A stretch of DNA of 64,000 nucleotides. Origin: an uncultured Actinomycetota bacterium (GTDB taxonomy: Bacteria > Actinomycetota > Actinomycetes > Actinomycetales > CAWJMD01). The DNA is taken from NCBI GenBank assembly GCA_963843835.1, contig CAWJMD010000008.1, positions 1,036,706 through 1,100,705 on the forward strand. Direction: 5' to 3'. The number at the start of each line of letters is the position of its first letter. The stretch's first letter is position 1. Shown one piece after another: positions 1 to 64,000 of the stretch. A model generated the notes under the pieces. It had not been told where the DNA came from. It ran no database searches and worked only from the letters and a program-made list of their open reading frames with translations. The translations under genes were made by a program, and so were the position numbers.

Positions 1-315
1 GTGGGCCGCCTTGGCCAGCAGGTCGGCGGTGGCCGGGGCCACCACGACCAGGTCGGCCTGTTGCCCGAGCCGCACGTGCGGGACCTCGGGCACGTCGTCG
101 AAGACGTCGGTGGTGACCTTCTGCCCCGACAGGGCCTCCCACGTCGGGGCGCCGACGAAGCGCAGCGCCGCCGCCGTCGGGACCACGCGGACGCGGTAGC
201 CGCTCTCGGTGAGCAGCCGCAGCAGGGAGCACGCCTTGTAGGCGGCGATGCCCCCGGCCACGCCGAGGACCACCTGCTGCGGCGGGACGGCCCCCGCGAC
301 GCCGTCCGACGTCAT
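1..315 (-). CDS. coaBC: Phosphopantothenoylcysteine decarboxylase/synthetase CoaBC, N-terminal fragment (continues beyond window start)
   Basis: Own minus-strand translation from the ATG at 315 gives MTSDGVAGAVPPQQVVLGVAGGIAAYKACSLLRLL..., the flavoprotein N-domain. It lies 4 nt after the rpoZ stop in the canonical gmk-rpoZ-coaBC order. It is missing from the ORF track only because it is truncated. Confidence 0.85.
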   Translation of the reverse strand, partial: MTSDGVAGAVPPQQVVLGVAGGIAAYKACSLLRLLTESGYRVRVVPTAAALRFVGAPTWEALSGQKVTTDVFDDVPEVPHVRLGQQADLVVVAPATADLLAKAAH

Positions 316-319
316 GAGG

Positions 320-583
320 TCAGCCCTCGGTGGGCTCGCAGGTCAGCAGCCCCGAGTTGATCTCGCGGAGCGCGACCGACAGGGGCTTCTCCTGCACGTG
401 CGTCTCGACCAGCGGGCCGACGTACTCGAGCAGACCCTCGGAGAGCTGCGAGTAGTAGGCGTTGATCTGACGGGCGCGCTTCGCGCCGTAGATCACCAGG
501 GCGTACTTGGAGTCGGCGGCCTGCAGCAGGTCGTCGATCGGCGGGTTGGTGATGCCCTCGGGGCGTGCAGTGGTTCCGGACAC
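320..583 (-). CDS. rpoZ: DNA-directed RNA polymerase subunit omega
   Basis: 87-aa ORF with a GTG start preceded by GGAGA. The sequence ...[34 protein letters not shown]... is typical RpoZ, and the gene sits between gmk and coaBC. Confidence 0.93.
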
Positions 584-673
584 GCGGTTTCTCCAGATTC
601 GGTGGGGGTCGTCTCGTCCGTGCTCGATGCCTGTCTCGTGCCTGTGCTCGGGTCGACCCGAGCCGTGCGGCCG

Positions 674-1249
674 TCAGGCCGGACGCAGACCCATCAAGTG
701 TACGAGATCGTCGGTCGCTTTCCGAACGTCCGCGTTGACGACGGTCACGTCGAACTCCGGCTCGGCCGCCATCTCCACCCGGGCCGTGCTGAGGCGACGC
801 TCCCGCTCCTCCTCCGACTCGGTGCCCCGGCCGACGAGCCGACGCACCAGCTCCTCCCAGCTGGGGGGCGCGAGGAAGACGAAGAGCGCCTCCGGCATGG
901 ACGCCTTCACCTGCCGGGCTCCCTGCAGGTCGATCTCCAGAAGGGCCGGGCGGCCGTCGTCCAGGACGCGTTGGACGGGCTCGCGGGGCGTGCCGTACCG
1001 GTGCCGGCCGTGGACGACGGCCCACTCGAGCAGCTCACCCGAGTCGATCATCTGGTCGAACCGCGCGTCGTCGACGAAGTGGTAGTGCACCCCGTCCCGC
1101 TCCCCCGGCCGCGGCGGCCGGGTGGTGGCGGAGACGGACAGCCAGACGTCGGGGTAGCGGGCGCGGATGTCGGCGGAGACGGTGCCCTTGCCCACAGCGG
1201 TCGGTCCGGCGAGCACCGTGAGGCGGGCCGGGCGCGTGTCCTGCGCCAC
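674..1249 (-). CDS. gmk: Guanylate kinase
   Basis: 191 aa with P-loop GPTAVGKGT and a ...[21 protein letters not shown]... signature. GTG start lies 2 nt after the mihF stop. Confidence 0.93.
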
Positions 1250-1251
1250 CG

Positions 1252-1566
1252 TCAGCGGTCGAAGCGCTCGACCAGCGCCTTGACCTGGTGCGTGCCGAGC
1301 CCGCGGACGCGCCGCGACTCGGAGATGCCGATCTCGTCCATGATCTGGCGGGCGCGCACCTTGCCGACCCCGGGGAGCGACTCGAGCAGAGCGCTGACCT
1401 TCATCTTGCCCACCGCGTCGTCGGCCTGGCCCTCGGCGATCACGTCCGCCAGCGACCCCTGCGCGTACTTCAGGCGGTTCTTCACCTGTGCGCGAGTGCG
1501 ACGAGCCTCCTTGGCCTTCTCGGTGGCGGCTGCGCGCTGCTCGGGGGTCAGTGGTGGCAGTGCCAC
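1252..1566 (-). CDS. mihF: Integration host factor, actinobacterial type (mIHF)
   Basis: C-terminal 104 aa of the 1252..3582 ORF: [33 protein letters not shown]...[22 protein letters not shown].... In-frame GTG at 1566 with GAGGTGA upstream. The rest of the 776-aa ORF is an Arg/Gly-rich GC artefact. Confidence 0.88.
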
Positions 1567-1706
1567 GAGGTCACCTCTGGCGTCGTCCGGTCGGGCGGTC
1601 CAGGCTGCTGCGGGGCGGCTGGCTGGTCCCGGTGAACCTAGCGACTGGCGGTCGGGGCAGGCAACGGCGGGGGTCGGCATCCGGGTGAACCCGGCCGGCA
1701 GGCAGC

Positions 1707-1736
1707 GGGGCCGGCTGGTGGCTCCCAGCCGGCCCC
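1707..1736 (-). terminator. GC-rich hairpin downstream of the S8 protease gene
   Basis: GGGGCCGGCTGG-tggctc-CCAGCCGGCCCC, a perfect 12-bp stem, 19 nt past the stop at 1755. There is no U-tract, which is common in high-GC actinobacteria. Confidence 0.55.
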
Positions 1737-1754
1737 GCGTCCCCTGCTGGTGCG

Positions 1755-2813
1755 TCAGCTGTTGACGGCCGCCAGGGCGTCGACGATGCCGTGGCCGTAC
1801 GCCGGGGTGTAGGTGCCGCGCGTCCCTGCGCCGGGGGTGACGGCGGTGGTGAGCAGCGCGTTCTCCACCTGGGAGACCGTGCGCCCCTGGGCGTAGAGGA
1901 GCGCCGCGACGCCGGCAACGTGCGGGGTGGCCATCGAGGTGCCCGCGTAGGCGTCGTAGTCGGCCTGGCCGCAGCCGGCCGAGCCGGTGCCACGCGGCAC
2001 CGTCGACCAGATGTCGTCGTCGCACGACGTCAGGCCCGCGCCGCCGGGGCCGGCCATGGAGCGGCGGTCGGCCTTGTTCGGCAGCTCGGAGTACCAGGCC
2101 TTGACGCCCTGGCGGTCGGTCGCGCCGATACAGATGGCGGCGCTGTTGAACGCCGGGTCGTTGCAGAGGGCGGTCGAGCTGTTGCCCGCCGCGGCCACCG
2201 TGAGCACGCCGTTGGACCTGGCGTAGGCGATGGCGTCGGCCATCTCCGAGTCCAGGCCGGAGATCGAGAAGAGCTGGCCGCCGGGGATGGAGCCGAGCGA
2301 CAGGTTGACCACGTCCGCGCCGTGGTCGGTCGCCCACCGGATGCCGTCGGCGATGTCCTCGGACGAGCCGGACCCGTCCTCGAGCACCTTCACGGGCAGG
2401 ATCTTGGCGCTCGGTGCGACACCGACGACGCCGATCCCGTTGCCGCGCACCGCGGCGATGGTGCCGGCCACGTGGGTGCCGTGCTCGTCGCCGTTGTTGA
2501 CCCCGTCCGGGCCCTTGAAGTCGCCGTTGCCGCAGGGACGCTGGTTCGCGGGGCAGCCGGTGAACGTGGCGCCCTGCAGGATCTGGCCCTGCAGGTCGGG
2601 CTGGCTGAAGTCGATGCCGGTGTCCACCACGGCCACGACGGCGCCGGCGCCGGTGCTCTTGGCCCACGCCTGCTCTGCCTTGATCTGCTGGAGTCCCCAG
2701 AGCTTGCCGTAGAGCGGGTCGTTGGTGCTCGCGTGAGCCGCTCCGGACGACAGCACGCCTACCAGGGCGAGGGTGCCGGCCGCGAGGGCGCCGTTGAGTC
2801 CGCGAAGTCGCAT
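1755..2813 (-). CDS. Secreted subtilisin-like serine protease (peptidase S8)
   Basis: 352 aa with signal peptide MRLRGLNGALAAGTLALVGVLSSGAAHA. Catalytic triad motifs are VVDTGID, HGTHVAG and GTSMATPHVAG. Confidence 0.9.
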   Translation of the reverse strand: MRLRGLNGALAAGTLALVGVLSSGAAHASTNDPLYGKLWGLQQIKAEQAWAKSTGAGAVVAVVDTGIDFSQPDLQGQILQGATFTGCPANQRPCGNGDFKGPDGVNNGDEHGTHVAGTIAAVRGNGIGVVGVAPSAKILPVKVLEDGSGSSEDIADGIRWATDHGADVVNLSLGSIPGGQLFSISGLDSEMADAIAYARSNGVLTVAAAGNSSTALCNDPAFNSAAICIGATDRQGVKAWYSELPNKADRRSMAGPGGAGLTSCDDDIWSTVPRGTGSAGCGQADYDAYAGTSMATPHVAGVAALLYAQGRTVSQVENALLTTAVTPGAGTRGTYTPAYGHGIVDALAAVNS

Positions 2814-2933
2814 GTGCCTGACCTTTCGGGTCGTCGATCGTGTCAGCGCGGGAGAACCCGCTACACGACGACAACGAGGAAGGGCCCGAAAAGGTACGAA
2901 ATCGGCTCCTCGCGGGGCCGGACGCTCTGCGGT

Positions 2934-3692
2934 CTACGCGGTGGACCAGCCGCCGTCCGCGGTCACCATCGCGCCGTTGACGTCCGAGGCCTCGTCGCTC
3001 AGCAGCCACGAGATGACCGCTGCGATCTCGTCCGGCTGGGCGGTCTGACGCATCGTGGCCATCGACAGCTGCGCCTTGCCCATCGCCCACTCCGACTTCG
3101 GGGCGGCGGTCGACCCGATCGCCGTCTCCACTGGCCCCGGCAGCACCGCGTTGCACCGGATGTTCTCGTACCCGTAGAAGTAGGCCACGCTCTTCACCAG
3201 CCCGAGGACCCCGTGCTTGGACGAGGTGTAGGCGACTCCCGAGGCCCCTGCCCCCAGCGAGGCCTTCGACGCGACAGTGACGATGGCGCCGCGCCCGGAC
3301 GCCTGCATCAGGGGCAGGACCGCCCGGGTCAGGCGCATCACGCCGGTGAGGTTGACGTCGATGACGCGGTTCCACGTCTCGTCGTCGACCTCGGTCAGCG
3401 GCAGGAAGTGGTCCATGATCCCGGCGACGTTGGCGAGCAGGTCGACCCGTTCGCCGGCTGCGGCGACGAGGCGGTCGACGTCCGCCTGAACCGTCACGTC
3501 GGCCAGCACCAGGTCGGCGCTCACGCCGGCCTCCGAGAGGGCCTTGTCCGTCTCGGACATCGCCTCCTCGTTCACGTCGCACCCGACGACGCGTGCGCCC
3601 TCCTGTGCGAGGCGCAGCACGGTCGCCCGCCCGATCCCGCTGGCGGCCCCCGTGACCAGCGCCACCTTGTCGACGTGCCGGCTGGTGTCCAT
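2934..3692 (-). CDS. Short-chain dehydrogenase/reductase (SDR) family oxidoreductase
   Basis: The in-frame ATG at 3692 gives MDTSRHVDKVALVTGAASGIGRAT... (TGxxxGIG Rossmann motif) and a YTSSK catalytic Y-x3-K. The upstream 92 codons of the listed ORF are Arg/Pro-rich and probably non-coding. Confidence 0.85.
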   Translation of the reverse strand: MDTSRHVDKVALVTGAASGIGRATVLRLAQEGARVVGCDVNEEAMSETDKALSEAGVSADLVLADVTVQADVDRLVAAAGERVDLLANVAGIMDHFLPLTEVDDETWNRVIDVNLTGVMRLTRAVLPLMQASGRGAIVTVASKASLGAGASGVAYTSSKHGVLGLVKSVAYFYGYENIRCNAVLPGPVETAIGSTAAPKSEWAMGKAQLSMATMRQTAQPDEIAAVISWLLSDEASDVNGAMVTADGGWSTA

Positions 3693-3798
3693 GGCGCTCT
3701 CCGCTCCCGCGGCCACCCGGCGCGGCCGCTCCGCTCCGACGCTAGGCGAGCTCGCACGCGGGGTCTGGTGTCGAAGGTCCCGTGCAGCCCTCCGGAGG

Positions 3799-4674
3799 TC
3801 AGGAGCCGAGGGCGTCCGCGCACTGCTCGGCCGTGCGGCGGGCGGCATCGCGCAGGGTCCTGAGATCCGGTCCCGCACCGAGGACCTCGCGGCTCGACGC
3901 GGCGAGCACGTTGCCGCGGGCGGAGCCGAAGACCCGGCGCAGGTCGTCAGCCGTGGCCCCCTGGGCACCGATCCCTGGCGCGAGCAGGGGCCCTCGTGCC
4001 GCGGCGAGGTCGATGCCCAGCCTCTCGACCGACTCGCCGACGGTGGCCCCGACGACCAGGCCGACGTTGCCGAGGGCTCCAGGATCCGTTGCCACGGTGG
4101 CGTTCTCGGCCGCGACGGCGTCCACCATCGCGGCGGCGACCGACCGTCCGTCCGAGCACGTCGCCTGCTGGACCTGCGCGCCTTCGGGGTTGGACGTGAG
4201 CCCGAGCACGAACACGCCCTTGCCGGTCATCCCGGCGAGGTCGAGCAGCGGCCGCAGCGAACCGAACCCGAGGTAGGGACTGACCGTCACGGCATCGCCC
4301 GCGAGCGTCGAGCTGTGGCCGGCGTACGCGTCCGCGTAGGCGTCCATGGTCGAGCCGATGTCACCACGCTTCGCGTCGACGAGGCAGAGCGTGCCCGAGG
4401 CGCTGAGGTTGCCGACGACCTGCTCGAGGACGGCCACCCCGCGCGAGCCGTGCCGCTCGAAGAACGCCGACTGCGGCTTGACCACGGCGACGTGGCCGGC
4501 CAGCGCCTCCACCGTCCTCAGGGCGAACGACTCCAGGCCGTCGGCGTCGTCCTCGAGGCCCCACGCGTGCAGCAGGTGGGGGTGCGGGTCGATGCCCACG
4601 CAGAGCGGACCGTGCTCGTCCATCGCCGCCCTGAGCCGGGTACCGAACGGGACTGTGTCGGTCGCCTCCGTCAT
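3799..4674 (-). CDS. pyrF: Orotidine 5'-phosphate decarboxylase (type 2)
   Basis: 291 aa from the ATG at 4674: ...GPLCVGIDPHPHLL...VVKPQSAFFE...LVDAKRGDIGSTM.... ATGA overlap with the pyrD stop. Confidence 0.9.
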   Translation of the reverse strand: MTEATDTVPFGTRLRAAMDEHGPLCVGIDPHPHLLHAWGLEDDADGLESFALRTVEALAGHVAVVKPQSAFFERHGSRGVAVLEQVVGNLSASGTLCLVDAKRGDIGSTMDAYADAYAGHSSTLAGDAVTVSPYLGFGSLRPLLDLAGMTGKGVFVLGLTSNPEGAQVQQATCSDGRSVAAAMVDAVAAENATVATDPGALGNVGLVVGATVGESVERLGIDLAAARGPLLAPGIGAQGATADDLRRVFGSARGNVLAASSREVLGAGPDLRTLRDAARRTAEQCADALGS

Positions 4675-5672
4675 GTCGCGCTCCTCTCGGTATGGGCGAC
4701 GCCGACGACGTCGGCGACGCGCGAGATCCCTCGCGCGGCCAGGGCGACGGCGAGCTCGTCGGCGATCCTGGCCGGCGCGGACGGGTCGTTGAAGATCACG
4801 GTGCCGACCTGCACGGCGCTCGCGCCCGCTGCCAGGAACTGCAGGGCGTCCAGACCGGTTCGGATGCCACCGATACCGATGATCGGGGCGGCCGGCAGCT
4901 CCCCGGCGTTCATGGCTCCGGCGATCTGCCAGACGGCGCGGACCGCGACGGCCCGCACCGCAGGTCCCGACAGCCCGCCGGTGACCCCGGCCAGCACCGG
5001 GCGCAGGGTGTCGGTGTCGACGACGAGCCCGAGCAGCGTGTTGATGGCACTCAGGCCGTGCGCACCGCCCTCGAGGCAGGCCCGCGCCACCGAGACGATG
5101 TCGGTCACGTCGGGCGAGAGCTTGGCCAGGACGGGGACGCCGGGAGGCGCCTTCTCGACGACGGCGGCGAGCACGTCGCGCGATGCGAGGGGGTCGCAGG
5201 CGAAGACGAGACCGCGGTTGGCGACGTTGGGGCACGAGATGTTGACCTCGATCGCCGCGACGCCCTCCTCGTCCGCGAGACGGCCTGCCAGCTGGGCGTA
5301 CTCGTCGACGCTGCCGCCGGCGATCGACACGACCGCCGTCGCCCCCTGCTCGCGCAGCCAGGGGAGGTCCTTCTCGCAGAACGCGTCGATGCCCGGGCCC
5401 TGGAGGCCGATCGAGTTGAGCATCCCCGACGGGGTCTCCGCCATACGAGGGGTTGGACGGCCCGAGCGCGGCCTCAGCATGACCGACTTCGTCACCACCG
5501 CGCCGAGGCCGGCGACGTCCACGAAGGGCGCGAGCTCGCGGCCGGCGGCGGCGCAGCCCGACGCGGTCATCACCGGATTGGCCAGGTGCAACCCTGCGAG
5601 GGTGGTCGAGAGGTCCACGGTCGGTGCCGCCGGGGTACCGTGCTGGTTCGTCGTGCTGGTCGTCGTGGTCAT
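4671..5672 (-). CDS. pyrD: Dihydroorotate dehydrogenase, class 1B catalytic subunit
   Basis: 333 aa from the ATG at 5672: ...NPVMTASGC...SIGLQGPGID...EVNISCPNV...GIGGIRTGLDALQF.... It directly follows the pyrK electron-transfer subunit. Confidence 0.9.
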   Translation of the reverse strand: MTTTTSTTNQHGTPAAPTVDLSTTLAGLHLANPVMTASGCAAAGRELAPFVDVAGLGAVVTKSVMLRPRSGRPTPRMAETPSGMLNSIGLQGPGIDAFCEKDLPWLREQGATAVVSIAGGSVDEYAQLAGRLADEEGVAAIEVNISCPNVANRGLVFACDPLASRDVLAAVVEKAPPGVPVLAKLSPDVTDIVSVARACLEGGAHGLSAINTLLGLVVDTDTLRPVLAGVTGGLSGPAVRAVAVRAVWQIAGAMNAGELPAAPIIGIGGIRTGLDALQFLAAGASAVQVGTVIFNDPSAPARIADELAVALAARGISRVADVVGVAHTERSAT

Positions 5673-6582
5673 GACGGACCTCCCGTCGTCGTGCCCGCCG
5701 GGGCCGTGGGCGCGGTCACCGCCGGCGCCGGGACCGGTGCCCCGAGCGCGTCGTCGGGCACCCGGGAGCCACCGCGTCCGATGGCGTCCCAGCGAAGGGC
5801 TCGCCCGCTGAAGACGGGACCCTCGATGCACGAGCGGGTCATGCGGGTCACCCCGTCGTCGCCCACGACCGGGAGCACGCAGGTCATGCACACCCCCACC
5901 CCGCAGGCCATCGACTCCTCCACCGCCAGCTGGGTCTGCACGTCGCGGAGGACGCAGACGGCGTGCACGGCCCGCAGCATGGGCATCGGGCCGCAGGCGT
6001 AGGTGAGCGTGGCGCCGGTGTGCTCGATCAGGTCGGGCATCACGTCGGTCACCAGCCCGCGCGTCCCGGCCGATCCGTCGTCGGTCGTCACGGTCACCGA
6101 GTCGGCGACCGTCGCGAGCTCGTCGTGCCCGAAGAGACGCGCCTCGTCGGCCGCCCCCACGACGACGTCGGCCCGGGACCCGTTGGCGCGCAACGCCACC
6201 GCCAGCCACCCAAGAGGTGCGCTGCCGTACCCGCCACCCACGAGGACGGTCGCCGTCGGTGTCTGCGGCAGCGTGAAGGGACGCCCCAGGGGCCCGAGCA
6301 CGTCGACCACGTCGCCGGGTCGACGCGTCGTGATCCAGCGGGTGCCCGCGCCGTGGGCCGCGACGACCACGTCGACGGTGCCGGCTCCCGCGTCAGCCCG
6401 GTGGAGCGAGAAGGCGCGGCGCAGCAGCAGGCTCGACTCCTCTCCGCCGACCGCCAGTGCGACGAAGTGCCCCGGCCGTGCCTCCGCCGCCACACCGGGC
6501 GCAGCAAGTGTCAGCCGTCGGTACTCCCCGGCGGGCTCGTTGGCGAGCACCTCGGCACGGACCTGGACCGGGCGAGTGTCGC

Positions 6583-6586
<4 letters not shown>
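5669..6586 (-). CDS. pyrK: Dihydroorotate dehydrogenase electron-transfer subunit (FAD/2Fe-2S)
   Basis: 305 aa with a RAFSL FAD-binding motif and the C-terminal cluster CGVGVCMTC...C. ATGA overlaps with both carB and pyrD. Confidence 0.88.
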
Positions 6587-10001
<3,415 letters not shown>

Positions 10002-10002
<1 letters not shown>

Positions 10003-11195
10003 CAGAAGCTCCCCTCGTCCGTCGGTCGCGCTTCGGCGTGTCTACGGTCTTCCGACCCCACCTGCGACCCCGGGTACACGCCGTTCCGCGATGCGGCGAG
10101 GAGGTCGGTGAAGCGGTCGAACAGGTAGCCGGCGTCGTGGGGGCCGGCCGCGGCCTCCGGGTGGTACTGGACGGAGAACGCCGGTACGTCGATGCATCGC
10201 AGCCCCTCGACGACGTCGTCGTTGAGGCAGACGTGCGAGACCTCGGCGCGGCCGTGGGGGGTGTCGAAGGACTCCCCCGCCGTGGTGCCCCCTGGGGCCG
10301 CGACCGCGAAGCCGTGGTTGTGCGACGTCACCTCGACACGACCGGTGACCCGGTCGAGCACCGGCTGGTTGATGCCGCGGTGGCCGTACTTCAGCTTGTA
10401 CGTCGACAGGCCGAGTGCGCGCCCGAGGAGCTGGTTGCCGAAGCAGATGCCGAAGAACGGGATCCTGCGGGCGAGCACCTCGCCGAGCAGGCCGACGACG
10501 GCACCGGCCGCGGACGGGTCACCCGGACCGTTGGAGAAGAAGACGCCGTCGGGGCCCGTGGCCAGCACGTCGTCGATCGACGAGGCGGCCGGCAGCACGT
10601 GGACCTCGATGCCACGCTCCGCCATCAGGGCGGGCGTCATGCCCTTGATGCCGAGGTCCAGCGCGGCGACGGTGAACCGCTTCCCCCCATGTGCGGCAAC
10701 GACGTAGGGCTCGGACGTCGACACCTCGCCGGCGAGGTCGGCGCCGGCCATCGAGGGTGCGGCACGCACCAGCTCGACGAGCCTGTCGACACGCTGCACG
10801 GCGTCGCCGGAGAAGATGCCGACGCGCATGGCGCCCCGCTCGCGCAGGTGCCGGGTCAGGGCCCGGGTGTCGATGCCGCTGATGCCCACGACGCCCTGGG
10901 CGGCGAGCTCGTCGCCGAGGCCGCGGCGCGAGCGCCAGCTCGAGGGGCGGCGTGCCGGGTCGCGCACCACGTAGCCCGAGACCCAGATGCGCGACGACTC
11001 GTCGTCCTCGTCGTTCCAGCCGGTGTTGCCGATGTGCGGGGCCGTCATCACGACGACCTGGCGGTGGTACGACGGGTCCGTGAGGGTCTCCTGGTAGCCG
11101 GTCATCGCGGTGCAGAAGACCGCCTCGCCGACGGTGGACCCGCTGGCGCCGTACTGGTGGCCCGTGAACACGCGGCCGTCCTCGAGCACGAGCAT
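10002..11195 (-). CDS. carA: Carbamoyl-phosphate synthase small (glutaminase) subunit
   Basis: In-frame ATG at 11195 gives [17 protein letters not shown]...[21 protein letters not shown]..., with active-site GICFGNQLL and a HNHG motif. A GTG at 11207 is an alternative start. Confidence 0.9.
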
Positions 11196-11199
11196 CGCC

Positions 11200-11730
11200 T
11201 CAGCCACGTGGTCCCACCCCCTCGACGCCGTCCTGGGACACCGCGGCCACGGCCTCGACGAGGGCCAGTCGGTCGGACTCGATGCGCAGACGCACCCCGG
11301 AGTCGAGATCGAGGTCGCCGAGGCGCCACTCGAGCACGACCAGTCCACCCGCGTCCACGACCTTCCCGGCCAGGCCACGGTCGAGCCGCACCCCGCGCAG
11401 CGCGTCGGAGCCGATCCACACGTCGGGCGCTCCACGCCGGGCCAGCAGCACCCCGCTGGGACCCTCCGTCCCGTGCACGCTCACCTTGACTCCCGAGCGA
11501 GTGCCCAGACCCCCGGCGACGACCCGGTCGAGCCAGCTCTCCGCAGTCGTCGTTCCCGCGTAGGTCCCGTCGGCCGGGCCGAAGACCGTGCGACCCGGCG
11601 CGTCGGGAACGGGAGGCAGCGGCGCGACGCCCTGCTGCCGGCGCGCGCGCGACCTCCACCCCCACCACATCAGCAGCCACACCAGCGGAACGACCGCCAA
11701 GAGCGCGACGCCCACCTGGACCTCGGTCAC
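11200..11730 (-). CDS. Conserved membrane-anchored protein of the actinobacterial pyr operon (PH-like domain, function unknown)
   Basis: 176 aa from the GTG at 11730 (GTGA overlap with the pyrC stop). One TM helix ([20 protein letters not shown]) is followed by a soluble domain. Same position as the uncharacterised gene between pyrC and carA in mycobacteria, from memory. Confidence 0.7.
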
Positions 11731-13079
11731 CGGCTGGCCGCCAGCGTCCCGGCGCTCCGGGACTCCAGGGCGAGCAGGGCGGCCTCCGACAGCGGTGCCG
11801 CCAGGCTCCCCTCGCTCACGGTCGGGTGGCCGTGGAAGAACGTGTGGACCACCTGGCCGGGCAGGTCGAGACCGGCGAACGGGCTGTTCCGCCCGCGGGT
11901 CGCGTGGGTGCGCGGGTCGACGACACGGCGCCGGGACGGGTCGACCAGCACCAGGTGCGCCGGCCCTCCGACCTCCAGCCCGCGGCCCTGGCCCTCCACC
12001 CGTCCGATCCGGGCGGGGTTGGTCGACATCACGCGGGCGACGCCGGCCCAGTCGAGCAGGCCGGTCTCGACCATCGCCTCCTGGACGACGCCGAGCGCCG
12101 TCTCCAGCCCGGTCATCCCCATCGCCGCCGCCGACCACTCGCAGTCCTTGTCCTCGACCGGGTGCGGGGCGTGGTCGGTGCCGACCGCGTCGATCGTGCC
12201 GTCGGCGAGTGCGTGGCGCAGGGCCAGCACGTCCTCCGACGTCCGCAGCGGCGGGTTCACCTTGAACACCGGGTCGTAGCCGCGGACCTGCTCGTGCGTG
12301 AGCAGCAGGTGGTGCGGCGTGACCTCGGCGGTCACGTCGATGCCGCGGGACTTGGCCCAGCGCAGGATCTCGACCGAGCCCGCCGTCGAGACGTGGCAGA
12401 CGTGCAGGCGCGAGCCGACGTGCTCGGTGAGCAGCACGTCGCGCGCGATCACGGCCTCCTCGGCGACCGCCGGCCAGCCGGCGAGACCCAGCACCCCGGA
12501 CAGCTCGCCCTCGTGCATCTGCGCGCCCGCGGTCAGCCGCGGCTCCTGCGCGTGCTGGGCCACGACGCCGCCGAAGGCCTTGACGTACTCCAGCGCGCGC
12601 CGCATCAGCACGGCGTCGTCGACGCAGTGCCCGTCGTCGCTGAACACGCGGACGCGCGCGGCGGAGTCGGCCATCGCGCCCAGCTCGGCGAGCCGCTCAC
12701 CGGCGAGCCCGACCGTGACCGCCCCGACGGGACGCACCTCGCAGTGGCCGGCCAGCCGTCCCAGGCGCCAGACCTGCTCGACCACGCCCGCCGTGTCGGC
12801 CACGGGGTCGGTGTTGGCCATCGCGTGCACGGCGGTGAACCCGCCGAGAGCCGCTGCGGCGGTGCCGGTCTCGACTGTCTCCGCGTCCTCACGACCGGGC
12901 TCGCGCAGGTGCGTGTGCAGGTCGACCAGCCCGGGTAGCGCCACGAGCCCGTCAGCGTCGACGACCGTGGCCCCGTCAGCGGACAGCGAACCTGTCTCCA
13001 CCACGCGGCCGTCACGCAGCAGCAGGTCGGTGGGGTCGCCTCCGAGCACCCGAGCGCCGCGCACCAGGTAGCCACTCAT
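11727..13079 (-). CDS. pyrC: Dihydroorotase
   Basis: 450 aa from the ATG at 13079 (ATGA overlap with pyrB): ...[15 protein letters not shown]...DDGHCV...VCHVST...GTDHAPH.... These are metal-binding motifs of the amidohydrolase family. Confidence 0.92.
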
Positions 13080-14089
13080 ACCGTCACCTCTTCCTGGACG
13101 GGCGTCGACACCGGGACGTCCGCAACCGACAGCTCCTCTGCCGCACCGGATCCCGAGAGCAGGATGAACAACGCCGCCATCCGTACCGCGACGCCGTTCG
13201 AGACCTGCTCGACGATCGTCGAGCGCTCGCCGTCCGCCGCCTCGGCCGTGATCTCCAGACCGCGGTTCATCGGGCCCGGGTGCATGACGATCGTGTGGTC
13301 CTCCAGCATCGCGAGGCGGCGCGAGTCGAGGCCGTACCGCCGCGAGTACTCGCGCGCCGAGGGGAAGAAGCCACCTCCCGCCGAGGTCATCCGCTCGCGC
13401 TGGACGCGCAGCATCATCACGGCGTCGACCCCCTCCGCGAGCGAGGAGTCCAGGTCGAAGGAGGTGCGGCACGGCCACGTCCCGACGCCCACGGGGAGCA
13501 GGGTCGGCGGGGCGACCAGGGTGACCTCGGCGCCGAGGGTGTGCAGCAGCAGCACGTTCGACCGCGCCACGCGGCTGTGCAGGACGTCGCCGACGATCGC
13601 GACCCGGCGGCCGCGCAGGTCGGCACCCTGCGGTGTGGCCACCAGGCGACGCCGCATCGTGAACGCGTCGAGCAGCGCCTGGGTCGGGTGCTCGTGCGTG
13701 CCGTCGCCGGCGTTGAGGACGCTTCCCCGGATCCAGCCCGAGTGGGCGAGGCGGTGCGGTGCGCCGGACGAGCCGTGACGCACCACGACGGCGTCCGCCC
13801 CCATCGCCTCGAGCGTCAGCGCCGTGTCCTTGAGGCTCTCGCCCTTGGACACGCTCGAGCCCTTGGCGGAGAAGTTGATCACGTCGGCCGACAGGCGCTT
13901 GGCCGCCGCCTCGAACGAGATCCTCGTGCGGGTGGAGTCCTCGAAGAAGAGGTTGACCACGGTCAGGCCGCGCAGCGTCGGCAGCTTCTTGATCGAGCGC
14001 TGCTGCGTGGCGGCCATCTGCTCGGCGACATCGAGCAGCTCGACCGCCTGGTCGCGGGTGAGGTCGGCTGCCGACAGGAGGTGCCTCAT
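13076..14089 (-). CDS. pyrB: Aspartate carbamoyltransferase catalytic subunit
   Basis: 337 aa: ...[13 protein letters not shown]... (STRTR), ...HPTQALLD..., ...HPGPMNRG.... Confidence 0.95.
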
Positions 14090-14676
14090 GCCACGTCTCC
14101 GTTCCGTGTGGTGGGGCCGGCGGCGCGGGGGTCGCCCGGTCCGAGGCTGATCAGGACGGCGTCGTCGCCGTCGGTCTCCTCCAGCCGCACGTGGACGCGC
14201 TCCTCGCTGGCCGTCGGCAGGTTCTTGCCGACGTGGTCGGCGCGGATGGGCAGCTCGCGGTGCCCGCGGTCGACGAGCACGGCGAGGCGGACGGCCCGTG
14301 GACGGCCGAGGTCGCTGAGCGCGTCGAGGGCGGCCCGGATCGTGCGGCCGGAGTACAGGACGTCGTCGACGAGGACGACCACCTTGTCGTCGATCCCGCC
14401 CGGGGGCAGGTCGGTGGCCCCGATGGTGCGCGTGGGGTTGTTGCGCAGGTCGTCACGGTGCATGGTCACGTCGAGCGACCCTGCGGTGAGCTGCGCGCCC
14501 GGCTCCACCGTGGCGATGAGCCCGGCCAACCGACGAGCCAGCGGGACTCCGCGGGTCGGGATGCCGAGCAGGACGAGATCGTCGGCGCCCTTGTTGGCCT
14601 CGAGGATCTCGTGGGCGATCCGGGTCAGTGCCCGGCCGATCTCCGGTGCGTGCAGCACCGGGCGTGGCGACGCCAT
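14086..14676 (-). CDS. pyrR: Bifunctional pyrimidine operon regulator / uracil phosphoribosyltransferase PyrR
   Basis: 196 aa from the ATG at 14676 with AAGGAG placed 7 nt upstream: ...[15 protein letters not shown]...[19 protein letters not shown]... (PRPP motif). The upstream part of the listed ORF holds the leader hairpin. Confidence 0.92.
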
Positions 14677-14681
14677 CTGGC

Positions 14682-14721
14682 GACTCCTTCCCCGCCTCTC
14701 AGGACGGTGGTTAAAGGACTC
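14682..14721 (-). promoter_or_regulatory. PyrR-binding-loop-like RNA hairpin that sequesters the pyrR Shine-Dalgarno
   Basis: mRNA sense is GAGUCCUUUAACCACCGUCCUGAGAGGCGGGGAAGGAGUC. It contains the UUUAA segment and GUCCUGAGAGGC, close to the PyrR loop consensus UCCAGAGAGG. Upper stem CCGUC/GGCGG carries a hexaloop. Lower stem UCCUU/AAGGA pairs with the SD. Confidence 0.7.
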
Positions 14722-14891
14722 GTTCGGCGCTGAACCTACCTCATGCCGAAGGCCCAGGACGCCACGCCGGGCGCGACGCACGGATCGCCACTCACCGTGG
14801 TCCCGGACGCGCTACCGTTACTCTCCGTAGCACCGCCAGGCTGGAGCGCAGACGCGTGACGGCGGCAGAGGGTGACCAGGAAGGGCGACAC

Positions 14892-15386
14892 ATGTCGGAC
14901 TACGGCAAGGCACTGGGGGCTCGGCTGCGCGCCGTGCGGGCGCAGCAGGGACTCTCCCTGCAGGGTGTCGAGCAGCGGTCCCAGGGGCAGTGGAAGGCCG
15001 TCGTCATCGGCTCCTACGAGCGCGGCGACCGCGCGGTCACCGTGCAGCGGCTGGCCGAGCTGGCCGAGTTCTACGGGGTGCCGATCGCGGCGCTGCTGCC
15101 CGAGTCACCGGCGTCCTCGGCCGAGGCGCCCCCGCCCAAGATCGTGCTCGACCTCGAGCACCTGGCCAAGATGCCGGTCGACCGGGCCGGCCCGCTGGTG
15201 CGCTACTGCACGACGATCCAGGAGCAGCGCGGCGAGCAGGACTCGAGCTCGCTGTCGATCCGCGCCGAGGACCTGCGCACGCTCGCGGTGATCTACGACA
15301 TCCCGGCGCTGGAGCTCGCGGACGAGCTGATCCGCTGGGGCGTGCTCGACGCGGACGCGCGGCGCGCCATCACGCCCACCACCTGA
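14892..15386 (+). CDS. bldD: BldD-family HTH (XRE-type) developmental regulator
   Basis: 164 aa from the ATG at 14892: MSDYGKALGARLRAVRAQQGLSLQGVEQRS...GSYERGDRAVTVQRLAELAEFYGVP.... The C-domain is ...RYCTTIQEQRGEQDSSSLSIRAEDLRTLAVIYD...WGVLDADARRA. Divergent from pyrR, as bldD is in Streptomyces. Confidence 0.85.
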   Translation: MSDYGKALGARLRAVRAQQGLSLQGVEQRSQGQWKAVVIGSYERGDRAVTVQRLAELAEFYGVPIAALLPESPASSAEAPPPKIVLDLEHLAKMPVDRAGPLVRYCTTIQEQRGEQDSSSLSIRAEDLRTLAVIYDIPALELADELIRWGVLDADARRAITPTT

Positions 15387-15397
15387 GGCCCAACCCC

Positions 15398-15472
15398 GAG
15401 CCCGCTCGACTGGTCACGAAGGGCACGACACGCCGAGCGTGTCGCGCCATTCGTGACCAGTCGAGCGGGCTC
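15398..15472. repeat. Palindromic extragenic repeat, copy A (between convergent bldD and nusB)
   Basis: 23-nt arms GAGCCCGCTCGACTGGTCACGAA / TTCGTGACCAGTCGAGCGGGCTC flank the core GGCACGACACGCCGAGCGTGTCGCGCC. The core is shared with the copies at 40084 and 49075. Confidence 0.85.
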
Positions 15473-15485
15473 GTAGGTCTGGGGG

Positions 15486-15896
15486 TCAGGCGAGCAGCGT
15501 CGGCTTGAGCTGGACGATGCGGCCCAGCAGGCCGTTGACGAACGACGGCGACTCGTCGGTGCTCAGGGCCCGCGCCAGCTCGACCGCCTCGTCGACGGCC
15601 ACCGCGTCGGGGACCTCGTCGTTCCACAGCAGCTCGTACACGCCCAGGCGCAGCAGCTGCAGGTCGACGGCCGGCATCCGGTCGAGGGTCCAGCCGTGCG
15701 AGTAGGTGCTCAGCAGCTCGTCGATGCGCTCACGGTGGCTGGTGACGCCCTCGACGAGGGTGACCGTGTACTCGGGCACCGGCGGGTCCGCGGCGGGCAG
15801 GCGGTCGCGCAGCAGAGCGAGCGGCTCGGAGCCGCGCTGCTCGGCCTCGAACAGCAGGTCAAGGGCCCGCTTGCGAGCCTTCGTCCGAGCCCCCAC
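15486..15896 (-). CDS. nusB: Transcription antitermination factor NusB
   Basis: 136 aa from the GTG at 15896 (1-nt overlap with the efp TAG): [22 protein letters not shown]...LRLGVYELLW...PDAVAVDEAVELAR.... Confidence 0.9.
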   Translation of the reverse strand: MGARTKARKRALDLLFEAEQRGSEPLALLRDRLPAADPPVPEYTVTLVEGVTSHRERIDELLSTYSHGWTLDRMPAVDLQLLRLGVYELLWNDEVPDAVAVDEAVELARALSTDESPSFVNGLLGRIVQLKPTLLA

Positions 15897-16456
15897 TAGT
15901 TGACGCGGCCGAGGTAGTCGCCGGAGCGGGTGTCGACCTTCACGCGCGTGCCGGTCTCCAGGAAGAGCGGCACCGAGATCTGGTAGCCGGTCTCGAGCGT
16001 CGCCGGCTTCGTGCCGCCGGTGGAGCGGTCGCCCTGCAGGCCCGGCTCCGTGTAGGTGATCTCGAGGACGACGGAGGTCGGGAGCTCGACGTAGAGCGGC
16101 AGTCCCTCGTGCAGCGCGACGACGGCGTCCTGGTTCTCGAGCATGAAGTTCGCGGCGTCGCCCACCGTGTCGGCACCCACGTGGACCTGGTCGTAGGTGG
16201 AGGCGTCCATGAAGACGTAGTCCTCGCCGTCCTTGTACAGGTACTGCATGTCGCGCTTGTCGACGTTGGCGGTCTCGACCTTGGTGCCGGCGTTGAACGT
16301 CTTGTCGACGACCTTGCCGCTGAGCACCGCCTTCAGCTTGGTGCGGACGAAGGCCGGCCCCTTGCCGGGCTTGACGTGCTGGAACTCGACCACCGACCAG
16401 AGCTGGTTGTCGAGGTTGAGCACCATGCCGTTCTTGAGGTCGTTCGTGGTCGCCAC
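15896..16456 (-). CDS. efp: Elongation factor P
   Basis: 186 aa: [41 protein letters not shown].... Confidence 0.96.
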
Positions 16457-16530
16457 AGGGAGTTCGCCTTCGTCGGCCGGGCACGCTGGTGCCCGGCGAG
16501 GTGTTCGGGATCGGCAGCCATCGTAGCCGC

Positions 16531-16998
16531 TCAGTCGCCGCCCTCCGGTGCCAGGACGCTGAGGGCCAGCAGGTAGGAGTCGGAGCCGAAGCCCGCGATG
16601 GTGCCCGTGGCGACGCCGGACACGACCGACGTGTGGCGGAAGGTCTCCCGGGCGGCGGGGTTCGACAGGTGCACCTCGACCAGACGCAGCCCGGCGTCCG
16701 TCACCTGGGCGCAGGCGTCACGCAGGGCGTACGAGTAGTGCGTGAACGCGGCCGGGTTGAGGACGACCTCCGCCGACGAGTCCACGGCCTCGTGCAGCCA
16801 GCCCACCAGCTCGGCCTCGTCGTCGGTCTGGCGCACGTCGACGTCCAGCCCCAGGTCGGCGCCCGCCGCCACCAGGGCCTGGGCGAGGTCGTCGTGGGTG
16901 TCGGAGCCGTAGATCTCCGGCTCGCGGCTGCCGAGGCGCCCCAGGTTCGGGCCGTTCAGCACGAGCACGCTGGGACGGCGGGCGGGGGCGCTGGGCAT
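16531..16998 (-). CDS. aroQ: 3-dehydroquinate dehydratase, type II
   Basis: 155 aa: ...[21 protein letters not shown]...[18 protein letters not shown]...VEVHLSNP.... Confidence 0.94.
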
Positions 16999-17058
16999 GG
17001 CCGCGAGTCTAGGTGGCGACGTCCGGTGTCCGCTGTGTCCCCCGGTGCGACCTGTCGG

Positions 17059-18664
<1,606 letters not shown>

Positions 18665-18668
<4 letters not shown>

Positions 18669-19867
18669 TGGCCGCCCGATCGCATCTGCTCGGGGATCGC
18701 GGCCAGGTACGCCTCGGCGTTGCGCCGCGTCTCCGCGACCGAGTCGCCACCGAACTTCTCCAGCACGGCGTCGGCCAGCACCAGTGCGACCATCGCCTCG
18801 GCGACGACTCCCGCGGCGGGGACCGCGCACACGTCGGAGCGCTGGTTGATCGCCACGGCCTTCTCGCCCGTCGCGACGTCCACGGTGTCGAGGGCTCGCG
18901 GCACGGTGGAGATCGGCTTCATCGCCGCGCGCACGCGCAGCACCTCGCCCGTGCTCATGCCCCCCTCGGTGCCGCCGGCGCGACCGGTGCGCCGCCGGAT
19001 GACCCCGTCGGCCCCGGCCTCGATCTCGTCGTGGGCCGCCGATCCGCGACGCGCGGCGGTGAGGAACCCGTCGCCGATCTCGACCCCCTTGATCGCCTGG
19101 ACGCCCATCAGGGCGCCTGCCAGCCGGGAGTCGAGCCGCCGGTCCCAGTGGACGTGGGAACCGAGGCCGGGTGGGAGACCGTAGGCGAGGACCTCGACGA
19201 CACCACCGAGCGTGTCGCCCTCGGTGCGCGCGGCGTCGACCTCGGAGACCATCGCCGCCGAGGTGGCTCCGTCGTGGCACCGCATCGGGTCGGCGTCGAG
19301 CGCCGCGAGGTCGTCGGGGCCTGGCAGCGCCGCGTCGAGGGGCACCGCGACCGGGCCGATGGACACGGTGTGGCTCACGAGCCTCGCGCCCACGGCCTGC
19401 TCGAGGAACGCGGCGGCCACCGCGCCGAGGGCCACCCGCGCCGCCGTCTCACGGGCGCTCGCACGCTCCAGGACGGGTCGTGCGTCGTCGAACCCGTACT
19501 TCTGCATCCCCACCAGGTCGGCGTGACCCGGCCGCGGCCTGGTCAGGGCGGCGTTGCGGGCCTGCCGGCCCAGGACCTCGGGGTCGACGGGGTCGGCCGA
19601 CATCACCGTCTCCCACTTGGGCCACTCGGTGTTCCCCACCTGGATCGCGACGGGTCCCCCCTGGCTCACGCCGTGCCTGACCCCACCGAGGATGGCCACC
19701 TCGTCGGCCTCGAACTTCATCCGCGCCCCTCGGCCGTAGCCGAGGCGACGGCGCGCGAGGGAGGTCCTCAGGTCGTCGGTGGTGACCTCGACGCCGGCGG
19801 GCAGCCCGTCGAGAACCCCTGTCAGCGCAGGGCCGTGCGATTCACCTGCAGTGAGCCAGCGCAGCAT
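18665..19867 (-). CDS. aroC: Chorismate synthase
   Basis: 400 aa: [25 protein letters not shown]...[14 protein letters not shown]...RPGHADL.... Confidence 0.96.
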
Positions 19868-19908
19868 GCCGCGATCCTTTCACGGCTGGCCGCCGGGGCC
19901 GGACGCGC

Positions 19909-19943
19909 CTGCGGGGACGCCCAGGTCGTGGACGTCCCCGCAG
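19909..19943 (-). terminator. Hairpin closing the pilus locus (upstream of the aroC promoter region)
   Basis: CTGCGGGGACG-(13 nt)-CGTCCCCGCAG, an 11-bp perfect stem, 28 nt downstream of the stop at 19971. Confidence 0.5.
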
Positions 19944-19970
19944 GTGGTCGGGGTGGAAGGGTCGGTTCGG

Positions 19971-20786
19971 TCAGCCGGTGTACTGCCAGAGCAGGACGGT
20001 CTCGCCGAGCGCCACCGTGTACACGGCGTCACCCATCTGGATCGTCACGCCGTCGAGGACGCCGTCGGCGTCCGCGTCCGCGCCCTTGGCCGTGTACTCG
20101 ACCCATGAGCCGGGCGCAGTGGTACCGAGGAACTCGCCCACCGGGAGGTCGGCGACGTCGAACTGCTGCGTATCACTGCGGAGGGTGAAGTCCGCCTCGC
20201 CTGAGACGGCGTCCCCTCCGACCAGCGTGAGGGTGGCGAGCTGCGGGGTCTTGCCGTCCTTGCCGTCCCTGCCGTTGCGCCCGTCCCTGCCGTTGGTGCC
20301 GTCGACACCATCCTTGCCGTCGGTGCCCGGGAGGACGGCGAGTGACCCGCCACCAGCTCCGCCGGTGTAGGCGGAGGAACCGGTGCTGACGGGGGCGGAC
20401 GTGGCTGCGGGCGTCGATGCCGGTGCGGCACCCTCCCCGCCCTCGACCACCAGCGCCGCGAAGGGGTTGCGGCCGTTGAACTCGGTGAGAGTCGGCAGCG
20501 GCGTGGGCGCCTGGGTCGGCGTCGCAACCGGCGAGTCGGACGGGGCGGAACTGGGCGGCGGGGCCGCGACGACATCGTCGACGCTGCTGCCCGACTGGCT
20601 GAAGAAGTACAGGCCGGTACCCACGGCCGCGAGGGCCGCGACCCCGACGAGGCCGATCAGCACGGGTGTCTTCACGGACGAGGTCGCGGGAGCCCCCGGT
20701 CCCGGCGATGAGGGTCCTGCGGCGGAAGAGGACTCCGACGAGGGCGAGGCGAACGGGTTCGGCGTTCCGAACGGGCTGGTGGTCAT
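19971..20786 (-). CDS. PilP-like pilus alignment protein with Pro-rich linker and collagen-type GXY stalk
   Basis: 271 aa with AGGAGA 9 nt upstream of the ATG. Single TM helix PVLIGLVGVAALAAVGTGLYFF, a TEFNGRNPF motif, nine Gly-X-Y triplets and a beta-rich C-domain. Directly follows pilO. Confidence 0.6.
   Translation of the reverse strand: MTTSPFGTPNPFASPSSESSSAAGPSSPGPGAPATSSVKTPVLIGLVGVAALAAVGTGLYFFSQSGSSVDDVVAAPPPSSAPSDSPVATPTQAPTPLPTLTEFNGRNPFAALVVEGGEGAAPASTPAATSAPVSTGSSAYTGGAGGGSLAVLPGTDGKDGVDGTNGRDGRNGRDGKDGKTPQLATLTLVGGDAVSGEADFTLRSDTQQFDVADLPVGEFLGTTAPGSWVEYTAKGADADADGVLDGVTIQMGDAVYTVALGETVLLWQYTG
20247..20327 (-). repeat. Coding 9-bp-periodic repeat that encodes nine collagen-like Gly-X-Y triplets
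   Basis: Protein residues 154-180 are GTD GKD GVD GTN GRD GRN GRD GKD GKT. The plus strand reads cttgccgtc cttgccgtc cctgccgtt gcgcccgtc cctgccgtt ggtgccgtc.... Confidence 0.85.
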
Positions 20787-20811
20787 GGCGTCACGTCTCC
20801 TGGTCGCCGTG

Positions 20812-21555
20812 TCAGTTGGTCGTGGTGTCGACGACGCCGGGTCCGGCGTTGGGCACGGTCACGCCGGGTGCCGCGGACGAAGGGTCCGACACCGGCTTGA
20901 GCACGAAGACGCTTCCGGTGATCGTCATGGTGACGTCGCCGTTCGCGACCGCCGGCTTTCCGCCCTGGGCAGCCTTGGCCTGCTCCTCGGCCACCACGTT
21001 CAGCCCCTGCACGAGGTAGTCCCGCGACAGGGCGGTCTGGACGGCCTTGAGGAAGAGCTTGGCGTTGTAGAAGTTCCCGACCACGACGACGTCCACGGGA
21101 ACCGCCGCGAGCGTGTCCCCACTCGGAGCCGCCACCGGGGCAGCTGCCTCACCCTCGGCGGGGACGGCGGCGGGATCGGGCTGCGGCGCAGGGGCGCCCT
21201 CACCGGCCAGTGCGATGGCCACCGATGGCGTCACCGACATCAGCGTCACACCGTTGGCGGCAGCCTGGGCGTCCAGCTCGCGCACCAGCGTGGGGATCTC
21301 GGGCGACTCCGGCATCGCCTTCTTCACGGCGGCGAGCTCGGCTTGGCGCTGGGGGAGCTCCGCGAACTGCGACTTGAGCTCCTCGATCTCCAGCGTCAGT
21401 GCGGCGTTGGAGGCCTCGGTCGCCGTCGTCTGGTCACGGAGCTCCGCGGCCTCGGCGCGCTTGGGGCCGATCAGCAGCAGCCATGAGGCCACGACGGCCA
21501 GCACGCAGACCGCCGCGGTCGCGGCGACCCACAGCGTGGTCTTCGACAGGGACAT
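20812..21555 (-). CDS. pilO: Type IV pilus assembly protein PilO
   Basis: 247 aa. N-terminal TM helix (LWVAATAAVCVLAVVASWLLL), a coiled-coil (AELRDQTTATEASNAALTLEIEELKSQFAELPQRQAELA), then a ferredoxin-like C-domain. Sits after pilN. Confidence 0.8.
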   Translation of the reverse strand: MSLSKTTLWVAATAAVCVLAVVASWLLLIGPKRAEAAELRDQTTATEASNAALTLEIEELKSQFAELPQRQAELAAVKKAMPESPEIPTLVRELDAQAAANGVTLMSVTPSVAIALAGEGAPAPQPDPAAVPAEGEAAAPVAAPSGDTLAAVPVDVVVVGNFYNAKLFLKAVQTALSRDYLVQGLNVVAEEQAKAAQGGKPAVANGDVTMTITGSVFVLKPVSDPSSAAPGVTVPNAGPGVVDTTTN

Positions 21556-21556
21556 C

Positions 21557-22264
21557 TCAGCCGGCCTCTCGTTCGTAGCGGTTCGACAGGGCGTCGGACG
21601 TCACGACCGCCTGGGTGGTGAAGTCGACGATGACGGTGCCGTCGATCTGGTTTCGCTCCGACTGGCTCAACGACGGGTCGGCGAACCCCTCGGTCCCGGC
21701 GAGGACGTCGAGCCACGCGGACACATCGGAGTGCACCTTGCCGGTGCCGAGGACCGTGATGGTGCCGATACCGGACCGGGTCAGAGGGTCGGCCGGCAGT
21801 CCGGAGGCCGCAGCCGCGCCCGCGGGAGCCCCCACGGTGGCCGTGAGGTCGGTGATCCAGACGTCCTTCGGGTAGGTCAGGGCGAGGTCGTCCAGGTAGG
21901 GGCTCCAGAGGACGTCGGACGCCATGGCGGTCGAGCGGGCGTTCTGGGCCGACTCGACCTGCGCCAGGGTGCGCGGAACCTCGGCGTACTTGCTCGCCTC
22001 GGCATTGAGCGTCACGGTGCGCTTCTGCTCGGTCGCGAGGCCGTCGGCCGCCGAGTCGGCGCCCGCAGAAGCGAGCAGGTAGCCCGCCCCGACCGCGCCA
22101 AGCACTCCGACGACGACGAGCCCGAGGATGGCCTGGGTGCGACGGAGCTGACGCTCCTGCGCGATCTCCGGGGGAAGCAGGTTGACCCGCGGGACGGTGT
22201 ACCCCACGCCGAAGGCGCTACCGAGCTCGACTTCCTCGGTGGCCTTCTCGAAGTTGACGGTCAT
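21557..22264 (-). CDS. pilN: Type IV pilus assembly protein PilN
   Basis: 235 aa with an N-terminal VNLLPPEI motif (PilM-binding INLLP signature), followed by a TM helix (AILGLVVVGVLGAVGAGYLL). ATGA overlap with pilM. Confidence 0.85.
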   Translation of the reverse strand: MTVNFEKATEEVELGSAFGVGYTVPRVNLLPPEIAQERQLRRTQAILGLVVVGVLGAVGAGYLLASAGADSAADGLATEQKRTVTLNAEASKYAEVPRTLAQVESAQNARSTAMASDVLWSPYLDDLALTYPKDVWITDLTATVGAPAGAAAASGLPADPLTRSGIGTITVLGTGKVHSDVSAWLDVLAGTEGFADPSLSQSERNQIDGTVIVDFTTQAVVTSDALSNRYEREAG

Positions 22265-23310
22265 GACTGGGCTCCGAGTGCGAGACCCACCGGCACGGCG
22301 GCCAGGGGCTGGACGAGGGACAGCTGCTGCTCGCTGAGACCGGTCCGCCCGATGCTCATCGTCGACATCGGGTCACCGGCGATGACGTCGAGGCGGGTCG
22401 CCCCGCTGAGCCGCTCGGCCAGGCCCCGCAGGGTCGAGCCGCCGCCGGAGAGCACGAGCCGGCCGATGGGCCAGTCGGGGTTCGAGGCGGCGTAGTAGTC
22501 GAGGGAGCCCCGCACCTCGTCCACGAACGACTGCGCGGTGCCCTCCACGGCGCGTGCGGCGGTGGCGAGCTCGTCACCCGCACCGAGGAGCCCGAGCTGC
22601 TGCTTCAGCCCCTCGGCCTCACCCATCGGCACGCCCAGCCGCTCGGCGACCGAGTCGGTGATGTCCTGTCCACCCATCAGCAGGATGCGGACGAAGCGCG
22701 GCACCCCGGCCGAGTGGACGACGATGTTCGTGACGCGCGAGCCGATGTCGACGAGGGCCTCGGTCTCGACGTCGGCCGACACACGCGTGCCGATCGAGCG
22801 GAGGACCGCGAAGGAGGTCAGGTCGACCATCGTGGTCTGCAGTCCGGCCATCTGGACACAGCGCACGTTGGCCATCACGGTCTCGCGAGCCGCAGCGACC
22901 AGCAGGCCCCGCGTCTGCGCGACACCGTTGACCTGAACGGTCTCCAGCGGGTGGAAGTCGAGGACGGCCTGGTCGACCGGCATCGGCAGGTAGTCCTGCA
23001 CCTGGAAGGGCAGTGCCTTCTTCAGGTCCGCAGGCGGCATCGGGGGCAGGTCCACCTGCCGCACGACGACGCGCTGGTTCGCGACCCCGAGCACGACCTT
23101 CTTGTGGCTGAACTTGGTCGCTGACCACAGCTGCCTGATGGCAGCGGCCACGGTCGGCTGGTCAAGGACCTCGCCGTCGCGTACCGCACCCTCGGGAACG
23201 GCCACCTGACCGAACTTCTCGAGCGTCACTCCGCTCCTGCCGAACGACAGCTCGGCAGCTCGTACGCCTGAGGTCCCGATGTCGAGACCGATGGCGGTTC
23301 GTCCAGCCAC
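22261..23310 (-). CDS. pilM: Type IV pilus assembly ATPase-like protein PilM (actin fold)
   Basis: 349 aa from the GTG at 23310 (GGAAGGGGA upstream): AIGLDIGTSGVRAAEL...ALVDIGSRVTNIVV...LVLSGGGSTLRGLAERL.... Confidence 0.88.
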   Translation of the reverse strand: MAGRTAIGLDIGTSGVRAAELSFGRSGVTLEKFGQVAVPEGAVRDGEVLDQPTVAAAIRQLWSATKFSHKKVVLGVANQRVVVRQVDLPPMPPADLKKALPFQVQDYLPMPVDQAVLDFHPLETVQVNGVAQTRGLLVAAARETVMANVRCVQMAGLQTTMVDLTSFAVLRSIGTRVSADVETEALVDIGSRVTNIVVHSAGVPRFVRILLMGGQDITDSVAERLGVPMGEAEGLKQQLGLLGAGDELATAARAVEGTAQSFVDEVRGSLDYYAASNPDWPIGRLVLSGGGSTLRGLAERLSGATRLDVIAGDPMSTMSIGRTGLSEQQLSLVQPLAAVPVGLALGAQS

Positions 23311-23450
23311 GTCACGTCCCCTTCCGTCGCAGCCCACTTGGGCCGTCAGCCAGTCATCGGGGTGAATCTGCGCCGCCTTGAGCGGCACGGACGGACCAGT
23401 TGGGCCGGTCGAGTGAATCGCCCGTTCGGACTAGCGTCCGCTGGCGGACG

Positions 23451-24242
23451 TCACTGCCAGGACAGGCCGACGAGACCCAGGTACCAGTCGACGAGGTCGT
23501 CCCCGACGACGATCGCCGACGCGGCGCCGGCGAGCATGAAGGGACCGAAGGGGATCAACGACTTGCGGCCGGCCCGACGGACCACCATCAGCCCCGCGCC
23601 GACCAGCCCGCCGAGAAGGAACGCCAGGAAGGCGCCCAGCGGCACGAGCACCCAGCCGAGGAACCCCAGGTACATGCCGAGGACGCCGGCGAGCTTGACG
23701 TCCCCGAAGCCCATGCCCTTCGGGTAGATGAACATCACCACGAAGTAGAAGGCGTAGAGCGCCAGCCCGGCCAACAGCGTGCGCAGGAGCACAGCGGGCT
23801 CACCCTCCAGCAGCGCAGCCCCTCCGAGGAGGAGCGCCGCAACGGGGTAGCTCGGCAGCACGATCGCGTTCGGCAGCCGGTGCACGTCGAGGTCGATGAG
23901 GGCGAGAGCAACGCCCACGGCCGCCAGGTAGAGGAAGGCCGGGAGGTGCCAGACGGCGCCGAAGTACCACGCGGTGAGCCCGAAGAGGATCGCGGTGCCC
24001 AGCTCCACCGCCGGGTACCGAGGGCTGATCGGCTCGCCGCAGTCGCGGCAGCGACCGCGCAGGACGAGCCAGCTCAGCACCGGGACGTTGTCGACGGACC
24101 GGATCCCGACGCCGCACCGCGGGCATGCGCTCGGCGGGCTGACCACCGACTCGCCCCGCGGCACGCGCCAGACCACCACGTTGAGGAAGGACCCGATCGC
24201 CAGCCCGAGAAGGGTCGCGAAGCCGACGAGGAGTGGGGTCAC
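23451..24242 (-). CDS. pilD: Prepilin peptidase PilD (peptidase A24, with N-terminal Zn-finger/methyltransferase-type domain)
   Basis: 263 aa: ...GLAIGSFLNVVVWRVP...CPRCG...CRDCGEPI.... Two catalytic-Asp regions (...LALIDLDVHRLP... and ...GMGFGDVKLAGVLG...). Confidence 0.9.
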   Translation of the reverse strand: MTPLLVGFATLLGLAIGSFLNVVVWRVPRGESVVSPPSACPRCGVGIRSVDNVPVLSWLVLRGRCRDCGEPISPRYPAVELGTAILFGLTAWYFGAVWHLPAFLYLAAVGVALALIDLDVHRLPNAIVLPSYPVAALLLGGAALLEGEPAVLLRTLLAGLALYAFYFVVMFIYPKGMGFGDVKLAGVLGMYLGFLGWVLVPLGAFLAFLLGGLVGAGLMVVRRAGRKSLIPFGPFMLAGAASAIVVGDDLVDWYLGLVGLSWQ

Positions 24243-24262
24243 GAGCGGTCAGGCTAGTCGAC

Positions 24263-26041
24263 CTAGCTGTCCTCCTCGGAGAAGCTCGTGCTCGACCACG
24301 CGTCGTTCTGCAGCTCGAGGAACGAGGGCGGAGGGAGCGCGGTCAGACGCGTGTCGTAGTTGTAGTCCTTGTCGTACCCGGTGCCGCCGCTGGTTCCGAC
24401 CGGGCCCCGGAACTTCTGGACGATCACGCCGTTCACGGTGAGGTTGCCGAGGTTCGTCGATCCGGTGTTGTAGTTCTGCACCGTGAAGCTGTTGGCGACG
24501 GAGGCGATGGCGGCGTCGATCCGCACGTTCACCAGCTTCGTCGACTCGGTCGAGGGGTGGTAGACCTCGACGTTGTTCTGGCCGACGAGGCCCAGGACGT
24601 TCGTGCTCGAGAGCCCGCCGTCGTACACGGTGTTGCCGACCACGATCACGTCGTGGGCGCTCGCGACCGTGTACTTGCCCTTGACCGTTCCCTTGACGAA
24701 GACGTCGCCCCGCATGCAGTCGTAGGTGTCTCCCGTCCCGGTCGTGTACTCGGACACCGGCTCAGCCGAGCCGCATGCCGCTCGATAGTTGGGGTCGCTG
24801 GTCGACGCCGGGACGTCCTGCACGTAGATCACGCCGTTCGCGGGTCCGTTCACGACCGACGCGGTGCTCGGGCTACCGCCGATGCAGCCGGAGTTCGTCA
24901 CCTTCGTGTAGGGGCTCTTGACCTTGAGCTTGCCGCTGCTGAGGAACTCGATGGTGGTCGGGCCGGTGTAGAGGCACCCCGTCCCACCCAGAGAGGCGTC
25001 GGCGAGCCTTCGGATGTTGAGGTTGGTCGGCGGCATCTCGAGCCGCGGCGAGTACTTGGGGAGGTTCGTCAGCGGCGTGTAGGCGTTGTTGACCCAGAGC
25101 TTCGCCGGGTTGGGTGGGTTGCGCACCTGCCCCGTTGTCGCCCAGCTGGTGGTCGTGGGTCCCTTGAAGTTGACGTTGCCGTTGAGGGTCAGGGTGTCGT
25201 TGCTGTGCAGGGGTCCGTTGATCACGTCGCTGCCCGAGAAGTTGATCGTCAGGCAGTCGAAGTAGTACGTGTCCGAACCCCCGCCGCGGATACCGGAGGG
25301 GGGCGTGTCGGACGCCGAGAACCAGACCTCCGCCGTCTTCGTGCCGGACTCGCTCCACTGCACAGTGCGCGGGAACGTGGCACGTCCGTCGTAGTAGTAC
25401 ATCTCGCAGCCGCGGCGAACCTGGTCCGAGGTCGGACGCAGGAGGGTGTAGCTCGTGCTCTTCTTGGCGGCGAACGGGATGATGGAGCCGATGTTGCCGT
25501 TCGACGAGACGGTGAACGAGCGGTTGCCGAGGAACGACAGCTGCGCCGTGCTCACCGGGCTGAACGTCTCGTAGTTGGAGTAGTACAGGAACTTGAGGAA
25601 GGCCGTCTTCGTGAGGTCGGCCACGATCGTGCGCTTGACGCCGTTCACCCGGCCGGTCACCTGCAGACGCACAGCACCGGGTGTCACCGTCGACAGGGGG
25701 TTGGAGAGCACCTTCTGGGTGTACTGCGCGGTGTTGGTCCCCGTGGTACCCGGTACGGTCGCCCAGCCTGTCAGCGCCAGGTTCGGCGTCGAGTCGCCAC
25801 AGGGCACGTCCCAGTATGTGTCACAGGTGTTCAGCCGCGACACGTAGTCCTGAACACCCGCCTGCGCTGCTGCCAGTGCTGCACGGAAGTCCTGTCCTCG
25901 CCGACTCTGGGTCACGGTGTTGAGGGCGTAGCCCATCGACGCGAGCGCCAGACCCGAGACCAGCAGGAAGGCCAGCAGCACGGCCACCATCGTGTAGCCC
26001 TCGTCGTCGCCCCGTCGTGCCGTGAAGCGCTGAACCACCAT
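24263..26041 (-). CDS. Large PilX-like minor pilin / putative pilus-tip protein
   Basis: 592 aa from the ATG at 26041 (1-nt overlap with the upstream stop). PilX_N-like head: RRGDDEG|YTMVAVLLAFLLVSGLALASMGYALNTVTQSRRGQDFRAALAAAQAGVQDY, with no Glu at +5. The remaining ~530 aa are Asn/Thr/Ser/Tyr/Gly-rich, beta-type, with several Cys pairs. Confidence 0.7.
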   Translation of the reverse strand: MVVQRFTARRGDDEGYTMVAVLLAFLLVSGLALASMGYALNTVTQSRRGQDFRAALAAAQAGVQDYVSRLNTCDTYWDVPCGDSTPNLALTGWATVPGTTGTNTAQYTQKVLSNPLSTVTPGAVRLQVTGRVNGVKRTIVADLTKTAFLKFLYYSNYETFSPVSTAQLSFLGNRSFTVSSNGNIGSIIPFAAKKSTSYTLLRPTSDQVRRGCEMYYYDGRATFPRTVQWSESGTKTAEVWFSASDTPPSGIRGGGSDTYYFDCLTINFSGSDVINGPLHSNDTLTLNGNVNFKGPTTTSWATTGQVRNPPNPAKLWVNNAYTPLTNLPKYSPRLEMPPTNLNIRRLADASLGGTGCLYTGPTTIEFLSSGKLKVKSPYTKVTNSGCIGGSPSTASVVNGPANGVIYVQDVPASTSDPNYRAACGSAEPVSEYTTGTGDTYDCMRGDVFVKGTVKGKYTVASAHDVIVVGNTVYDGGLSSTNVLGLVGQNNVEVYHPSTESTKLVNVRIDAAIASVANSFTVQNYNTGSTNLGNLTVNGVIVQKFRGPVGTSGGTGYDKDYNYDTRLTALPPPSFLELQNDAWSSTSFSEEDS

Positions 26042-26799
26042 CAGTTGCTCCTTGAGGTGATGTTGATGAACGTGACTCGAGCCACCGTGGAAGGGTTCTT
26101 GGACGTGTCCTGCGTCCGAAGGGCCGCTGTCATCCAGATCTCCACGCTCTCGACCAGCGGGATGTCGCCCGCAGCGACGTTTCCGGAGCCGTCCACCGGG
26201 ACCGTGCTGACTGAGGAGCCGTCCGCGTTGAGTGTCGCGTCGGTGCGCTTGAGGTAGGTGAAGAACGAGTGCGGCGGCGTCGCGGAGAGTCCCCGGGCGA
26301 CCACCTGGCACGTGCGTGCTGCGCCGGGGCTCTGCGCGCCCGCGGGGAACGTGATGTTCGCGCCGACCAGCGTGCCCCGGTAGACCTGCTGGCACAGCTC
26401 GCGCTTGCCGTCCGCCGACGCCCGGGTCCACAGCCAGATGACCGAAGGCATCTGCGTCTGGGAGCCGGCGTTCGCGGCGGTCAGGTCGAGGGTGTCCAGC
26501 TTGGCGTAGAAGCCGATGCGCTGAGGCTCGGCGACGATGATGGCCGGGACGTTGCCGTCGTACGAGTCGGCGGTGCGCAGCTGCTTGGTCATCCGGTCGG
26601 CCGCGATGCGAAGCTCGTTGACGGCCTGGTTGCGCTGGTTGGCGGCGTCCGACGTCCGCGCCCCCGAGATCACCATCGCCGACACGCTCGCCAGCAGGAG
26701 CGTGCTGATCACCATGCCGACGAGGAGCTCGACGACGCTCATGCCGCGGTCGTCGGCGCGCCAGCCGGCACGCACCAGCCGGGCGATCCGGCGGGTCAC
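26041..26799 (-). CDS. PilW-like minor pilin (prepilin-type N-terminal cleavage/methylation domain)
   Basis: 252 aa from the GTG at 26799 (GTGA overlap). Leader ...WRADDRG|MSVVELLVGMVISTLLLASVSAMV with Glu at +5. Confidence 0.75.
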   Translation of the reverse strand: MTRRIARLVRAGWRADDRGMSVVELLVGMVISTLLLASVSAMVISGARTSDAANQRNQAVNELRIAADRMTKQLRTADSYDGNVPAIIVAEPQRIGFYAKLDTLDLTAANAGSQTQMPSVIWLWTRASADGKRELCQQVYRGTLVGANITFPAGAQSPGAARTCQVVARGLSATPPHSFFTYLKRTDATLNADGSSVSTVPVDGSGNVAAGDIPLVESVEIWMTAALRTQDTSKNPSTVARVTFINITSRSN

Positions 26800-28106
26800 C
26801 AGTTCACCGTCGCCGAGGCGGTGCGAGACGTGTCGCTCACGGTGAAGGTCTCGGTCTTGGAGGTCGGCGTACCCGAGACGGTGACCGTCACCGTGGCGTT
26901 CCACGTGCCGTACGGGACCTGCACGGCGAAGTCAGTGCCTCCACCGTTGAGCAGGACCAGGTTCTCGGCGACCAGGAGCGAGTCGCCGCCGGAGCAGAGG
27001 GCGTCCGCGGCCCGTTCGAGGGTGACCGTCGCAGTGCTGACCGGACCCCCACCGGACTTCTTCACCTTGAGGTTCACTCCCCCGACGGGGAGGTTGACGG
27101 GGGTGGTACCCCCGGGGGTCGGGGAGACCGACACCTTCCCCCCCGACGCGGGCAGGCAGCGACCCGCCGACAACCCGTACCCGGCCCCGGCCCAGGGGAA
27201 CACCGGCGACATGGCACCACTCGGCAGGAGGCACCCGGACGTCACCACCGGACTGCAGTACGGGTTGAACACCGTCTGCCCCAGGAGGCTGCGCTCGACC
27301 TGCACGCCGTGGCCCGAGATCGGGAGCTGGTAGCCACCACCGGGCGGGGACCACGCCATCGTCAAGGCGGACGCCTGGTCGTACATGAGGCTGGCCGGCT
27401 TCGCGATGCGCCCCGCGACGACGGTCGCAGCCGTCGTCGACACGCTCTGCGCGTTGGTGATGCCGACGTAGCCGATCGTGTCGACCGAGGCGCTGTAGGT
27501 ACCGGGGGCGAGGCTCGTGAAGACCGCGCACCCGTTCTTGTCACTCACGGCGGTCGCGCCCGTCGGACTGAGGGTGACGTTGATGCCCTGCAGGGCAACG
27601 GAGTTGCGGTCGACGACGGGCACCGCGAAGGCACCGAGGTTCCCGTTCACCTGGCCGATGGGCACGGCGAGGACCGTGTCGCTCTGGACCGGGGTGACCG
27701 ATCCCATCCTGGGCCATGTCACCAGGACGGAGATCTTCTTGTAGGCCAGGCGCGCGCCGTCGGGGGCGCTGCAGCTGCTGGTGGTCGACGTACCGGGCAG
27801 GAGGGAGATCGTGCGGGTGACCGTGAAGGCGTCGCCGTTGACGGACAAGGGCGTGGCGACCGTGCCGGGAAGCAGCGCGTCGTACCCGAGACCGAGGCTC
27901 ACCTCCTTCTCGCGCTCAGCCAGGTTCGCGGCGGTTGCTCGCATCCTCCCCTCGCCGGTGAGGGCGAGCGTGCGGATCAGCACCCCGCCCGCCGCAGCCG
28001 CGACGAGGGCGAGGACGACGAGCGACGCCAGCACCTCGACGATCGTGAAGCCGTCCTCGTTGCCTGCCAGCTCGCGGCCGTGGCGTCGACGCAAGGCGCT
28101 CAGCAC
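26796..28106 (-). CDS. PilV-like minor pilin with extra Ig/CarboxypepD_reg-like beta domains
   Basis: 436 aa from the GTG at 28106 (GGGAG upstream). Leader ...LAGNEDG|FTIVEVLASLVVLALVAAAAGGVL with Glu at +5. The internal segment VVDRNSVALQGINVTLSPTGATAVSDKNGCAVFTSLAPGTYSASV resembles carboxypeptidase-regulatory-like folds. Confidence 0.72.
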   Translation of the reverse strand: MLSALRRRHGRELAGNEDGFTIVEVLASLVVLALVAAAAGGVLIRTLALTGEGRMRATAANLAEREKEVSLGLGYDALLPGTVATPLSVNGDAFTVTRTISLLPGTSTTSSCSAPDGARLAYKKISVLVTWPRMGSVTPVQSDTVLAVPIGQVNGNLGAFAVPVVDRNSVALQGINVTLSPTGATAVSDKNGCAVFTSLAPGTYSASVDTIGYVGITNAQSVSTTAATVVAGRIAKPASLMYDQASALTMAWSPPGGGYQLPISGHGVQVERSLLGQTVFNPYCSPVVTSGCLLPSGAMSPVFPWAGAGYGLSAGRCLPASGGKVSVSPTPGGTTPVNLPVGGVNLKVKKSGGGPVSTATVTLERAADALCSGGDSLLVAENLVLLNGGGTDFAVQVPYGTWNATVTVTVSGTPTSKTETFTVSDTSRTASATVNW

Positions 28107-28265
28107 GATGGGTCTCCCGGAAGTCGGTCCGTGGGCTCCAGTGCGGGCCCTCGGGTTGGTATCGGCGGTGGCGCCGCGTCCTTGAGGCGTGAGGTGGGCC
28201 CATCCGGGAGCGGGTCCCTGTTTCCCTCTAACGGGTGCGCGCCATGCGGGATCCGAGCAACGGAA

Positions 28266-28292
28266 CGCCCCCCGGCCATCGGCCGGGGGGCG
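28266..28292 (-). terminator. Strong hairpin downstream of the major pilin gene
   Basis: CGCCCCCCGGCC-atc-GGCCGGGGGGCG, a 12-bp all-GC perfect stem, 22 nt after the pilin stop at 28315. Confidence 0.65.
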
Positions 28293-28314
28293 CTCGGTCA
28301 CTGCTCTCAGATCA

Positions 28315-28725
28315 TCACGGGGTGGCGGTCAGCACACCGGCTGCGCAGGTGCCCTTCTTGACACCAGCGTCGGCGCTGCTGGCGGCCCACTTGTCGCCCG
28401 ACTTCGACGTCACCTGCACGCAGTACGCGTTCTTGGCGGCGTTCACCGTGTAGGTGTGACCCGTCGCGGTCGAGCTGACCTTGTACTCGGACGCAGCGAG
28501 GGCGGCCGGGTACTCCTGGGTGTCGGTGAAGTTCGTCTCGACCGCGATCTGCATGTTGCGCGCGTCGGACTTGGCCTGGCCGTCGTAGCCCTTGTTGCGC
28601 TGGTTCAGGAAGGTCGGGATCGCGATGGCCGCGAGGATGCCGATGATGACGATGACGACGAGGAGCTCGATCAGGGTGAAGCCCTGGTCCTTCTCCTCCA
28701 TGGACTTACGGATGCGAGCGAGCAT
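28315..28725 (-). CDS. pilA: Type IV major pilin (paralog 1)
   Basis: 136 aa. Class III signal peptide MLARIRKSMEEKDQG|FTLIELLVVIVIIGILAAIAIPTFLNQ. C-terminal Cys pair (..YCVQV...KKGTCAAG) forms a disulfide loop. Has its own 212-bp upstream region and its own terminator. Confidence 0.9.
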   Translation of the reverse strand: MLARIRKSMEEKDQGFTLIELLVVIVIIGILAAIAIPTFLNQRNKGYDGQAKSDARNMQIAVETNFTDTQEYPAALAASEYKVSSTATGHTYTVNAAKNAYCVQVTSKSGDKWAASSADAGVKKGTCAAGVLTATP

Positions 28726-28882
28726 GTGCGCTCCCCTTCGATTCGGTCTCGGTGAGCCGCCCGCTGCAGGGTCTCCGGCTCGATGACTCCTGAGATATCG
28801 GGCTCGCCCGGAGGCACCTTGAGATCTGGGGTGAAGATTCTCGGTCGCCCTGCTCCGATCGAGCGACGCCGCTCACAGATGC

Positions 28883-28914
28883 GTGAGGGCCTGCCGCGGA
28901 CGGCAGGCCCTCAC
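28883..28914 (-). terminator. Hairpin downstream of pilin paralog 2
   Basis: GTGAGGGCCTGCCG-cgga-CGGCAGGCCCTCAC, a 14-bp perfect stem, 24 nt after the stop at 28938. Confidence 0.65.
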
Positions 28915-28937
28915 GATGCTGCGCACACTCGACGGGA

Positions 28938-29330
28938 CTACCCCGTCGGGTTGCTGCATGCACCCGGTGCGGTCGCGACCCCGGCGGCACCACTGGTCGC
29001 CTTCCAGACGGCGCCGGACCGTGACCGGACCGACACGCAGTACGACGAGCTCGAGCCGAAGTAGACAGCGGGACTGGTGGTCTCGGACTTCAGGTAGGTC
29101 GGGATGCTCCCGGTCGGCGGATAGCCCTGGACCTCGTGGAACTCGGCCTCGATCGCCGTCTGGAGGTTGCGGGCGTCGCTCTTCGCCTGGGCGTCGAACC
29201 CCTCGTCGCGTTGTGCCAGGTACGCGGGGATCGCGATCGCCGCGAGTACGCCGATGATCGACACGACCACGAGCAGCTCGATCAGCGTGAAGCCACGCTC
29301 GGCAGCACGCGTGCGGGATGCGATGCGCAT
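28938..29330 (-). CDS. Type IV pilin (paralog 2)
   Basis: 130 aa from the ATG at 29330 (GGAGAG upstream): MRIASRTRAAERG|FTLIELLVVVSIIGVLAAIAIPAYLAQRDEGFDAQAKSDARNLQ.... C-terminal Cys pair (..YCVSV...PGACSNP). The listed ORF start at 29375 would give an atypically long leader. Confidence 0.85.
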   Translation of the reverse strand: MRIASRTRAAERGFTLIELLVVVSIIGVLAAIAIPAYLAQRDEGFDAQAKSDARNLQTAIEAEFHEVQGYPPTGSIPTYLKSETTSPAVYFGSSSSYCVSVRSRSGAVWKATSGAAGVATAPGACSNPTG

Positions 29331-29371
29331 GGTTCGGTCACTCTCCGTCGCGGGACGTTGTGGCGCCCCGG

Positions 29372-30595
29372 TCACTGGATCAGGTCGAAGACCTTGAAGA
29401 TGGGCATGTAGAGGGCGATGATCATCGACCCGATCATGGCGCCGAGCACGGCGATCATCAGCGGCTCGATCAGGCTCGTCAGCGCCTCGGTGGTCGACTC
29501 GACCTCCTGGTCGTAGAAGTCTGCAAGCTTGCCGAGCATCGTGTCCATCGCGCCGGTGTCCTCACCCACGGCGAGCATCTGCACCATCATCGCCGGGAAG
29601 ACCTTGTGGTCGGCCAGGGGGCCGGCCAACGAGTCGCCCTTGCGGACGCTCTCCTGGACGTCCCTCGCGGCACGCTCGAGAACGAGGTTGCCGCTGGTCT
29701 CGCCGACGATCTCGAGGCTCTGCAGGATCGGGACCCCTGAACGGATCATCGTCCCGAGGTTGCGTGCGAAGCGGGCCAGGGCGACCTTCGCGAACAGGTT
29801 GCCGAAGACGGGGATCTTCAGCTTCATCGGGTCGATGACGCTGCGCACCTTGTGCTGGTGCTTGACCCGGCCCCACACCACGGAGAAGGCGACGAGCAGC
29901 ACGAGGCCGATCGGTGCGGCGACCTTCATCACGCCGCTGAGGAAGACGAGCGCCTTCGTCGGAGCGGGGAGCTCGCCTCCAAGGCTGTCGAACATGCCTG
30001 CGAAGACGGGCACGATGAAGAGGAGCATGCCGACCACGGCGATGATCGCCATCACGAAGACGACGACCGGGTAGGTCATCGCCGACTTGATCTTGCTGCG
30101 GAGCTTGACCTCGGCCTCGAAGTTCTCGGCCACCGACAGCAGGGTCGTGTCGAGGAAGCCGCCGACCTCGCCCGCCCGGCACATGTTGATCATGATCGGC
30201 GGGAAGACGCGTGGGAACTTCGCGAGCGAGTTCGACAGCGAGCCACCGGACTCCACCTCGTTGCGCACCGAGGTCAGGGCCTCCTTCAGCCCCTTGCTCT
30301 CGGTCTGCTCGGCCAGGATCGAGAGCGAGCGCAGCATCGACAGACCCGAGTTGATCATCGTGGCGAACTGTCGCGACATGACCGCGAGGTCCTTGAGCTT
30401 GACGCGGTTGCTGCCCGGGAGGGTGATCTCCTTGCTCATGCCGGAGCCCTGCTCGCGCACCGACATCGGCGCGTAGCCCATGTGCTTCAGCTTGGTGACG
30501 AGCGCCGCCTCGTTGGGGGCGTCGAGCTTGCCGGTGACGAGCTTGCCCGAGCGGTCGCGGACGGAGTACTCGTAGGTCTTGGTGGCGGTTGCCAT
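29372..30595 (-). CDS. pilC: Type IV pilus platform protein PilC (T2SS F family)
   Basis: 407 aa from the ATG at 30595 (GAGGGAG upstream). Two T2SSF repeats and three TM segments: ...FATMINSGLSMLRSL... / ...NLGTMIRSGVPILQSL.... Confidence 0.9.
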   Translation of the reverse strand: MATATKTYEYSVRDRSGKLVTGKLDAPNEAALVTKLKHMGYAPMSVREQGSGMSKEITLPGSNRVKLKDLAVMSRQFATMINSGLSMLRSLSILAEQTESKGLKEALTSVRNEVESGGSLSNSLAKFPRVFPPIMINMCRAGEVGGFLDTTLLSVAENFEAEVKLRSKIKSAMTYPVVVFVMAIIAVVGMLLFIVPVFAGMFDSLGGELPAPTKALVFLSGVMKVAAPIGLVLLVAFSVVWGRVKHQHKVRSVIDPMKLKIPVFGNLFAKVALARFARNLGTMIRSGVPILQSLEIVGETSGNLVLERAARDVQESVRKGDSLAGPLADHKVFPAMMVQMLAVGEDTGAMDTMLGKLADFYDQEVESTTEALTSLIEPLMIAVLGAMIGSMIIALYMPIFKVFDLIQ

Positions 30596-30606
30596 CGTGC
30601 GCTCCC

Positions 30607-31890
30607 TCAGGCCCGGCCGGTCAGGCGGTTGAAGTCCTCGACGTGGTGGCACTTCTCGAGGCCCTGCTCGTAGCTGATGCGGTTCGTTCGCACGAGATCG
30701 GCCAGGTGCTGGTCCATCGTGTGCATGCCGTGCTGCGCCCCGGCCTGCATGGCCGAGTAGATCTGGTGGGTCTTGCCCTCGCGGATGAGGTTGCGCACCG
30801 CGGCGGTCGCCTGCAGGACCTCGGTGGCGACGACCCGCCCGCGCCCGTCCGCCGTCTTGCACAGCGTCTGGCAGACGACACCCTGCAGCGAGCCGGCGAG
30901 CATGACGCGGACCTGCTGCTGCTGCTCGGGCGGGAAGACGTCGATCACGCGGTCGATGGTCTGCGCCGCGTCCTGCGTGTGCAGGGTCGCGAACACGAGG
31001 TGCCCGGTCTCAGCGGCGGTCAGGGCCACCGAGATGGTCTCGAGGTCACGCATCTCGCCGACCAGGATGATGTCGGGGTCCTGGCGCAGGACGTGCTTCA
31101 GCGCGTTGGCGAAGGACTTGGTGTCCTCCCCCACCTCTCGCTGGTTGATCAGGCAGCTCTTGTGACGGTGCAGGAACTCGATGGGGTCCTCGACCGTCAT
31201 GATGTGGCCGTGCCGGGTGCGGTTGGCCAGGTCGATGAGGGACGCCAGCGTCGTCGACTTGCCGGAGCCGGTCGGGCCGGTGACCAGGACCATGCCGCGG
31301 GGCAGGCCGGCGAAGTTGCTGACGGTCGGCGGGATGCCGAGGTCCTCCAGCGGCTTGATCTCGTAGGGGATCACCCGGAACGCGGCGCCGATGGACTCAC
31401 GCTGGCGGTAGATGTTGACGCGGAACCGCGAGCGGCCCGGCAGGGAGTAGGCGAGGTCGAGCTCGAGCTCGGACTCGAACTTCTCGCGCTGCTTCTGGGT
31501 GAGGATCGCGTAGATCACGCGCTGCAGCGCCATCCGCTCCATGATCGGCTGCTCGTCCAGGGGCTGGAGCTCTCCACGGAGGCGCAGCATCGGGTGCGCC
31601 CCGCTGCTGAGGTGGAGGTCGGAGGCGCCCCGCTCGAGCATCTCTATCAGCAGGTCGCTGAGGACGAAGTCGCCCTCCTCGACCTGCGCCTCGGTCGTCT
31701 GGCGGCCCAGCACCTGCGGCTTCTTGGCCGTCGCGACCCCCGGTGGGGGCTGCGTCGGCGGGAGGGGTGCGGTCGCCGCGTGCGCGCCGGGGGGCGCCGT
31801 CGTCGAGGCGGTGGGGGCGGTCGGGGTGTCGCCGCGGAAGGCGAACGCCTCCGGCGAGTAGCCCTGCTGGTTCGGCTGGCCGCTGCTCAC
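30607..31890 (-). CDS. pilT: Type IV pilus retraction ATPase PilT with Pro/Thr/Ala-rich N-terminal extension
   Basis: Walker A GPTGSGKSTT, Asp box, Walker B ILVGEMRD, and a PilT-specific AAVRNLIREGK helix. Start assigned to the GTG at 31890 (GAGGGGAG 5 nt upstream). Codons from 31891 to 32001 are rich in AGA/AGG/TCA/CGA and look non-coding. Confidence 0.85.
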   Translation of the reverse strand: MSSGQPNQQGYSPEAFAFRGDTPTAPTASTTAPPGAHAATAPLPPTQPPPGVATAKKPQVLGRQTTEAQVEEGDFVLSDLLIEMLERGASDLHLSSGAHPMLRLRGELQPLDEQPIMERMALQRVIYAILTQKQREKFESELELDLAYSLPGRSRFRVNIYRQRESIGAAFRVIPYEIKPLEDLGIPPTVSNFAGLPRGMVLVTGPTGSGKSTTLASLIDLANRTRHGHIMTVEDPIEFLHRHKSCLINQREVGEDTKSFANALKHVLRQDPDIILVGEMRDLETISVALTAAETGHLVFATLHTQDAAQTIDRVIDVFPPEQQQQVRVMLAGSLQGVVCQTLCKTADGRGRVVATEVLQATAAVRNLIREGKTHQIYSAMQAGAQHGMHTMDQHLADLVRTNRISYEQGLEKCHHVEDFNRLTGRA

Positions 31891-32016
31891 GGCGCTCCCC
31901 TCATCGGTTGTCCTGTCGTACACGCCTCGTCGAGGTCTGCTGGCTCTCCTGCTCATCGGCCCGTCCAGGCCCACCCTTGAGGCGTCGTGTGAGAGCGCCA
32001 CGAGCGCTACCGTGCG

Positions 32017-33693
32017 TCACGCGACGACGCGGAGGATCTCCTCGATCGAGGTCACACCGCCCATGACCTTGGCCCAGCCGTCGTTGCGCAGGGAGACCAT
32101 CCCCTGGGCGGCGGCGGTCTTCTCGATCTCGGCGGCCGAGGCGCGGGAGACGGCCAGGCGCTCGATCTCCTCGCTGACGGTCATCACCTCGTGCAGCGCC
32201 AGTCGTCCCTTGTACCCCGTGCGCGAGCAGGAGGAGCACCCGACGGGACGGAACAGCGTGGGCACCGACTCGCCAGGAGCCCAGGGGAACCGCGCGCCGG
32301 TGAGCTCGGCCTCGCTCGGCTCGTACTCCTCCTTGCACTTGGGACACAGTCGCCGGGCGAGCCGCTGGGCCAGCACGCTGTCGAGGGCGGACCCGACCAG
32401 GAAGGGCTCGATGCCCATCTCGGTCAGACGCGTGATCGCCGACGGCGCGTCGTTGGTGTGGAGGGTCGACAGCACGAGGTGTCCGGTCAGCGAGGCCTCG
32501 ATCGCGATCTGGGCCGTCTCGTGGTCACGGATCTCACCGATCAGCACCACGTCGGGGTCGGACCGCAGGATCGAGCGCAGGGCGGACGAGAAGGTCAGGC
32601 CGGCCTTGGGGTTGACCTGGACCTGGTTGATGCCCGGGAGCCGGTACTCGACCGGGTCCTCGACCGTGATCACGTTGATCTCGGGCTTGGACACGATGTT
32701 GAGCGTCGCGTACAGAGTGGTCGACTTGCCGGAGCCGGTCGGACCGGTCACCAGGATCATCCCGTAGGGCTTGATGTAGCTCGTCCGGTAGCGCTCGAAG
32801 TTGCTCTCGGAGAAGCCGAGGTCGGCCAGGTCGAGCCGCGCCGTCGAGTTGTCGAGCACACGCATGACGACCTTCTCGCCCCACACCGTCGGCAGGGTCG
32901 CCACGCGCAGGTCGATCTTCTTGCCGTTCGTCGTGACCGAGAGCCGGCCGTCCTGGGGGATGCGGCGCTCGGCGATGTCGATGTCCGACATGATCTTGAG
33001 CCGGGACACCACGCCGCCGGCGATCTGCTTGGGCGAGCGCATCACCTCGTGCAGCACGCCGTCGATGCGGTAGCGGACGCGGAGCTCGTGCTCGGCCGGC
33101 TCGATGTGGATGTCGGACGCACGGTCCTGGATCGCCTGCGTGATGAGCAGGTTCACGTACTTGACGATCGGGGCGTCCTCGACGATCTCGGTGAGCTGAC
33201 TGAGGTCATCGTCCTCGTCCGCGTCCGTCATCGCCGTGGTCAGGTCGTCGAGCTCGCCGTCGGCACGGCAGAACCGGTCGATGGCGGCCAGCAGGTCGTC
33301 GCGCGTGGCGACGACCGGGCGCACGTCGAGTCCGGTGATCTGGCGGACGTCATCGAGCGCGAAGACGTTGCCCGGGTCGGCCATCGCCAGCACGAGCTTG
33401 CCCTCGTCGTAGCCCACCGGCAGCACGGTGTGACGCCGGCAGACGGCGGCCGACACGCGGGCCACGGCCGAGCCGTCGACAGATGCCTCGGCGAGGTCGA
33501 TGAAGTCCAGGCCGATCTGCTCGGAGAGTGCCGCCACCAGCTGCGACTCGGTGAGGAGCCCCTGCTCGACGAGCACACGCCCCAGCGGCCGCCCCTCCTG
33601 CTCGTGGACGTCGAACGCCGCGACCAGCTGTTCCTCGGTGACGAGCCCGTCCTCGAGCAGGATGTCGACGAACTGGCGCACACCTGTGGTCAT
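32017..33693 (-). CDS. pilB: Type IV pilus assembly ATPase PilB (GspE family)
   Basis: 558 aa. N-terminal T2SSE_N/MshEN-like domain, Walker A GPTGSGKSTT, Walker B VLIGEIRD, and tetracysteine CPKC...CSSC. Confidence 0.93.
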   Translation of the reverse strand: MTTGVRQFVDILLEDGLVTEEQLVAAFDVHEQEGRPLGRVLVEQGLLTESQLVAALSEQIGLDFIDLAEASVDGSAVARVSAAVCRRHTVLPVGYDEGKLVLAMADPGNVFALDDVRQITGLDVRPVVATRDDLLAAIDRFCRADGELDDLTTAMTDADEDDDLSQLTEIVEDAPIVKYVNLLITQAIQDRASDIHIEPAEHELRVRYRIDGVLHEVMRSPKQIAGGVVSRLKIMSDIDIAERRIPQDGRLSVTTNGKKIDLRVATLPTVWGEKVVMRVLDNSTARLDLADLGFSESNFERYRTSYIKPYGMILVTGPTGSGKSTTLYATLNIVSKPEINVITVEDPVEYRLPGINQVQVNPKAGLTFSSALRSILRSDPDVVLIGEIRDHETAQIAIEASLTGHLVLSTLHTNDAPSAITRLTEMGIEPFLVGSALDSVLAQRLARRLCPKCKEEYEPSEAELTGARFPWAPGESVPTLFRPVGCSSCSRTGYKGRLALHEVMTVSEEIERLAVSRASAAEIEKTAAAQGMVSLRNDGWAKVMGGVTSIEEILRVVA

Positions 33694-33798
33694 CGTCGTC
33701 CTCTCGCGGCAGACAGGTCATCCCGAGGCGCCCGTACAGGGGCCACGGCTCAGCATCGGTCGGACCGGGCCCCGGCTTGAACGCGGACGCCGAAGCGG

Positions 33799-34641
33799 TC
33801 AGCGGACCGTGCTCACCGCGGCCCGCATCGCCGCCACCGACGGCGTTCTCCCCGTCCACAGGCGCACCTGCTCCCTGGCCTGGTGCACGAGCATACTCAG
33901 CCCGTCGACCACCGTCCCGCCGCCCGCCTGCCACGCGGACGCGAGCCGCGTGGGCCAGGGGTCGTAGACGACGTCGAGCAGCACGCCGCTCCACCGCTCG
34001 CCCTTGCGGGCCGACTCGTCCAGGACCGACGCGAGGCCGTCCCCCGCGCCGGCGGGCGCCGTCGAGACCACGACGTCGGCGGCGCGCAGCACGTCGCCCA
34101 CCGCCGCGTCGCTCCAGTCCGCCAGGTGCGGCTGGGCGCCGAGCCGTTCCGCGGCGCCCAGCACCGGCGTCGCGCGGGCCCGGGACCGCACCACCACGAC
34201 CGGTTCGCGGCAGCCCAGCGCGGCGAGAGCCGCGACGGCCGAAGCCGCGGTGGCGCCCCCGCCCAGCACGACACACCCCGGGTCGACGGCGCGGTCCACC
34301 CCGCCCTCGCCCAGCGCACCCACGATGCCGCCCACGTCGGTGTTGTCTCCGCGCCGCCGACGGCGGCCGCCGGTCGCGGCCGGCTCGAACGTCAGGGTGT
34401 TGACCGCCCCGACCTGCAAGGCCAGGGGCGACGCCTCGTCGAGCAGCGGAAGCACCGCCTGCTTGAGCGGCATCGTCAGCGAGAGACCCACCCACTCCGG
34501 TCCGAGCGAGTCGACGAAGGACGCGAGGCCGTCCTCGGTCACCTCGAACCTCTCGTAGGCCCAGTCGTCCAGACCCAGCTCGCGGTGGGCCGCGGCATGC
34601 AGCAGCGGTGACAGGGAGTGCGCGACCGGGGAGCCGAGCAC
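33799..34641 (-). CDS. aroE: Shikimate dehydrogenase
   Basis: 280 aa: VLGSPVAHSLSPLLHAAAH...NTD.... The GTG start at 34641 is the first listed. The true start could be a few codons upstream. Confidence 0.85.
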   Translation of the reverse strand: MLGSPVAHSLSPLLHAAAHRELGLDDWAYERFEVTEDGLASFVDSLGPEWVGLSLTMPLKQAVLPLLDEASPLALQVGAVNTLTFEPAATGGRRRRRGDNTDVGGIVGALGEGGVDRAVDPGCVVLGGGATAASAVAALAALGCREPVVVVRSRARATPVLGAAERLGAQPHLADWSDAAVGDVLRAADVVVSTAPAGAGDGLASVLDESARKGERWSGVLLDVVYDPWPTRLASAWQAGGGTVVDGLSMLVHQAREQVRLWTGRTPSVAAMRAAVSTVR

Positions 34642-34666
34642 GGCCGCCCGGTGCTGCGCGCTCAGG

Positions 34667-35965
34667 TCAGCCGCCGTTCTCGGCCTGCCAGCGCCGGTAC
34701 TCGGCCACGAACTGCTCGAACTCGGCCGCGTCGGCGGTGAACTTGGTCTCGCCCGTGTCGGGGTTGACCGTCACGAAGTACAACCAGTCGCCGGGCGTCG
34801 GGGTCTCGACCGCCTGGATCGCCGCTTGCCCCGGGGCACCGATCGGCCCCGGCGGGAGACCGGTGTTGACCCTCGTGTTGTACGGCGAGTCGACGGCCAG
34901 GTCGCTCTTCGACAGGGACAGCCCACGCTTCTGCAGAGCGAAGTTCACCGTGGAGTCCATGCCCAGGGGCATGTTCTTGTCCAGGCGGTTCTGGATCACG
35001 GTGGCGATCTTGGCCATGTCCTCCGGGAGCGTGCCCTCGTTCTGGACGATGCTCGCCCGGATCAGCACGTCCCGGCGCTCGGCGGCGGGCACGCCCGCCT
35101 CGTCCATGGCCTGGACGTGCCGGGCCACCATGGAGGCGAGCACCTGGACCGGGGTCACGTCCGGGTCGAACGAGTAGGTGGCCGGGAAGTAGTAGCCCTG
35201 CGGGTCACCCCCGGCCTCCGGAGGCAGGCTGACGGCCGGGTCCTTGGCCGCCTCCTCGAGCTGCTCGACGCTGAAGCCGGTCTCCTGCGAGATGGCCGAG
35301 TAGATCTCGGGCACCCAGAGCCCCTCCCTCACCTGCACGGTGACGGAGATCTTCGACGCCGGGTCGAGCAGCAGGGCCAGCGCCTCGGCGGCGGCCATCT
35401 CACGCTTCAGCTCGTACGTGCCCGGCTGCAGCGAGCCGGACCGGGGCTCGACGCGCGCGGCGTCCACGAAGGCACCGGCCGTGAGCACGACCCCGGCCTC
35501 CTCGAGCGACTGCCCGATCGCTCGTCCGGTGTCGCCCGGGTTGATCACGACCTCGACCGACCCGGTTCCGGGACCCGCGTAGTCGCTGGGGGCGCCGAAG
35601 CCGTCGACGAGCGGGCGCAGCCACGTCCAGGCGGCGAAGACGGCGCCACCGAACAGCGCGAGGCAGACCAGGAGCACGACGAACGTGCGTCGGCGGCGGA
35701 CCTGACGGCGCCGCTTGCGCAGCCGCTCCTCCCGCTGGGGGCGGCGTCCCTCGTGCGCGGGCTCCGGCGCGAGCACCTCGTGGTCGTCGTAGCCGTCCCA
35801 CTCGTGCTCGTGCTCGTGCGCCGGCTCCTCGTGCACGGGGTGGTCGTGCTCGTCGAGGGCGTGCTCGTCGACGCCGTGCTCGTCGAGGGCGTGCTCATCG
35901 ACGGCGTGGTCGTAGGGCTCGTCGTCGCGTCGCGGCGAACGTGCCTGGTCGAACAGGTCGCTCAT
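34667..35965 (-). CDS. mltG: Endolytic murein transglycosylase MltG (YceG family) with acidic/His-rich N-terminal tail
   Basis: 432 aa with a TM helix (TFVVLLVCLALFGGAVFAAW) and a YceG domain: ...SIVQNEG...DSTVNFAL...[21 protein letters not shown].... Confidence 0.88.
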   Translation of the reverse strand: MSDLFDQARSPRRDDEPYDHAVDEHALDEHGVDEHALDEHDHPVHEEPAHEHEHEWDGYDDHEVLAPEPAHEGRRPQREERLRKRRRQVRRRRTFVVLLVCLALFGGAVFAAWTWLRPLVDGFGAPSDYAGPGTGSVEVVINPGDTGRAIGQSLEEAGVVLTAGAFVDAARVEPRSGSLQPGTYELKREMAAAEALALLLDPASKISVTVQVREGLWVPEIYSAISQETGFSVEQLEEAAKDPAVSLPPEAGGDPQGYYFPATYSFDPDVTPVQVLASMVARHVQAMDEAGVPAAERRDVLIRASIVQNEGTLPEDMAKIATVIQNRLDKNMPLGMDSTVNFALQKRGLSLSKSDLAVDSPYNTRVNTGLPPGPIGAPGQAAIQAVETPTPGDWLYFVTVNPDTGETKFTADAAEFEQFVAEYRRWQAENGG

Positions 35966-36498
35966 CCGGGAGTGGCCTCCTGGGCACTCGGGGGCGGGCC
36001 CTCCGCCACCGGTCCGGGGTCCACCAGCGACCCGGGTGCGCGTCCCGACGCCCTCTCGGCGTCGAGCGCGCTCTGCAGCACCACCACCGCGGCCACCTGG
36101 TCCACGACGACGCGGTGCCTACGTCCCTTCACCCCTGCGCCGCGGAGCTGCTGGTGGGCAGCGACGGTGCTGAGACGCTCGTCCACCAACCGCACCGGCG
36201 TGGGTGCCAGCAGGCGGGCGAGGTCGACAGCGTAGCCCCGTGCGAGCGTGGCGGCGGGACCCTCCCGTCCCGACAGGGAGAGGGGCAGTCCGACGACGAC
36301 CTCGATCGCATCCCGTCGGGCCGCTTCGGCGACGACCTCCCGCAGGTCAGCGTCACCCGCCTCGTCGCGGGCCAGGGTGTCGACCGCCGAGGCCAGCAGC
36401 CCGTCGGGGTCGCTGGCCGCGAGCCCGACGCGCACCGACCCGACGTCGACGCCGAGCCGGACCCCCCGCCGCATCGCGGGTCGGTCGCCCCCGGTCAT
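35962..36498 (-). CDS. ruvX: Holliday-junction-resolvase-like nuclease RuvX (YqgF)
   Basis: 178 aa: ...RLGVDVGSVRVGLAASD...VVGLPLSLSG...VDERLST.... ATGA overlap with mltG. Confidence 0.85.
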   Translation of the reverse strand: MTGGDRPAMRRGVRLGVDVGSVRVGLAASDPDGLLASAVDTLARDEAGDADLREVVAEAARRDAIEVVVGLPLSLSGREGPAATLARGYAVDLARLLAPTPVRLVDERLSTVAAHQQLRGAGVKGRRHRVVVDQVAAVVVLQSALDAERASGRAPGSLVDPGPVAEGPPPSAQEATPG

Positions 36499-36508
36499 CG
36501 GGAGGACC

Positions 36509-39202
36509 TCATCGACCAGCCGTGACCTTCTCGCCGACGGCGTGCTCGACGGCCTTCAGCGCCGAGCCGATGGCGCCCGCGTCGGTGCCACCGCCCTGCG
36601 CCACGTCGTCCTTGCCGCCTCCGCCGCCGCCGAGACGCTGCGCCGCGACGCGGACCAGCTCGCCCGCCTTCACGCCCCACTGCCGCGCCGCGTCGTTGGT
36701 GGCGACCACCACGAGGGGCCGTTCCTTGGCTACGCCGGCGACGGCGACCGCGACGGGTCGCTCGGTGCCGAGGCGGCCCCGCACGTCCAGCGCGAGGGAG
36801 CGCACGTCGTCCGCGGACCCGACCGCGCCGGCGTCGTGGCCGACGAACGCGACGCCGAAGACGTCGGTGGGGTTCGCCGCGAGGCTGCCGGCCGCGGCGA
36901 GCACCTGCTCGGCCGCCGAGGAGGCCAGCCGCTTCTCCGCCGCCTTGAGCTGGGCGACCAGCGCGGAGACGCGCTCGGGCAGCTCCTCGGGGCGCACCTT
37001 CAGGGTGTCGGTCAACGCCAGGACCAGCGCGCGTTCGCGCGCGAGGTCCCGGAAGGCCTCGATGCCGACGAGCGCCTCGACGCGCCGCACCCCGGCGCCG
37101 ACCGACGACTCCCCCGTCATCGCCAGCAGGCCGACCTGGCTGGAGTGCTTCACGTGGGTGCCACCGCACAGCTCGCGCGACCACTCGCCGCCCATCTCGA
37201 CGACGCGCACCTCCTCGTCGTACGTCTCGCCGAAGAGGGCAAGGGCACCGAGCTCACGAGCACGGCCCAGCGGCATGTACGTCGCCGACACCGGGAGGTC
37301 GCGACGGATCGCGAGGTTCGCCGCCTCCTCGACCTCGCTGCGCGTCTCGGTGCTGAGTCCTGACGGCCAGGCAAAGTCGAGACGGAGGTAGCCGGGCTTG
37401 TTGTACGAGCCGCTCTGCAACGCGCTCGGTCCCAGCACCTGACGCAGGGCCGCGTGCATGACGTGGGTGCCGGAGTGCGCCTGGCATGCACCGATCCGCC
37501 ACTGCTCGTCGACGCCGGCCTCGACCTGCTGGCCCTCCACCACCTCGCCGCCCGCCACCTGCACGCGGTGCACCACGAGGCCCTTGATCGGGCGCTGGAC
37601 GTCGAGCACCTCGAGCCGGAGCCCGCCGTCGCCGGTGATCACACCCGCGTCGGAGTCCTGCCCGCCCGACTCGGCGTAGAAGGGCGTCTGGTCCAGCACG
37701 ACCTCGACGACCTGGCCCGACTGCGCCGCCCGCACGCGCTCGCCGTCGAGCAGCAGGCCCCTGACCGACGTACCGGTCACGAGCTCCCGGTAGCCGGTGA
37801 ACTCGGTCGCTCCGGGCTCACGCAGCTCGCGGTACGCCGTGGTGTCCGCCCGGCCGCCCTTCTTCGCCCGTGCGTCCGCCTTCGCCCGCTCGCGCTGGGC
37901 CGTCATGAGTCGCGTGAAACCCTCGCGGTCGACCTGCACGCCCTGCTCGCCGGCCATCTCGAGGGTCAGGTCGATCGGGAACCCGTACGTGTCGTGGAGC
38001 GCGAAGGCCTGCTCGCCGGTGAGCGCAGGGACGGACGACGCGTCGGTGGTCGACTTGGCCTTCTGCACCGCAGTGTCGAGGATGGTCGTCCCGGAAGCGA
38101 GCGTCCTCCGGAACGCCTCCTCCTCGCCGTAGGCGACCTGGCTGATGCGGCCGAAGTCGCGCTCCAGCTCCGGGTAGGACTGCTTCATGCGGTCGAGCGA
38201 GACCGGAAGCAGCTCGGGCAGCGTGGTGGTGTCGACGCCCAGCAGGCGCATCGCTCTCACGCTGCGCCGCAGCAGGCGGCGCAGCACGTAGCCACGCCCC
38301 TCGTTGCCGGGGTTCACACCGTCGCCGATCAGCATCATCGACGAGCGCACGTGGTCCGCCACGACGCGCAGCCGCACGTCCGACTCGTGGTCCCGGCCGT
38401 ACCTCACGCCGCTCAGCTGGGCGGCGCGCTCGATGACGGGGTAGACCTCGTCGATCTCGTACAGGTTGTCGACGCCCTGCAGCAGGAAGGCGACCCGCTC
38501 GAGCCCCATGCCGGTGTCGATGTTCTTGCTGGGCAGGGGGCCGGCGACGTCGAAGTCCTCCTTGGAGCGGACGGCCGAGAGCTCCTCCTGCATGAAGACG
38601 AGGTTCCAGATCTCGAGGAACCGGTCCTCGTCCACCACGGGGCCACCGTCGGGGCCGTACTCGGGGCCGCGGTCGACGTAGATCTCGCTGCAGGGGCCAC
38701 CGGGCCCGGGCGCGCCCGTCGACCAGTAGTTGTCCTGGCGTCCGCGGCGCTGGATCCGCTCGTCGGGCAGGCCGGCGATGCTCTTCCACAGGCCGACGGC
38801 CTCGTCGTCGTCGAGGTAGACGGTGACCCAGATCTTGTCCGGGTCGAAGCCGTAGCCGCCCTGGTCCTGTGAGCTCGTGATCAGCTCCCAGGCGTACTCG
38901 ATCGCCCCCTCCTTGAAGTAGTCGCCGAAGGAGAAGTTGCCGTTCATCTGGAAGAACGTGCCGTGGCGGGTGGTCTTGCCGACCTCCTCGATGTCCTGCG
39001 TGCGCACGCACTTCTGCACGCTGGTCGCACGCTTCCACGGCGGCGTCTGCTGGCCGGTGAGGTAGGGGATGAAGGGCACCATGCCGGCGACCGTGAACAG
39101 CAGGGTCGGGTCGTCGCTGATCAGGGAGGCGCTCGGCACCACGGCGTGGTCCCTGGCCTCGAAGTAGCTCAGCCAGCGGCGGCGGATCTCGGCGGTCTCC
39201 AT
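36509..39202 (-). CDS. alaS: Alanine--tRNA ligase
   Basis: 897 aa from the ATG at 39202: METAEIRRRWLSYFEARDHAVVPSASL...FTVAGMVPF..., an editing-domain HxxxH (SGTHVMH)...CGGTH, and a DHHA1 tail. Confidence 0.96.
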   Translation of the reverse strand: METAEIRRRWLSYFEARDHAVVPSASLISDDPTLLFTVAGMVPFIPYLTGQQTPPWKRATSVQKCVRTQDIEEVGKTTRHGTFFQMNGNFSFGDYFKEGAIEYAWELITSSQDQGGYGFDPDKIWVTVYLDDDEAVGLWKSIAGLPDERIQRRGRQDNYWSTGAPGPGGPCSEIYVDRGPEYGPDGGPVVDEDRFLEIWNLVFMQEELSAVRSKEDFDVAGPLPSKNIDTGMGLERVAFLLQGVDNLYEIDEVYPVIERAAQLSGVRYGRDHESDVRLRVVADHVRSSMMLIGDGVNPGNEGRGYVLRRLLRRSVRAMRLLGVDTTTLPELLPVSLDRMKQSYPELERDFGRISQVAYGEEEAFRRTLASGTTILDTAVQKAKSTTDASSVPALTGEQAFALHDTYGFPIDLTLEMAGEQGVQVDREGFTRLMTAQRERAKADARAKKGGRADTTAYRELREPGATEFTGYRELVTGTSVRGLLLDGERVRAAQSGQVVEVVLDQTPFYAESGGQDSDAGVITGDGGLRLEVLDVQRPIKGLVVHRVQVAGGEVVEGQQVEAGVDEQWRIGACQAHSGTHVMHAALRQVLGPSALQSGSYNKPGYLRLDFAWPSGLSTETRSEVEEAANLAIRRDLPVSATYMPLGRARELGALALFGETYDEEVRVVEMGGEWSRELCGGTHVKHSSQVGLLAMTGESSVGAGVRRVEALVGIEAFRDLARERALVLALTDTLKVRPEELPERVSALVAQLKAAEKRLASSAAEQVLAAAGSLAANPTDVFGVAFVGHDAGAVGSADDVRSLALDVRGRLGTERPVAVAVAGVAKERPLVVVATNDAARQWGVKAGELVRVAAQRLGGGGGGKDDVAQGGGTDAGAIGSALKAVEHAVGEKVTAGR

Positions 39203-39297
39203 CAGTGATTCCTCGCGTGCTCGTGGGGTGGGGGCCCGGAGGCGCCCCGGTGGGTCGGTCCCGCCCAACGGGAGTGGCGGGGCCGGCGTGCCGCCGG

Positions 39298-39582
39298 TCA
39301 GGCCTCGGGGGTGGCGGGCTCGTGCAGCGGGTCCGCGGCGGGGTCGTCGCTGGTCGGGTCGACGTCGCCGGCCAGCGCGGTGCGCAGCTCCGCCTCACGC
39401 TCGGCGGCACCCTCGCGGACGGCGTCGGCGAAGTCGCGGAACCCGTCCGCCAGGTTGGCGATCGACTCGCCCAGGCCCTCGGACAGCCCCTGCGGCGTGT
39501 AGGTGTGCGCGGTCTGGGTGATCTTGCGGACGGCGTACACGCCGGCGGCCGCACCCAGTGCGATCCAGAAGAGACGTCCCAC
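39298..39582 (-). CDS. Small membrane-anchored protein (uncharacterised, conserved next to alaS)
   Basis: 94 aa with a GTG start. N-terminal TM helix GRLFWIALGAAAGVYAVRKI followed by an acidic helical tail. High GC3 in this frame. Confidence 0.6.
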   Translation of the reverse strand: MGRLFWIALGAAAGVYAVRKITQTAHTYTPQGLSEGLGESIANLADGFRDFADAVREGAAEREAELRTALAGDVDPTSDDPAADPLHEPATPEA

Positions 39583-39585
39583 CGG

Positions 39586-39993
39586 TCAGCCCCTCCCGCG
39601 ACGGCGTCCGCGCTTGTTCGCGCGGGTCTGCCGTCCCGTCATGGCGTTGCGCACGCCGTAGGTGAACGCAGCCACGCGGATCACCGGGGACCCGAGCGTG
39701 GCGGCGAACAGCGTGGTCAGCGCGGAGATGTTGGTGGCCACCTGCACGCCGTTGTCGGCGATCACCCCGGCCTTGGTGGTCAGGGTGTCGACCTTCTCGA
39801 GCTGGTGGTTCGTGTGGCTGATCGTCGTCGTCGCCTCACCGATGAGCGGCATCGTCTCGTCCGACAGGCCCTTGATCGTGTCGCGGGTCTGGTCCAGCAC
39901 CTTGCCCAGCTTCCACAGCGGGACGGCCAGGAAGCCGACGAGAAGCACGAAAGCCAGCGCGGCGATGAGCCCCGCGATTCCTCCAGGCGTCAT
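39586..39993 (-). CDS. DUF948-like membrane protein
   Basis: 135 aa. N-terminal TM helix (IAGLIAALAFVLLVGFLAV), then a helical region LGKVLDQTRDTIKGLSDETMPLIGEATTTISHTNHQLEKVD... and a basic C-terminus. Confidence 0.65.
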   Translation of the reverse strand: MTPGGIAGLIAALAFVLLVGFLAVPLWKLGKVLDQTRDTIKGLSDETMPLIGEATTTISHTNHQLEKVDTLTTKAGVIADNGVQVATNISALTTLFAATLGSPVIRVAAFTYGVRNAMTGRQTRANKRGRRRGRG

Positions 39994-40083
39994 CTGGACC
40001 TCTCTCGCTCAGTGGTCGGCGCAGGTCGTCCTGGCACCGTGCGCCGACCCTATCGCGGGGGGCGCGGACGCTCGCCCTGCGCT

Positions 40084-40139
40084 CGACTGGGCGCATCTGG
40101 CGCGACACGCCGGCGTGTCGCGCCAGATGCGCCCAGTCG
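40084..40139. repeat. Palindromic extragenic repeat, copy B (perfect 56-bp palindrome downstream of rarA)
   Basis: CGACTGGGCGCATCTGGCGCGACACGCC|GGCGTGTCGCGCCAGATGCGCCCAGTCG. I checked base by base that the right half is the exact reverse complement of the left. Flanking CCCTGC/GCAGGG extends it imperfectly. Confidence 0.9.
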
Positions 40140-40158
40140 GCGTTGCAGGGGGTCTCGA

Positions 40159-41592
40159 TCAGGACGGGTCGGGGCCGCCGATCAGACCACGCAGCCGCTC
40201 CAGCCGGATCGCGACGTCACGCTCGAAACCCCGGTCCGTCGGCGTGTAGTAGCGGCGCCCGACGAGTGGGTCGGGCGCGTACTGCTGGGCCGCGACGCCG
40301 TGCGGCTCGTCGTGGGAGTACCGGTACGCGCGCCCGTGCCCGAGCTGGCCGGCGCCCGGGTAGTGGGCGTCCCGCAGGTGCACGGGGACGGTGCCGGAGC
40401 GCCCGGCCCGCACGTCGGCGATCGCCGCGTCGATGCCCAGGTAGGCGGCGTTCGACTTGGGTGCCGTCGCCAGGTGCACCACGGCTTGGGCCAGCACGAT
40501 GCGTGCCTCGGGCATGCCGATCAGCTGCACGGCCTGCGCCGCCGCGACCGCGGTCTGCAGCGCCGAGGGGTCGGCCATCCCGACGTCCTCGCTGGCGGCG
40601 ATCACGATGCGGCGCGCGACGAACCGCGGGTCCTCGCCGGCCTCGAGCATCCGCGCCAGGTAGTGCAGCGAGGCGTCGACGTCCGACCCCCGCATCGACT
40701 TGATGAACGCGCTGGCCACGTCGAAGTGCTGGTCGCCGGCGCGGTCGTATCGCACCGCGGCGATGTCGAGGGCCCGCTCGGCACGCGCCAGCGTGATCCT
40801 CGGCAGGTCGGACGGGTCCCCGCCCGCCTCGGCGTGGTCGTCGGCCGCGGCCCCGGCCGCCGCCTCGAGCGCCGTCAGCACGCGGCGGGCGTCGCCGGAC
40901 GACACCCGGACCAGGTGGTCGAGCGCCTCCTCGTCGGCCACTACCTCGCCCGCGAACCCGCGCGGGTCGGCCAGGGCCCGGTCGACCAGTCCCCGCAGGT
41001 CGGCGTCCGTCAGCGGCTGGAGGGTCAGCACGAGGGACCGCGACAGCAGCGGCGACACCACGGAGAACGACGGGTTCTCAGTGGTCGCGGCCACCAGCAC
41101 GACCCAGCGGTTCTCCACACCGGGCAGCAGGGCGTCCTGCTGGGCCTTGGTGAAGCGGTGGATCTCGTCCAGGAACAGCACGGTCGAGCGGTGGTGCAGG
41201 TCGCGGTCGGTCTGCGCCTGCTCCATCACCGTGCGGACGTCCTTCACCCCCGCGGTGATCGCCGACAGCTCGACGAACCGGCCGCCGGTGGCGCGCGACA
41301 GCACGTGCGCGAGCGTCGTCTTGCCGGTGCCCGGCGGCCCCCACAGGATCAGCGAGGCCGGACCCGCGCGCCGCCCGGCGGCGCTGCCGCCCGGAACCGT
41401 CGCGTCGGTGAGACGGCGCAGGGGCGACCCGGGGGCGAGCAGGTGCCCCTGCCCGACGACCTCGTCGAGGCTGCGCGGACGCATCCGCACCGCCAGCGGG
41501 GCCGCGGGTCTCGACGCGTCCACGCCGTCGCCGCCGGGGTCGGAGGCGTCGTCCGCGCTGAACAGGTCGGCCACGGCGGTCACGGTAGCCCG
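40159..41592 (-). CDS. rarA: Replication-associated recombination protein A (AAA+ ATPase RarA/MgsA)
   Basis: ...[17 protein letters not shown]...[15 protein letters not shown]...[10 protein letters not shown]...[12 protein letters not shown].... The start is the GTG at 41592 or at 41583. The upstream part of the listed ORF is an artefact. Confidence 0.88.
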
Positions 41593-41668
41593 GCGCGCCC
41601 TGGACCACCCGGCAGGCCCGGGGCCGACCGCGTGCGCGCGGCTCCGCGCCGTTTGCGACCCTTGGTGC

Positions 41669-43915
41669 GTGCTGGCGCGACTGGGGCGGGGGATCGCCCA
41701 CCACCCCCTCCCTGTGGCTCTGACCTGGCTGGTGCTCGTGGTCGCCGGTTTCGGCGCCTCCGTCGGCGTCGTCGGCCCCGGGTTGTTCGCCCAGCTCACG
41801 GGCGGCGACCCGAGCGTGCAGGGTGAGGCGGCCACCGGCCGGGAGCTGCTGGCCGACGCGAACCCGCGCGGTCCCTCGTCCACCCTGGTGTTCGAGGGCC
41901 TCGACCTCACCGACGAGGCCGTGCCGGGCGTCGTCGGTGAGGCCCGCTCGGGCCTGCTCGACCTCGACGGCGTGGCGGACGTGGTCGACCCGTACGCGCT
42001 CCCGGCCCAGCCCGACGGCTCGCCGGCGCCCCAGTCGCTCGCCCTGTTCTCGACCGACCAGGACGGCTTCGCGGTCTCGGTGACCCTGGAGCCGGGCCTC
42101 GGCGATCGGTCCGACGAGGTCCTGGCCCAGGTGGAGTCGCGGCTGTCCGCCCTCGGGGACGAGATCGAGCGGCTCCAGCCGGGCAGCGCCTACGAGATCG
42201 GCGGGATCACCCAGCTGATCGACGAGATCATCGGCCAGACCGAGGAGGACCTCCGTTCCGGCGAGACGGTCGCGGTCGCCATCAGCCTGCTGGTGATGGT
42301 CTTCGTCTTCGGCGGCCTGCTGGCCGCCGGGCTGCCCATCGCCGGGGCGATCGCGTCCATCGCCGGAGGCTTCACCGTGCTCCTCGGCTTCGCGAGGCTG
42401 ATCGACCTGGACTCCACGGTGGTCAACGTCGTGACCGTGATGGGTCTCGGTCTGTGCATCGACTACGGCCTGCTGCTGGTCAGCCGGTTCCGGGAGGAGC
42501 TGAGGCGTCGCCCGCCTCTGGTCACGTCCGCGTCGACGAGTCGCCGTAGGCGGCGGGCACACCGGAAGGAGGTCGTACCCGACGCGGTGGCGGCGACGCT
42601 CCAGACCGCCGGACGCACCGTCCTGTTCAGTGGTCTGATCGTGGCCACGAGCCTGTCCGGTCTGATCTTCTTCGAGGCGCCCATCCTCAAGTCACTCGGC
42701 GCCGCGGGGATCTCCGTGGTCGCTGTCGCGCTGCTCGTCGCCCTGACGCTGGTGCCCGCCCTCCTGTCGCTGGCAGGCACGCGGCTGGCCCACCAGAGCC
42801 CTGTGCTGAGGCTGCCCGGTCTCGCGCGCCTCGCTCGAGGGTTCGGCGAGATCGCTCCGGACGAGGGCGTGTTCAGCCGCCTGGCCCGTCGGGTGCAGCG
42901 TCGGCCGTGGTTCGTCACCCTAGGGGTGAGCGCGCTCCTGCTGGTCGCCGCGTCACCCGTGCTGCATCTTCAGCTGCGCAGCGCCGGCGCCGAGATGCTT
43001 CCGGCCGACAGCCCGCAGCGCGTCTTCAGTGAGACGATCGACCGCGAGTACCCGACCCTCACGACCGCCCCGGTGCAGGTCGTGACGATGGCAGCACCCG
43101 ACGAGATCGGTTCGTGGGCAACCGGTCTGGCCGACGTCGACGGAGTCACCGACGTCGAGCCGCCACGCCAGGTCGGCGACGTGACCCTGGTCCCCGTACG
43201 GGTGGACGACGAGCGCGGGAACGGACCCGTCGCCACCGGGGTGGTGGAGGCGATCCGTGCCGACCGTCCGTCCGAGCAGATCTGGGTGACGGGACAGGCG
43301 GCCGGGCAGGTCGACTTCGGCGACTCGCTGGCCGAGCGCGCGCCCTGGGCGATCGGGCTCGTGGTCCTGGCGACCTTCGTGCTGCTCTTCGCCATGACCG
43401 GCTCCGTGCTGATCCCGGTCAAGGCGCTGCTGATGAACGTCATCTCGCTCGGCGCGAGCCTCGGAGTCGTCGTGTGGGGGTTCCAGGACGCGCACCTGTC
43501 GGGCCTGCTCGGCTTCACTCCCCCGGACGGCATCGACACGGTGATCCCACCGATCGTTCTCGCCCTGGGCTTCGGCCTGTCGATGGACTACGAGGTGTTC
43601 CTGCTCTCGCGCGTCAAGGAGATGCGCGACGGCGGCCTGCCCACCGACCAGGCGGTCGTCGCCGGGCTGCAGCGCTCGGGCCGCATCATCTCGTCGGCCG
43701 CGCTGATCGTCGTGATCGTCTTCTCGGGGTTCATCCTCGGCGAGCTGATGATCATCCAGCAGACCGGCGTCGCCCTCGCCGTGGCCATCGCCCTCGACGC
43801 CACGCTCGTGCGCATGCTCCTCGTCCCCGCGACCATGACGCTGCTCGGCGACTGGAACTGGTGGGCCCCCCGGCCGCTGCGCCGCCTGCACGACCGCTTC
43901 GGCCTCTCCCACTGA
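41669..43915 (+). CDS. MMPL/RND-superfamily membrane transporter
   Basis: 748 aa from the in-frame GTG at 41669: [29 protein letters not shown].... Two 6-TM bundles with the duplicated motif ...[19 protein letters not shown]... / ...[20 protein letters not shown].... The first 323 codons of the listed ORF are antisense to rarA. Confidence 0.85.
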
Positions 43916-43936
43916 CCACCCCCACGCGGGCGCAGA

Positions 43937-45601
43937 TCAGGGTGGGGCGCTGAGGACCAGCCGGTCGCCAGTCCACCGGTGCCGGAGCCAGCGGTCGTGC
44001 GAGGCGACGAGGAGGGGGCCAGGTCGAGCCGCCAGCGCCTCCTCGAGCTCGTCGACCAGGGTGAGTGAGAGGTAGTCGGTCGGCTCGTCGAGCAGCAGGA
44101 CGTCGGGGGCGGTCACCACGAGGCGCGCCAGGGCGACGCGGCGCTGCTGGCCGACGGAGAGCTCCCCCACCGGCGTGACGAGCTCACCGGGCCGCAGGAC
44201 GCCGACGCCCAGCAGGGCCTCGACGTGCTCGTCGACGTCGCCCTCGCGTCCTGCCGCGAAGGCGCTGAGGGCATTGAGGGACGGGTCCGCCCACACCGTG
44301 CGCTGGGCGAGCAGGCCGACCCTGACGCCGGGGGCGCGCGTGATGCGGCCGGCACCGGGAGCGAGGTGTCCGGCCAGCACGGCGAGAAGGGTCGACTTCC
44401 CTGCTCCGTTAGCACCGGTCACGAGCAGCCGCGTGCTGCCGGTCACTCGCAGGCTGCAGCGGGACAGCCGGCCGGGCACTTCGACGTCCTGCGCCTCGAC
44501 CAGTGAGCCCTGCGCGTCGGTTCCCGTCGCAGGCGCCGAGAACCGCAGCAGCGCGGGCGGCTCGGGGACCCGCCGCCGCTCGTGGTCCTCCAGGCGCTGC
44601 TGCGCGTCGCGTACCCGGCGTGACACGGCGGCGTCCACGCGCTGGGAGAAGAAGTGCGCAGCGACCTTGTCGTTGTCCCGCGGTTCGCGCCCCCCGTGCC
44701 CGATCGTGGTCGCCGACGAGCCCTCCTGCGTCAGCGCCCGGAGCCGCTCGCGCTCGGCCTCCCACTCGGCGTGAGCCGCCTCCCAGCGACGCCGCGCGGC
44801 CGCCTTCGACGCCACGTGGTCGCTGTAGGCACCGCGGGTCCGGGAGGGACGCGCCTCAGCCGCGGGGGTCTGGCCTGTTGCGAGAGCGGGATCCAGGTCG
44901 ACCACCCCCGTGCAGACGGCGTCGATGAACGTCCGGTCGTGGCTGACGCCCACCACCACACCGGGCCACTGCCCGACCTCGCGCTCGAGCAGCGTCAGCG
45001 CCGAGCCATCGAGGTGGGTGGTCGGCTCGTCGAGCAGCAGGATCGACGGACGCCGGACGAGCAGCACGGCCAGCGCCAGGCGGCTGACCTGCCCACCGGA
45101 GAGCGTGCCCAGCGGGCGGCGCGCGACGACGTCCGCCAGACCGAGACCGTCGAGGACGGCGGCGAGCCGTGACTGCTGCGTCCACGCGTCGACGCGATCC
45201 AGCTCGGCCAGGACGTCGGCGTACCCGTCGAGTGCCTGCGGGTCCGCTCCGGCGCTGACCCGCGCCTCGAGGTCCGCCCGACGGCTCTGCAGCGCCTCGA
45301 CCTCGGCCGTCGCCTCGGAGAGCGCGGCGGCGACGGTCCGGCCGTCCGCGACCGGGACCTGCTGCGGCAGCAGCCCTACCGAACCGTGCCGGACCACGCG
45401 TCCGACGTCCGGCGTCTGGAAGCCGGCCAGGACACGCAGCAGCGTCGACTTGCCGACACCGTTCTCACCGACCAGAGCGAGCCGTTCGCCGCCGCCCGCG
45501 ACCAGGCACACGTCGTCGAGCACCAGCCGTGGGCCGTACCGGACCACCACCCCGTCGGCGCTGACCTGGGTGCTGCGCACGTCCGTGCCCGGTGCCGTCA
45601 C
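43937..45601 (-). CDS. ABC-F family ATPase (two ABC domains, no TM domain)
   Basis: 554 aa. Walker A GENGVGKST and GANGAGKST, signatures LSGGQVSRL and LSVGQQRRV, and an ~80-aa Arg/Glu-rich interdomain linker. Confidence 0.88.
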   Translation of the reverse strand: MTAPGTDVRSTQVSADGVVVRYGPRLVLDDVCLVAGGGERLALVGENGVGKSTLLRVLAGFQTPDVGRVVRHGSVGLLPQQVPVADGRTVAAALSEATAEVEALQSRRADLEARVSAGADPQALDGYADVLAELDRVDAWTQQSRLAAVLDGLGLADVVARRPLGTLSGGQVSRLALAVLLVRRPSILLLDEPTTHLDGSALTLLEREVGQWPGVVVGVSHDRTFIDAVCTGVVDLDPALATGQTPAAEARPSRTRGAYSDHVASKAAARRRWEAAHAEWEAERERLRALTQEGSSATTIGHGGREPRDNDKVAAHFFSQRVDAAVSRRVRDAQQRLEDHERRRVPEPPALLRFSAPATGTDAQGSLVEAQDVEVPGRLSRCSLRVTGSTRLLVTGANGAGKSTLLAVLAGHLAPGAGRITRAPGVRVGLLAQRTVWADPSLNALSAFAAGREGDVDEHVEALLGVGVLRPGELVTPVGELSVGQQRRVALARLVVTAPDVLLLDEPTDYLSLTLVDELEEALAARPGPLLVASHDRWLRHRWTGDRLVLSAPP

Positions 45602-45631
45602 GACTCGCTCCCGCGAGCGCCCCCCAGGGCG

Positions 45632-47407
45632 CTACGACGCGGGCGCCGCCTTGGCCGGGGCCGCGTCGACGCCGGCCTCACGGCGCTGCGCAGCGGTGAT
45701 CGGCGCCGGGGCCTGGGTGAGGGGGTCGTAGCCGCCCCCCGACTTCGGGAACGCGATCGTGTCGCGGATCGAGTCGCTCCCTGCCAGCAGGGCGACGATC
45801 CGGTCCCAGCCGAGCGCGATGCCGCCGTGGGGCGGGGCACCGAACGCGAAGGCGTCGAGCAGGAAGCCGAACTTCTCCTGCGCCTCCTCCGCCGAGATGC
45901 CCATCATCGCGAAGACCCGCTCCTGCACGTCCCGGCGGTGGATACGGATCGACCCACCACCGATCTCGTGCCCGTTGCACACGATGTCGTAGGCGTAGGC
46001 GAGCGCCTCACCGGGCGACTCCTCGAAACGGTCGATCCACTCGGGCTTGGGCGAGGTGAAGGCGTGGTGGACGGCCGTCCACGCGCCGGAGCCGACGGCG
46101 ACGTCACCGGAGGCCACCGCGTCGGACGCCGCCTCGAACAGCGGTGCGTCGACGATCCACACCAGCTTCCAGGCCTTCTCGTCCACCAGGTCGCAGCGCC
46201 GGGCGATCTCGTCGCGGGCCGCGCCGAGCAGGGCACGCGAGCCCGGTGCCGAGCCGGCCGCGAAGAAGATGCAGTCACCGGGAGCGGCGCCGGTGTGGGC
46301 GGTCAGACCCGCGAGCTCCGTCTCGGACAGGTTCTTGGCGACCGGCCCACCGAGGGTGCCGTCCTCGCCGACCGTGACGTACGCCAGGCCCTTGGCCCCG
46401 CGCTGCTTGGCCCACTCCTGCCAGGCGTCGAACTGCCGGCGAGGCTGGGCGGCCCCACCGGGCATCACGACGGCACCGACGTACGGGGCCTGGAAGACGC
46501 GGAACCCGGTGTCGGAGAAGTACTCCGTGCAGTCCACCAGCTCGAGCTCGAAGCGCAGGTCGGGCTTGTCGGTGCCGTAGCGCGACATCGCCTCTGCGTA
46601 CGTCATGCGGGGGAACGGGGTGGCGAGGTCGACGTCCACGAGCTTCCAGAGTGCGACAAGCACCTGCTCGGCGAGGTCGATCACGTCGTCCTGCTCGACG
46701 AAGCTCATCTCGATGTCGAGCTGCGTGAACTCCGGCTGGCGGTCCGCGCGGAAGTCCTCGTCCCGGTAGCAGCGGGCGATCTGGTAGTAGCGCTCCATGC
46801 CGGCGACCATCAGCAGCTGCTTGAAGAGCTGGGGGCTCTGCGGCAGCGCGTACCAGGAGCCCGGCTGGAGGCGGGAGGGGACCAGGAAGTCGCGGGCGCC
46901 CTCGGGCGTCGACCGGGTCAGGGTCGGCGTCTCGACCTCGACGAAGTCGTGCGCGTCGAGGACCTGTCGCGCGGCGCGGTTGACGGCCGACCGCAGCCGG
47001 ATCACCGAGCCCGGCCCGGTCCTGCGCAGGTCGAGGTACCGGTGGCGCAGCCGGGCCTCCTCCCCCACCTCGACGTGGTCGTCGATCTGGAAGGGCAGCG
47101 GGGCCGACGGGTTGAGGACCTCGACCTCGGAGGCGATGACCTCGATGTCCCCCGTCGGCAGCGCGGGGTTCTCGTTGCCCCCTGGCCGCTTGGCCACCTC
47201 GCCCACGATGCGCAGGCAGTACTCGTTGCGCAAGCCGTGGGCGACCTCCTCGTCGCGGACGACGACCTGGGCGACCCCGCTGGCGTCACGTAGGTCGAGG
47301 AAGGCGACACCGCCGTGATCGCGGCGGCGTGCGACCCATCCGGTCAGCGTGACGGTGGTGCCGGCGTCGGCGGCTCGCAGCGAGCCGGCCTCGTGGGTGC
47401 GCAACAA
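45632..47407 (-). CDS. aspS: Aspartate--tRNA ligase
   Basis: About 591 aa from a TTG at 47407 (or 47404): [44 protein letters not shown]..., ...[18 protein letters not shown]..., ...GGGSIRIH.... No ATG or GTG is available near the conserved N-terminus. Confidence 0.9.
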
Positions 47408-47545
47408 CGGAAACCTCTGCAGGTCGGGGTCGGGGTGACCGCACGATCCTACGGACTCCCGCCCGGTCCCCCGCACCGACTTATCGCCGTGGCATCCTCG
47501 CCCCACACGACGACGTGTGCGGGACGACGGGGACGGGAGCGTGCG

Positions 47546-48154
47546 ATGGCAGACGGGGCGCAGGACGAGGAGCTGGAGCAGGGTGGGTTCGACTGGACGA
47601 TCCTCACGCGGCAGGACCCGATGGCGATGGTCCGCGGGCAGCTGGGGTTCTCCTGGATGGAGCTCTCCGCACGGCTCGCGACCCTGACCGACGAGCAGTA
47701 CCTGTGGACACCCGTGCCCGGCACGCTCACCGTCTGCCGCCGCCGCGAGGCGACCGGCCGGGTCGTCGGTGCCGGGGAGTGGGTCGCGCAGTGGCCCGAG
47801 GGTCCCGACCACGTGGGGCCGCGGAGCATCGCGTGGCTCGTCGCCCACCTGACGGAGGGCTTCTTCGAGCGGTGGGAGTGGACGTTCGGGGAGCGTCGGC
47901 GCCGCCGTGACGACATCGAGTTCCACCCGACCGCCGCGGCCGGTGTGGCCGGACTGAGCCACTGGGTGGAGGAGTGGATCGCCGGGATCGACTCCCTGGA
48001 CGCCGACGAGGTGATGACGGTCGGGCTCAGCCAGGCCACCGAGATCGACGCCACCGCGCCGTTCGGGCACCTGGTGCTGCACATGAACCGCGAGCTGATC
48101 CACCACGGCGCCGAGATCTGCCTCCTGCAGGACCTGCACACCGTCGGCGCCTGA
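47546..48154 (+). CDS. DinB-family (DinB_2-like) four-helix-bundle metalloprotein
   Basis: 202 aa from the ATG at 47546: ...[12 protein letters not shown]...[22 protein letters not shown].... The His spacing is typical of DinB/mycothiol-transferase-like proteins. Confidence 0.7.
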
Positions 48155-48207
48155 CCACACCAGGCGGAGGGGGCTACCGGGCGGTTGACCGTCCGCACCC
48201 AGACGAC

Positions 48208-48238
48208 TTGACCCTGACGTCGCGTGAGGGGGCACGGT
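48208..48238 (+). promoter_or_regulatory. MerR-type (ptipA-like) promoter with 19-nt spacer and operator dyad
   Basis: TTGACC-ctgacgtcgcgtgaggggg-CACGGT. The spacer contains the dyad CCCTGACG TCG CGTGAGGG. This closely resembles my recollection of S. lividans ptipA (TTGCAC-CTCACGTCACGTGAGGAGG-CAGCGT). It lies 42 nt upstream of the regulator's start. Confidence 0.65.
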
Positions 48239-48279
48239 GGTGCGTGCACGCCCCGCCGGGACGTGTGGAGGGAGGAGCT

Positions 48280-49044
48280 GTGGACTACTCGGTAGGGCAG
48301 GTCGCCGCGTTCGCGGGGGTCAGCGTCAGGACGCTGCACCACTACGACGAGATCGGCCTGCTGCGACCCAGCGCTCGGAGTACCGCCGGCTACCGGCTGT
48401 ACGCCGACGCGGACGTCGACCGCCTGCACCAGGTGGTCTTCTACCGGGGGCTCGGCTTCTCGCTCGATGAGGTCGCCGACGTCCTCGACGACCGACGCGT
48501 CAGCGCCACGGAGCACCTGCGGCGCCAACGCGAGCTGCTCGACGAGCGGATCGGGGCACTCGAGGACATGCGGCTGGCCGTGGACCGACTCCTGGAGGCA
48601 CACACGATGGACATCAGGCTCACCCGCGAGGAGCAGTTCGAGATCTTCGGCGAGAACTGGCCCGGGGACGACTACGCGGTGGAGGCCGAGGAGCGCTGGG
48701 GTGGCACGGACGCCTGGAAGCAGTCGCAGGCGCGTACGTGCCGGTACACGAAGGAGCAGTGGACGCGGATCAAGGCGGAGATGGACGAGGTGAACCTCCT
48801 CTTCGTCGACGCCCTGGTCGCCGGGGAGCCCGCCGACGGGCAGGTCGCGATGGACCTCGCCGAGCAGGCCCGCGCACACATCACCCGGTGGTTCTACGAC
48901 TGCCCTGCCGACATGCACCGCCAGGTCGCCGAGATGTACGTCGCCGACGAGCGGTTCAGGGACGGGTACGAGAGGCAGCACGAGGGGCTGGCCCAGTACG
49001 TGCGGGACGCGGTGGTCGCCAACGCCGACCGGGCCAGGAGCTGA
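48280..49044 (+). CDS. MerR-family regulator with TipAS antibiotic-recognition domain (TipAL-like)
   Basis: 254 aa from the GTG at 48280 (GGAGGGAGGAG upstream): [41 protein letters not shown].... The C-domain ...[32 protein letters not shown] is TipAS-like. Confidence 0.88.
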
Positions 49045-49074
49045 ACCCCCCTGACGACCGCCACTCACCCACGA

Positions 49075-49137
49075 CCCCGAGTGGTCACGTCTGGCGCGAC
49101 ACGCCGGGCGTGTTGCACCAGACGTGACCACTCGGGG
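49075..49137. repeat. Palindromic extragenic repeat, copy C (between the convergent tipA-like and APH-like genes)
   Basis: CCCCGAGTGGTCACGTCTGGCGCGACACGCC-G-GGCGTGTTGCACCAGACGTGACCACTCGGGG. Same core as copies A and B, with 2 core mismatches. Confidence 0.85.
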
Positions 49138-49143
49138 TTGGGT

Positions 49144-50025
49144 CTACGGAGCGTCGAGGGCGGCACCGTGCGCGTACAGGGCCGACCACGCCCGGCTCTG
49201 GGCGTCACGCAGGCGGCGGGCGGCGGCCATGGCCTCGGGGTCGGGCGCGAAGCCCGTGACCTCGAGGTACGCCGTCACCGCCTCCGCGCCGTCGAGCTGG
49301 CTGCTGTCACGGGCGACGACCAGGTCCCACTCGACCGGGCCCCGCCAGGCGTCGTCGAGGTCCCACCACGTGGCGCGGCCGGCGACGTCGAGCAGGTTGC
49401 CACCGTGCGGGTCCCCGTGGAGGGGCACGAGGCGGGCGGGGTCGACCGCCGCCAGGCGGCCCATCACCGTCCGCATCGCCTCCAGCGCCTCACGGGTCTG
49501 TTCGCCGATCTCGACGGCCTCGGCGGTCTCCATCACGCCCAGCCGGGCGAGCAGCATGACGGCGCGGTGGCTGTCGGCTGCGACGTTCTCGGGCCCGGGC
49601 ATCCAGCCCGCGTAGCCGCTCAGCGACGCGTGCAGGCGGGCGAGGGACCGGCCGGCGGCGTCGCCGTCCCGGCACGACCTCAGGTCGGTGAGAAGTGGCC
49701 AGAACGTCATCACGCCCTCGGGGGTGGTGTGCGGACCGCCGGCCGGACCCGGCAACGGCACCACCACGTCGGCACCTGACTCGGCGGCCTGCCGGGCGAG
49801 CCCGACCTCCAGGCGAAGGTGCGCACCCGCGTCGGCTCGGACGGAGGCCGTCCAGTGCGCGATCCTGGCGACGACCGGGGCCGGGTGCAGGTGGACGACG
49901 GCGTTGGCACCCGCGTGCAGGAGCCTCGGCTCGACGTCCGCTCCGTCCGGCAGCAGGCCGAGTCGGTGGGCGTGCCCGACGGCCGCCGCCACCGCCGCGT
50001 CACCCGGGAGCGACGCCCCCGTCAC
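49144..50025 (-). CDS. Aminoglycoside/choline-kinase-type phosphotransferase (APH family)
   Basis: 293 aa from the GTG at 50025 (GTGA overlap with the hisS stop). Brenner motif LHGDPHGGNLL and a metal-binding WWDLDDA. Confidence 0.75.
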   Translation of the reverse strand: MTGASLPGDAAVAAAVGHAHRLGLLPDGADVEPRLLHAGANAVVHLHPAPVVARIAHWTASVRADAGAHLRLEVGLARQAAESGADVVVPLPGPAGGPHTTPEGVMTFWPLLTDLRSCRDGDAAGRSLARLHASLSGYAGWMPGPENVAADSHRAVMLLARLGVMETAEAVEIGEQTREALEAMRTVMGRLAAVDPARLVPLHGDPHGGNLLDVAGRATWWDLDDAWRGPVEWDLVVARDSSQLDGAEAVTAYLEVTGFAPDPEAMAAARRLRDAQSRAWSALYAHGAALDAP

Positions 50026-51389
50026 GACGGCAGGACCACGCCCGGACGCAGGTCGTCGACGGGCGGGACCCACGCGCCCGGGTCGGCGTCGACCTGGTCG
50101 CCCGAGCGGATGTCCTTCACCTGGTGCCCCTCCGGCGAGCCGCCAGCCGGCGGGAACCACACGAACGGGATACCGCGACGGTCGGCGAACCGGATCTGCT
50201 TGCCGAACCTGTCGGCGCGCGGGGCGACCTCGGTCGGCACGCCGCGCGACCGCAGCGAGGCGGCCACCTGCTCCGCGTGCGAGCGGAGGTCCTCGTCGAC
50301 GAGGGCGACGAGGACGGCTGTCGGCACCGAGCGGGACGCGGTCAGCCCGCGCGCGAACACGAGCCCGAGCACGCGCGTCAGGCCGAACGAGATGCCCACG
50401 CCCGGGTAGGTCGTGCGGCCGTCGCTGGCCAGGGCGTCGTAGCGTCCGCCTGAGCACGCCGAGCCGTACTGCTCGTAGCCCTCCATCGTCGTCTCGTAGA
50501 CGGTGCCCGTGTAGTAGTCGAGACCTCTCGCGATCGAGAGGTCGGCCACGAGCGCCCCGGGACGACGGCGAGCCGCCGCGTCCACCACCGCCGTGAGCTC
50601 CGTGAGCCCCTCGTCGAGCAGGGGGTGGCTCACCTCGTAGGCGTCGGCCAGCTTGCGCACGTCGTCCGCGAAGCTGCCGTCGGCTGAACGGATCCGGGCG
50701 AGGGCCAGGCACGCCGCAGCCTGGTCCTGCGTGCCGCCGACGCCGACCAGCAGGGCGGTCACGGCCTCGGGTCCCGCCTTGTCCAGCTTGTCGACGGCCC
50801 GCAGCACCGCGTCCGGGTCGTGGAGTCCGAGGCCGCGGTAGAAGCCCTCAGCGAGCTTGCGGTTGTTGACCCGGATGGTCATCGGCGGAAGCCCGAGGCG
50901 GCGCAGGCCCTCGAACGCCTCGGCCATCACCAGCGGCAGCTCGACCTCGTAGTGGAACGGCAGCGTGTCGCGGTCGACGACGTCGATGTCGGCCTGCGAG
51001 AACTCTCGGTAGCGGCCCTCCTGAGGTCGCTCCCCCCGCCACACCTTCTGGATCTGGTAGCGGCGGAACGGGAACTGCAGCGTGCCCGCGTTCTCCAGGA
51101 CGTAGCGCGCGAACGGCACGGTCAGGTCGAAGTGCAGGGCGAGGTCGCTGGACGGGTCCACCGCGGCCCGCGGCTCGTCGTCACCGGCGAGGCGGTGGAC
51201 CCCGTAGACCTCCTTGTCGATCTCGCCCTTGCGCAGGAGCTGGCCCACGGTCTCGACGGCGCGTGTCTCGAGGCTCGCGAAGCCGTGCAGCTCGAACACC
51301 CGCCGCAGCTCGTCGATGACCTGCTGCTCGACGTTGCGCTGCGCCGGGCTCCACTCGGGGAAGCCGGAGATCGGTGTGACGCGGGCCAT
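50022..51389 (-). CDS. hisS: Histidine--tRNA ligase
   Basis: 455 aa: ...ISGFPEWSP...FRRYQIQKVWRGERPQEGRYREFSQADID...GGRYDAL.... Confidence 0.95.
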   Translation of the reverse strand: MARVTPISGFPEWSPAQRNVEQQVIDELRRVFELHGFASLETRAVETVGQLLRKGEIDKEVYGVHRLAGDDEPRAAVDPSSDLALHFDLTVPFARYVLENAGTLQFPFRRYQIQKVWRGERPQEGRYREFSQADIDVVDRDTLPFHYEVELPLVMAEAFEGLRRLGLPPMTIRVNNRKLAEGFYRGLGLHDPDAVLRAVDKLDKAGPEAVTALLVGVGGTQDQAAACLALARIRSADGSFADDVRKLADAYEVSHPLLDEGLTELTAVVDAAARRRPGALVADLSIARGLDYYTGTVYETTMEGYEQYGSACSGGRYDALASDGRTTYPGVGISFGLTRVLGLVFARGLTASRSVPTAVLVALVDEDLRSHAEQVAASLRSRGVPTEVAPRADRFGKQIRFADRRGIPFVWFPPAGGSPEGHQVKDIRSGDQVDADPGAWVPPVDDLRPGVVLPS

Positions 51390-52105
51390 CAGCCGGCCAC
51401 CTCGAGGAGATAGGGGTTGGTCGCCCTCTCGCGGACGATGGTCGTCGCCGGGCCGTGCCCGGGCAGGACGAGCGTGTCGTCGGGCATCGGCAGCACGACC
51501 TCGCGAAGGGACCTCAGCATGGCCTCGTGCGAACCGCCCGGCAGGTCGGTGCGGCCGATGCTCCCGGCGAACAGGACGTCCCCGACCAGCGACGTCGCGG
51601 TCGGTCGGCCGGGCTCCCCGGGGTCACCGGCGAGGGAGTCCGGCACGTCGTCGAGGCCGAAGAGGACCGAGCCCTCGGTGTGTCCGGGCGCGTGACGCAC
51701 CGTGATCGCCAGGCCGGCGACCTCGATGCGCTGCTCGTCGTGCACGTGACGGACGTCGGACGGCTCGACCCACTTCGCGCTCTGCCCGAACTGCTGCTCG
51801 AGCATGGCGATCAGGGACGGGTCGAGCGTCGCGAGGGGATCCGCCAGCCGGTAGCCGTCGTCCGCGTGCACCAGTGCGGGCACGCCGTGCCCTTCGCACA
51901 CGGGCGTCACCGAGTAGACGTGGTCCATGTGGCCGTGCGTCAGGAGCACGGCCGCCGGGCGGAGGCGGTGCTTCGTGAGCACGGCCGCGAGGTCGTCGAG
52001 CACGCCCACACCGGGGTCGACCACGACGCACTCCTCGCCCTCCGCGGGGGCGACGACGTAGCAGTTGGTGGCGAACGCGGCGGCGGGGAAGGAGGACAGA
52101 AGCAC
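51389..52105 (-). CDS. MBL-fold hydrolase (glyoxalase II-like)
   Basis: 238 aa with a GTG start: ...LLTHGHMDHV... (HxHxDH), ...HAPGHTEGS..., ...GDVLFAGSIGRTD.... 1-nt overlap with the hisS start. Confidence 0.85.
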   Translation of the reverse strand: MLLSSFPAAAFATNCYVVAPAEGEECVVVDPGVGVLDDLAAVLTKHRLRPAAVLLTHGHMDHVYSVTPVCEGHGVPALVHADDGYRLADPLATLDPSLIAMLEQQFGQSAKWVEPSDVRHVHDEQRIEVAGLAITVRHAPGHTEGSVLFGLDDVPDSLAGDPGEPGRPTATSLVGDVLFAGSIGRTDLPGGSHEAMLRSLREVVLPMPDDTLVLPGHGPATTIVRERATNPYLLEVAG

Positions 52106-52245
52106 GGCGCGAGCCTACCGGCGCGTCGTACGGCGCCCACCCGCCCTGCGCGTCCGGCCACGGCGCATAGACTCGGCGCGCGAGTCACCCACCACCGGGC
52201 GCCCAACCACGGCGTTCCGGTCACCAGGACCTGGGAGGGTTCCAC

Positions 52246-53049
52246 GTGTCGCCGAGCAAGCGGGAGCGAGAGTACGCACGACGCCGGTACTCCGACTGGC
52301 AGCAGCGCCAGGCGGAGAAGGCGCTCAGGCGACGTCGGATGCGGATGGTCCTGGCGGCCCTCGCCGTCGTGATGGTCCCCGTCCTGGTCTTCGGGCTGAT
52401 GTGGTGGCTCGACCGCGACAGCACCACGACCGCGGCCGCAGACCCGGCCGCGACCCAGAGCACGGACGACCCGGGCAACCCGTGTCCCCCCGTCGAGGCG
52501 ACCCCGCCGGCCGAGCCGCAGCAGTTCGCGGCCGCCCCGGACCCCGCCGTGGCGGAGGGCCGGACCTGGACGGCGACGATCGCCACCACGTGCGGCGACA
52601 TCGTGGTCGAGCTGGACGGCGCGGCCGCGCCTCAGGCCGTCGCCAACTTCGTGCAGCTCTCCCGCGACGCCTTCTACAGTTCCACGCCCTGCCATCGCCT
52701 GACCACGACCGGCATCTTCGTGCTCCAGTGCGGCGACCCGACGGGCACCGGCCAGGGCGGCCCCGGATACACCTGGGGTCCGATCGAGAACGCTCCGGTC
52801 GACGACGTGTACCCCGCCGGGACCCTGGCCATGGCCCGAGTGGGCGACCAGGCCGACAGCCAGGGCAGCCAGTTCTTCCTCGTCTACGAGGACTCCACCA
52901 TCCCCTCCGACTCCGCCGGCGGCTACACCGTCTTCGGCAAGATCACCGAGGGCCTCGACATCGTCCAGCAGATCGCCGACGGAGGTCTGGCCGAGGACGG
53001 CACCGCGCCCAAGCGGGCCGTCAGCATCGAGGAGGTGACCGTCAGTTGA
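52246..53049 (+). CDS. ppiB: Membrane-anchored cyclophilin-type peptidyl-prolyl cis-trans isomerase
   Basis: 267 aa with a GTG start after GGGAGGG. TM helix MRMVLAALAVVMVPVLVFGLMWW, and a cyclophilin core: ...FHRLTT-like CHRLTTTGIFVLQCGDPTGTGQGGPGY...GTLAMAR...GSQFFLVY.... Confidence 0.88.
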   Translation: MSPSKREREYARRRYSDWQQRQAEKALRRRRMRMVLAALAVVMVPVLVFGLMWWLDRDSTTTAAADPAATQSTDDPGNPCPPVEATPPAEPQQFAAAPDPAVAEGRTWTATIATTCGDIVVELDGAAAPQAVANFVQLSRDAFYSSTPCHRLTTTGIFVLQCGDPTGTGQGGPGYTWGPIENAPVDDVYPAGTLAMARVGDQADSQGSQFFLVYEDSTIPSDSAGGYTVFGKITEGLDIVQQIADGGLAEDGTAPKRAVSIEEVTVS

Positions 53050-54701
53050 GCGAGCAGACGCCCACCGAGCCGGCGACGGAGTCGACGGAGCCGACGCCTG
53101 CCGTCGAGCAGGCACCCGTTCCCGACCCGGCCCCGGAGCCCGCGGCGGCCCCCGAGCCAGCAGCGGCCCCCGAGTCAGCAGCGCCTGCCACTGAGTCAGC
53201 AGCGTCCAGCACCGGGACCGAGGCGGCAGCGCCCAGCACCGAGACCGAGGCGGCAGCGCCCGCCGCCGAGACGGCCCCGACTTCTCCCGCTCCGACCGCG
53301 CCCGCCCCGGCCTCCCCTGCTGCCCGGCCGAGCCCGGGCCCCCGCCCTACTCCGCGGCCCGGCCCGCGCCCGGGGGCCCCTCGCCAGCGGACGCGCAAGG
53401 CCGCGCCCGCCACGGTCCGCGAGGAGCCGGTCGTCACCGTCCGGCCACCGAGCGACCCCGCGCCCTGGGGCAGGGTCGCGGACGACGGCACGGTCTACGT
53501 GAAGACCGCCGACGGCGAGCGACCGGTCGGTTCGTACCCCGACACCACGTCGGACGAGGCCCTCGCGTACTTCGGCCGCAAGTACGACGACCTCGTCGCG
53601 CAGGTCGACCTGGCCGAGCAGCGGCTGCAGGTACCCGGCGCGGCGGTCAAGGACGTGGTGAAGGGCCTGGACGCCGTCCGCTCCCAGCTCGCCGACGCAG
53701 CGGTCGTCGGCGACCTCGAGGGGCTGGCGACGCGCATCGCCGGCCTCGACGAGGCGGTGGCGGTGCGCCGCAAGGAGATCGAGAAGGCCCGCGCGGCGGC
53801 CAAGGAGGAGTCGCGCGTGGCTCGCCTGGCCCTGGTGGAGGAGGCCGAGGCGATCGCCGCGACCGATCCCGCACGTCTCCAGTGGAAGTCGTCCGGCGAG
53901 CGGATGCAGGCCCTGTTCGAGGCGTGGAAGACCGCCCAACGGTCCGGCGCCCGACTCGACAAGCCGGTCGAGGAGGAGCTGTGGAGACGGTTCAGCCACT
54001 CCCGCACCGCCTTCGACCGTGCCCGCAAGCACCACTTCGCGCAGCTCAACGCCGAGCACGGTGAGGCGAAGTCGAAGAAGGAGAAGCTGGTCAAGGAGGC
54101 CGAGGCTCTCGCGACCTCCCGCGACTGGGGCGCGACCGCCGCCGCCTTCCGCGGCCTGATGGACCGCTGGCGGGCCGCCGGCCGAGCGGGCCGCAAGGAC
54201 GACGACGCCCTGTGGTCTCGGTTCCGGGCGGCGCAGGACACCTTCTTCGAGGCACGCAACGCGGACCTCGCGGTCCAGGACGCCGAGTTCGCAGCCAACC
54301 TCGAGGTCAAGGAGAAGCTCCTGGCCGAGGCCGAGGCCCTGCTGCCGGTGAAGGACCTCGAGGCGGCCAAGACCGCGCTGCGCTCCGTGCAGGACCGGTG
54401 GGATGCCGCCGGGAAGGTGCCGCGGGCCGACCTCGGCCGGATCGAGAAGCGGATGCGTTCCGTCGAGCAGGCGGTCCGCGACGTCGACGACGCGAAGTGG
54501 AAGCGGTCCAACCCCGAGACGAAGGCGCGGGCCGACAGCGCCCTCGGCCAGCTGGAGGAGTCGATCGCCGGGCTGGAGCGCGAGCTGGAGTCCGCCCAGG
54601 AGTCCGGGGACGCGCGCGGTGTCAAGGACGCCGAGCAGGCGCTGCAGGCACGCCGGTCCTGGCTCGAGCAGGTGCGCAAGGCGGCCGACGACTTCTCCTG
54701 A
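53046..54701 (+). CDS. DUF349-family protein with low-complexity Pro/Ala/Glu/Thr N-terminus
   Basis: Tentative TTG start at 53046 overlapping the PPIase stop. The conserved core begins ...PSDPAPWGRVADDGTVYVKTADGERPVGSYP...EALAYFGRKYDDL..., followed by repeated helical DUF349 units (...WKTAQRSGARLDKPVEEELWRRF..., ...[20 protein letters not shown]..., ...RWDAAGKVPRADL...). Confidence 0.75.
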   Translation: MSEQTPTEPATESTEPTPAVEQAPVPDPAPEPAAAPEPAAAPESAAPATESAASSTGTEAAAPSTETEAAAPAAETAPTSPAPTAPAPASPAARPSPGPRPTPRPGPRPGAPRQRTRKAAPATVREEPVVTVRPPSDPAPWGRVADDGTVYVKTADGERPVGSYPDTTSDEALAYFGRKYDDLVAQVDLAEQRLQVPGAAVKDVVKGLDAVRSQLADAAVVGDLEGLATRIAGLDEAVAVRRKEIEKARAAAKEESRVARLALVEEAEAIAATDPARLQWKSSGERMQALFEAWKTAQRSGARLDKPVEEELWRRFSHSRTAFDRARKHHFAQLNAEHGEAKSKKEKLVKEAEALATSRDWGATAAAFRGLMDRWRAAGRAGRKDDDALWSRFRAAQDTFFEARNADLAVQDAEFAANLEVKEKLLAEAEALLPVKDLEAAKTALRSVQDRWDAAGKVPRADLGRIEKRMRSVEQAVRDVDDAKWKRSNPETKARADSALGQLEESIAGLERELESAQESGDARGVKDAEQALQARRSWLEQVRKAADDFS

Positions 54702-54755
54702 GGCCGGACGGGCACGACCGTCCCCGGCGTGCCCGGACCACCCACCCACCCCCAC

Positions 54756-54773
54756 CCGTCCGTCCGTCCGTCC
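54756..54773. repeat. Short tetranucleotide microsatellite (CCGT)x4, preceded by a (CCCA)-rich run
   Basis: accacccacccacccccaccCGTCCGTCCGTCCGTCCac, in the DUF349 / AbiEi-like intergenic region. Confidence 0.8.
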
Positions 54774-54855
54774 ACAGGCTCGGCGCACGGTCCCCGTCGT
54801 CCACACCGGTCGACCGGGCCTGGTCCGCGCTCCCGTCCGCGTCCACCGTGGCAGC

Positions 54856-55590
54856 GTGTCCTCTGCTCCATGCCCGGACGACCGCCGCGACGGGCTCGCC
54901 TGGCTCTTCTCCACCCCGGCAACCGTCCTCGAACCGGTCCTGCCCGGCCCCGGACAGGACCGCGCCACCCTCGAGCGGTGGCACGCGGAAGGCCTGCTCA
55001 GCGCGGTGGCGGGCGGCGTGTACCTGGCGCTCCCCTGGGCCGGCCTGCCGGTCGCCCGCTGCGGGGCTTTGCGCACGCTCCTGCGGTCCGGCGCGGTCGT
55101 GGCGATGTCGTCGGCCGTGTGGGCCAGGGGCGGGCCCGGACGTCGCCCGCTGTCGTCGACCGAGACCAGCCGCGGCGCCCGGGACCGTGACGACCACCAG
55201 GTCGACCTGCTGCTGCCTGCCTGCGCCGGGCGGGTACGTCCTCGCGAAGGGGTGCGCACGCGCCAGCTCGCCTTCGGCCCGGCGGACGTCGAGCACCGGC
55301 ACGGCGTGCCACTGACACAGCCGGTCCGCACCGCGGTCGACCTGGTCATGTGGGGTACGGACCGTGACCAGGACGCGCTCGACTGGCTGTGGGCTCACGA
55401 GGTCACGACCCGTCAGGTCCGTGACGACCTGAGCCGGCGCGCCACCTCCCCGTGGACCTTCCGCGGCCTCGAGGTCCTCGCACGCGTCAGGCGGGGCGAG
55501 GACGCTCCGCTGGCCGCGGTACCGTTGACCGACCCGGTCACGGTCTGGGCTGACGGCCGAGATGCCCTCAGTCCGAACGTTTCCCGGTGA
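54856..55590 (+). CDS. AbiEi-like / DUF-type hypothetical protein (orphan; start uncertain)
   Basis: High GC3 in this frame. ...[24 protein letters not shown]...[15 protein letters not shown]...[33 protein letters not shown]... matches the pattern of actinobacterial AbiEi_4-N-domain proteins (GvY...shrsAA..G...v.vhr..l...dv...g.pvT.p.RT..Dl). The GTG at 54856 is the only in-frame start upstream of these motifs. Confidence 0.5.
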
Positions 55591-57952
55591 TCCGGTAGAC
55601 GTCGAAGACACCCTCGACCCGCTTCACCGCGGCGAGAACATGACCGAGGTGGCCGGGGTCGCCCATCTCGAACACGAACTTCGAGACCGCGACCCGGTCG
55701 CGGTTCGTGCTCACGGACGCCGAGAGGATGTTCACGTGGTTGTCCGACAGGACGCGCGTGACGTCCGAGAGGAGCCGCGCGCGGTCGAGCGCCTCGACCT
55801 GGATCTGCACGAGGAAGACGCTGGCGGCCCCCACCGACCACTCGACCTCGACCATGCGACCTTCCTGACTCATCAGGCCGGCCGCGTTGTGGCAGTCCTT
55901 CACGTGCACGGACACGCCGTGCCCGCGGGTGACGAAGCCGATGATGGGGTCGCCCGGCACCGGGGTGCAGCACTTGGCCAGCTTGACCCAGATGTCGTCG
56001 ACGCCCTTGACCACGACTCCTGGATCGCCCGACCGGGGCCGGCGCTGCGGGACCGTCGAGGGGATGGTCGCCTCGGCCAGGTCCTCCTCGGCCCCGTCGG
56101 CGCCGCCCATGGCCGCGACCAGCTTGTCCACGATGCTCGCCGCCGACACGTGCCCCTCACCGACGGCGGCGTACAGCGCCGACACGTCGGCATAGCGCAG
56201 CTCGGTGGCCAGCCCCACCAGCGACTCGTGGCTCATCAGGCGCTGGATGGGCAGACCCTGCTTGCGCATGGCCTTGGCGATGTGGTCCTTGCCCTGTTCG
56301 ATCGCCTCCTCGCGGCGCTCCTTCGAGAACCACTGGCGGATCTTGTTGCGGGCGCGCGGGCTCTTGACGAACGTCAGCCAGTCCCGACTCGGTCCGGCAT
56401 CGGCGACCTTGGACGTGAAGACCTCGACCACGTCACCGTTGTCGAGCGACGACTCCAGGGCCACGAGGCGGCCGTTGACCCGCGCACCCATCGTGCGGTG
56501 CCCGACCTCCGTGTGCACCGCGTACGCGAAGTCGACGGGTGTCGAGTCAGCGGGCAGGGCGACCACGTCGCCCTTCGGCGTGAACACGTAGACCTCGCGT
56601 CCACCGATCTCGAACCGCAACGAGTCGAGGAACTCCCCCGGGTCCGCCGTCTCCCGCTGCCAGTCGAGAAGCTGTCGCAGCCAGGCCATCTCGTTGGCGT
56701 TCGCGGTGTCGCCGGCCTCCGTCGAGGCGCCCTTGTTCGCGGCGTCCTTGTACTTCCAGTGCGCGGCGACGCCCAGCTCGGCCCGCCGGTGCATCAGGTG
56801 GGTGCGGATCTGCACCTCGACCGGCTTGCCGCCCGGCCCGATCACCGTCGTGTGCAGGGACTGGTACATGTTGAACTTGGGCATCGCGATGTAGTCCTTG
56901 AACCGCCCCGGCACCGGGTTCCAGCGCGCGTGCAGCGCACCCAGCACGGCGTAGCAGTCGCGCACCGTGTCGACGAGGACGCGGACGCCGACCAGGTCGT
57001 AGATGTCGGCGAAGTCGCGGCCCCGTACGATCATCTTCTGGTAGACGGAGTAGTAGTGCTTCGGTCGACCCGTGACGGTGGCCTTGATCTTGGCGCCCCG
57101 CAGGTCGTCGCGGATGTTGTCGCGCACGACCGCCAGGTACTCCTCGCGGGCCGGGGCGCGGTCGGCGACCAGGCGGACGATCTCGTCGTAGACGCCCGGG
57201 TAGAGGGTCGCGAACGACAGGTCCTCGAGCTCCCACTTGATCGTGTTCATCCCGAGCCGGTGCGCCAGGGGCGCGTAGATCTCTAGCGTCTCGCGGGCCT
57301 TGCGCTCCGCGGAGGCCTGCGACACGTACTTCCACGTGCGGGCGTTGTGCAGGCGGTCGGCCAGCTTGATCAGCAGCACCCGGATGTCGCGGGCCATCGC
57401 GACGACCATCTTGCGGACGGTCTCCGCCTGCGCCGCGTCGCCGTACGCCACCTTGTCGAGCTTGGTGACGCCGTCGACCAGCATCGCGACCTCGTCGCCG
57501 AACTCCTTGCGGAGGGCGTCGAGCCCGTAGTCGGTGTCCTCGACCGTGTCGTGCAGCAGGGCTGCGGCCAGGGTCGGCACGGTCATCCCGAGCTCGGCGA
57601 GGATGGTCGCCACCGCCACCGGGTGCGTGATGTACGGGTCGCCGCTCTTGCGGCGCTGACCGCGGTGGGCCCTCTCGGCGACCTCGTAGGCCCGCTCCAG
57701 TACCGCGGTGTCGGACTTCGGGTGGTTGGCGCGGACCGAGCGGAGCAGCGGCTCCAGCACCGGCGAGGTGGACGCGCTCCGGTTGCCGAAGCGAGCGATC
57801 CTGGCCCGCAGCCCGACCGGACCGGTCTCTCCCGGACGCAGCGTCGGAAGGCCGGCGGGAAGGGTGTCCTCCGCGGGGCCGGCGTCCGTCACCGCCTGGG
57901 CAGCAGCGGACCCGGTCACGGGGACGTCCACGTCCTTGCTCACCGGAACCAC
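55568..57952 (-). CDS. relA: Bifunctional (p)ppGpp synthetase/hydrolase RelA/SpoT homolog
   Basis: 794 aa with an HD domain (...YITHPVAVA...HDTVEDT...), a synthetase domain (...YQSLHTTV...EVQIRT...), and TGS and ACT domains. The GTG at 57943 (8 nt after GGAGG) is an equally good start. Confidence 0.95.
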
Positions 57953-58010
57953 CTCCTGCCGTCGGCGTCCAGTCTAAGCGTCGGTGGTGTGAGCACCCGA
58001 CGCCGTGGGT

Positions 58011-58589
58011 TCACAGGACCGCGAGGGATCGGACGTCACGGCCGGCCAGGAGCTCACGGCCGTCCAGGAAACCGAGCTCGAGCAGGCAGACGACGGCCAC
58101 GACGTGAGCTCCGCCCGCCTCCACGAGGTCGCACGTGGCCTTCGCCGTCCCGCCCGTGGCCAGGAGGTCGTCGACCACGGCGACGCGCTGCCCCGCGGTG
58201 AAGGCGTCCAGGTGCACCTCGATCTGCGCGCTGCCGTACTCGAGGCCGTAGGACGCCGAGCGGGTGGTGTTGGGCAGCTTGCCGGCCTTGCGGACGGGGA
58301 CGAACCCGGTGCGGGCACTCAACGCCATCGGCGCACCGAGGACGAACCCGCGTGCCTCGACGCCCGCGATGACGTCGATCTCGCCGTCGTCGAGCAGGGC
58401 GCTCATCCCCTCCACGGCGGCCCGCAGCCCGGCGGCGTCGGCGAGGACCGGCGTGATGTCCTTGAAGACGATTCCCGGGCTGGGGAAGTCGTTGACGTCC
58501 CGCACCAACGACAGCACCAGGTCACGACGAGCCTGCTGCTCAGGCCCCTCGGCGAGGGCGTGGCCCGGGCCTGCCGGGGACGCGCTCAC
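58011..58589 (-). CDS. apt: Adenine phosphoribosyltransferase
   Basis: 192 aa from the GTG at 58589 (1 nt after the secF stop): ...FPSPGIVFKDITPVL...IAGVEARGF...VAVVDDLLATGGTA.... Confidence 0.88.
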   Translation of the reverse strand: MSASPAGPGHALAEGPEQQARRDLVLSLVRDVNDFPSPGIVFKDITPVLADAAGLRAAVEGMSALLDDGEIDVIAGVEARGFVLGAPMALSARTGFVPVRKAGKLPNTTRSASYGLEYGSAQIEVHLDAFTAGQRVAVVDDLLATGGTAKATCDLVEAGGAHVVAVVCLLELGFLDGRELLAGRDVRSLAVL

Positions 58590-58590
58590 G

Positions 58591-59763
58591 TCAGCGCTTC
58601 CGCTTGCGCTGGGACCGCTTGGGCTGGTTCCGCGGTCCGGTGGGCCCCGCGGGGCGGACGGGCCGGGTGGGGGTCGACTGGCGTGTCGGCTGGCCACCGG
58701 CCGGCGCGGCACCCGCCGTGACCAGGTCGTCCGACGCCGGCTCCGCACCGCTCGCCTCCGCGTCGGTTGCGGCGGCCCGAGCGGCGGCGGCGCGAGCCTT
58801 GGCCACGCGCACCTCCTGCTGCTGGATGGCCGGCTCGCGGCGACGCAGGGTGACCAGCAGCGCCGGAGCGATGAACACCGACGAGTACGCCCCCGCGAAG
58901 ACACCGATGAGCAGCGCCAGGGAGATGTCCTTCAGGGTGCCCGCGCCGAGCAGGAAGGCGCCGATGAACAGGATCGACCCGATCGGCAGCAGGGCAACGA
59001 CCGTCGTGTTGATGGACCGCACCAGTGTCTGGTTGACGGCGAGGTTGACGGCCTCGCCGTACGTGCGTCGCGTGCTCGCCATCACGTGCGCAGTGTTCTC
59101 GCGGACCTTGTCGAACACGACGACCGTGTCGTAGAGCGAGTAGCCGAGGATGGTCAGGAAGCCGATCACCGTGGCCGGGGTGACCTCGAAGCCGGTGAGG
59201 GCGTAGATGCCTGCCGTGACCATCAGATCGTGCAGCAGGGCGACCACCGCCGCCGCCGCCATCTGCCATGCCCGGAAGTAGAGGGCGATCACCAGCGACA
59301 CGAGGATGAGGAAGGTGATCAGGCCCGTGAGGGCCTTCTCGGTCACGTCCGCTCCCCACGACGCCCCGACGAATGACGACGTCACCGCCGAGGGATCGAC
59401 GCCGTAACCGGTCGCCAGCTCGTCGCGGAGCTGGTTGGTCTCGTCGTCCGTCAGACGCTCGGTCTGGACCCGGATGCCGTCGCTGCCGACCACCGACACG
59501 CGCGGCGTCTCGCCGGCGGGGAAGGCCCGCGTGACGATGTCGTTGGCGATGCTCTGGTCCGTCGTCGAGACGCCGGCGATGCGGAACTCGGACCCGCCGC
59601 GGAACTCGATGCCGGGGTTGATGCCCTTGAGCGTCAGCACCAGCACGGAGCCGATGATGAGGACGATCCCGAGCGTGAACCAGTACCTGGCCTTGCCGAC
59701 GAAGTCGAAGGACCGCTTCCCGGTGTAGAGGTCGTTGCCGAACCTGGCGAAGCTGAACGCCAT
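58591..59763 (-). CDS. secF: Protein translocase subunit SecF (with basic/Ala-rich C-terminal tail)
   Basis: 390 aa: ...GINPGIEFRGGSEF...TILGYSLYDTVVVFDKVREN.... Confidence 0.93.
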   Translation of the reverse strand: MAFSFARFGNDLYTGKRSFDFVGKARYWFTLGIVLIIGSVLVLTLKGINPGIEFRGGSEFRIAGVSTTDQSIANDIVTRAFPAGETPRVSVVGSDGIRVQTERLTDDETNQLRDELATGYGVDPSAVTSSFVGASWGADVTEKALTGLITFLILVSLVIALYFRAWQMAAAAVVALLHDLMVTAGIYALTGFEVTPATVIGFLTILGYSLYDTVVVFDKVRENTAHVMASTRRTYGEAVNLAVNQTLVRSINTTVVALLPIGSILFIGAFLLGAGTLKDISLALLIGVFAGAYSSVFIAPALLVTLRRREPAIQQQEVRVAKARAAAARAAATDAEASGAEPASDDLVTAGAAPAGGQPTRQSTPTRPVRPAGPTGPRNQPKRSQRKRKR

Positions 59764-59764
59764 C

Positions 59765-61684
59765 TCAGTTCTCCTTCGAGACGCTGACGCGCCCGCCGTC
59801 GTGGTCTGTGTCGCCGTCCGCCGCGGGCGTCTCCTGCGCCGCCGCGGCCGCCTTGCGCTCGGCGATCGTCATGCGGCCCTTCTCGGCGGCCTCGGCGCGC
59901 TCCCCGGTGGTTCGCACGCGTCCGCGACCGGCGTAGGCGGCGGGGCGTCCCAGCTGCTCGGCGCTGAATCCCGACAGGCGGTGTCCTTCGCCGAAGAACC
60001 TCGTCCGGGCGAGGACCTGGAGCATCGGGTGGGTGAAGAGGAAGACCAGCACGAGGTCGATGACCGTCGTCAGGCCGAGCGTGAAGGCGAAGCCGCGGAC
60101 GCCGCCGACGGCCAGGAGGTAGAGGACCACCGCCGCGAGGAGGTTGATCGCGTCCGAGGCGATGATCGTGCGTCGCGCCCGCGCCCAGCCGGCCTCGACC
60201 GCGGCGACCAGCGTGCGCCCCTCGCGTACCTCGTCGCGGACGCGTTCGAAGTAGACGATGAACGAGTCGGCGGTGATACCGATGGCGACGATCAGGCCGG
60301 CGACGCCCGGCAGGCTCAGGCGGTACCCCTGTGTCCACGACAGCAGCGAGATGGTCAGGTAGGTCACCGTCGCGGCGATGAGCAGCGAGAACACGGTGAC
60401 CAGGCCCAGACCGCGGTACTGGATCAGCGAGTACAGGACGACCAGGGCCATCCCGATCAGGCCGGCGAGCAGTCCGCTCTGCAGCTGCTCGGAGCCCAGG
60501 AGCGCCGAGATCTGCGCCTCCGTCTGGACCTCGAACGAGATCGGCAGTGCGCCGAACTTCAGCTGGTTGGACAGCTTGGCGGCGGACGCCTGGGTGAAGT
60601 TCCCGGTGATCTCCGCGTTGCCGTCGGTGATCACGGCGTTGGTCCGAGGCGCTGACACGACGAGGCCGTCGAGCACGATCGCGAACTGGTTCTGCGGCGG
60701 CTGCAGGCTGATCAGGCGCTCTGTCACCGCGCGGAACTGGGCGGCCCCCTCGCTGTCGAACTCGAGCTGGACACCCCACTCACCCGTCGTCGCACCCTGG
60801 CTGTTGCGCACCAGCCCGGACGTGGCTCCCGCGATGCGGGAGCCCTCGACCTCGACCGGCCCGAGGATGTACTTGGCGGCGCCGTCCTGCGAGCAGGTGA
60901 CGAGCAGCTTGTCGGCGGCGTCCTGGGACGCACCGACGAGGTTCGCCGGGTCGGTGCAGTCGAGCGCCGTGAACTCCGCCGCGACGTCCTCGGTGATCTG
61001 CGACAGGTCCGAGGGGTCGGTGGCGGTGGGGCCCGGCGTCGCCGGGGTGCTGGCGGACGGGTCCGGGGTCGCCGGAGTGGTCGCCGCGGGGGCCGTGGTG
61101 GCCGCTGTGCCGCCCGCGAAGATGCGGGGCACCGCACGCCCGTCGGTGCTGGTCGTGGCCGAGGGCTCCGGGGTGCCGGCGCCGTCGGTCGCGGAGCCGC
61201 CGGGTGCCGTCGTCGCGCCGTCCGTGGGGGTGGCGCCGTCGGTCGGCGTGGCTCCCTCGGTGGGCTGCCCCGCGTCCGGCGGGAGCGCGGCCGCCTGCTC
61301 GACCAGCACCGGCCGGAACCGCATCTGCGCCGACTGGCTGACCAGCTCGCGCGCCTGTCGCTGGTCCTCGGGGTCACCGGGCAGGTCGACGAGGATGTTC
61401 CGTCCGCCCTGGCTGCTCACCTCGGCTTCGGAGACGCCGCTGGAGTTCACGCGCTGGCGGATGATCGCGATCGCGTCGTCGATGATCTGCTGGTCGACGC
61501 GCGCCCCGGCCTCGTCGGGTCGCGGCTCCAGGATGATCTGGGTGCCGCCGGCCAGGTCGAGCGCCAGGTTGGGCGTCCACGACGCCGACCCCCACTGGAC
61601 GCCGGCACCGAGGGCGCCGGCCATCGCCGCGAGCAGCACGACGAGGGTCAGCAGAGGACGCTTGGAACGGGTGGAACCAGCCAC
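59765..61684 (-). CDS. secD: Protein translocase subunit SecD
   Basis: 639 aa with a GTG start: ...LALDLAGGTQIIL...GIGITADSFIVYFERVRDE.... Thr/Pro-rich insertion in the periplasmic-type domain. Confidence 0.93.
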   Translation of the reverse strand: MAGSTRSKRPLLTLVVLLAAMAGALGAGVQWGSASWTPNLALDLAGGTQIILEPRPDEAGARVDQQIIDDAIAIIRQRVNSSGVSEAEVSSQGGRNILVDLPGDPEDQRQARELVSQSAQMRFRPVLVEQAAALPPDAGQPTEGATPTDGATPTDGATTAPGGSATDGAGTPEPSATTSTDGRAVPRIFAGGTAATTAPAATTPATPDPSASTPATPGPTATDPSDLSQITEDVAAEFTALDCTDPANLVGASQDAADKLLVTCSQDGAAKYILGPVEVEGSRIAGATSGLVRNSQGATTGEWGVQLEFDSEGAAQFRAVTERLISLQPPQNQFAIVLDGLVVSAPRTNAVITDGNAEITGNFTQASAAKLSNQLKFGALPISFEVQTEAQISALLGSEQLQSGLLAGLIGMALVVLYSLIQYRGLGLVTVFSLLIAATVTYLTISLLSWTQGYRLSLPGVAGLIVAIGITADSFIVYFERVRDEVREGRTLVAAVEAGWARARRTIIASDAINLLAAVVLYLLAVGGVRGFAFTLGLTTVIDLVLVFLFTHPMLQVLARTRFFGEGHRLSGFSAEQLGRPAAYAGRGRVRTTGERAEAAEKGRMTIAERKAAAAAQETPAADGDTDHDGGRVSVSKEN

Positions 61685-61731
61685 GGAAGGGGTCTCTTCT
61701 CGGATCGGTGCGGACGGCCGGGTGGGGCGCG

Positions 61732-62100
61732 TCAGCTCTTGCTGAGGTCGGGTCCGCCGTCACGCCTGTCGCCGGGCGCGTCGTCAGCCGCGGCGGTGTC
61801 GGGCGAGGTCGCCGTGTCGGACGGAGGCTCGAGGCCGAGGTCGTCGTGGACCGGATCGCCGCTGACGATCTTCCCGACCGCTGCCTTGTTCCAGCGGAGC
61901 CGCACTCCCGGTGCGACCTCGAGGACCATCTGGTCGTCGAGCACCTCGACGACCTCGCCGTACAGGCCGGCCGTGGTCATCACGGTCTGCCCGACGGCGA
62001 GCCGCGACTGCTGCTCGGCGAACGCGCGCTGCCGCTTGCGCTGCTGGTAGATCAGCAGGCCGAGCGGCACGAGGATGATGAGCGGGAGAAGCAGGTCCAC
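61732..62100 (-). CDS. yajC: Preprotein translocase accessory subunit YajC
   Basis: 122 aa from the GTG at 62100 (GGAAGGAA upstream): VDLLLPLIILVPLGLLIYQQRKRQRAFAEQQSRLAVGQTVMTTAGLYGEVVEV.... Confidence 0.85.
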   Translation of the reverse strand: MDLLLPLIILVPLGLLIYQQRKRQRAFAEQQSRLAVGQTVMTTAGLYGEVVEVLDDQMVLEVAPGVRLRWNKAAVGKIVSGDPVHDDLGLEPPSDTATSPDTAAADDAPGDRRDGGPDLSKS

Positions 62101-62219
62101 TGCGAGTTCACGTTCCTTCCGCAGCGCCGTCGGCGTCTGCTCGGTCTGCCGAGGCCGGGGACGTCCGGACGGCATCAGGCCGGGGACCACCGTCTCGGCG
62201 GCATGTCCCAGCCCCGCGG

Positions 62220-62249
62220 AGTCTAGGCGAGGCGCCTGAGAGGGGACAA
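62220..62249 (-). promoter_or_regulatory. Candidate housekeeping-sigma promoter for yajC-secD-secF-apt
   Basis: Minus strand reads TTGTCC-(18 nt)-TAGACT, about 115 nt upstream of the yajC start, inside the 247-bp ruvB-yajC spacer. Sequence match only. Confidence 0.35.
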
Positions 62250-62310
62250 TCTTGGCGCCCGCGCGCCGCGCCGCGACCTGTGTCGGCCGGCCGGGCGCCG
62301 CGGGGCTGGG

Positions 62311-62365
62311 GGCGTCGAGGTGCGGGCTGAGGCGTCGAGGTGCGGGCTCAGGCGTCGAGGTCGAG
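62311..62365. repeat. 20-bp tandem direct repeat (2.75 units) spanning the ruvB stop codon
   Basis: ggcgtcgaggtgcgggctga | ggcgtcgaggtgcgggctca | ggcgtcgaggtcgag. The second and third units hold the ruvB stop and last codons. The units differ at the stop position (tca vs tga on the plus strand). Confidence 0.9.
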
Positions 62366-63493
62366 CCCGAGCTGCGCGGCCGCGCTCGTGGCCGGCGGGC
62401 GCAGCCCGATGTGCCGCCACCCTGCGGCAGTCGCCAGCCGGCCACGCGGCGTCCGGCCGATCAGTCCCTCGCGCACGAGGAAGGGCTCGGCCACGGTCTC
62501 GACCGTCTCCGGCTCCTCCCCCACGGCCACCGCGAGCGTCGACAGACCGACCGGGCCCCCACCGAAGCTGCGGCACAGGGCGGACAGGACGGACCGGTCC
62601 AGACGGTCCAGCCCCCGCTCGTCGACCTCGTACACCTCCAGCGCGGCCCGGGCGGACGCCAGGTCCACGACGCCGCTCCCCCTGACCTGGGCCCAGTCGC
62701 GCACGCGACGCAGCAGCCGGTTCGCCACTCGGGGCGTCCCGCGGGACCTCCCGGCGACCTCGCGCGCCCCCTCGGGGCTCAGGTCGACCTCGAGCAGCCG
62801 GGCCGACCGGACCAGCACGGTCTCGAGCTCGTCCGCCGAGTAGAAGTCGAGGTGGGCGGTGAACCCGAAGCGGTCGCGCAGGGGCGCAGGCAGCAGCCCG
62901 GCCCGGGTCGTGGCGCCGACCAGCGTGAAGGGGGGCAGCTCCAGCGGGATCGCCGTGGCGCCCGGCCCCTTGCCGACGACGACGTCGACCCGGAAGTCCT
63001 CCATCGCCATGTAGAGCATCTCCTCGGCGGGCCGGGCCATCCGGTGGATCTCGTCGAGGAAGAGGACCTCGCCCTCCTCCAGAGACGACAGGAGCGCCGC
63101 GAGGTCTCCCGCGTGCTGGATCGCGGGGCCGGACGTGATCCGCAGCGGCGAGCCGAGCTCGGCCGCCACGATCATCGCGAGCGTGGTCTTGCCGAGCCCG
63201 GGGGGCCCGGACAGCAGCACGTGGTCGGGCACGGCGGCGCGGGCGGTCGCCGCCTGCAGCACGAGCGAGAGCTGGTCGCGCACGACCGCCTGGCCGACGA
63301 ACTCGTCCAGGCGACGGGGCCGCAGGGCCGCCTCGGCCGCCCGCTCGATGTGGTCGGCGCCGGGCGCGACCACCCGGGTGCCGAGGTCGGGCTCGTCATC
63401 GTCCGGGTAGTCCTCGAACGAATCCTCGCGGTCGGCGGCGTGGGGCAGGTCCACCTCGGTCGAGCCGTCCTCGTGCCTGGTCACTGCACTCAC
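62348..63493 (-). CDS. ruvB: Holliday junction branch-migration ATPase RuvB
   Basis: 381 aa from the GTG at 63493 (GAGGAGGG 8 nt upstream): ...[12 protein letters not shown]...[14 protein letters not shown]...VLFLDEIHR.... The listed ATG at 63568 would overlap ruvA by 32 nt. Confidence 0.92.
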
Positions 63494-63536
63494 CGTGCCG
63501 CCCTCCTCGTCCGTCCGGTGGACCTCGCGCGGCGCA

Positions 63537-64000
63537 TCAGCCGCGGCCCAGCTGCCGGAGCGCGGCACGCAGGAGCGTCGCCACGTCGGCGTCCGGCTGG
63601 TCCTCGGTGACGACCGCCACCGCGGACTCCGCCTGCTTGGTGTTCCACCCGAGGCCCATCAGCGCCTGGACCACCTCGGGGGAGCCGCCGGCCGGAGTCG
63701 TCCCGCTGGGCGCCGACGTCGCCGATGTGCGACCGGGGCCGAGCCGGTCGGACAGGTCGAGCACGATGCGCTGAGCGCCCTTGCGCCCGATCCCCGGCAC
63801 CCGGCACAGGGCCGTCAGGTCCTCGTCGGCGACGGCGCGGCGCAGGCCGTCCGGGCTGTGCACCGCGAGCATGGCCAGGGCGAGCCGCGGGCCGATCCCC
63901 GAGACTGTCTGGACCGTCTCGAAGACGTCGCGCTCGTCGGCGTCACCGAAGCCGAAGAGGGTCAGGGAGTCCTCCCTGACGACCAGGCTGGTGGCGAGCT
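63537..64000 (-). CDS. ruvA: Holliday junction DNA helicase RuvA, C-terminal ~154 aa (N-terminus beyond window end)
   Basis: Own translation upstream of the listed ORF stays open to the window edge: ...[56 protein letters not shown]...[16 protein letters not shown].... Confidence 0.9.

Follow-up and report, generated by a model that had tools for sequence, protein, structure and literature searches.

Type IVa pilus (T4aP) systems are already known from actinobacteria. They were listed for Actinobacteria by Denise et al. 2019 (PMC6668835), who also reported that type IV filament systems are often transferred horizontally, and control of type IV pilus genes by WhiG has been reported in Rubrobacter and Actinoplanes and predicted in further families (PMC12871210). 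As far as the results of Kimura 2019 are relayed in PMC12871210, the clusters of Actinoplanes make visible pili, and the zoospore type IV pili of Actinoplanes missouriensis are necessary for adhesion. The statement of the initial annotation that such pili are essentially unstudied in Actinomycetota is, in the light of these reports, partly outdated. The Actinoplanes loci have the same pilBTC-pilA-pilD-pilMNO order as the cluster described here, which in our view is very probably a functional, vertically inherited T4aP system of monoderm type.

Gene content of the pilus cluster

A run of 13 minus-strand genes fills positions 19971-33693 of the window (the whole 64-kb stretch of DNA that was analysed), flanked by aroC and aroE, as had been annotated. 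The products are PilB, PilT, PilC, two type IVa pilins, three minor pilins, PilD, PilM, PilN, PilO and one further protein, and profile searches supported most of the proposed assignments. The start codons of pilT, pilC, pilA1, the three minor pilin genes and pilM were revised and lie later than the ORF starts. From aroE to aroC, the genes are:

33799..34641, minus strand: aroE (shikimate dehydrogenase), upstream flank; profile match
32017..33693, minus strand: pilB, extension ATPase, 558 aa; T2SSE 3e-144, MshEN 1e-23
30607..31890, minus strand: pilT, retraction ATPase, 427 aa; TIGR01420 490 bits (cut-off 319)
29372..30595, minus strand: pilC, inner-membrane platform, 407 aa; T2SSF 2e-64, two domains
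28938..29330, minus strand: pilA1, second type IVa pilin paralogue, 130 aa; N_methyl 1e-8
28315..28725, minus strand: pilA2, pilin, 136 aa; N_methyl 6e-10
26796..28106, minus strand: mpV, modular minor pilin, 436 aa; N_methyl 6e-5, 23.0 bits (cut-off 21.2)
26041..26799, minus strand: mpW, minor pilin, 252 aa; N_methyl 19.1 bits, under the cut-off of 21.2
24263..26041, minus strand: mpX, large tip-type minor pilin, 592 aa; homologues with PilX_N/DUF4900, fold model
23451..24242, minus strand: pilD, prepilin peptidase / N-methyltransferase, 263 aa; A24_N_bact 7e-35, Peptidase_A24 3e-12
22261..23310, minus strand: pilM, actin-like cytoplasmic alignment protein, 349 aa; PilM_2 3e-48, TIGR01175 204 bits (cut-off 133)
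21557..22264, minus strand: pilN, 235 aa; PilN 7e-9
20812..21555, minus strand: pilO, 247 aa; PilO 2e-8, 34.9 bits (cut-off 22)
19971..20786, minus strand: orfZ, lineage-restricted fourth gene of the pilMNO operon, 271 aa
18665..19867, minus strand: aroC (chorismate synthase), downstream flank; profile match 6e-113

PilB has an N-terminal MshEN-type c-di-GMP-binding domain, a Walker A motif (GPTGSGKS) and a tetracysteine motif (CPKC...CSSC). It scores 663 bits with TIGR02538, just under the equivalog cut-off of 676, and 56 bits with NF053729, over the cut-off of 38, and its best solved relative is Geobacter PilB (5e-164, versus 3e-128 for GspE). PilT carries the AVRNLIRE signature and is closest, among solved structures, to PilT of G. 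metallireducens (1e-122, versus 3e-80 for PilU; residues 78-417 aligned); it has a Pro/Ala-rich N-terminal extension of 77 residues that solved PilT proteins lack. PilC scores 398 and 392 bits with PilC models, 344 with GspF and 146 with ComGB, and in PilD the CxxC...CxxC motif and the aspartates D117/D119 and D181 occupy invariant alignment columns. Within the pil operons adjacent genes overlap or abut; pilN overlaps the stop of pilM, and the N-terminus of PilN contains VNLLPPEI, the type of motif that is bound by PilM.

The thirteenth gene had been labelled PilP-like, a name for which we obtained neither profile nor fold support, PilP not being detectable. OrfZ has an invariant N-terminus (MTTSPFGTP) and continues through a single transmembrane helix and an invariant GRNPFAA motif into a low-complexity linker; some nine G-X-Y triplets of collagen type then lead to a beta domain of roughly 90 residues at the C-terminus. 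Its family is rare and combines a membrane anchor and an RNPF motif with a spacer that is either collagen-like or a coiled coil, and with a small beta domain. Its position and architecture suggest a role in the membrane alignment module.

The lack of a PilQ secretin was borne out, as no secretin was present among the scanned ORFs, which cover most, not all, of the window; a secretin would be dispensable because there is no outer membrane. These results support the reading of the locus as a complete, secretin-less, PilT-containing type IVa machine with PilMNO in a monoderm actinobacterium. The initial annotation had itself raised another possibility, namely a competence-pseudopilus or T2SS-like system that forms no surface fibre. 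Such a machine would work as a short piston, either secreting substrates or moving DNA across the wall. Indeed, both pilins also match GspG and GspH models across their N-termini, and mpX-type proteins are akin to the GspK/ComZ tip subunits (PMC6561018). However, the ComGA, ComGB, ComGC, GspE, GspF and GspG models all scored under their own cut-offs and under the PilB and PilC models, GspC, GspL, GspM and GspD were not found, and a PilT-family retraction ATPase is present together with PilMNO. Moreover, among solved structures PilT and PilB proteins come closest, the full length of PilA2 can be aligned with the fibre-forming Thermus wide-pilus PilA (6XXD, 3e-11), and the related Actinoplanes clusters build visible pili according to Kimura 2019 as relayed in PMC12871210. 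A pseudopilus thus fits less well, and we consider it very unlikely.

Position in the shikimate block

The aroE-[pil]-aroC layout is common to close relatives, and one or both flanks are also common to Cellulomonas-like genera, Kineococcus, Sanguibacter, Acidimicrobiia and Thermoleophilia. Comparison of the aroC-aroE junction across relatives showed that the cluster, or a remnant pilD, lies between these genes in Actinomycetes, Acidimicrobiia and Thermoleophilia, and that other lineages (L074, L061) have a pilD-only state at the same junction. Furthermore, the codon composition of the cluster is that of the host, its GC3 (0.88-0.97) being indistinguishable from that of the neighbouring housekeeping genes. 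On the basis of the layout and flanks in relatives, the pilD-only state and the GC3 match, we infer that the cluster is an ancient resident of the shikimate block; its presence at aroE-aroC is perhaps ancestral to the phylum.

The initial annotation had instead described an island wedged into this block by an old insertion. Horizontal acquisition in the present lineage would agree with the interruption of aroE-aroC by pil genes, with a total GC of 0.66-0.70 over the cluster versus 0.72-0.75 in the flanks, and with the propensity of type IV filament systems for horizontal transfer (Denise et al., PMC6668835). However, a lineage-specific insertion is contradicted by the occupation of the same junction, with the same gene order and flanks, in relatives and in three Actinomycetota classes, by the host-like codon composition, and by nucleotide collinearity with the relative L001, which in blastn continues unbroken through both cluster junctions. 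In addition, no direct repeats bracket the cluster, no tRNAs were flagged at it, and neither integrase nor transposase was found among the scanned ORFs (most, not all, of the window); on the absence of direct repeats, integrase and transposase the earlier description was accurate. We rejected the insertion, to which we give almost no credence.

Promoter motifs and predicted transcription units

A search with the published WhiG consensus gave sites 5' of pilB, pilT, pilA2, mpV and pilM, and was followed by a search with a refined motif, TCAAG-N14-16-CCGAT. The window contains exactly five copies of the latter, all on the coding strand and 47-73 nt 5' of the starts of these same genes, compared with 0.06 expected by chance, a figure that is optimistic because the motif was sharpened after the first matches had been seen. 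The sites from the motif search and the strong hairpins (folding z-scores versus shuffles) are:

33755..33780, minus strand: sigma-28 (WhiG/FliA)-type promoter motif TCAAG-N16-CCGAT, 62 nt upstream of pilB
31955..31980, minus strand: sigma-28-type promoter motif, 65 nt upstream of pilT
28797..28822, minus strand: sigma-28-type promoter motif, 72 nt upstream of pilA2
28161..28185, minus strand: sigma-28-type promoter motif, 55 nt upstream of mpV (unit mpV-mpW-mpX-pilD)
23356..23381, minus strand: sigma-28-type promoter motif, 46 nt upstream of pilM (unit pilM-pilN-pilO-orfZ)
28882..28915, minus strand: perfect 15-bp hairpin after pilA1, likely terminator or attenuator; z -4.1
28263..28295, minus strand: hairpin with 15-bp stem after pilA2, likely terminator; z -3.1
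19908..19944, minus strand: hairpin with 16-bp stem after orfZ, end of the pilus cluster ahead of aroC; z -4.05, equal folding in 0/200 shuffles

In relatives, the motif lies 5' of pilM in 13 loci, of pilT in 5-7, of pilA in 7 and of pilB in 3-5, the pilM site being the most widely conserved of the five, and the fetched loci together contain 60 matches on the cluster strand versus 3 on the opposite strand. Both boxes are kept while the spacers vary, which indicates purifying selection. The window itself contains no sigma factor gene. The earlier proposal that hairpins split the cluster into units stands for three sites, namely downstream of the two pilin genes and of orfZ (z -3 to -4), but not for pilB, after which folding revealed no strong hairpin. 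The transcription units appear to be better defined by the five conserved motifs than by hairpins alone. Together, motifs and hairpins suggest that five transcripts would start from sigma-28 (WhiG/FliA)-type promoters: pilB; pilT-pilC-pilA1; pilA2; mpV-mpW-mpX-pilD; and pilM-pilN-pilO-orfZ. pilA1 begins 41 nt past pilC and lacks a promoter motif of its own, and pilA2 has both its own motif and its own strong hairpin.

These data also bear on the question of whether the cluster might be a silent or decaying relic, in which only pilD is still useful, processing Tad/Flp pilins. The pilD-only junctions of L074 and L061 could be viewed in this way, as could the aroE-aroC pil locus of Kineococcus vitellinus, where pilB is apparently missing. 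On the other hand, all 13 ORFs are intact with a high GC3, the core proteins share 85-97% identity with their counterparts in the nearest relative, and the promoter boxes are under apparent purifying selection. Decay of the present cluster is therefore very unlikely.

Pilins, an exchangeable cassette and the probable function of the pilus

PilA1 and PilA2, which are 48% identical, have the leaders ...AAERG/FTLIELLVV and ...EKDQG/FTLIELLVV, respectively (the slash marks the predicted cleavage site), and each has a C-terminal Cys pair. The nearest relatives (L001-L003) have a single pilin gene and lack pilA1. PilA2, which also matches Geobacter PilA (1e-16), is probably the major pilin.

Dedicated minor pilins number only three here, against a core of four in model T4aP systems. 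mpV (...NEDG/FTIVE) contains a prealbumin/CarboxypepD_reg-like beta-sandwich module (CarboxypepD_reg 4e-6, under its cut-off), and mpW (...DDRG/MSVVE), whose start overlaps the mpV stop by 4 nt, weakly matches the pseudopilin HpsC. Both have G-1 and E+5, but this prepilin motif is all that they show; being generic, and with mpW under the Pfam cut-off, it does not resolve the earlier labels PilV and PilW. mpX (...DDEG/YTMVA) lacks Glu5; its long N-terminal helix leads into a large domain rich in beta structure. The label PilX-like finds support in its homologues (n=346), many of which have PilX_N or DUF4900, but not in a profile match of mpX itself. Compared with the PDB, the AlphaFold2 model of mpX (pLDDT 87, pTM 0.82) gave Thermus ComZ (6QVI) as the sole significant match (E 2.7e-5, probability 1.00), with a low global TM-score (0.26-0.30) and 12% identity. 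The largest minor pilin therefore models as a fold relative of the DNA-binding tip pilin ComZ; given the low TM-score and identity, DNA binding by mpX is not implied.

The genes for these five proteins form a separate segment:

24258..29373, no strand assigned: exchangeable cassette of 5.1 kb with pilA1, pilA2, mpV, mpW and mpX; blastn versus L001 and per-gene identities

Collinearity with L001 is lost in this segment only, and its limits are exactly the pilC stop and the pilD start. Compared with L001, identities are 97% for PilB and 95% for PilM versus 27% for mpV and 34% for mpX; compared with the more distant L084, they are 77% for PilM, 75% for mpX and 62% for mpW. Judged from the collinearity and these identities, this is the only part of the cluster that behaves as mobile, apparently swapped between lineages.

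Based on family membership, PilD would cleave prepilins after the Gly of G/F(T)xxE and N-methylate them, and a cytoplasmic PilB hexamer would power the PilC platform for pilin polymerisation, with PilA2 as the probable major pilin and PilA1 as a second paralogue. The three minor pilins would form a priming complex on which polymerisation starts, with the Glu5-less and ComZ/GspK-like mpX capping the tip. PilM would bind the N-terminus of PilN, and PilN, PilO and the lineage-specific bitopic OrfZ may constitute the membrane alignment module. PilT would depolymerise the fibre, making it retractile, and the MshEN-type domain of PilB makes it probable that c-di-GMP tunes extension. The output is most likely surface adhesion or twitching; the ComZ-like mpX makes DNA capture at the pilus tip a genuine second possibility.

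In its strongest form, the latter would mean a pilus that primarily serves transformation, with mpX binding extracellular DNA and PilT retraction delivering it to a ComEA/ComEC translocon encoded elsewhere. The presence of PilT, the absence of Glu5 from mpX, expected of a tip subunit, and the fact that ComZ is its sole significant fold match speak for this, since Thermus ComZ is a DNA-binding protein without which transformation fails but piliation does not (PMC6561018). However, besides the limited similarity of mpX to ComZ, comEA, comEC and dprA were not found among the ORFs scanned in the window, and the sole related actinobacterial system for which a phenotype is reported functions in adhesion (Kimura 2019, as relayed in PMC12871210). 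In addition, swapping of the mpX cassette is easier to reconcile with an adhesin or receptor whose specificity varies than with a DNA receptor that is conserved. We regard a primary role in DNA uptake as rather unlikely, though worth serious consideration, and favour adhesion or twitching.

Related type IVa pili are thus already known from Actinoplanes and Rubrobacter; the new points are the five sigma-28-type motifs at pil genes, the fold likeness of mpX to ComZ and the swappable cassette bounded by pilC and pilD. The locus is an ordinary representative of a system present phylum-wide at the same chromosomal position, and it displays the organisation and probable regulation of a T4aP cluster unusually clearly.

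Gene layout and core machinery

The initial annotation had described thirteen genes on one strand between aroC and aroE, and this layout was confirmed, with all thirteen genes on the minus strand. Three criteria served to refine the start codons: in-frame GC3, Shine-Dalgarno sequences and orthologue length. The genes are listed below, in which pilA1 and pilA2 denote two pilin paralogues, mpV, mpW and mpX three minor-pilin genes, and orfZ the last gene of the pilMNO operon.

Genes of the pilus cluster and its flanks
18665-19867, aroC, flank of the cluster
19971-20786, minus strand, orfZ
20812-21555, minus strand, pilO
21557-22264, minus strand, pilN
22261-23310, minus strand, pilM
23451-24242, minus strand, pilD
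24263-26041, minus strand, mpX
26041-26799, minus strand, mpW
26796-28106, minus strand, mpV
28315-28725, minus strand, pilA2, probable major pilin
28938-29330, minus strand, pilA1
29372-30595, minus strand, pilC
30607-31890, minus strand, pilT
32017-33693, minus strand, pilB
33799-34641, aroE, flank of the cluster

The window has a GC content of 72%. Outside the cluster, its scanned ORFs are housekeeping genes (gmk, pyr and car genes, bldD, efp, aroQ, aroB and aroK, as well as mltG, ruvX, alaS, rarA, aspS, hisS, relA, secDF, yajC and ruvB), and no secretin or additional pilus gene was found among them. An ORF of 717 aa (53196-55349, minus strand), situated between the cyclophilin gene and relA, lies outside the family-library scan. 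The N-terminus of mltG/YceG contains four to five tandem 15-nt repeats (35830-35904), which encode an acidic, His-rich sequence (HALDEHGVDEH...) in the cytoplasmic N-terminal tail.

Profile searches against Pfam and NCBIfam upheld the assignments of PilB, PilT, PilC, PilD, PilM, PilN and PilO. PilB matches T2SSE (3e-144) and MshEN, scores 56 bits with the model of the MshE-type c-di-GMP-binding domain (cut-off 38), contains the zinc-binding tetracysteine motif, and reaches 663 bits with TIGR02538, slightly below the equivalog cut-off of 676. PilB is also the top-scoring model and the top PDB match for the extension ATPase, its nearest solved structures being the PilB/PilF proteins of Geobacter, Thermus and Myxococcus (5e-164, versus 3e-128 for GspE). 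PilT scores 490 bits with TIGR01420 (cut-off 319), carries the AVRNLIRE signature and is closer to solved PilT proteins (1e-122) than to PilU (3e-80). Its residues 1-77 form a Pro/Ala/Thr-rich N-terminal extension covered by no solved PilT, which is conserved in the clade, as the orthologues of three close relatives (L001-L003) are equal in total length (426 aa). PilC is a single platform protein with two T2SSF stretches, for which PilC models scored highest; PilD has the A24_N_bact and Peptidase_A24 domains, a CxxC...CxxC arrangement and the conserved aspartates; PilM scores 204 bits (cut-off 133); and PilN, with the N-terminus VNLLPPEI, and PilO match their own families. PilA1 and PilA2, which are 48% identical to one another, both contain G|FTLIELLVV and a C-terminal Cys pair. 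The traits of type IVa pilins are present in them: a short leader, G-1, F+1 and E+5, together with a disulphide region at the C-terminus. The alignment of PilA2 with the major pilin of the Thermus wide pilus spans the whole protein.

The best family matches were all to models of type IVa pili (T4aP), namely the Myxococcus PilC and PilA models, PilB and PilT. For a ComG-type competence pseudopilus, the scores were 263 bits for ComGA (cut-off 300), 146 for ComGB (240) and 27-31 for ComGC (75), and for a type II secretion system they were 608 bits for GspE (cut-off 630), 344 for GspF (424) and 45-51 for GspG (89), while GspC, GspD, GspL and GspM were not found when membership of the latter system was assessed. 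These family scores, together with the presence of PilT and PilMNO, speak against the view that the cluster encodes a pseudopilus or a machine resembling a type II secretion system, which we consider very unlikely. It had also been noted that PilQ, TsaP and PilF are missing, and indeed neither these nor PilP were found in the cluster or among the scanned ORFs of the window. This does not bar the cluster from membership of the T4aP, because the absence of a secretin is expected in monoderm T4aP (PMC6668835, PMC6916266).

Like the present cluster, the monoderm T4aP of Firmicutes (Streptococcus sanguinis, Clostridium perfringens and C. difficile) are secretin-less, have clustered genes, and comprise PilB, PilT, PilC, PilD and PilMNO as well as large modular minor pilins; in addition, PilE1 and PilE2 of S. 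sanguinis resemble the two major-pilin-like paralogues (PMC6916266). On the other hand, the present cluster belongs to another phylum, its pilin leaders have 13-15 residues, it has orfZ after pilO and candidate sigma-28-type promoters, and its putative tip pilin is probably ComZ-like and not a vWA or lectin modular pilin. The diderm T4aP of Pseudomonas aeruginosa and Myxococcus xanthus (PilBTCD, PilMNOPQ and FimU-PilVWXE) share the same core families and the PilN N-terminal motif. However, PilQ, TsaP, PilF and PilP were not detected in the present cluster, there is no PilY1, it has three dedicated minor pilins instead of four or five, and all its genes are in one locus.

Judged from its sequence, the cluster very probably encodes a functional, retractile monoderm T4aP with the organisation and regulation described here, and its most likely use is adhesion or twitching. 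To our knowledge, type IVa pili are widely predicted in Actinomycetota and have been studied experimentally in very few species. The type of system is known and not new, because T4aP in Actinobacteria have already been catalogued (PMC6668835, PMC6916266) and a related Actinoplanes cluster has been studied.

Predicted promoters and transcription units

A scan with the WhiG/FliA consensus T(A/C)AA or CTCA, N16-17, GCCGA, with one mismatch allowed (PMC12871210), identified candidate sigma-28-type promoters upstream of pilB, pilT, pilA2, mpV and pilM, which read (C)TCAAG-N14-16-(G/C)CCGAT. When both strands are searched, the pattern TCAAG-N14-16-CCGAT occurs exactly five times in the 64-kb window, in all cases on the strand that carries the genes, 47-73 nt before the five start codons, that is, within the 200 nt used to define promoters of the sigma-28 regulon. 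The number expected by chance is 0.06 and none of 100 shuffled sequences reached five, although the former figure is optimistic because the pattern was sharpened after the first matches had been seen. The strict WhiG pattern TAAA-N13-18-CCGATA, superseded by the above consensus, had no matches, and no gene for a cognate WhiG/FliA sigma factor is present in the 64-kb window. A sigma-70 promoter scan gave no matches and T-tailed terminator-like matches were no more frequent than by chance, but these scans are uninformative because the genome has 72% GC.

The candidate promoter before pilM is also present in 13 loci of relatives, including Kineococcus, Cellulomonas, Actinotalea, Nocardioides and Acidothermaceae. 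In these loci both boxes are unchanged and it is the spacers that vary, a pattern also seen before pilT, pilA and pilB in several loci. The 1.39 Mb of fetched loci contained 60 matches on the cluster strand versus 3 on the opposite strand, although some of the former are conserved coding sequence and hence false positives for promoter prediction. This applies to a motif inside pilD (TCAAGCCCTACGACAAC...CCGAT) and, in Microbacteriaceae, to one in a conserved stretch located downstream of the cluster (TCAAGAACCGCGG...CAGCCGAT).

Coding false positives among the motif matches
L006, 351-375
L050, 198-222
L062, 10140-10164
L010, L014, L021, L026-L028, L032, L038 and L044, at ~15-19 kb

The conserved promoter motifs and the intact ORFs argue against the cluster being a silent relic, which is highly improbable.

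The initial annotation had proposed that strong hairpins divide the cluster. This holds after pilA1, pilA2 and orfZ, whereas no significant structure follows pilB, where the hairpin was no better than shuffled sequence. The hairpins downstream of pilD were also rejected as terminators: their folding is moderate (z -2.2), and the one at 23370-23388 shares sequence with the -35 box predicted for pilM.

Hairpins retained in the cluster
28882-28915, after pilA1, 15-16-bp stem, z -3 to -4
28263-28295, after pilA2, 15-16-bp stem, z -3 to -4
19908-19944, after orfZ, 15-16-bp stem, z -3 to -4

Each of the two pilin-gene hairpins is located immediately upstream of the following promoter motif. The most economical reading is that the cluster would be transcribed as five units: pilB; pilT-pilC-pilA1; pilA2; mpV-mpW-mpX-pilD; and pilM-pilN-pilO-orfZ.

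This reading agrees with what has been described for WhiG/FliA regulons in Actinomycetota, whose reported or predicted targets include type IV pilus clusters: in Rubrobacter and Actinoplanes the pilus genes are reported to be controlled by WhiG-family sigma factors, and such control is predicted for Cellulomonadaceae, Sanguibacteraceae, Jonesiaceae and Cryptosporangiaceae (PMC12871210). The present cluster differs from these cases in that its nearest named relatives are Kineosporiales, and in it every predicted transcription unit bears a candidate site. Together, the c-di-GMP-binding domain of PilB and the WhiG-type promoters suggest that c-di-GMP may act at two levels. In Streptomyces, BldD is a c-di-GMP-responsive master regulator. 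The same conserved block contains a gene for a BldD-family regulator (HTH and BldD-like C-terminal domain; 14715-15386, plus strand), divergent from pyrR, but its proximity to a probably c-di-GMP-responsive pilus cluster is likely to be coincidental synteny.

The type IV pili of Actinoplanes missouriensis zoospores, reportedly studied by Kimura et al. in 2019 (J Bacteriol), come from the same phylum. Actinoplanes/Paractinoplanes loci share the order pilB-pilT-pilC-pilA-pilD-pilM-pilN-pilO with the window, and their proteins are 56-58% (PilB), 58-60% (PilT) and 57-60% (PilD) identical to those encoded here. However, the fetched stretches have no minor-pilin cassette between pilA and pilD and no aroE/aroC flanks, no OrfZ homologue was detected in them, and A. 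missouriensis is a sporangium-forming actinomycete with flagellated zoospores. For its zoospore pili, control by a sigma factor of the sigma-28 family (WhiG/FliA) has been reported (PMC12871210).

The aroE-aroC junction

The cluster had been interpreted as an old insertion wedged into the shikimate block, without mobility genes or flanking direct repeats. The latter observation was borne out, as no mobility genes, tRNAs, Rfam elements or bracketing direct repeats were found as island borders, but the interpretation as an insertion, in the sense of one specific to this lineage, has to be abandoned, since the same aroE/aroC address is found in relatives and in three classes and the GC3 equals that of the host neighbours. 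Firstly, three close metagenome-derived contigs have the identical order aroE-pilBTC-pilin-minor pilins-pilD-pilMNO-orfZ-aroC-aroK-aroB-aroQ-efp-nusB, and a more distant relative (L084) has the same order over the part that it covers, from mid-mpV to nusB. Secondly, species-representative genomes were scanned with a PilD profile and the loci then mapped by tblastn. Among the matches listed, the order pilBTC-pilA-(minor pilins)-pilD-pilMNO occurs in Micrococcales, Kineosporiales, Micromonosporaceae, Acidothermaceae and Frankiales, and aroE, aroC or both border the cluster in Actinotalea, Sanguibacter and Kineococcus as well as in Acidimicrobiia (L048, L056) and Thermoleophilia (L050, L060, L062, L073). 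Thirdly, the GC3 of the pil genes is 0.88-0.97, the same as that of their neighbours. This uniformity rules out the dip in GC across the cluster as a sign of foreign origin; the dip is due to amino-acid composition. Shared synteny, equal GC3 and the absence of mobility elements and repeats thus indicate that, among the matches listed, the cluster is an ancient and probably ancestral occupant of the junction. That it could be a recent genomic island is contradicted by synteny and GC3, and is scarcely credible.

The nearest named relatives of PilD are from Angustibacter and Thalassiella (Kineosporiales) and from Cellulomonas, and the five window proteins that were looked up were singletons. Two loci, L074 and L061, have the order alaS-ruvX-mltG-aroE-pilD-aroC, with pilD but without the rest of the cluster; in L061 pilD directly abuts aroE and aroC, whereas L074 has ~1.2 kb of unassigned sequence between aroE and pilD. 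L061 is labelled "uncultured Burkholderiales bacterium", and its order, which continues into aroK, is otherwise seen in L074, an Actinomycetota MAG; either the taxonomic bin label is wrong or the gene order may extend beyond the phylum. In Kineococcus vitellinus (L009), pilT, pilC, the pilins, pilD, pilMNO and sigma-28-type motifs are kept, and the ~1.1-kb gap between aroE and pilT (816-2737) contains no PilB match, so the gene for the extension ATPase seems to be missing at this position. Unlike the window, the relatives L002 and L003 carry a toxin-antitoxin pair, AbiEii/AbiEi, between aroB and aroQ (17173-18600), and in L084 a gene with a Fic domain is found between aroB and efp (10392-11588). 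The shikimate/efp block therefore tolerates insertions, though not at the pil locus.

Minor pilins, pilin cassette and OrfZ

The labels PilV and PilW, proposed previously, cannot be justified at the family level. The mpV (...NEDG|FTIVE) and mpW (...DDRG|MSVVE) products retain G-1 and E+5, and mpV bears a prealbumin-like beta-sandwich module. The mpX product (...DDEG|YTMVA) is without Glu5, and a missing Glu5 is the hallmark of GspK-type tip subunits. It has >340 homologues in Actinomycetota, many of them annotated as PilX_N or DUF4900. Searches of the PDB with the sequences of mpX and mpV gave no match, and the link with ComZ is seen only via the predicted structure of mpX. When the AlphaFold2 model (40-sequence alignment; pLDDT 87, pTM 0.82) was compared with the PDB by Foldseek, the sole significant matches were three chains of Thermus thermophilus ComZ (6QVI; E 2.7e-5 to 3e-4, probability 0.99-1.00), the next match having an E-value of 0.5. 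The tip pilin ComZ, which contains a beta-solenoid domain, is a DNA-binding protein that transformation requires and piliation does not (PMC6561018). Like ComZ, the modelled mpX has a pilin-type N-terminal helix and a large beta-rich domain, and its gene is located beside those of other minor pilins, adjoining the major pilin; Thermus, however, is a diderm with a secretin, whereas the mpX host has no secretin in the cluster. Since the global TM-score is only 0.26-0.30, with 12% sequence identity, we take the resemblance as a probable shared architecture and distant homology, and not as evidence of DNA binding. A primary role in DNA uptake, which would rest on this ComZ-like tip pilin, is compatible with the main reading of the cluster as a retractile T4aP, but we regard it as rather unlikely. 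The T4aP norm is a four-member core set of GspH/I/J/K-like minor pilins; the cluster has three dedicated ones, including one of the Glu5-less tip type, and PilA1 might be the fourth.

The region that contains these genes differs markedly between relatives.

Identity of the encoded proteins to those of the nearest relative (L001) and of L084
aroC: L001 94%, L084 84%
PilB: L001 97%, L084 outside contig
PilM: L001 95%, L084 77%
PilD: L001 85%, L084 73%
mpV: L001 27%, L084 57%
mpW: L001 no match, L084 62%
mpX: L001 34%, L084 75%

At the DNA level, collinearity with L001 (88%) extends from 34443 to 29374, i.e. from aroE to the pilC stop, and, at 81%, is found again from 24257, just short of the pilD start, to 17039. 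In between, L001 matches only the candidate promoter of pilA2 and the part of this gene for the N-terminal half, apart from 68 nt at the N-terminus of pilA1 and a weak match (69%) near the mpX 3' end. In addition, the nearest relatives have one pilin gene versus two in the present genome. Because L084 is collinear across this region while collinearity with L001 breaks at the pilC stop and pilD start, the 5.1-kb segment 24258-29373 is, on this sequence evidence, a predicted exchangeable module framed by conserved pilC and pilD. Replaceable alleles of the pilin and minor pilins are known from the pilin island of Pseudomonas aeruginosa, and resemble this cassette.

The initial annotation had considered orfZ a PilP-like, fourth protein of the alignment module. 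A PilP identity found no support: Pfam, searched to E 10 with OrfZ and six homologues, and NCBIfam gave no match to PilP (PF04351), a PDB profile search did not retrieve it, and Foldseek on the OrfZ model, whose C-terminal beta domain has a pLDDT of ~78, returned nothing at E <0.08. OrfZ resembles PilP only in its position after pilO, its membrane anchor and an R[ND]PF motif. The idea of a fourth alignment-module protein is nevertheless reasonable, because of the position and layout of OrfZ and because more distant loci, including that of an Acidimicrobiaceae MAG, encode a bitopic protein after pilO with R[ND]PF ~90 residues from the N-terminus. One of these, P0277, has RDPF and itself belongs to the OrfZ family, though as a weak member.

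The family is rare, with ~7 matches among 5.8 billion proteins in a word-indexed search and, for the N-terminal module, 21 matches among 1.84 billion representatives in an exhaustive HMMER search. Its architecture is conserved: the N-terminal peptide MTTSPFGTP and the motif (G/S)RNPF(A), both invariant, lie on either side of a single transmembrane helix, and a low-complexity linker, a spacer and a C-terminal beta domain of ~90 residues follow in this order. In most members the spacer is collagen-like, with a run of G-X-Y; P0128, P0275 and L084 have a heptad-like coiled coil instead, and P0273 has a Pro-rich spacer. Such interchangeable, rigid spacers suggest a stalk or ruler that would reach into the wall. 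In L002, pilO and orfZ were called as a single 510-aa ORF (12721-14253), but they are separate in the near-identical L003 (245 and 265 aa), and the joined ORF is probably a frameshift or assembly difference and not a real fusion.

We tentatively raise the idea, unlikely as we judge it, that OrfZ and its relatives are a previously unrecognised structural component of actinobacterial T4aP that has taken over the role of PilP-PilQ. OrfZ could then be a membrane-anchored stalk, probably trimeric, whose rod (a collagen-like triple helix or coiled coil) projects the small beta domain into the thick wall, where it could guide or gate the fibre through the peptidoglycan. The RNPF motif could dock onto PilN/PilO, and the invariant cytoplasmic MTTSPFGTP could dock onto PilM or PilB/PilC.

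What is added here to the first reading of the locus is the phylum-wide aroE/aroC address, the five conserved candidate promoters, the ComZ-like tip, the cassette and the OrfZ family. The locus offers a compact, fully parsed T4aP reference with all core parts in one place, and its elements can be tested in cultivable relatives with the same cluster. The position between aroE and aroC, with pilD alone in reduced lineages, provides a simple way of following in genomes where the system was gained or lost in the phylum. The candidate sigma-28 promoters would tie pilus production to the WhiG/c-di-GMP circuitry now being mapped in the phylum, and the c-di-GMP-binding domain assigned to the extension ATPase by its family model is significant in itself, as is the clearly bounded, exchangeable pilin/minor-pilin cassette. 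The putative ComZ-like tip pilin raises the possibility of pilus-mediated DNA uptake in actinobacteria. Finally, OrfZ, a rare collagen-like/coiled-coil membrane protein, may be specific to the passage of the pilus through a thick wall and, if its proposed role is true, this role and the phylum-wide aroE-pil-aroC synteny would define an ancestral "actinobacterial-type" T4aP.

What the first reader, a model, noticed from the sequence alone, without database searches (positions are those of the whole stretch)
19971..20786. PilP-like fourth alignment protein with a mini-collagen (GXY)9 stalk and no secretin to bind
This 271-aa protein follows pilO. Its layout is a Ser/Pro-rich N-terminus, one TM helix, a Pro-rich linker, and a TEFNGRNPF motif. 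I associate the R-(D/N)-P-F signature with PilP-type proteins.

Nine uninterrupted Gly-X-Y triplets then follow (GTD GKD GVD GTN GRD GRN GRD GKD GKT, coordinates 20247-20327), then a ~90-aa beta-rich C-domain. The DNA shows the matching 9-bp periodicity.

In diderms PilP links PilNO to the secretin. Here no secretin exists, so the partner of the C-domain is unknown. A highly charged collagen-like segment suggests a trimeric rigid spacer that could span the thick wall. I do not know of a described T4P alignment protein with a collagen-like module.
Basis: partly seen in the sequence, partly recalled or inferred. Interest (0 to 1): 0.65.

Follow-up and report, generated by a model that had tools for sequence, protein, structure and literature searches.

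The report
Collagen-stalked fourth pilus-assembly protein
In a Gram-positive-type actinobacterium, the gene after pilM-pilN-pilO encodes a membrane-anchored protein with a short collagen-like rod and a small beta domain of no known fold; it is probably an undescribed part of the type IV pilus machine in bacteria that have no outer-membrane pore.

Summary
ORF 19971-20786 (-) encodes 271 aa: a conserved N-terminus, one TM helix, a Pro-rich tether, an invariant GRNPF motif, nine uninterrupted GXY triplets at 20247-20327, and a 92-aa beta domain.

The GXY run is not chance (1 of 200,000 shuffles). It is also not strain-specific. All 14 related loci read in context carry a gene between pilO and aroC. 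Among 18 family members, 11 have 8-15 GXY triplets, 2 have a heptad coiled coil instead, 2 have coil-collagen(18-20)-coil, and 3 or 4 have no rod. Swapping collagen for coiled coil points to an oligomeric, probably trimeric, rod-like spacer.

Membership in PilP is not shown. The Pfam and NCBIfam PilP models do not match. hhalign against a PilP profile gives at most 1.5% probability. A confident model of the C-domain (pLDDT 92) has no Foldseek neighbour, PilP and GspC included. What is PilP-like is the gene position and the R-(S/D/N)-P-F motif about 44 residues from the membrane anchor. The TM topology is GspC-like.

Rod-less relatives give only sub-threshold PilP/GspC signals.

Best reading: a new actinobacterial T4aP alignment-complex component, analogous and perhaps remotely related to PilP/GspC, carrying an inserted collagen or coiled-coil stalk.

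The parts
19971..20786 (-). Whole ORF (271 aa plus stop): fourth gene of the pilM-pilN-pilO unit
   Evidence: ORF list. GC3 0.88 and AGGAG RBS. Orthologues at 33-68% identity sit in the same position.
20797..20801 (-). AGGAG ribosome-binding site, 9 nt upstream of the ATG; the pilO stop is 25 nt upstream (operon arrangement)
   Evidence: Sequence reading.
20751..20786 (-). Conserved N-terminal (predicted cytoplasmic) motif MTTSPFGTPNPF, residues 1-12
   Evidence: M1-P9 is invariant in the 6 closest members. xxNPFG is retained in distant members: MSQNPFA, MSTNPFGTP, MSEFNPFGA, MSSNTFGTPNPFG. The partner is unknown.
20601..20663 (-). Single transmembrane helix, about residues 42-62; K/R before and acidic residues after it predict N-in/C-out
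   Evidence: Hydropathy maximum 2.1 at windows starting at residues 41-44. The flanking charge pattern is conserved in the alignment. Topology is inferred.
20499..20600 (-). Pro/Ser/Ala-rich tether, residues 63-96, low complexity
   Evidence: Sequence. AF2 pLDDT below 50.
20436..20498 (-). Most conserved extracytoplasmic motif LPTLTEFNGRNPFAALVVEGG, residues 97-117; R106 N107 P108 F109 are nearly invariant family-wide
   Evidence: Alignments A1 and A5. The top local hhalign match of the family to the PilP profile puts RNPF on PilP 'lrSPfQ', but this is not significant (E 0.29). PilP proteins carry RSPF, RNPF or RDPF.
20328..20435 (-). Ala/Ser/Thr/Gly-rich second linker, residues 118-153
   Evidence: Sequence. 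AF2 pLDDT below 50.
20247..20327 (-). Collagen-like (GXY)9, residues 154-180: GTD GKD GVD GTN GRD GRN GRD GKD GKT; about 7.7 nm if triple-helical
   Evidence: Pfam Collagen scores 15 bits, below the cut-off of 27.2; relatives L009 and L010 score above it at 28.6 and 29.3 bits. NCBIfam SclB repeat region E 8e-4. The length comes from 0.286 nm per residue, a textbook value.
19974..20246 (-). C-terminal beta domain, residues 181-271; the modelled stretch was residues 180-271, 7 predicted strands
   Evidence: AF2 on alignment A4: pLDDT 92.4, pTM 0.83. Foldseek finds no neighbour in the PDB or BFVD. It is homologous to the C-domains of the collagen-less L011 protein (hhalign 75.5%, E 2.4e-5), P0007 (73.6%) and the L006 protein (96.6%).
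20052..20078 (-). DADADGVLD loop, residues 237-245, matching the DxDxDG calcium-binding pattern; it is an insertion relative to collagen-less relatives
   Evidence: Sequence and alignments. The 6-bp repeat at 20063-20082 corresponds to it. Calcium binding is inferred from the motif only.
20812..21555 (-). pilO
   Evidence: PF04350, E 2.1e-8, 34.9 bits.
21557..22264 (-). pilN (carries the VNLLPPE N-terminal motif)
   Evidence: PF05137, E 7.2e-9. Sequence.
22261..23388 (-). pilM (the true start is probably downstream of the listed GTG)
   Evidence: TIGR01175, E 2.5e-60; PF11104, E 2.5e-48.
23451..24242 (-). Prepilin peptidase pilD
   Evidence: PF06750, E 6.6e-35; PF01478, E 2.7e-12.
24263..33693 (-). 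Rest of the T4aP cluster: pilB (32017-33693), pilT-like ATPase (30607-32001), pilC (29372-30862, start uncertain), pilins with N_methyl motifs (28938-29375, 28315-28725, 26796-28301, 26041-26904), and a large ORF without a family match (24263-about 25900)
   Evidence: Pfam scan.
18665..19867 (-). aroC (chorismate synthase), the invariable downstream neighbour; it marks the end of the pilus cluster
   Evidence: ORF translation. PF01264 is recorded on the syntenic genes.

Best explanation
The gene encodes a so-far undescribed fourth component of the type IVa pilus alignment complex (PilM-PilN-PilO-X) of a clade of monoderm Actinomycetota.

Proposed mechanism, with each step marked as shown or inferred:

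(1) Shown: it is co-transcribed and conserved with pilMNO.

(2) Inferred from sequence: it is a bitopic N-in/C-out membrane protein with a conserved cytoplasmic N-terminal motif.

(3) Inferred by analogy with PilP: the disordered Pro-rich tether with the invariant GRNPF motif docks onto the extracytoplasmic PilN/PilO dimers. The unstructured N-terminus of PilP does this, and it carries R-S/D/N-P-F at the same distance from its anchor.

(4) Inferred from module swapping in relatives: three chains associate through the (GXY)9 tract into a short triple helix of about 8 nm. The C-terminal beta domain probably nucleates it. In relatives the same job is done by a coiled coil or by coil-collagen-coil.

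(5) Speculative: the resulting rods hold the beta domains at a fixed distance above the membrane, inside the wall. There they could form or anchor a guide for the pilus. This would replace functionally the PilP-HR/PilQ-N0 ring of diderms.

The protein works like a PilP/GspC-type connector but cannot be filed as a PilP family member on present evidence.
For: Synteny. pilD-pilM-pilN-pilO-X-aroC is found in all 14 related loci read in context. These span PilO identities of 26-64% and include the cultured Thalassiella azotivora and Quadrisphaera sp.. The RBS and the 25-nt gap after pilO fit an operon.

Conserved architecture: N-terminal motif, TM, tether and RNPF.

Motif in PilP. RSPFQ or RNPFQ occurs in 110 of 120 PilP homologues listed, mostly Pseudomonas, and KRDPF in M. 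xanthus PilP. PilP binds PilNO through its long unstructured N-terminus (PMC5285504). The spacing from anchor to motif is about 44 residues in both proteins, from sequence reading.

GspC has the same succession: short cytoplasmic N-terminus, TM, Pro-rich linker, beta domain, and optionally a coiled coil (PMC3169554).

Rod module. Uninterrupted GXY runs of 8-20 triplets occur in 13 members, with divergent sequences. Pfam Collagen is above its cut-off in two of them. P0005 and the L018 protein have heptad coiled coils in the same place. P0007 and the L013 protein have coil-(GXY)18-20-coil. The run is not chance.

C-domain. It is confidently folded and homologous between members with and without collagen.

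Weak, colinear PilP/GspC signals in rod-less relatives. The L011 protein hits GspC_delta at E 1.3e-3 and TIGR03021 pilP_fam at E 0.03. P0126 versus the PilP profile gives hhalign 20-26%, E about 1e-3.
Against: No experimental data exist for any member.

The PilP models and PilP profile do not match the window protein.

The high-confidence C-domain model has no structural neighbour, PilP and GspC HR included. Its partner and role are therefore unknown.

RNPF is only a 4-residue motif.

Nine triplets without hydroxyproline would be marginally stable as an isolated triple helix (my own knowledge). No multimer prediction could be run.

Three or four family members have no rod at all, so the rod is not essential to the family's core function.

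About 8 nm is less than a typical actinobacterial wall.

Pfam Collagen scores below its cut-off for the window protein itself (15 versus 27.2 bits).
Confidence: 0.45

Rival explanations
1. It is a true, highly diverged PilP/GspC-HR orthologue. The ancestral lipoprotein anchor was replaced by a TM helix. The HR beta-sandwich is retained but unrecognisable, and it now binds a wall-embedded partner other than a secretin. The collagen is a lineage-specific insertion into the tether.
For: The gene position after pilO is the same as pilP. The RNPF motif and its spacing match PilP. Seven predicted beta strands match the 7-strand PilP sandwich (PMC3169554). There is a chain of weak similarities: window C-domain to L011 C-domain 75%, L011 C-domain to the P0126/L017 type 63%, and the P0126 type to PilP 12-26%. 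Sub-threshold GspC_delta and pilP_fam hits occur on the L011 protein, and a PF04351 hit at E 0.17 on P0126.
Against: Every direct test on the window protein is negative. HMMs give no hit at E<=10. hhalign gives at most 1.5%. Foldseek gives TM at most 0.37 with no PilP or GspC among the top 50. The last link of the similarity chain is below any accepted threshold. The GspC_delta hit covers a Pro/Ala-rich low-complexity stretch. The PilP profile I could build had low diversity (Neff about 2.5).
Confidence: 0.2
2. The GXY tract is not a triple helix. It is simply an extended, charged, flexible or polyproline-II-like linker in a monomeric protein. The 3-residue periodicity is tolerated repeat drift.
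For: The tract is short, 9 triplets and only 27 residues. It has no Pro in the X or Y positions in the window protein. Pfam Collagen is below its cut-off. Some relatives have no rod. The surrounding sequence is low-complexity.
Against: Gly is kept at every third position without a single interruption in 13 members, although the X/Y residues differ completely, from GKD/GRD-type to GPA/GPT-type. This is the signature of selection for triple-helix packing. Coiled coils flank the tract in P0007 and L013, and a coiled coil replaces it in P0005 and L018. That pattern indicates an oligomerising rod. The tract always ends directly (G-x-T/S-P) at a folded domain that could nucleate it. GKD-rich triplets occur in the triple-helical Scl2 of S. 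pyogenes (my own knowledge; the SclB model hit is).
Confidence: 0.2
3. It is not part of the pilus machine. It is a membrane-anchored collagen-like surface or wall protein, such as an adhesin or wall organiser, or a FliL-like protein as NCBI names the Thalassiella orthologue. It merely sits between the pil cluster and aroC.
For: Bacterial collagen-like proteins are usually surface adhesins; SclA, SclB and Lcl models give weak hits. There is no detectable homology to any pilus protein family. NCBI names WP_461024222.1 'FliL family protein'.
Against: Across PilO identities of 26-64% the gene always follows pilO within about 10-30 nt or overlaps it. It never occurs apart from pilO in the loci read. 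An exhaustive HMM search of 1.84 billion representative proteins with the C-domain found only these orthologues and weak repeat-protein matches. There is no LPXTG or other wall-sorting signal. The FliL hits cover only the TM/N-terminal region, at 12-16 bits against cut-offs of 131-197.
Confidence: 0.1

Closest known systems
PilP (T4aP alignment-subcomplex lipoprotein; Pfam PF04351, TIGR03021; PDB 2IVW, 2LC4, 3JC8)
   Same: It is encoded directly after pilO. It is membrane-anchored with a long disordered tether carrying an R-(S/D/N)-P-F motif about 44 residues from the anchor. It has a small C-terminal all-beta domain of about 7 strands (PMC3169554). The expected role is binding PilN/PilO and projecting a domain outward (PMC5285504).
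   Different: The anchor is a TM helix with a 40-residue conserved cytoplasmic N-terminus, not a lipobox, and the protein has no Cys. There is no HMM, profile or fold match. A collagen-like rod is inserted between the tether and the beta domain. No secretin partner is encoded nearby. PilP is reported absent from monoderms (PMC6916266).
GspC (T2SS inner-membrane connector)
   Same: The overall order matches: short cytoplasmic N-terminus, single TM helix, Pro-rich linker, beta (HR) domain, and in some GspCs a coiled coil (PMC3169554). A sub-threshold NF041515 GspC_delta hit occurs on the rod-less relative from L011 (E 1.3e-3).
   Different: In GspC the coiled coil or PDZ domain follows the HR domain, whereas here the rod precedes the beta domain. 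No significant sequence or fold similarity was found for the window protein. GspC binds the N0 domain of secretin GspD.
Bacterial and phage collagen-like trimers with a terminal folding domain (Scl1/Scl2, BclA, Lcl, phage tail fibres), and eukaryotic collectins/C1q
   Same: It has uninterrupted GXY repeats, including GKD/GRD-type charged triplets as in Scl2 (SclB model hit). The triplet number varies between orthologues. A globular domain lies directly next to the helix. Coiled-coil 'necks' flank the helix in P0007 and L013, as in collectins and scavenger receptors (the comparison rests on my own knowledge).
   Different: The tract is far shorter: 9 triplets versus tens to more than 70. The protein is anchored by an N-terminal TM helix rather than LPXTG or the exosporium. 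The C-domain is not a C1q/TNF jelly-roll (no Foldseek match). It is encoded in a pilus-machine operon, not as a stand-alone adhesin.
FliL (the name NCBI gives the Thalassiella orthologue)
   Same: It is a single-pass membrane protein with a short N-terminal cytoplasmic part. Weak NCBIfam hits cover that region.
   Different: The scores are 12-16 bits against cut-offs of 131-197. The FliL periplasmic domain is not matched. The gene neighbourhood read encodes pilus, not flagellar, genes. This is treated as a misannotation.

Membership tests
PilP (PF04351 / TIGR03021) | Significant match to the family HMM | tested here: not met
   There is no PF04351 or TIGR03021 hit at E<=1 for the window protein. 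PF04351 also gives no hit at E<=10 for any of the 6 closest members.
PilP (PF04351 / TIGR03021) | Profile-profile similarity to aligned PilP sequences | tested here: not met
   hhalign against the 36-sequence PilP profile gives 0.2% for A5, 1.5% for A4, 0.2% for A1 and 0.3% for the merged C-domains. Against the 2-sequence PilP alignment A7, A4 gives 1.1% and A5 gives 0.06%. Caveat: the PilP profile has low diversity (Neff about 2.5).
PilP (PF04351 / TIGR03021) | C-terminal HR beta-sandwich fold (2IVW/2LC4-like) | tested here: not met
   The AF2 C-domain model has pLDDT 92.4 and 7 strands. Foldseek against the PDB gives best E 0.29 and TM at most 0.37, with no PilP or GspC chain in the top 50. 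No direct pairwise superposition could be made.
PilP (PF04351 / TIGR03021) | Gene immediately downstream of pilO in the pilMNO(P) operon | tested here: met
   The arrangement is conserved in all 14 related loci read in context.
PilP (PF04351 / TIGR03021) | Lipoprotein signal peptide with a lipobox Cys | tested here: not met
   The protein contains no Cys. A 21-residue hydrophobic helix follows a 40-residue conserved N-terminus.
PilP (PF04351 / TIGR03021) | Long unstructured N-terminal tether carrying the R-(S/D/N)-P-F motif that contacts PilN/PilO | tested here: inconclusive
   The motif and its spacing are present and nearly invariant. The same motif occurs in Pseudomonas and Myxococcus PilP. 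It is only 4 residues long, the hhalign local match has E 0.29, and binding was not tested.
PilP (PF04351 / TIGR03021) | Binds the N0 domain of a secretin (PilQ) | not testable with these tools
   No secretin gene lies in the 64-kb window or in the syntenic loci. The rest of the genome was not available.
GspC (T2SS) | Short cytoplasmic N-terminus, single TM helix and Pro-rich linker | tested here: met
   Sequence and hydropathy. The GspC architecture is as described in PMC3169554.
GspC (T2SS) | HR domain followed by a PDZ or coiled-coil domain; match to GspC models | tested here: not met
   The window protein gives no GspC model hit and has no PDZ domain. Only the rod-less relative from L011 gives NF041515 at 18.5 bits, against a cut-off of 150.
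Collagen triple-helix repeat proteins (PF01391) | Uninterrupted Gly-X-Y repeats | tested here: met
   The window has 9 triplets, and orthologues have 8-20.
Collagen triple-helix repeat proteins (PF01391) | Score above the Pfam gathering threshold | tested here: not met
   The window protein scores 15.0 bits against 27.2. The relatives L009 (28.6 bits) and L010 (29.3 bits) pass.
Collagen triple-helix repeat proteins (PF01391) | Forms a homotrimeric triple helix nucleated by an adjacent folding domain | not testable with these tools
   The support is indirect only: coiled coils flank or replace the tract in relatives. No multimer prediction was available.
FliL | Match to FliL models above the cut-off | tested here: not met
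   NF004285, NF005435 and NF009420 score 12-16 bits against cut-offs of 131-197, covering the TM region only, in relatives. The window protein gives no hit.

The most novel reading that the evidence does not exclude
In a clade of monoderm Actinomycetota, the type IVa pilus machine has a wall-facing superstructure instead of the PilP-PilQ periplasmic/outer-membrane assembly. That superstructure is built from trimeric rods, either collagen triple helices or coiled coils used interchangeably. The rods are tethered to PilN/PilO through an RNPF motif and capped by a beta domain of a new fold. This would be the first collagen triple helix serving as a structural element of a bacterial envelope-spanning nanomachine, and the first dedicated wall-traversing component of a Gram-positive T4aP system.
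Probability: 0.35. Interest if true: 0.8.

Novelty: new variant of a known kind. Interest (0 to 1): 0.6.

Why it matters
How type IV pili are assembled and guided through the thick wall of monoderm bacteria, without a secretin or PilP, is an open question. A 2019 review states that PilP is logically absent from monoderms. It also states that the only pili studied in Actinobacteria are of the Tad type (PMC6916266).

This locus shows that actinobacterial T4aP clusters do carry a conserved fourth alignment-type protein. One clade has equipped it with a rod of defined length, made from collagen or coiled coil.

The family gives a concrete, testable candidate for the missing outward-facing part of the machine. 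Two cultured hosts are available, Thalassiella azotivora and Quadrisphaera sp.

The natural variation in rod type and length (0, 8-20 triplets, or coiled coil) is a ready-made experiment on spacer function.

It also adds an unusual, very short bacterial collagen in a new functional context, and a small beta domain with no structural neighbour.

Tried and rejected
**Full-length structure.** The full-length AF2 model was unusable (mean pLDDT 42). Its Foldseek hits were meaningless and I discarded them.

**PDB sequence searches.** A family profile search found nothing. Searches with the rod-less relatives found only low-complexity matches to the PilQ AMIN linker.

**Exhaustive C-domain search.** An HMM search of 1.84 billion representatives with the C-domain profile returned only orthologues and fragments, plus cadherin-like and Ig-like repeat proteins. 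I do not read the repeat hits as homology. Their scores are summed over 3-11 weak repeats and share the DxDxDG/beta-strand pattern. The confident model is also not Ig- or cadherin-like by Foldseek.

**Viral fold library.** No match.

**Metagenome scans.** The narrower alignment gave only 2 loci.

**PilP homologue search.** It returned mostly Pseudomonas sequences. The resulting PilP profile is therefore shallow, which limits the negative hhalign results.

**Other negative checks.**
- FliL naming by NCBI: rejected.
- Tat or Sec signal-peptide reading of the N-terminus: rejected. The twin-Arg is not conserved (K-T in the window), the n-region is 40 residues and conserved, and the hydrophobic stretch is 21 residues.
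- Rfam scan of the window: no match.
- Promoter/terminator scan around the gene: no promoter-like site, and only one terminator-like stem, inside the ORF, not above the shuffle background.
Full report
**1. The observation**

The window is 72% G+C. On the minus strand it carries a complete type IVa pilus cluster. In order, the cluster holds pilB, a pilT-like ATPase, pilC, four genes with N-terminal methylation (pilin) motifs, a large ORF without a family match, pilD, pilM, pilN and pilO.

The ORF 19971-20786 follows pilO after 25 nt and has its own AGGAG site. Its GC3 is 0.88, like its neighbours. aroC begins about 100 nt downstream.

- a Ser/Pro-rich N-terminus;
- one hydrophobic helix at about residues 42-62;
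- a Pro-rich tether;
- LPTLTEFNGRNPF;
- an Ala/Ser/Thr/Gly linker;
- GTD GKD GVD GTN GRD GRN GRD GKD GKT at residues 154-180, nt 20247-20327;
- a 92-residue C-terminal part.

TRF sees the 9/18/27-bp periodicity with only 72-80% matches. Only 1 of 200,000 composition-preserving shuffles reaches nine G-x-x in a row. The longest other run in all six frames of the window is six.

**2. Conservation and genomic context**

A word-indexed search of 5.8 billion proteins found five clear orthologues at 33-68% identity. A sixth family member, P0007, was listed but recognised as such only later. All other hits matched only the collagen tract.

A genome scan found the gene only in uncultured Actinomycetota MAGs.

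An exhaustive HMM search of 1.84 billion cluster representatives with the C-domain found the same few orthologues and two fragments. It also returned weak multi-repeat matches, which I do not regard as homology.

I then took the PilO protein as a handle and read the contexts of progressively more distant PilO relatives, at 64% down to 26% identity. In every locus the order is pilD-pilM-pilN-pilO-X-aroC. In Quadrisphaera one extra gene lies before aroC. These loci include the cultured Thalassiella azotivora and a Quadrisphaera species, so the lineage is near the Kineosporiales.

Gene X always has the same plan:
- an N-terminal xxNPFG-type motif, absent from the most distant member, P0126;
- K/R residues, then a TM helix, then acidic residues;
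- a Pro-rich tether;
- a (G/S/A)(R/K)(N/D)P(F/W) motif;
- a low-complexity linker;
- a small beta domain ending in (L/M)GD..(Y/F).(L/V)..GE.

HMMER misses the distant members because most of the protein is low-complexity and the C-domains diverge quickly. hhalign still links the C-domain of the window subfamily to the other C-domains:
- the L006 protein, 96.6% probability;
- P0007, 73.6%;
- the collagen-less L011 protein, 75.5%, E 2.4e-5, colinear over 66 columns.

**3. The rod module**

The segment between the second linker and the beta domain takes four forms.

| Form | Members (triplets) |
|---|---|
| Uninterrupted GXY run only | window 9; P0002 10; P0003 10; P0004 13; P0006 11; L006 11; L007 10; Thalassiella 10; L009 15; L010 13; Quadrisphaera 8 |
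| Heptad-repeat segment in two helical blocks of about 21-28 residues, no GXY | P0005; L018 protein |
| Coiled coil - (GXY)18-20 - coiled coil | P0007/L014; L013 protein |
| Nothing | L011, L012 and L016 proteins; probably L017, whose sequence has a gap |

For P0005, Pfam finds only coiled-coil families such as FlxA, ATG16 and DivIC.

The X and Y residues differ completely between members, from GKD/GRD-type to GPA/GPT-type. No member has a single break in the Gly register. Two relatives pass the Pfam Collagen threshold; the window protein does not (15 versus 27.2 bits).

Three patterns stand out: a strict Gly register, flanking coiled coils, and replacement by a coiled coil. All three are expected of an oligomerising rod. 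By the nature of collagen that rod would be a trimer. They are not expected of a slippage product or a floppy linker.

Using the textbook rises of 0.286 nm per residue for collagen and about 0.15 nm for a coiled coil, the window's rod is about 7.7 nm. The collagen-only rods across the family span 6.9-12.9 nm, and the (GXY)18 tract of P0007 is 15.4 nm. By my own count the two-block coiled coils come to about 7 nm. This rough agreement in length is an inference, not a measurement.

That is not met within the collagen-bearing clade. The rod is nevertheless dispensable in the wider family.

**4. Is it PilP?**

*Tests on the window protein*

- Pfam PF04351 and NCBIfam TIGR03021 give no hit at E<=1. 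PF04351 gives none at E<=10 for any of the six closest members.
- A profile search of PDB sequences finds nothing.
- I verified the P. aeruginosa and N. meningitidis PilP sequences against the PDB and collected PilP homologues. From these I built a 36-sequence non-redundant profile.
- hhalign of that profile against the family gives 0.2% for the full alignments A5 and A1, 1.5% for the C-domain alignment A4, and 0.3% for the merged C-domains.
- The full-length AF2 model was poor.
- The C-domain alone folds with pLDDT 92.4 and pTM 0.83 into seven strands.
- Foldseek finds no neighbour in the PDB (best E 0.29, TM at most 0.37, no PilP or GspC in the top 50) or in BFVD.
- The protein has no Cys and therefore no lipobox.

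By every membership test I could run, it is not a recognisable PilP.

*Features that do resemble PilP or GspC*

- The gene position after pilO.
- The motif. 108 of 120 PilP homologues listed, mostly Pseudomonas, have RSPFQ and 2 have RNPFQ. M. xanthus PilP has KRDPF. In P. aeruginosa PilP the motif lies about 44 residues after the lipid anchor. In the window protein R106 lies 44 residues after the end of the TM helix.
- The function of that PilP region. PilP contacts PilN/PilO through this unstructured N-terminal region and contacts PilQ-N0 through the HR domain (PMC5285504).
- The topology, which is that of GspC: short cytoplasmic N-terminus, one TM helix, Pro-rich linker, beta domain, and sometimes a coiled coil (PMC3169554).
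- Weak signals in the rod-less relatives. The L011 protein hits GspC_delta at E 1.3e-3 and pilP_fam at E 0.03. P0126 hits PF04351 at E 0.17. P0126 aligned to the PilP profile gives hhalign 20-26%, E about 1e-3, over the 'AxVxVxGxxYxVxxGDxf' core. The P0126/L017 type relates to the L011 domain at 63%.

This chain is suggestive of remote common ancestry, but its last link is below any accepted threshold. I therefore keep 'works like PilP/GspC' separate from 'is a PilP'. The first is plausible. The second is not shown.

**5. Mechanism proposed**

Shown:
- operon membership and strict co-occurrence with pilMNO;
- the conserved architecture;
- the conserved GXY register and the collagen/coiled-coil interchange;
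- a confidently predicted beta domain.

Inferred:
- N-in/C-out topology, from the positive-inside pattern in all members;
- docking of the RNPF tether on PilN/PilO;
- homotrimerisation of the rod, nucleated by the C-domain or by the flanking coils;
- several such trimers per machine, for example four if the stoichiometry with PilN/PilO is 1:1 in a 12-fold ring as in M. xanthus. This last point is my own extrapolation.

Speculative: the beta domains are held about 8 nm beyond the tether. There they could form or anchor a guide for the pilus within the wall, or bind peptidoglycan or the fibre.

A DADADGVLD loop matching the DxDxDG calcium-binding pattern is inserted in the C-domain of the collagen-bearing subfamily. 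It may stabilise that assembly.

The strictly conserved cytoplasmic N-terminus (MTTSPFGTP) implies a cytoplasmic partner as well. PilP has no counterpart to this feature, and I cannot explain it.

**6. Rivals**

- A true but unrecognisable PilP orthologue (confidence 0.2).
- A non-helical Gly-rich linker (0.2).
- A protein unrelated to the pilus machine, including the 'FliL family' name that NCBI gives the Thalassiella orthologue (0.1). That name rests on hits of 12-16 bits over the TM region only.

**7. Secretin**

The window's other genes are housekeeping: carAB, pyrBC, pyrR, a BldD-like regulator, nusB, efp, aroQBKC, aroE, mltG, alaS, an MMPL transporter, an ABC ATPase, aspS, hisS, relA and secDF. 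No secretin lies in the window or in the syntenic loci. The whole genome could not be checked.

**8. Novelty and score**

Searches of the held literature found no paper linking collagen-like sequences to T4P alignment proteins, and none describing a PilP-like protein in monoderms. A 2019 review states that PilP is absent from monoderms and that the actinobacterial pili studied so far are of the Tad type.

I rate this a new variant of a known kind: a PilP/GspC-type connector position filled by a protein with a new domain and an inserted trimeric rod.

Interest is 0.6. The finding is real, conserved and unexpected for a pilus specialist, and it is testable in cultured relatives. Its function rests entirely on inference.

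Noticed in passing
window 13076-36000 (minus strand): The whole T4aP cluster (pilB to gene X) lies between aroE/mltG and aroC. This interrupts the conserved actinobacterial block aroE ... aroC-aroK-aroB-aroQ-efp-nusB ... pyrR-pyrB-pyrC-carAB. The same insertion point is seen in all related loci, down to 26% PilO identity.
   Followed up: partly
window 20751-20786 (-); residues 1-12: The N-terminus MTTSPFGTP(NPF) is strictly conserved and predicted to be cytoplasmic. It is a second NPF-type motif, on the opposite side of the membrane from RNPF. It implies an unknown cytoplasmic partner. PilP has no counterpart.
   Followed up: partly
window 20052-20078 (-); residues 237-245: A DADADGVLD loop in the C-domain matches the DxDxDG calcium-binding pattern. 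It is conserved in most collagen-bearing members and is an insertion relative to the rod-less L011 protein. It probably explains the weak cadherin-like repeat hits of the exhaustive search.
   Followed up: partly
window 24263-26431 (-), and the equivalent genes in L002, L003, L010: The large ORF just upstream of pilD has no Pfam match in the window. At the same position L002, L003 and L010 carry a Ricin-B-lectin protein. In L003 the first gene of the locus, two genes further upstream, carries weak Big_9/cadherin-like repeat hits and a weak N_methyl hit. This suggests a variable adhesin module of the pilus.
   Followed up: no
window 26796-28301 (-): A 501-aa pilin-like protein has an N_methyl motif plus sub-threshold matches to carboxypeptidase-regulatory/prealbumin-like (SpaA-type) beta-sandwich domains. 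It is an unusually large minor pilin.
   Followed up: no
P0127 (ENA contig of 49.8 kb; same 90% cluster as P0003): A 510-aa gene call fuses PilO to the fourth protein in one reading frame. It may be a frameshift or assembly artefact. It parallels the PilO-PilP fusions cited as evidence for 1:1 stoichiometry in PMC3169554.
   Followed up: no
L007 4138-6621: In this MAG, pilN and pilO read as one 474-aa ORF, and the orthologue of the target is split by a frameshift after the collagen tract. The most likely cause is long-read assembly errors, so 'frame disruption' there is not biological evidence.
   Followed up: partly
L008 4791-5636 (Thalassiella azotivora WP_461024222.1): NCBI names this orthologue 'flagellar basal body-associated FliL family protein'. 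The only support is weak hits over the TM region, so it is probably a misannotation.
   Followed up: yes
L015 4663-5649 (Quadrisphaera sp.): An extra gene lies between the fourth gene and aroC. It encodes 328 aa with eight PENPDS repeats and a C-terminal LPYTG-hydrophobic-RRRR tail. That tail is a sortase-type wall-anchor signal. The window has no such gene.
   Followed up: no
window 14856-15386 (+): This ORF encodes an HTH protein. The syntenic gene in L001 has PF21179 BldD-like_C. A BldD-like developmental regulator thus sits between nusB and pyrR.
   Followed up: no
window 20812-21555 (-), PilO residues about 105-145: PilO carries an Ala/Pro/Glu-rich insertion (GEGAPAPQPDPAAVPAEGEAAAPVAAPSGD) in the middle of its extracytoplasmic domain. 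As a result the Pfam PilO match covers only the N-terminal half.
   Followed up: no
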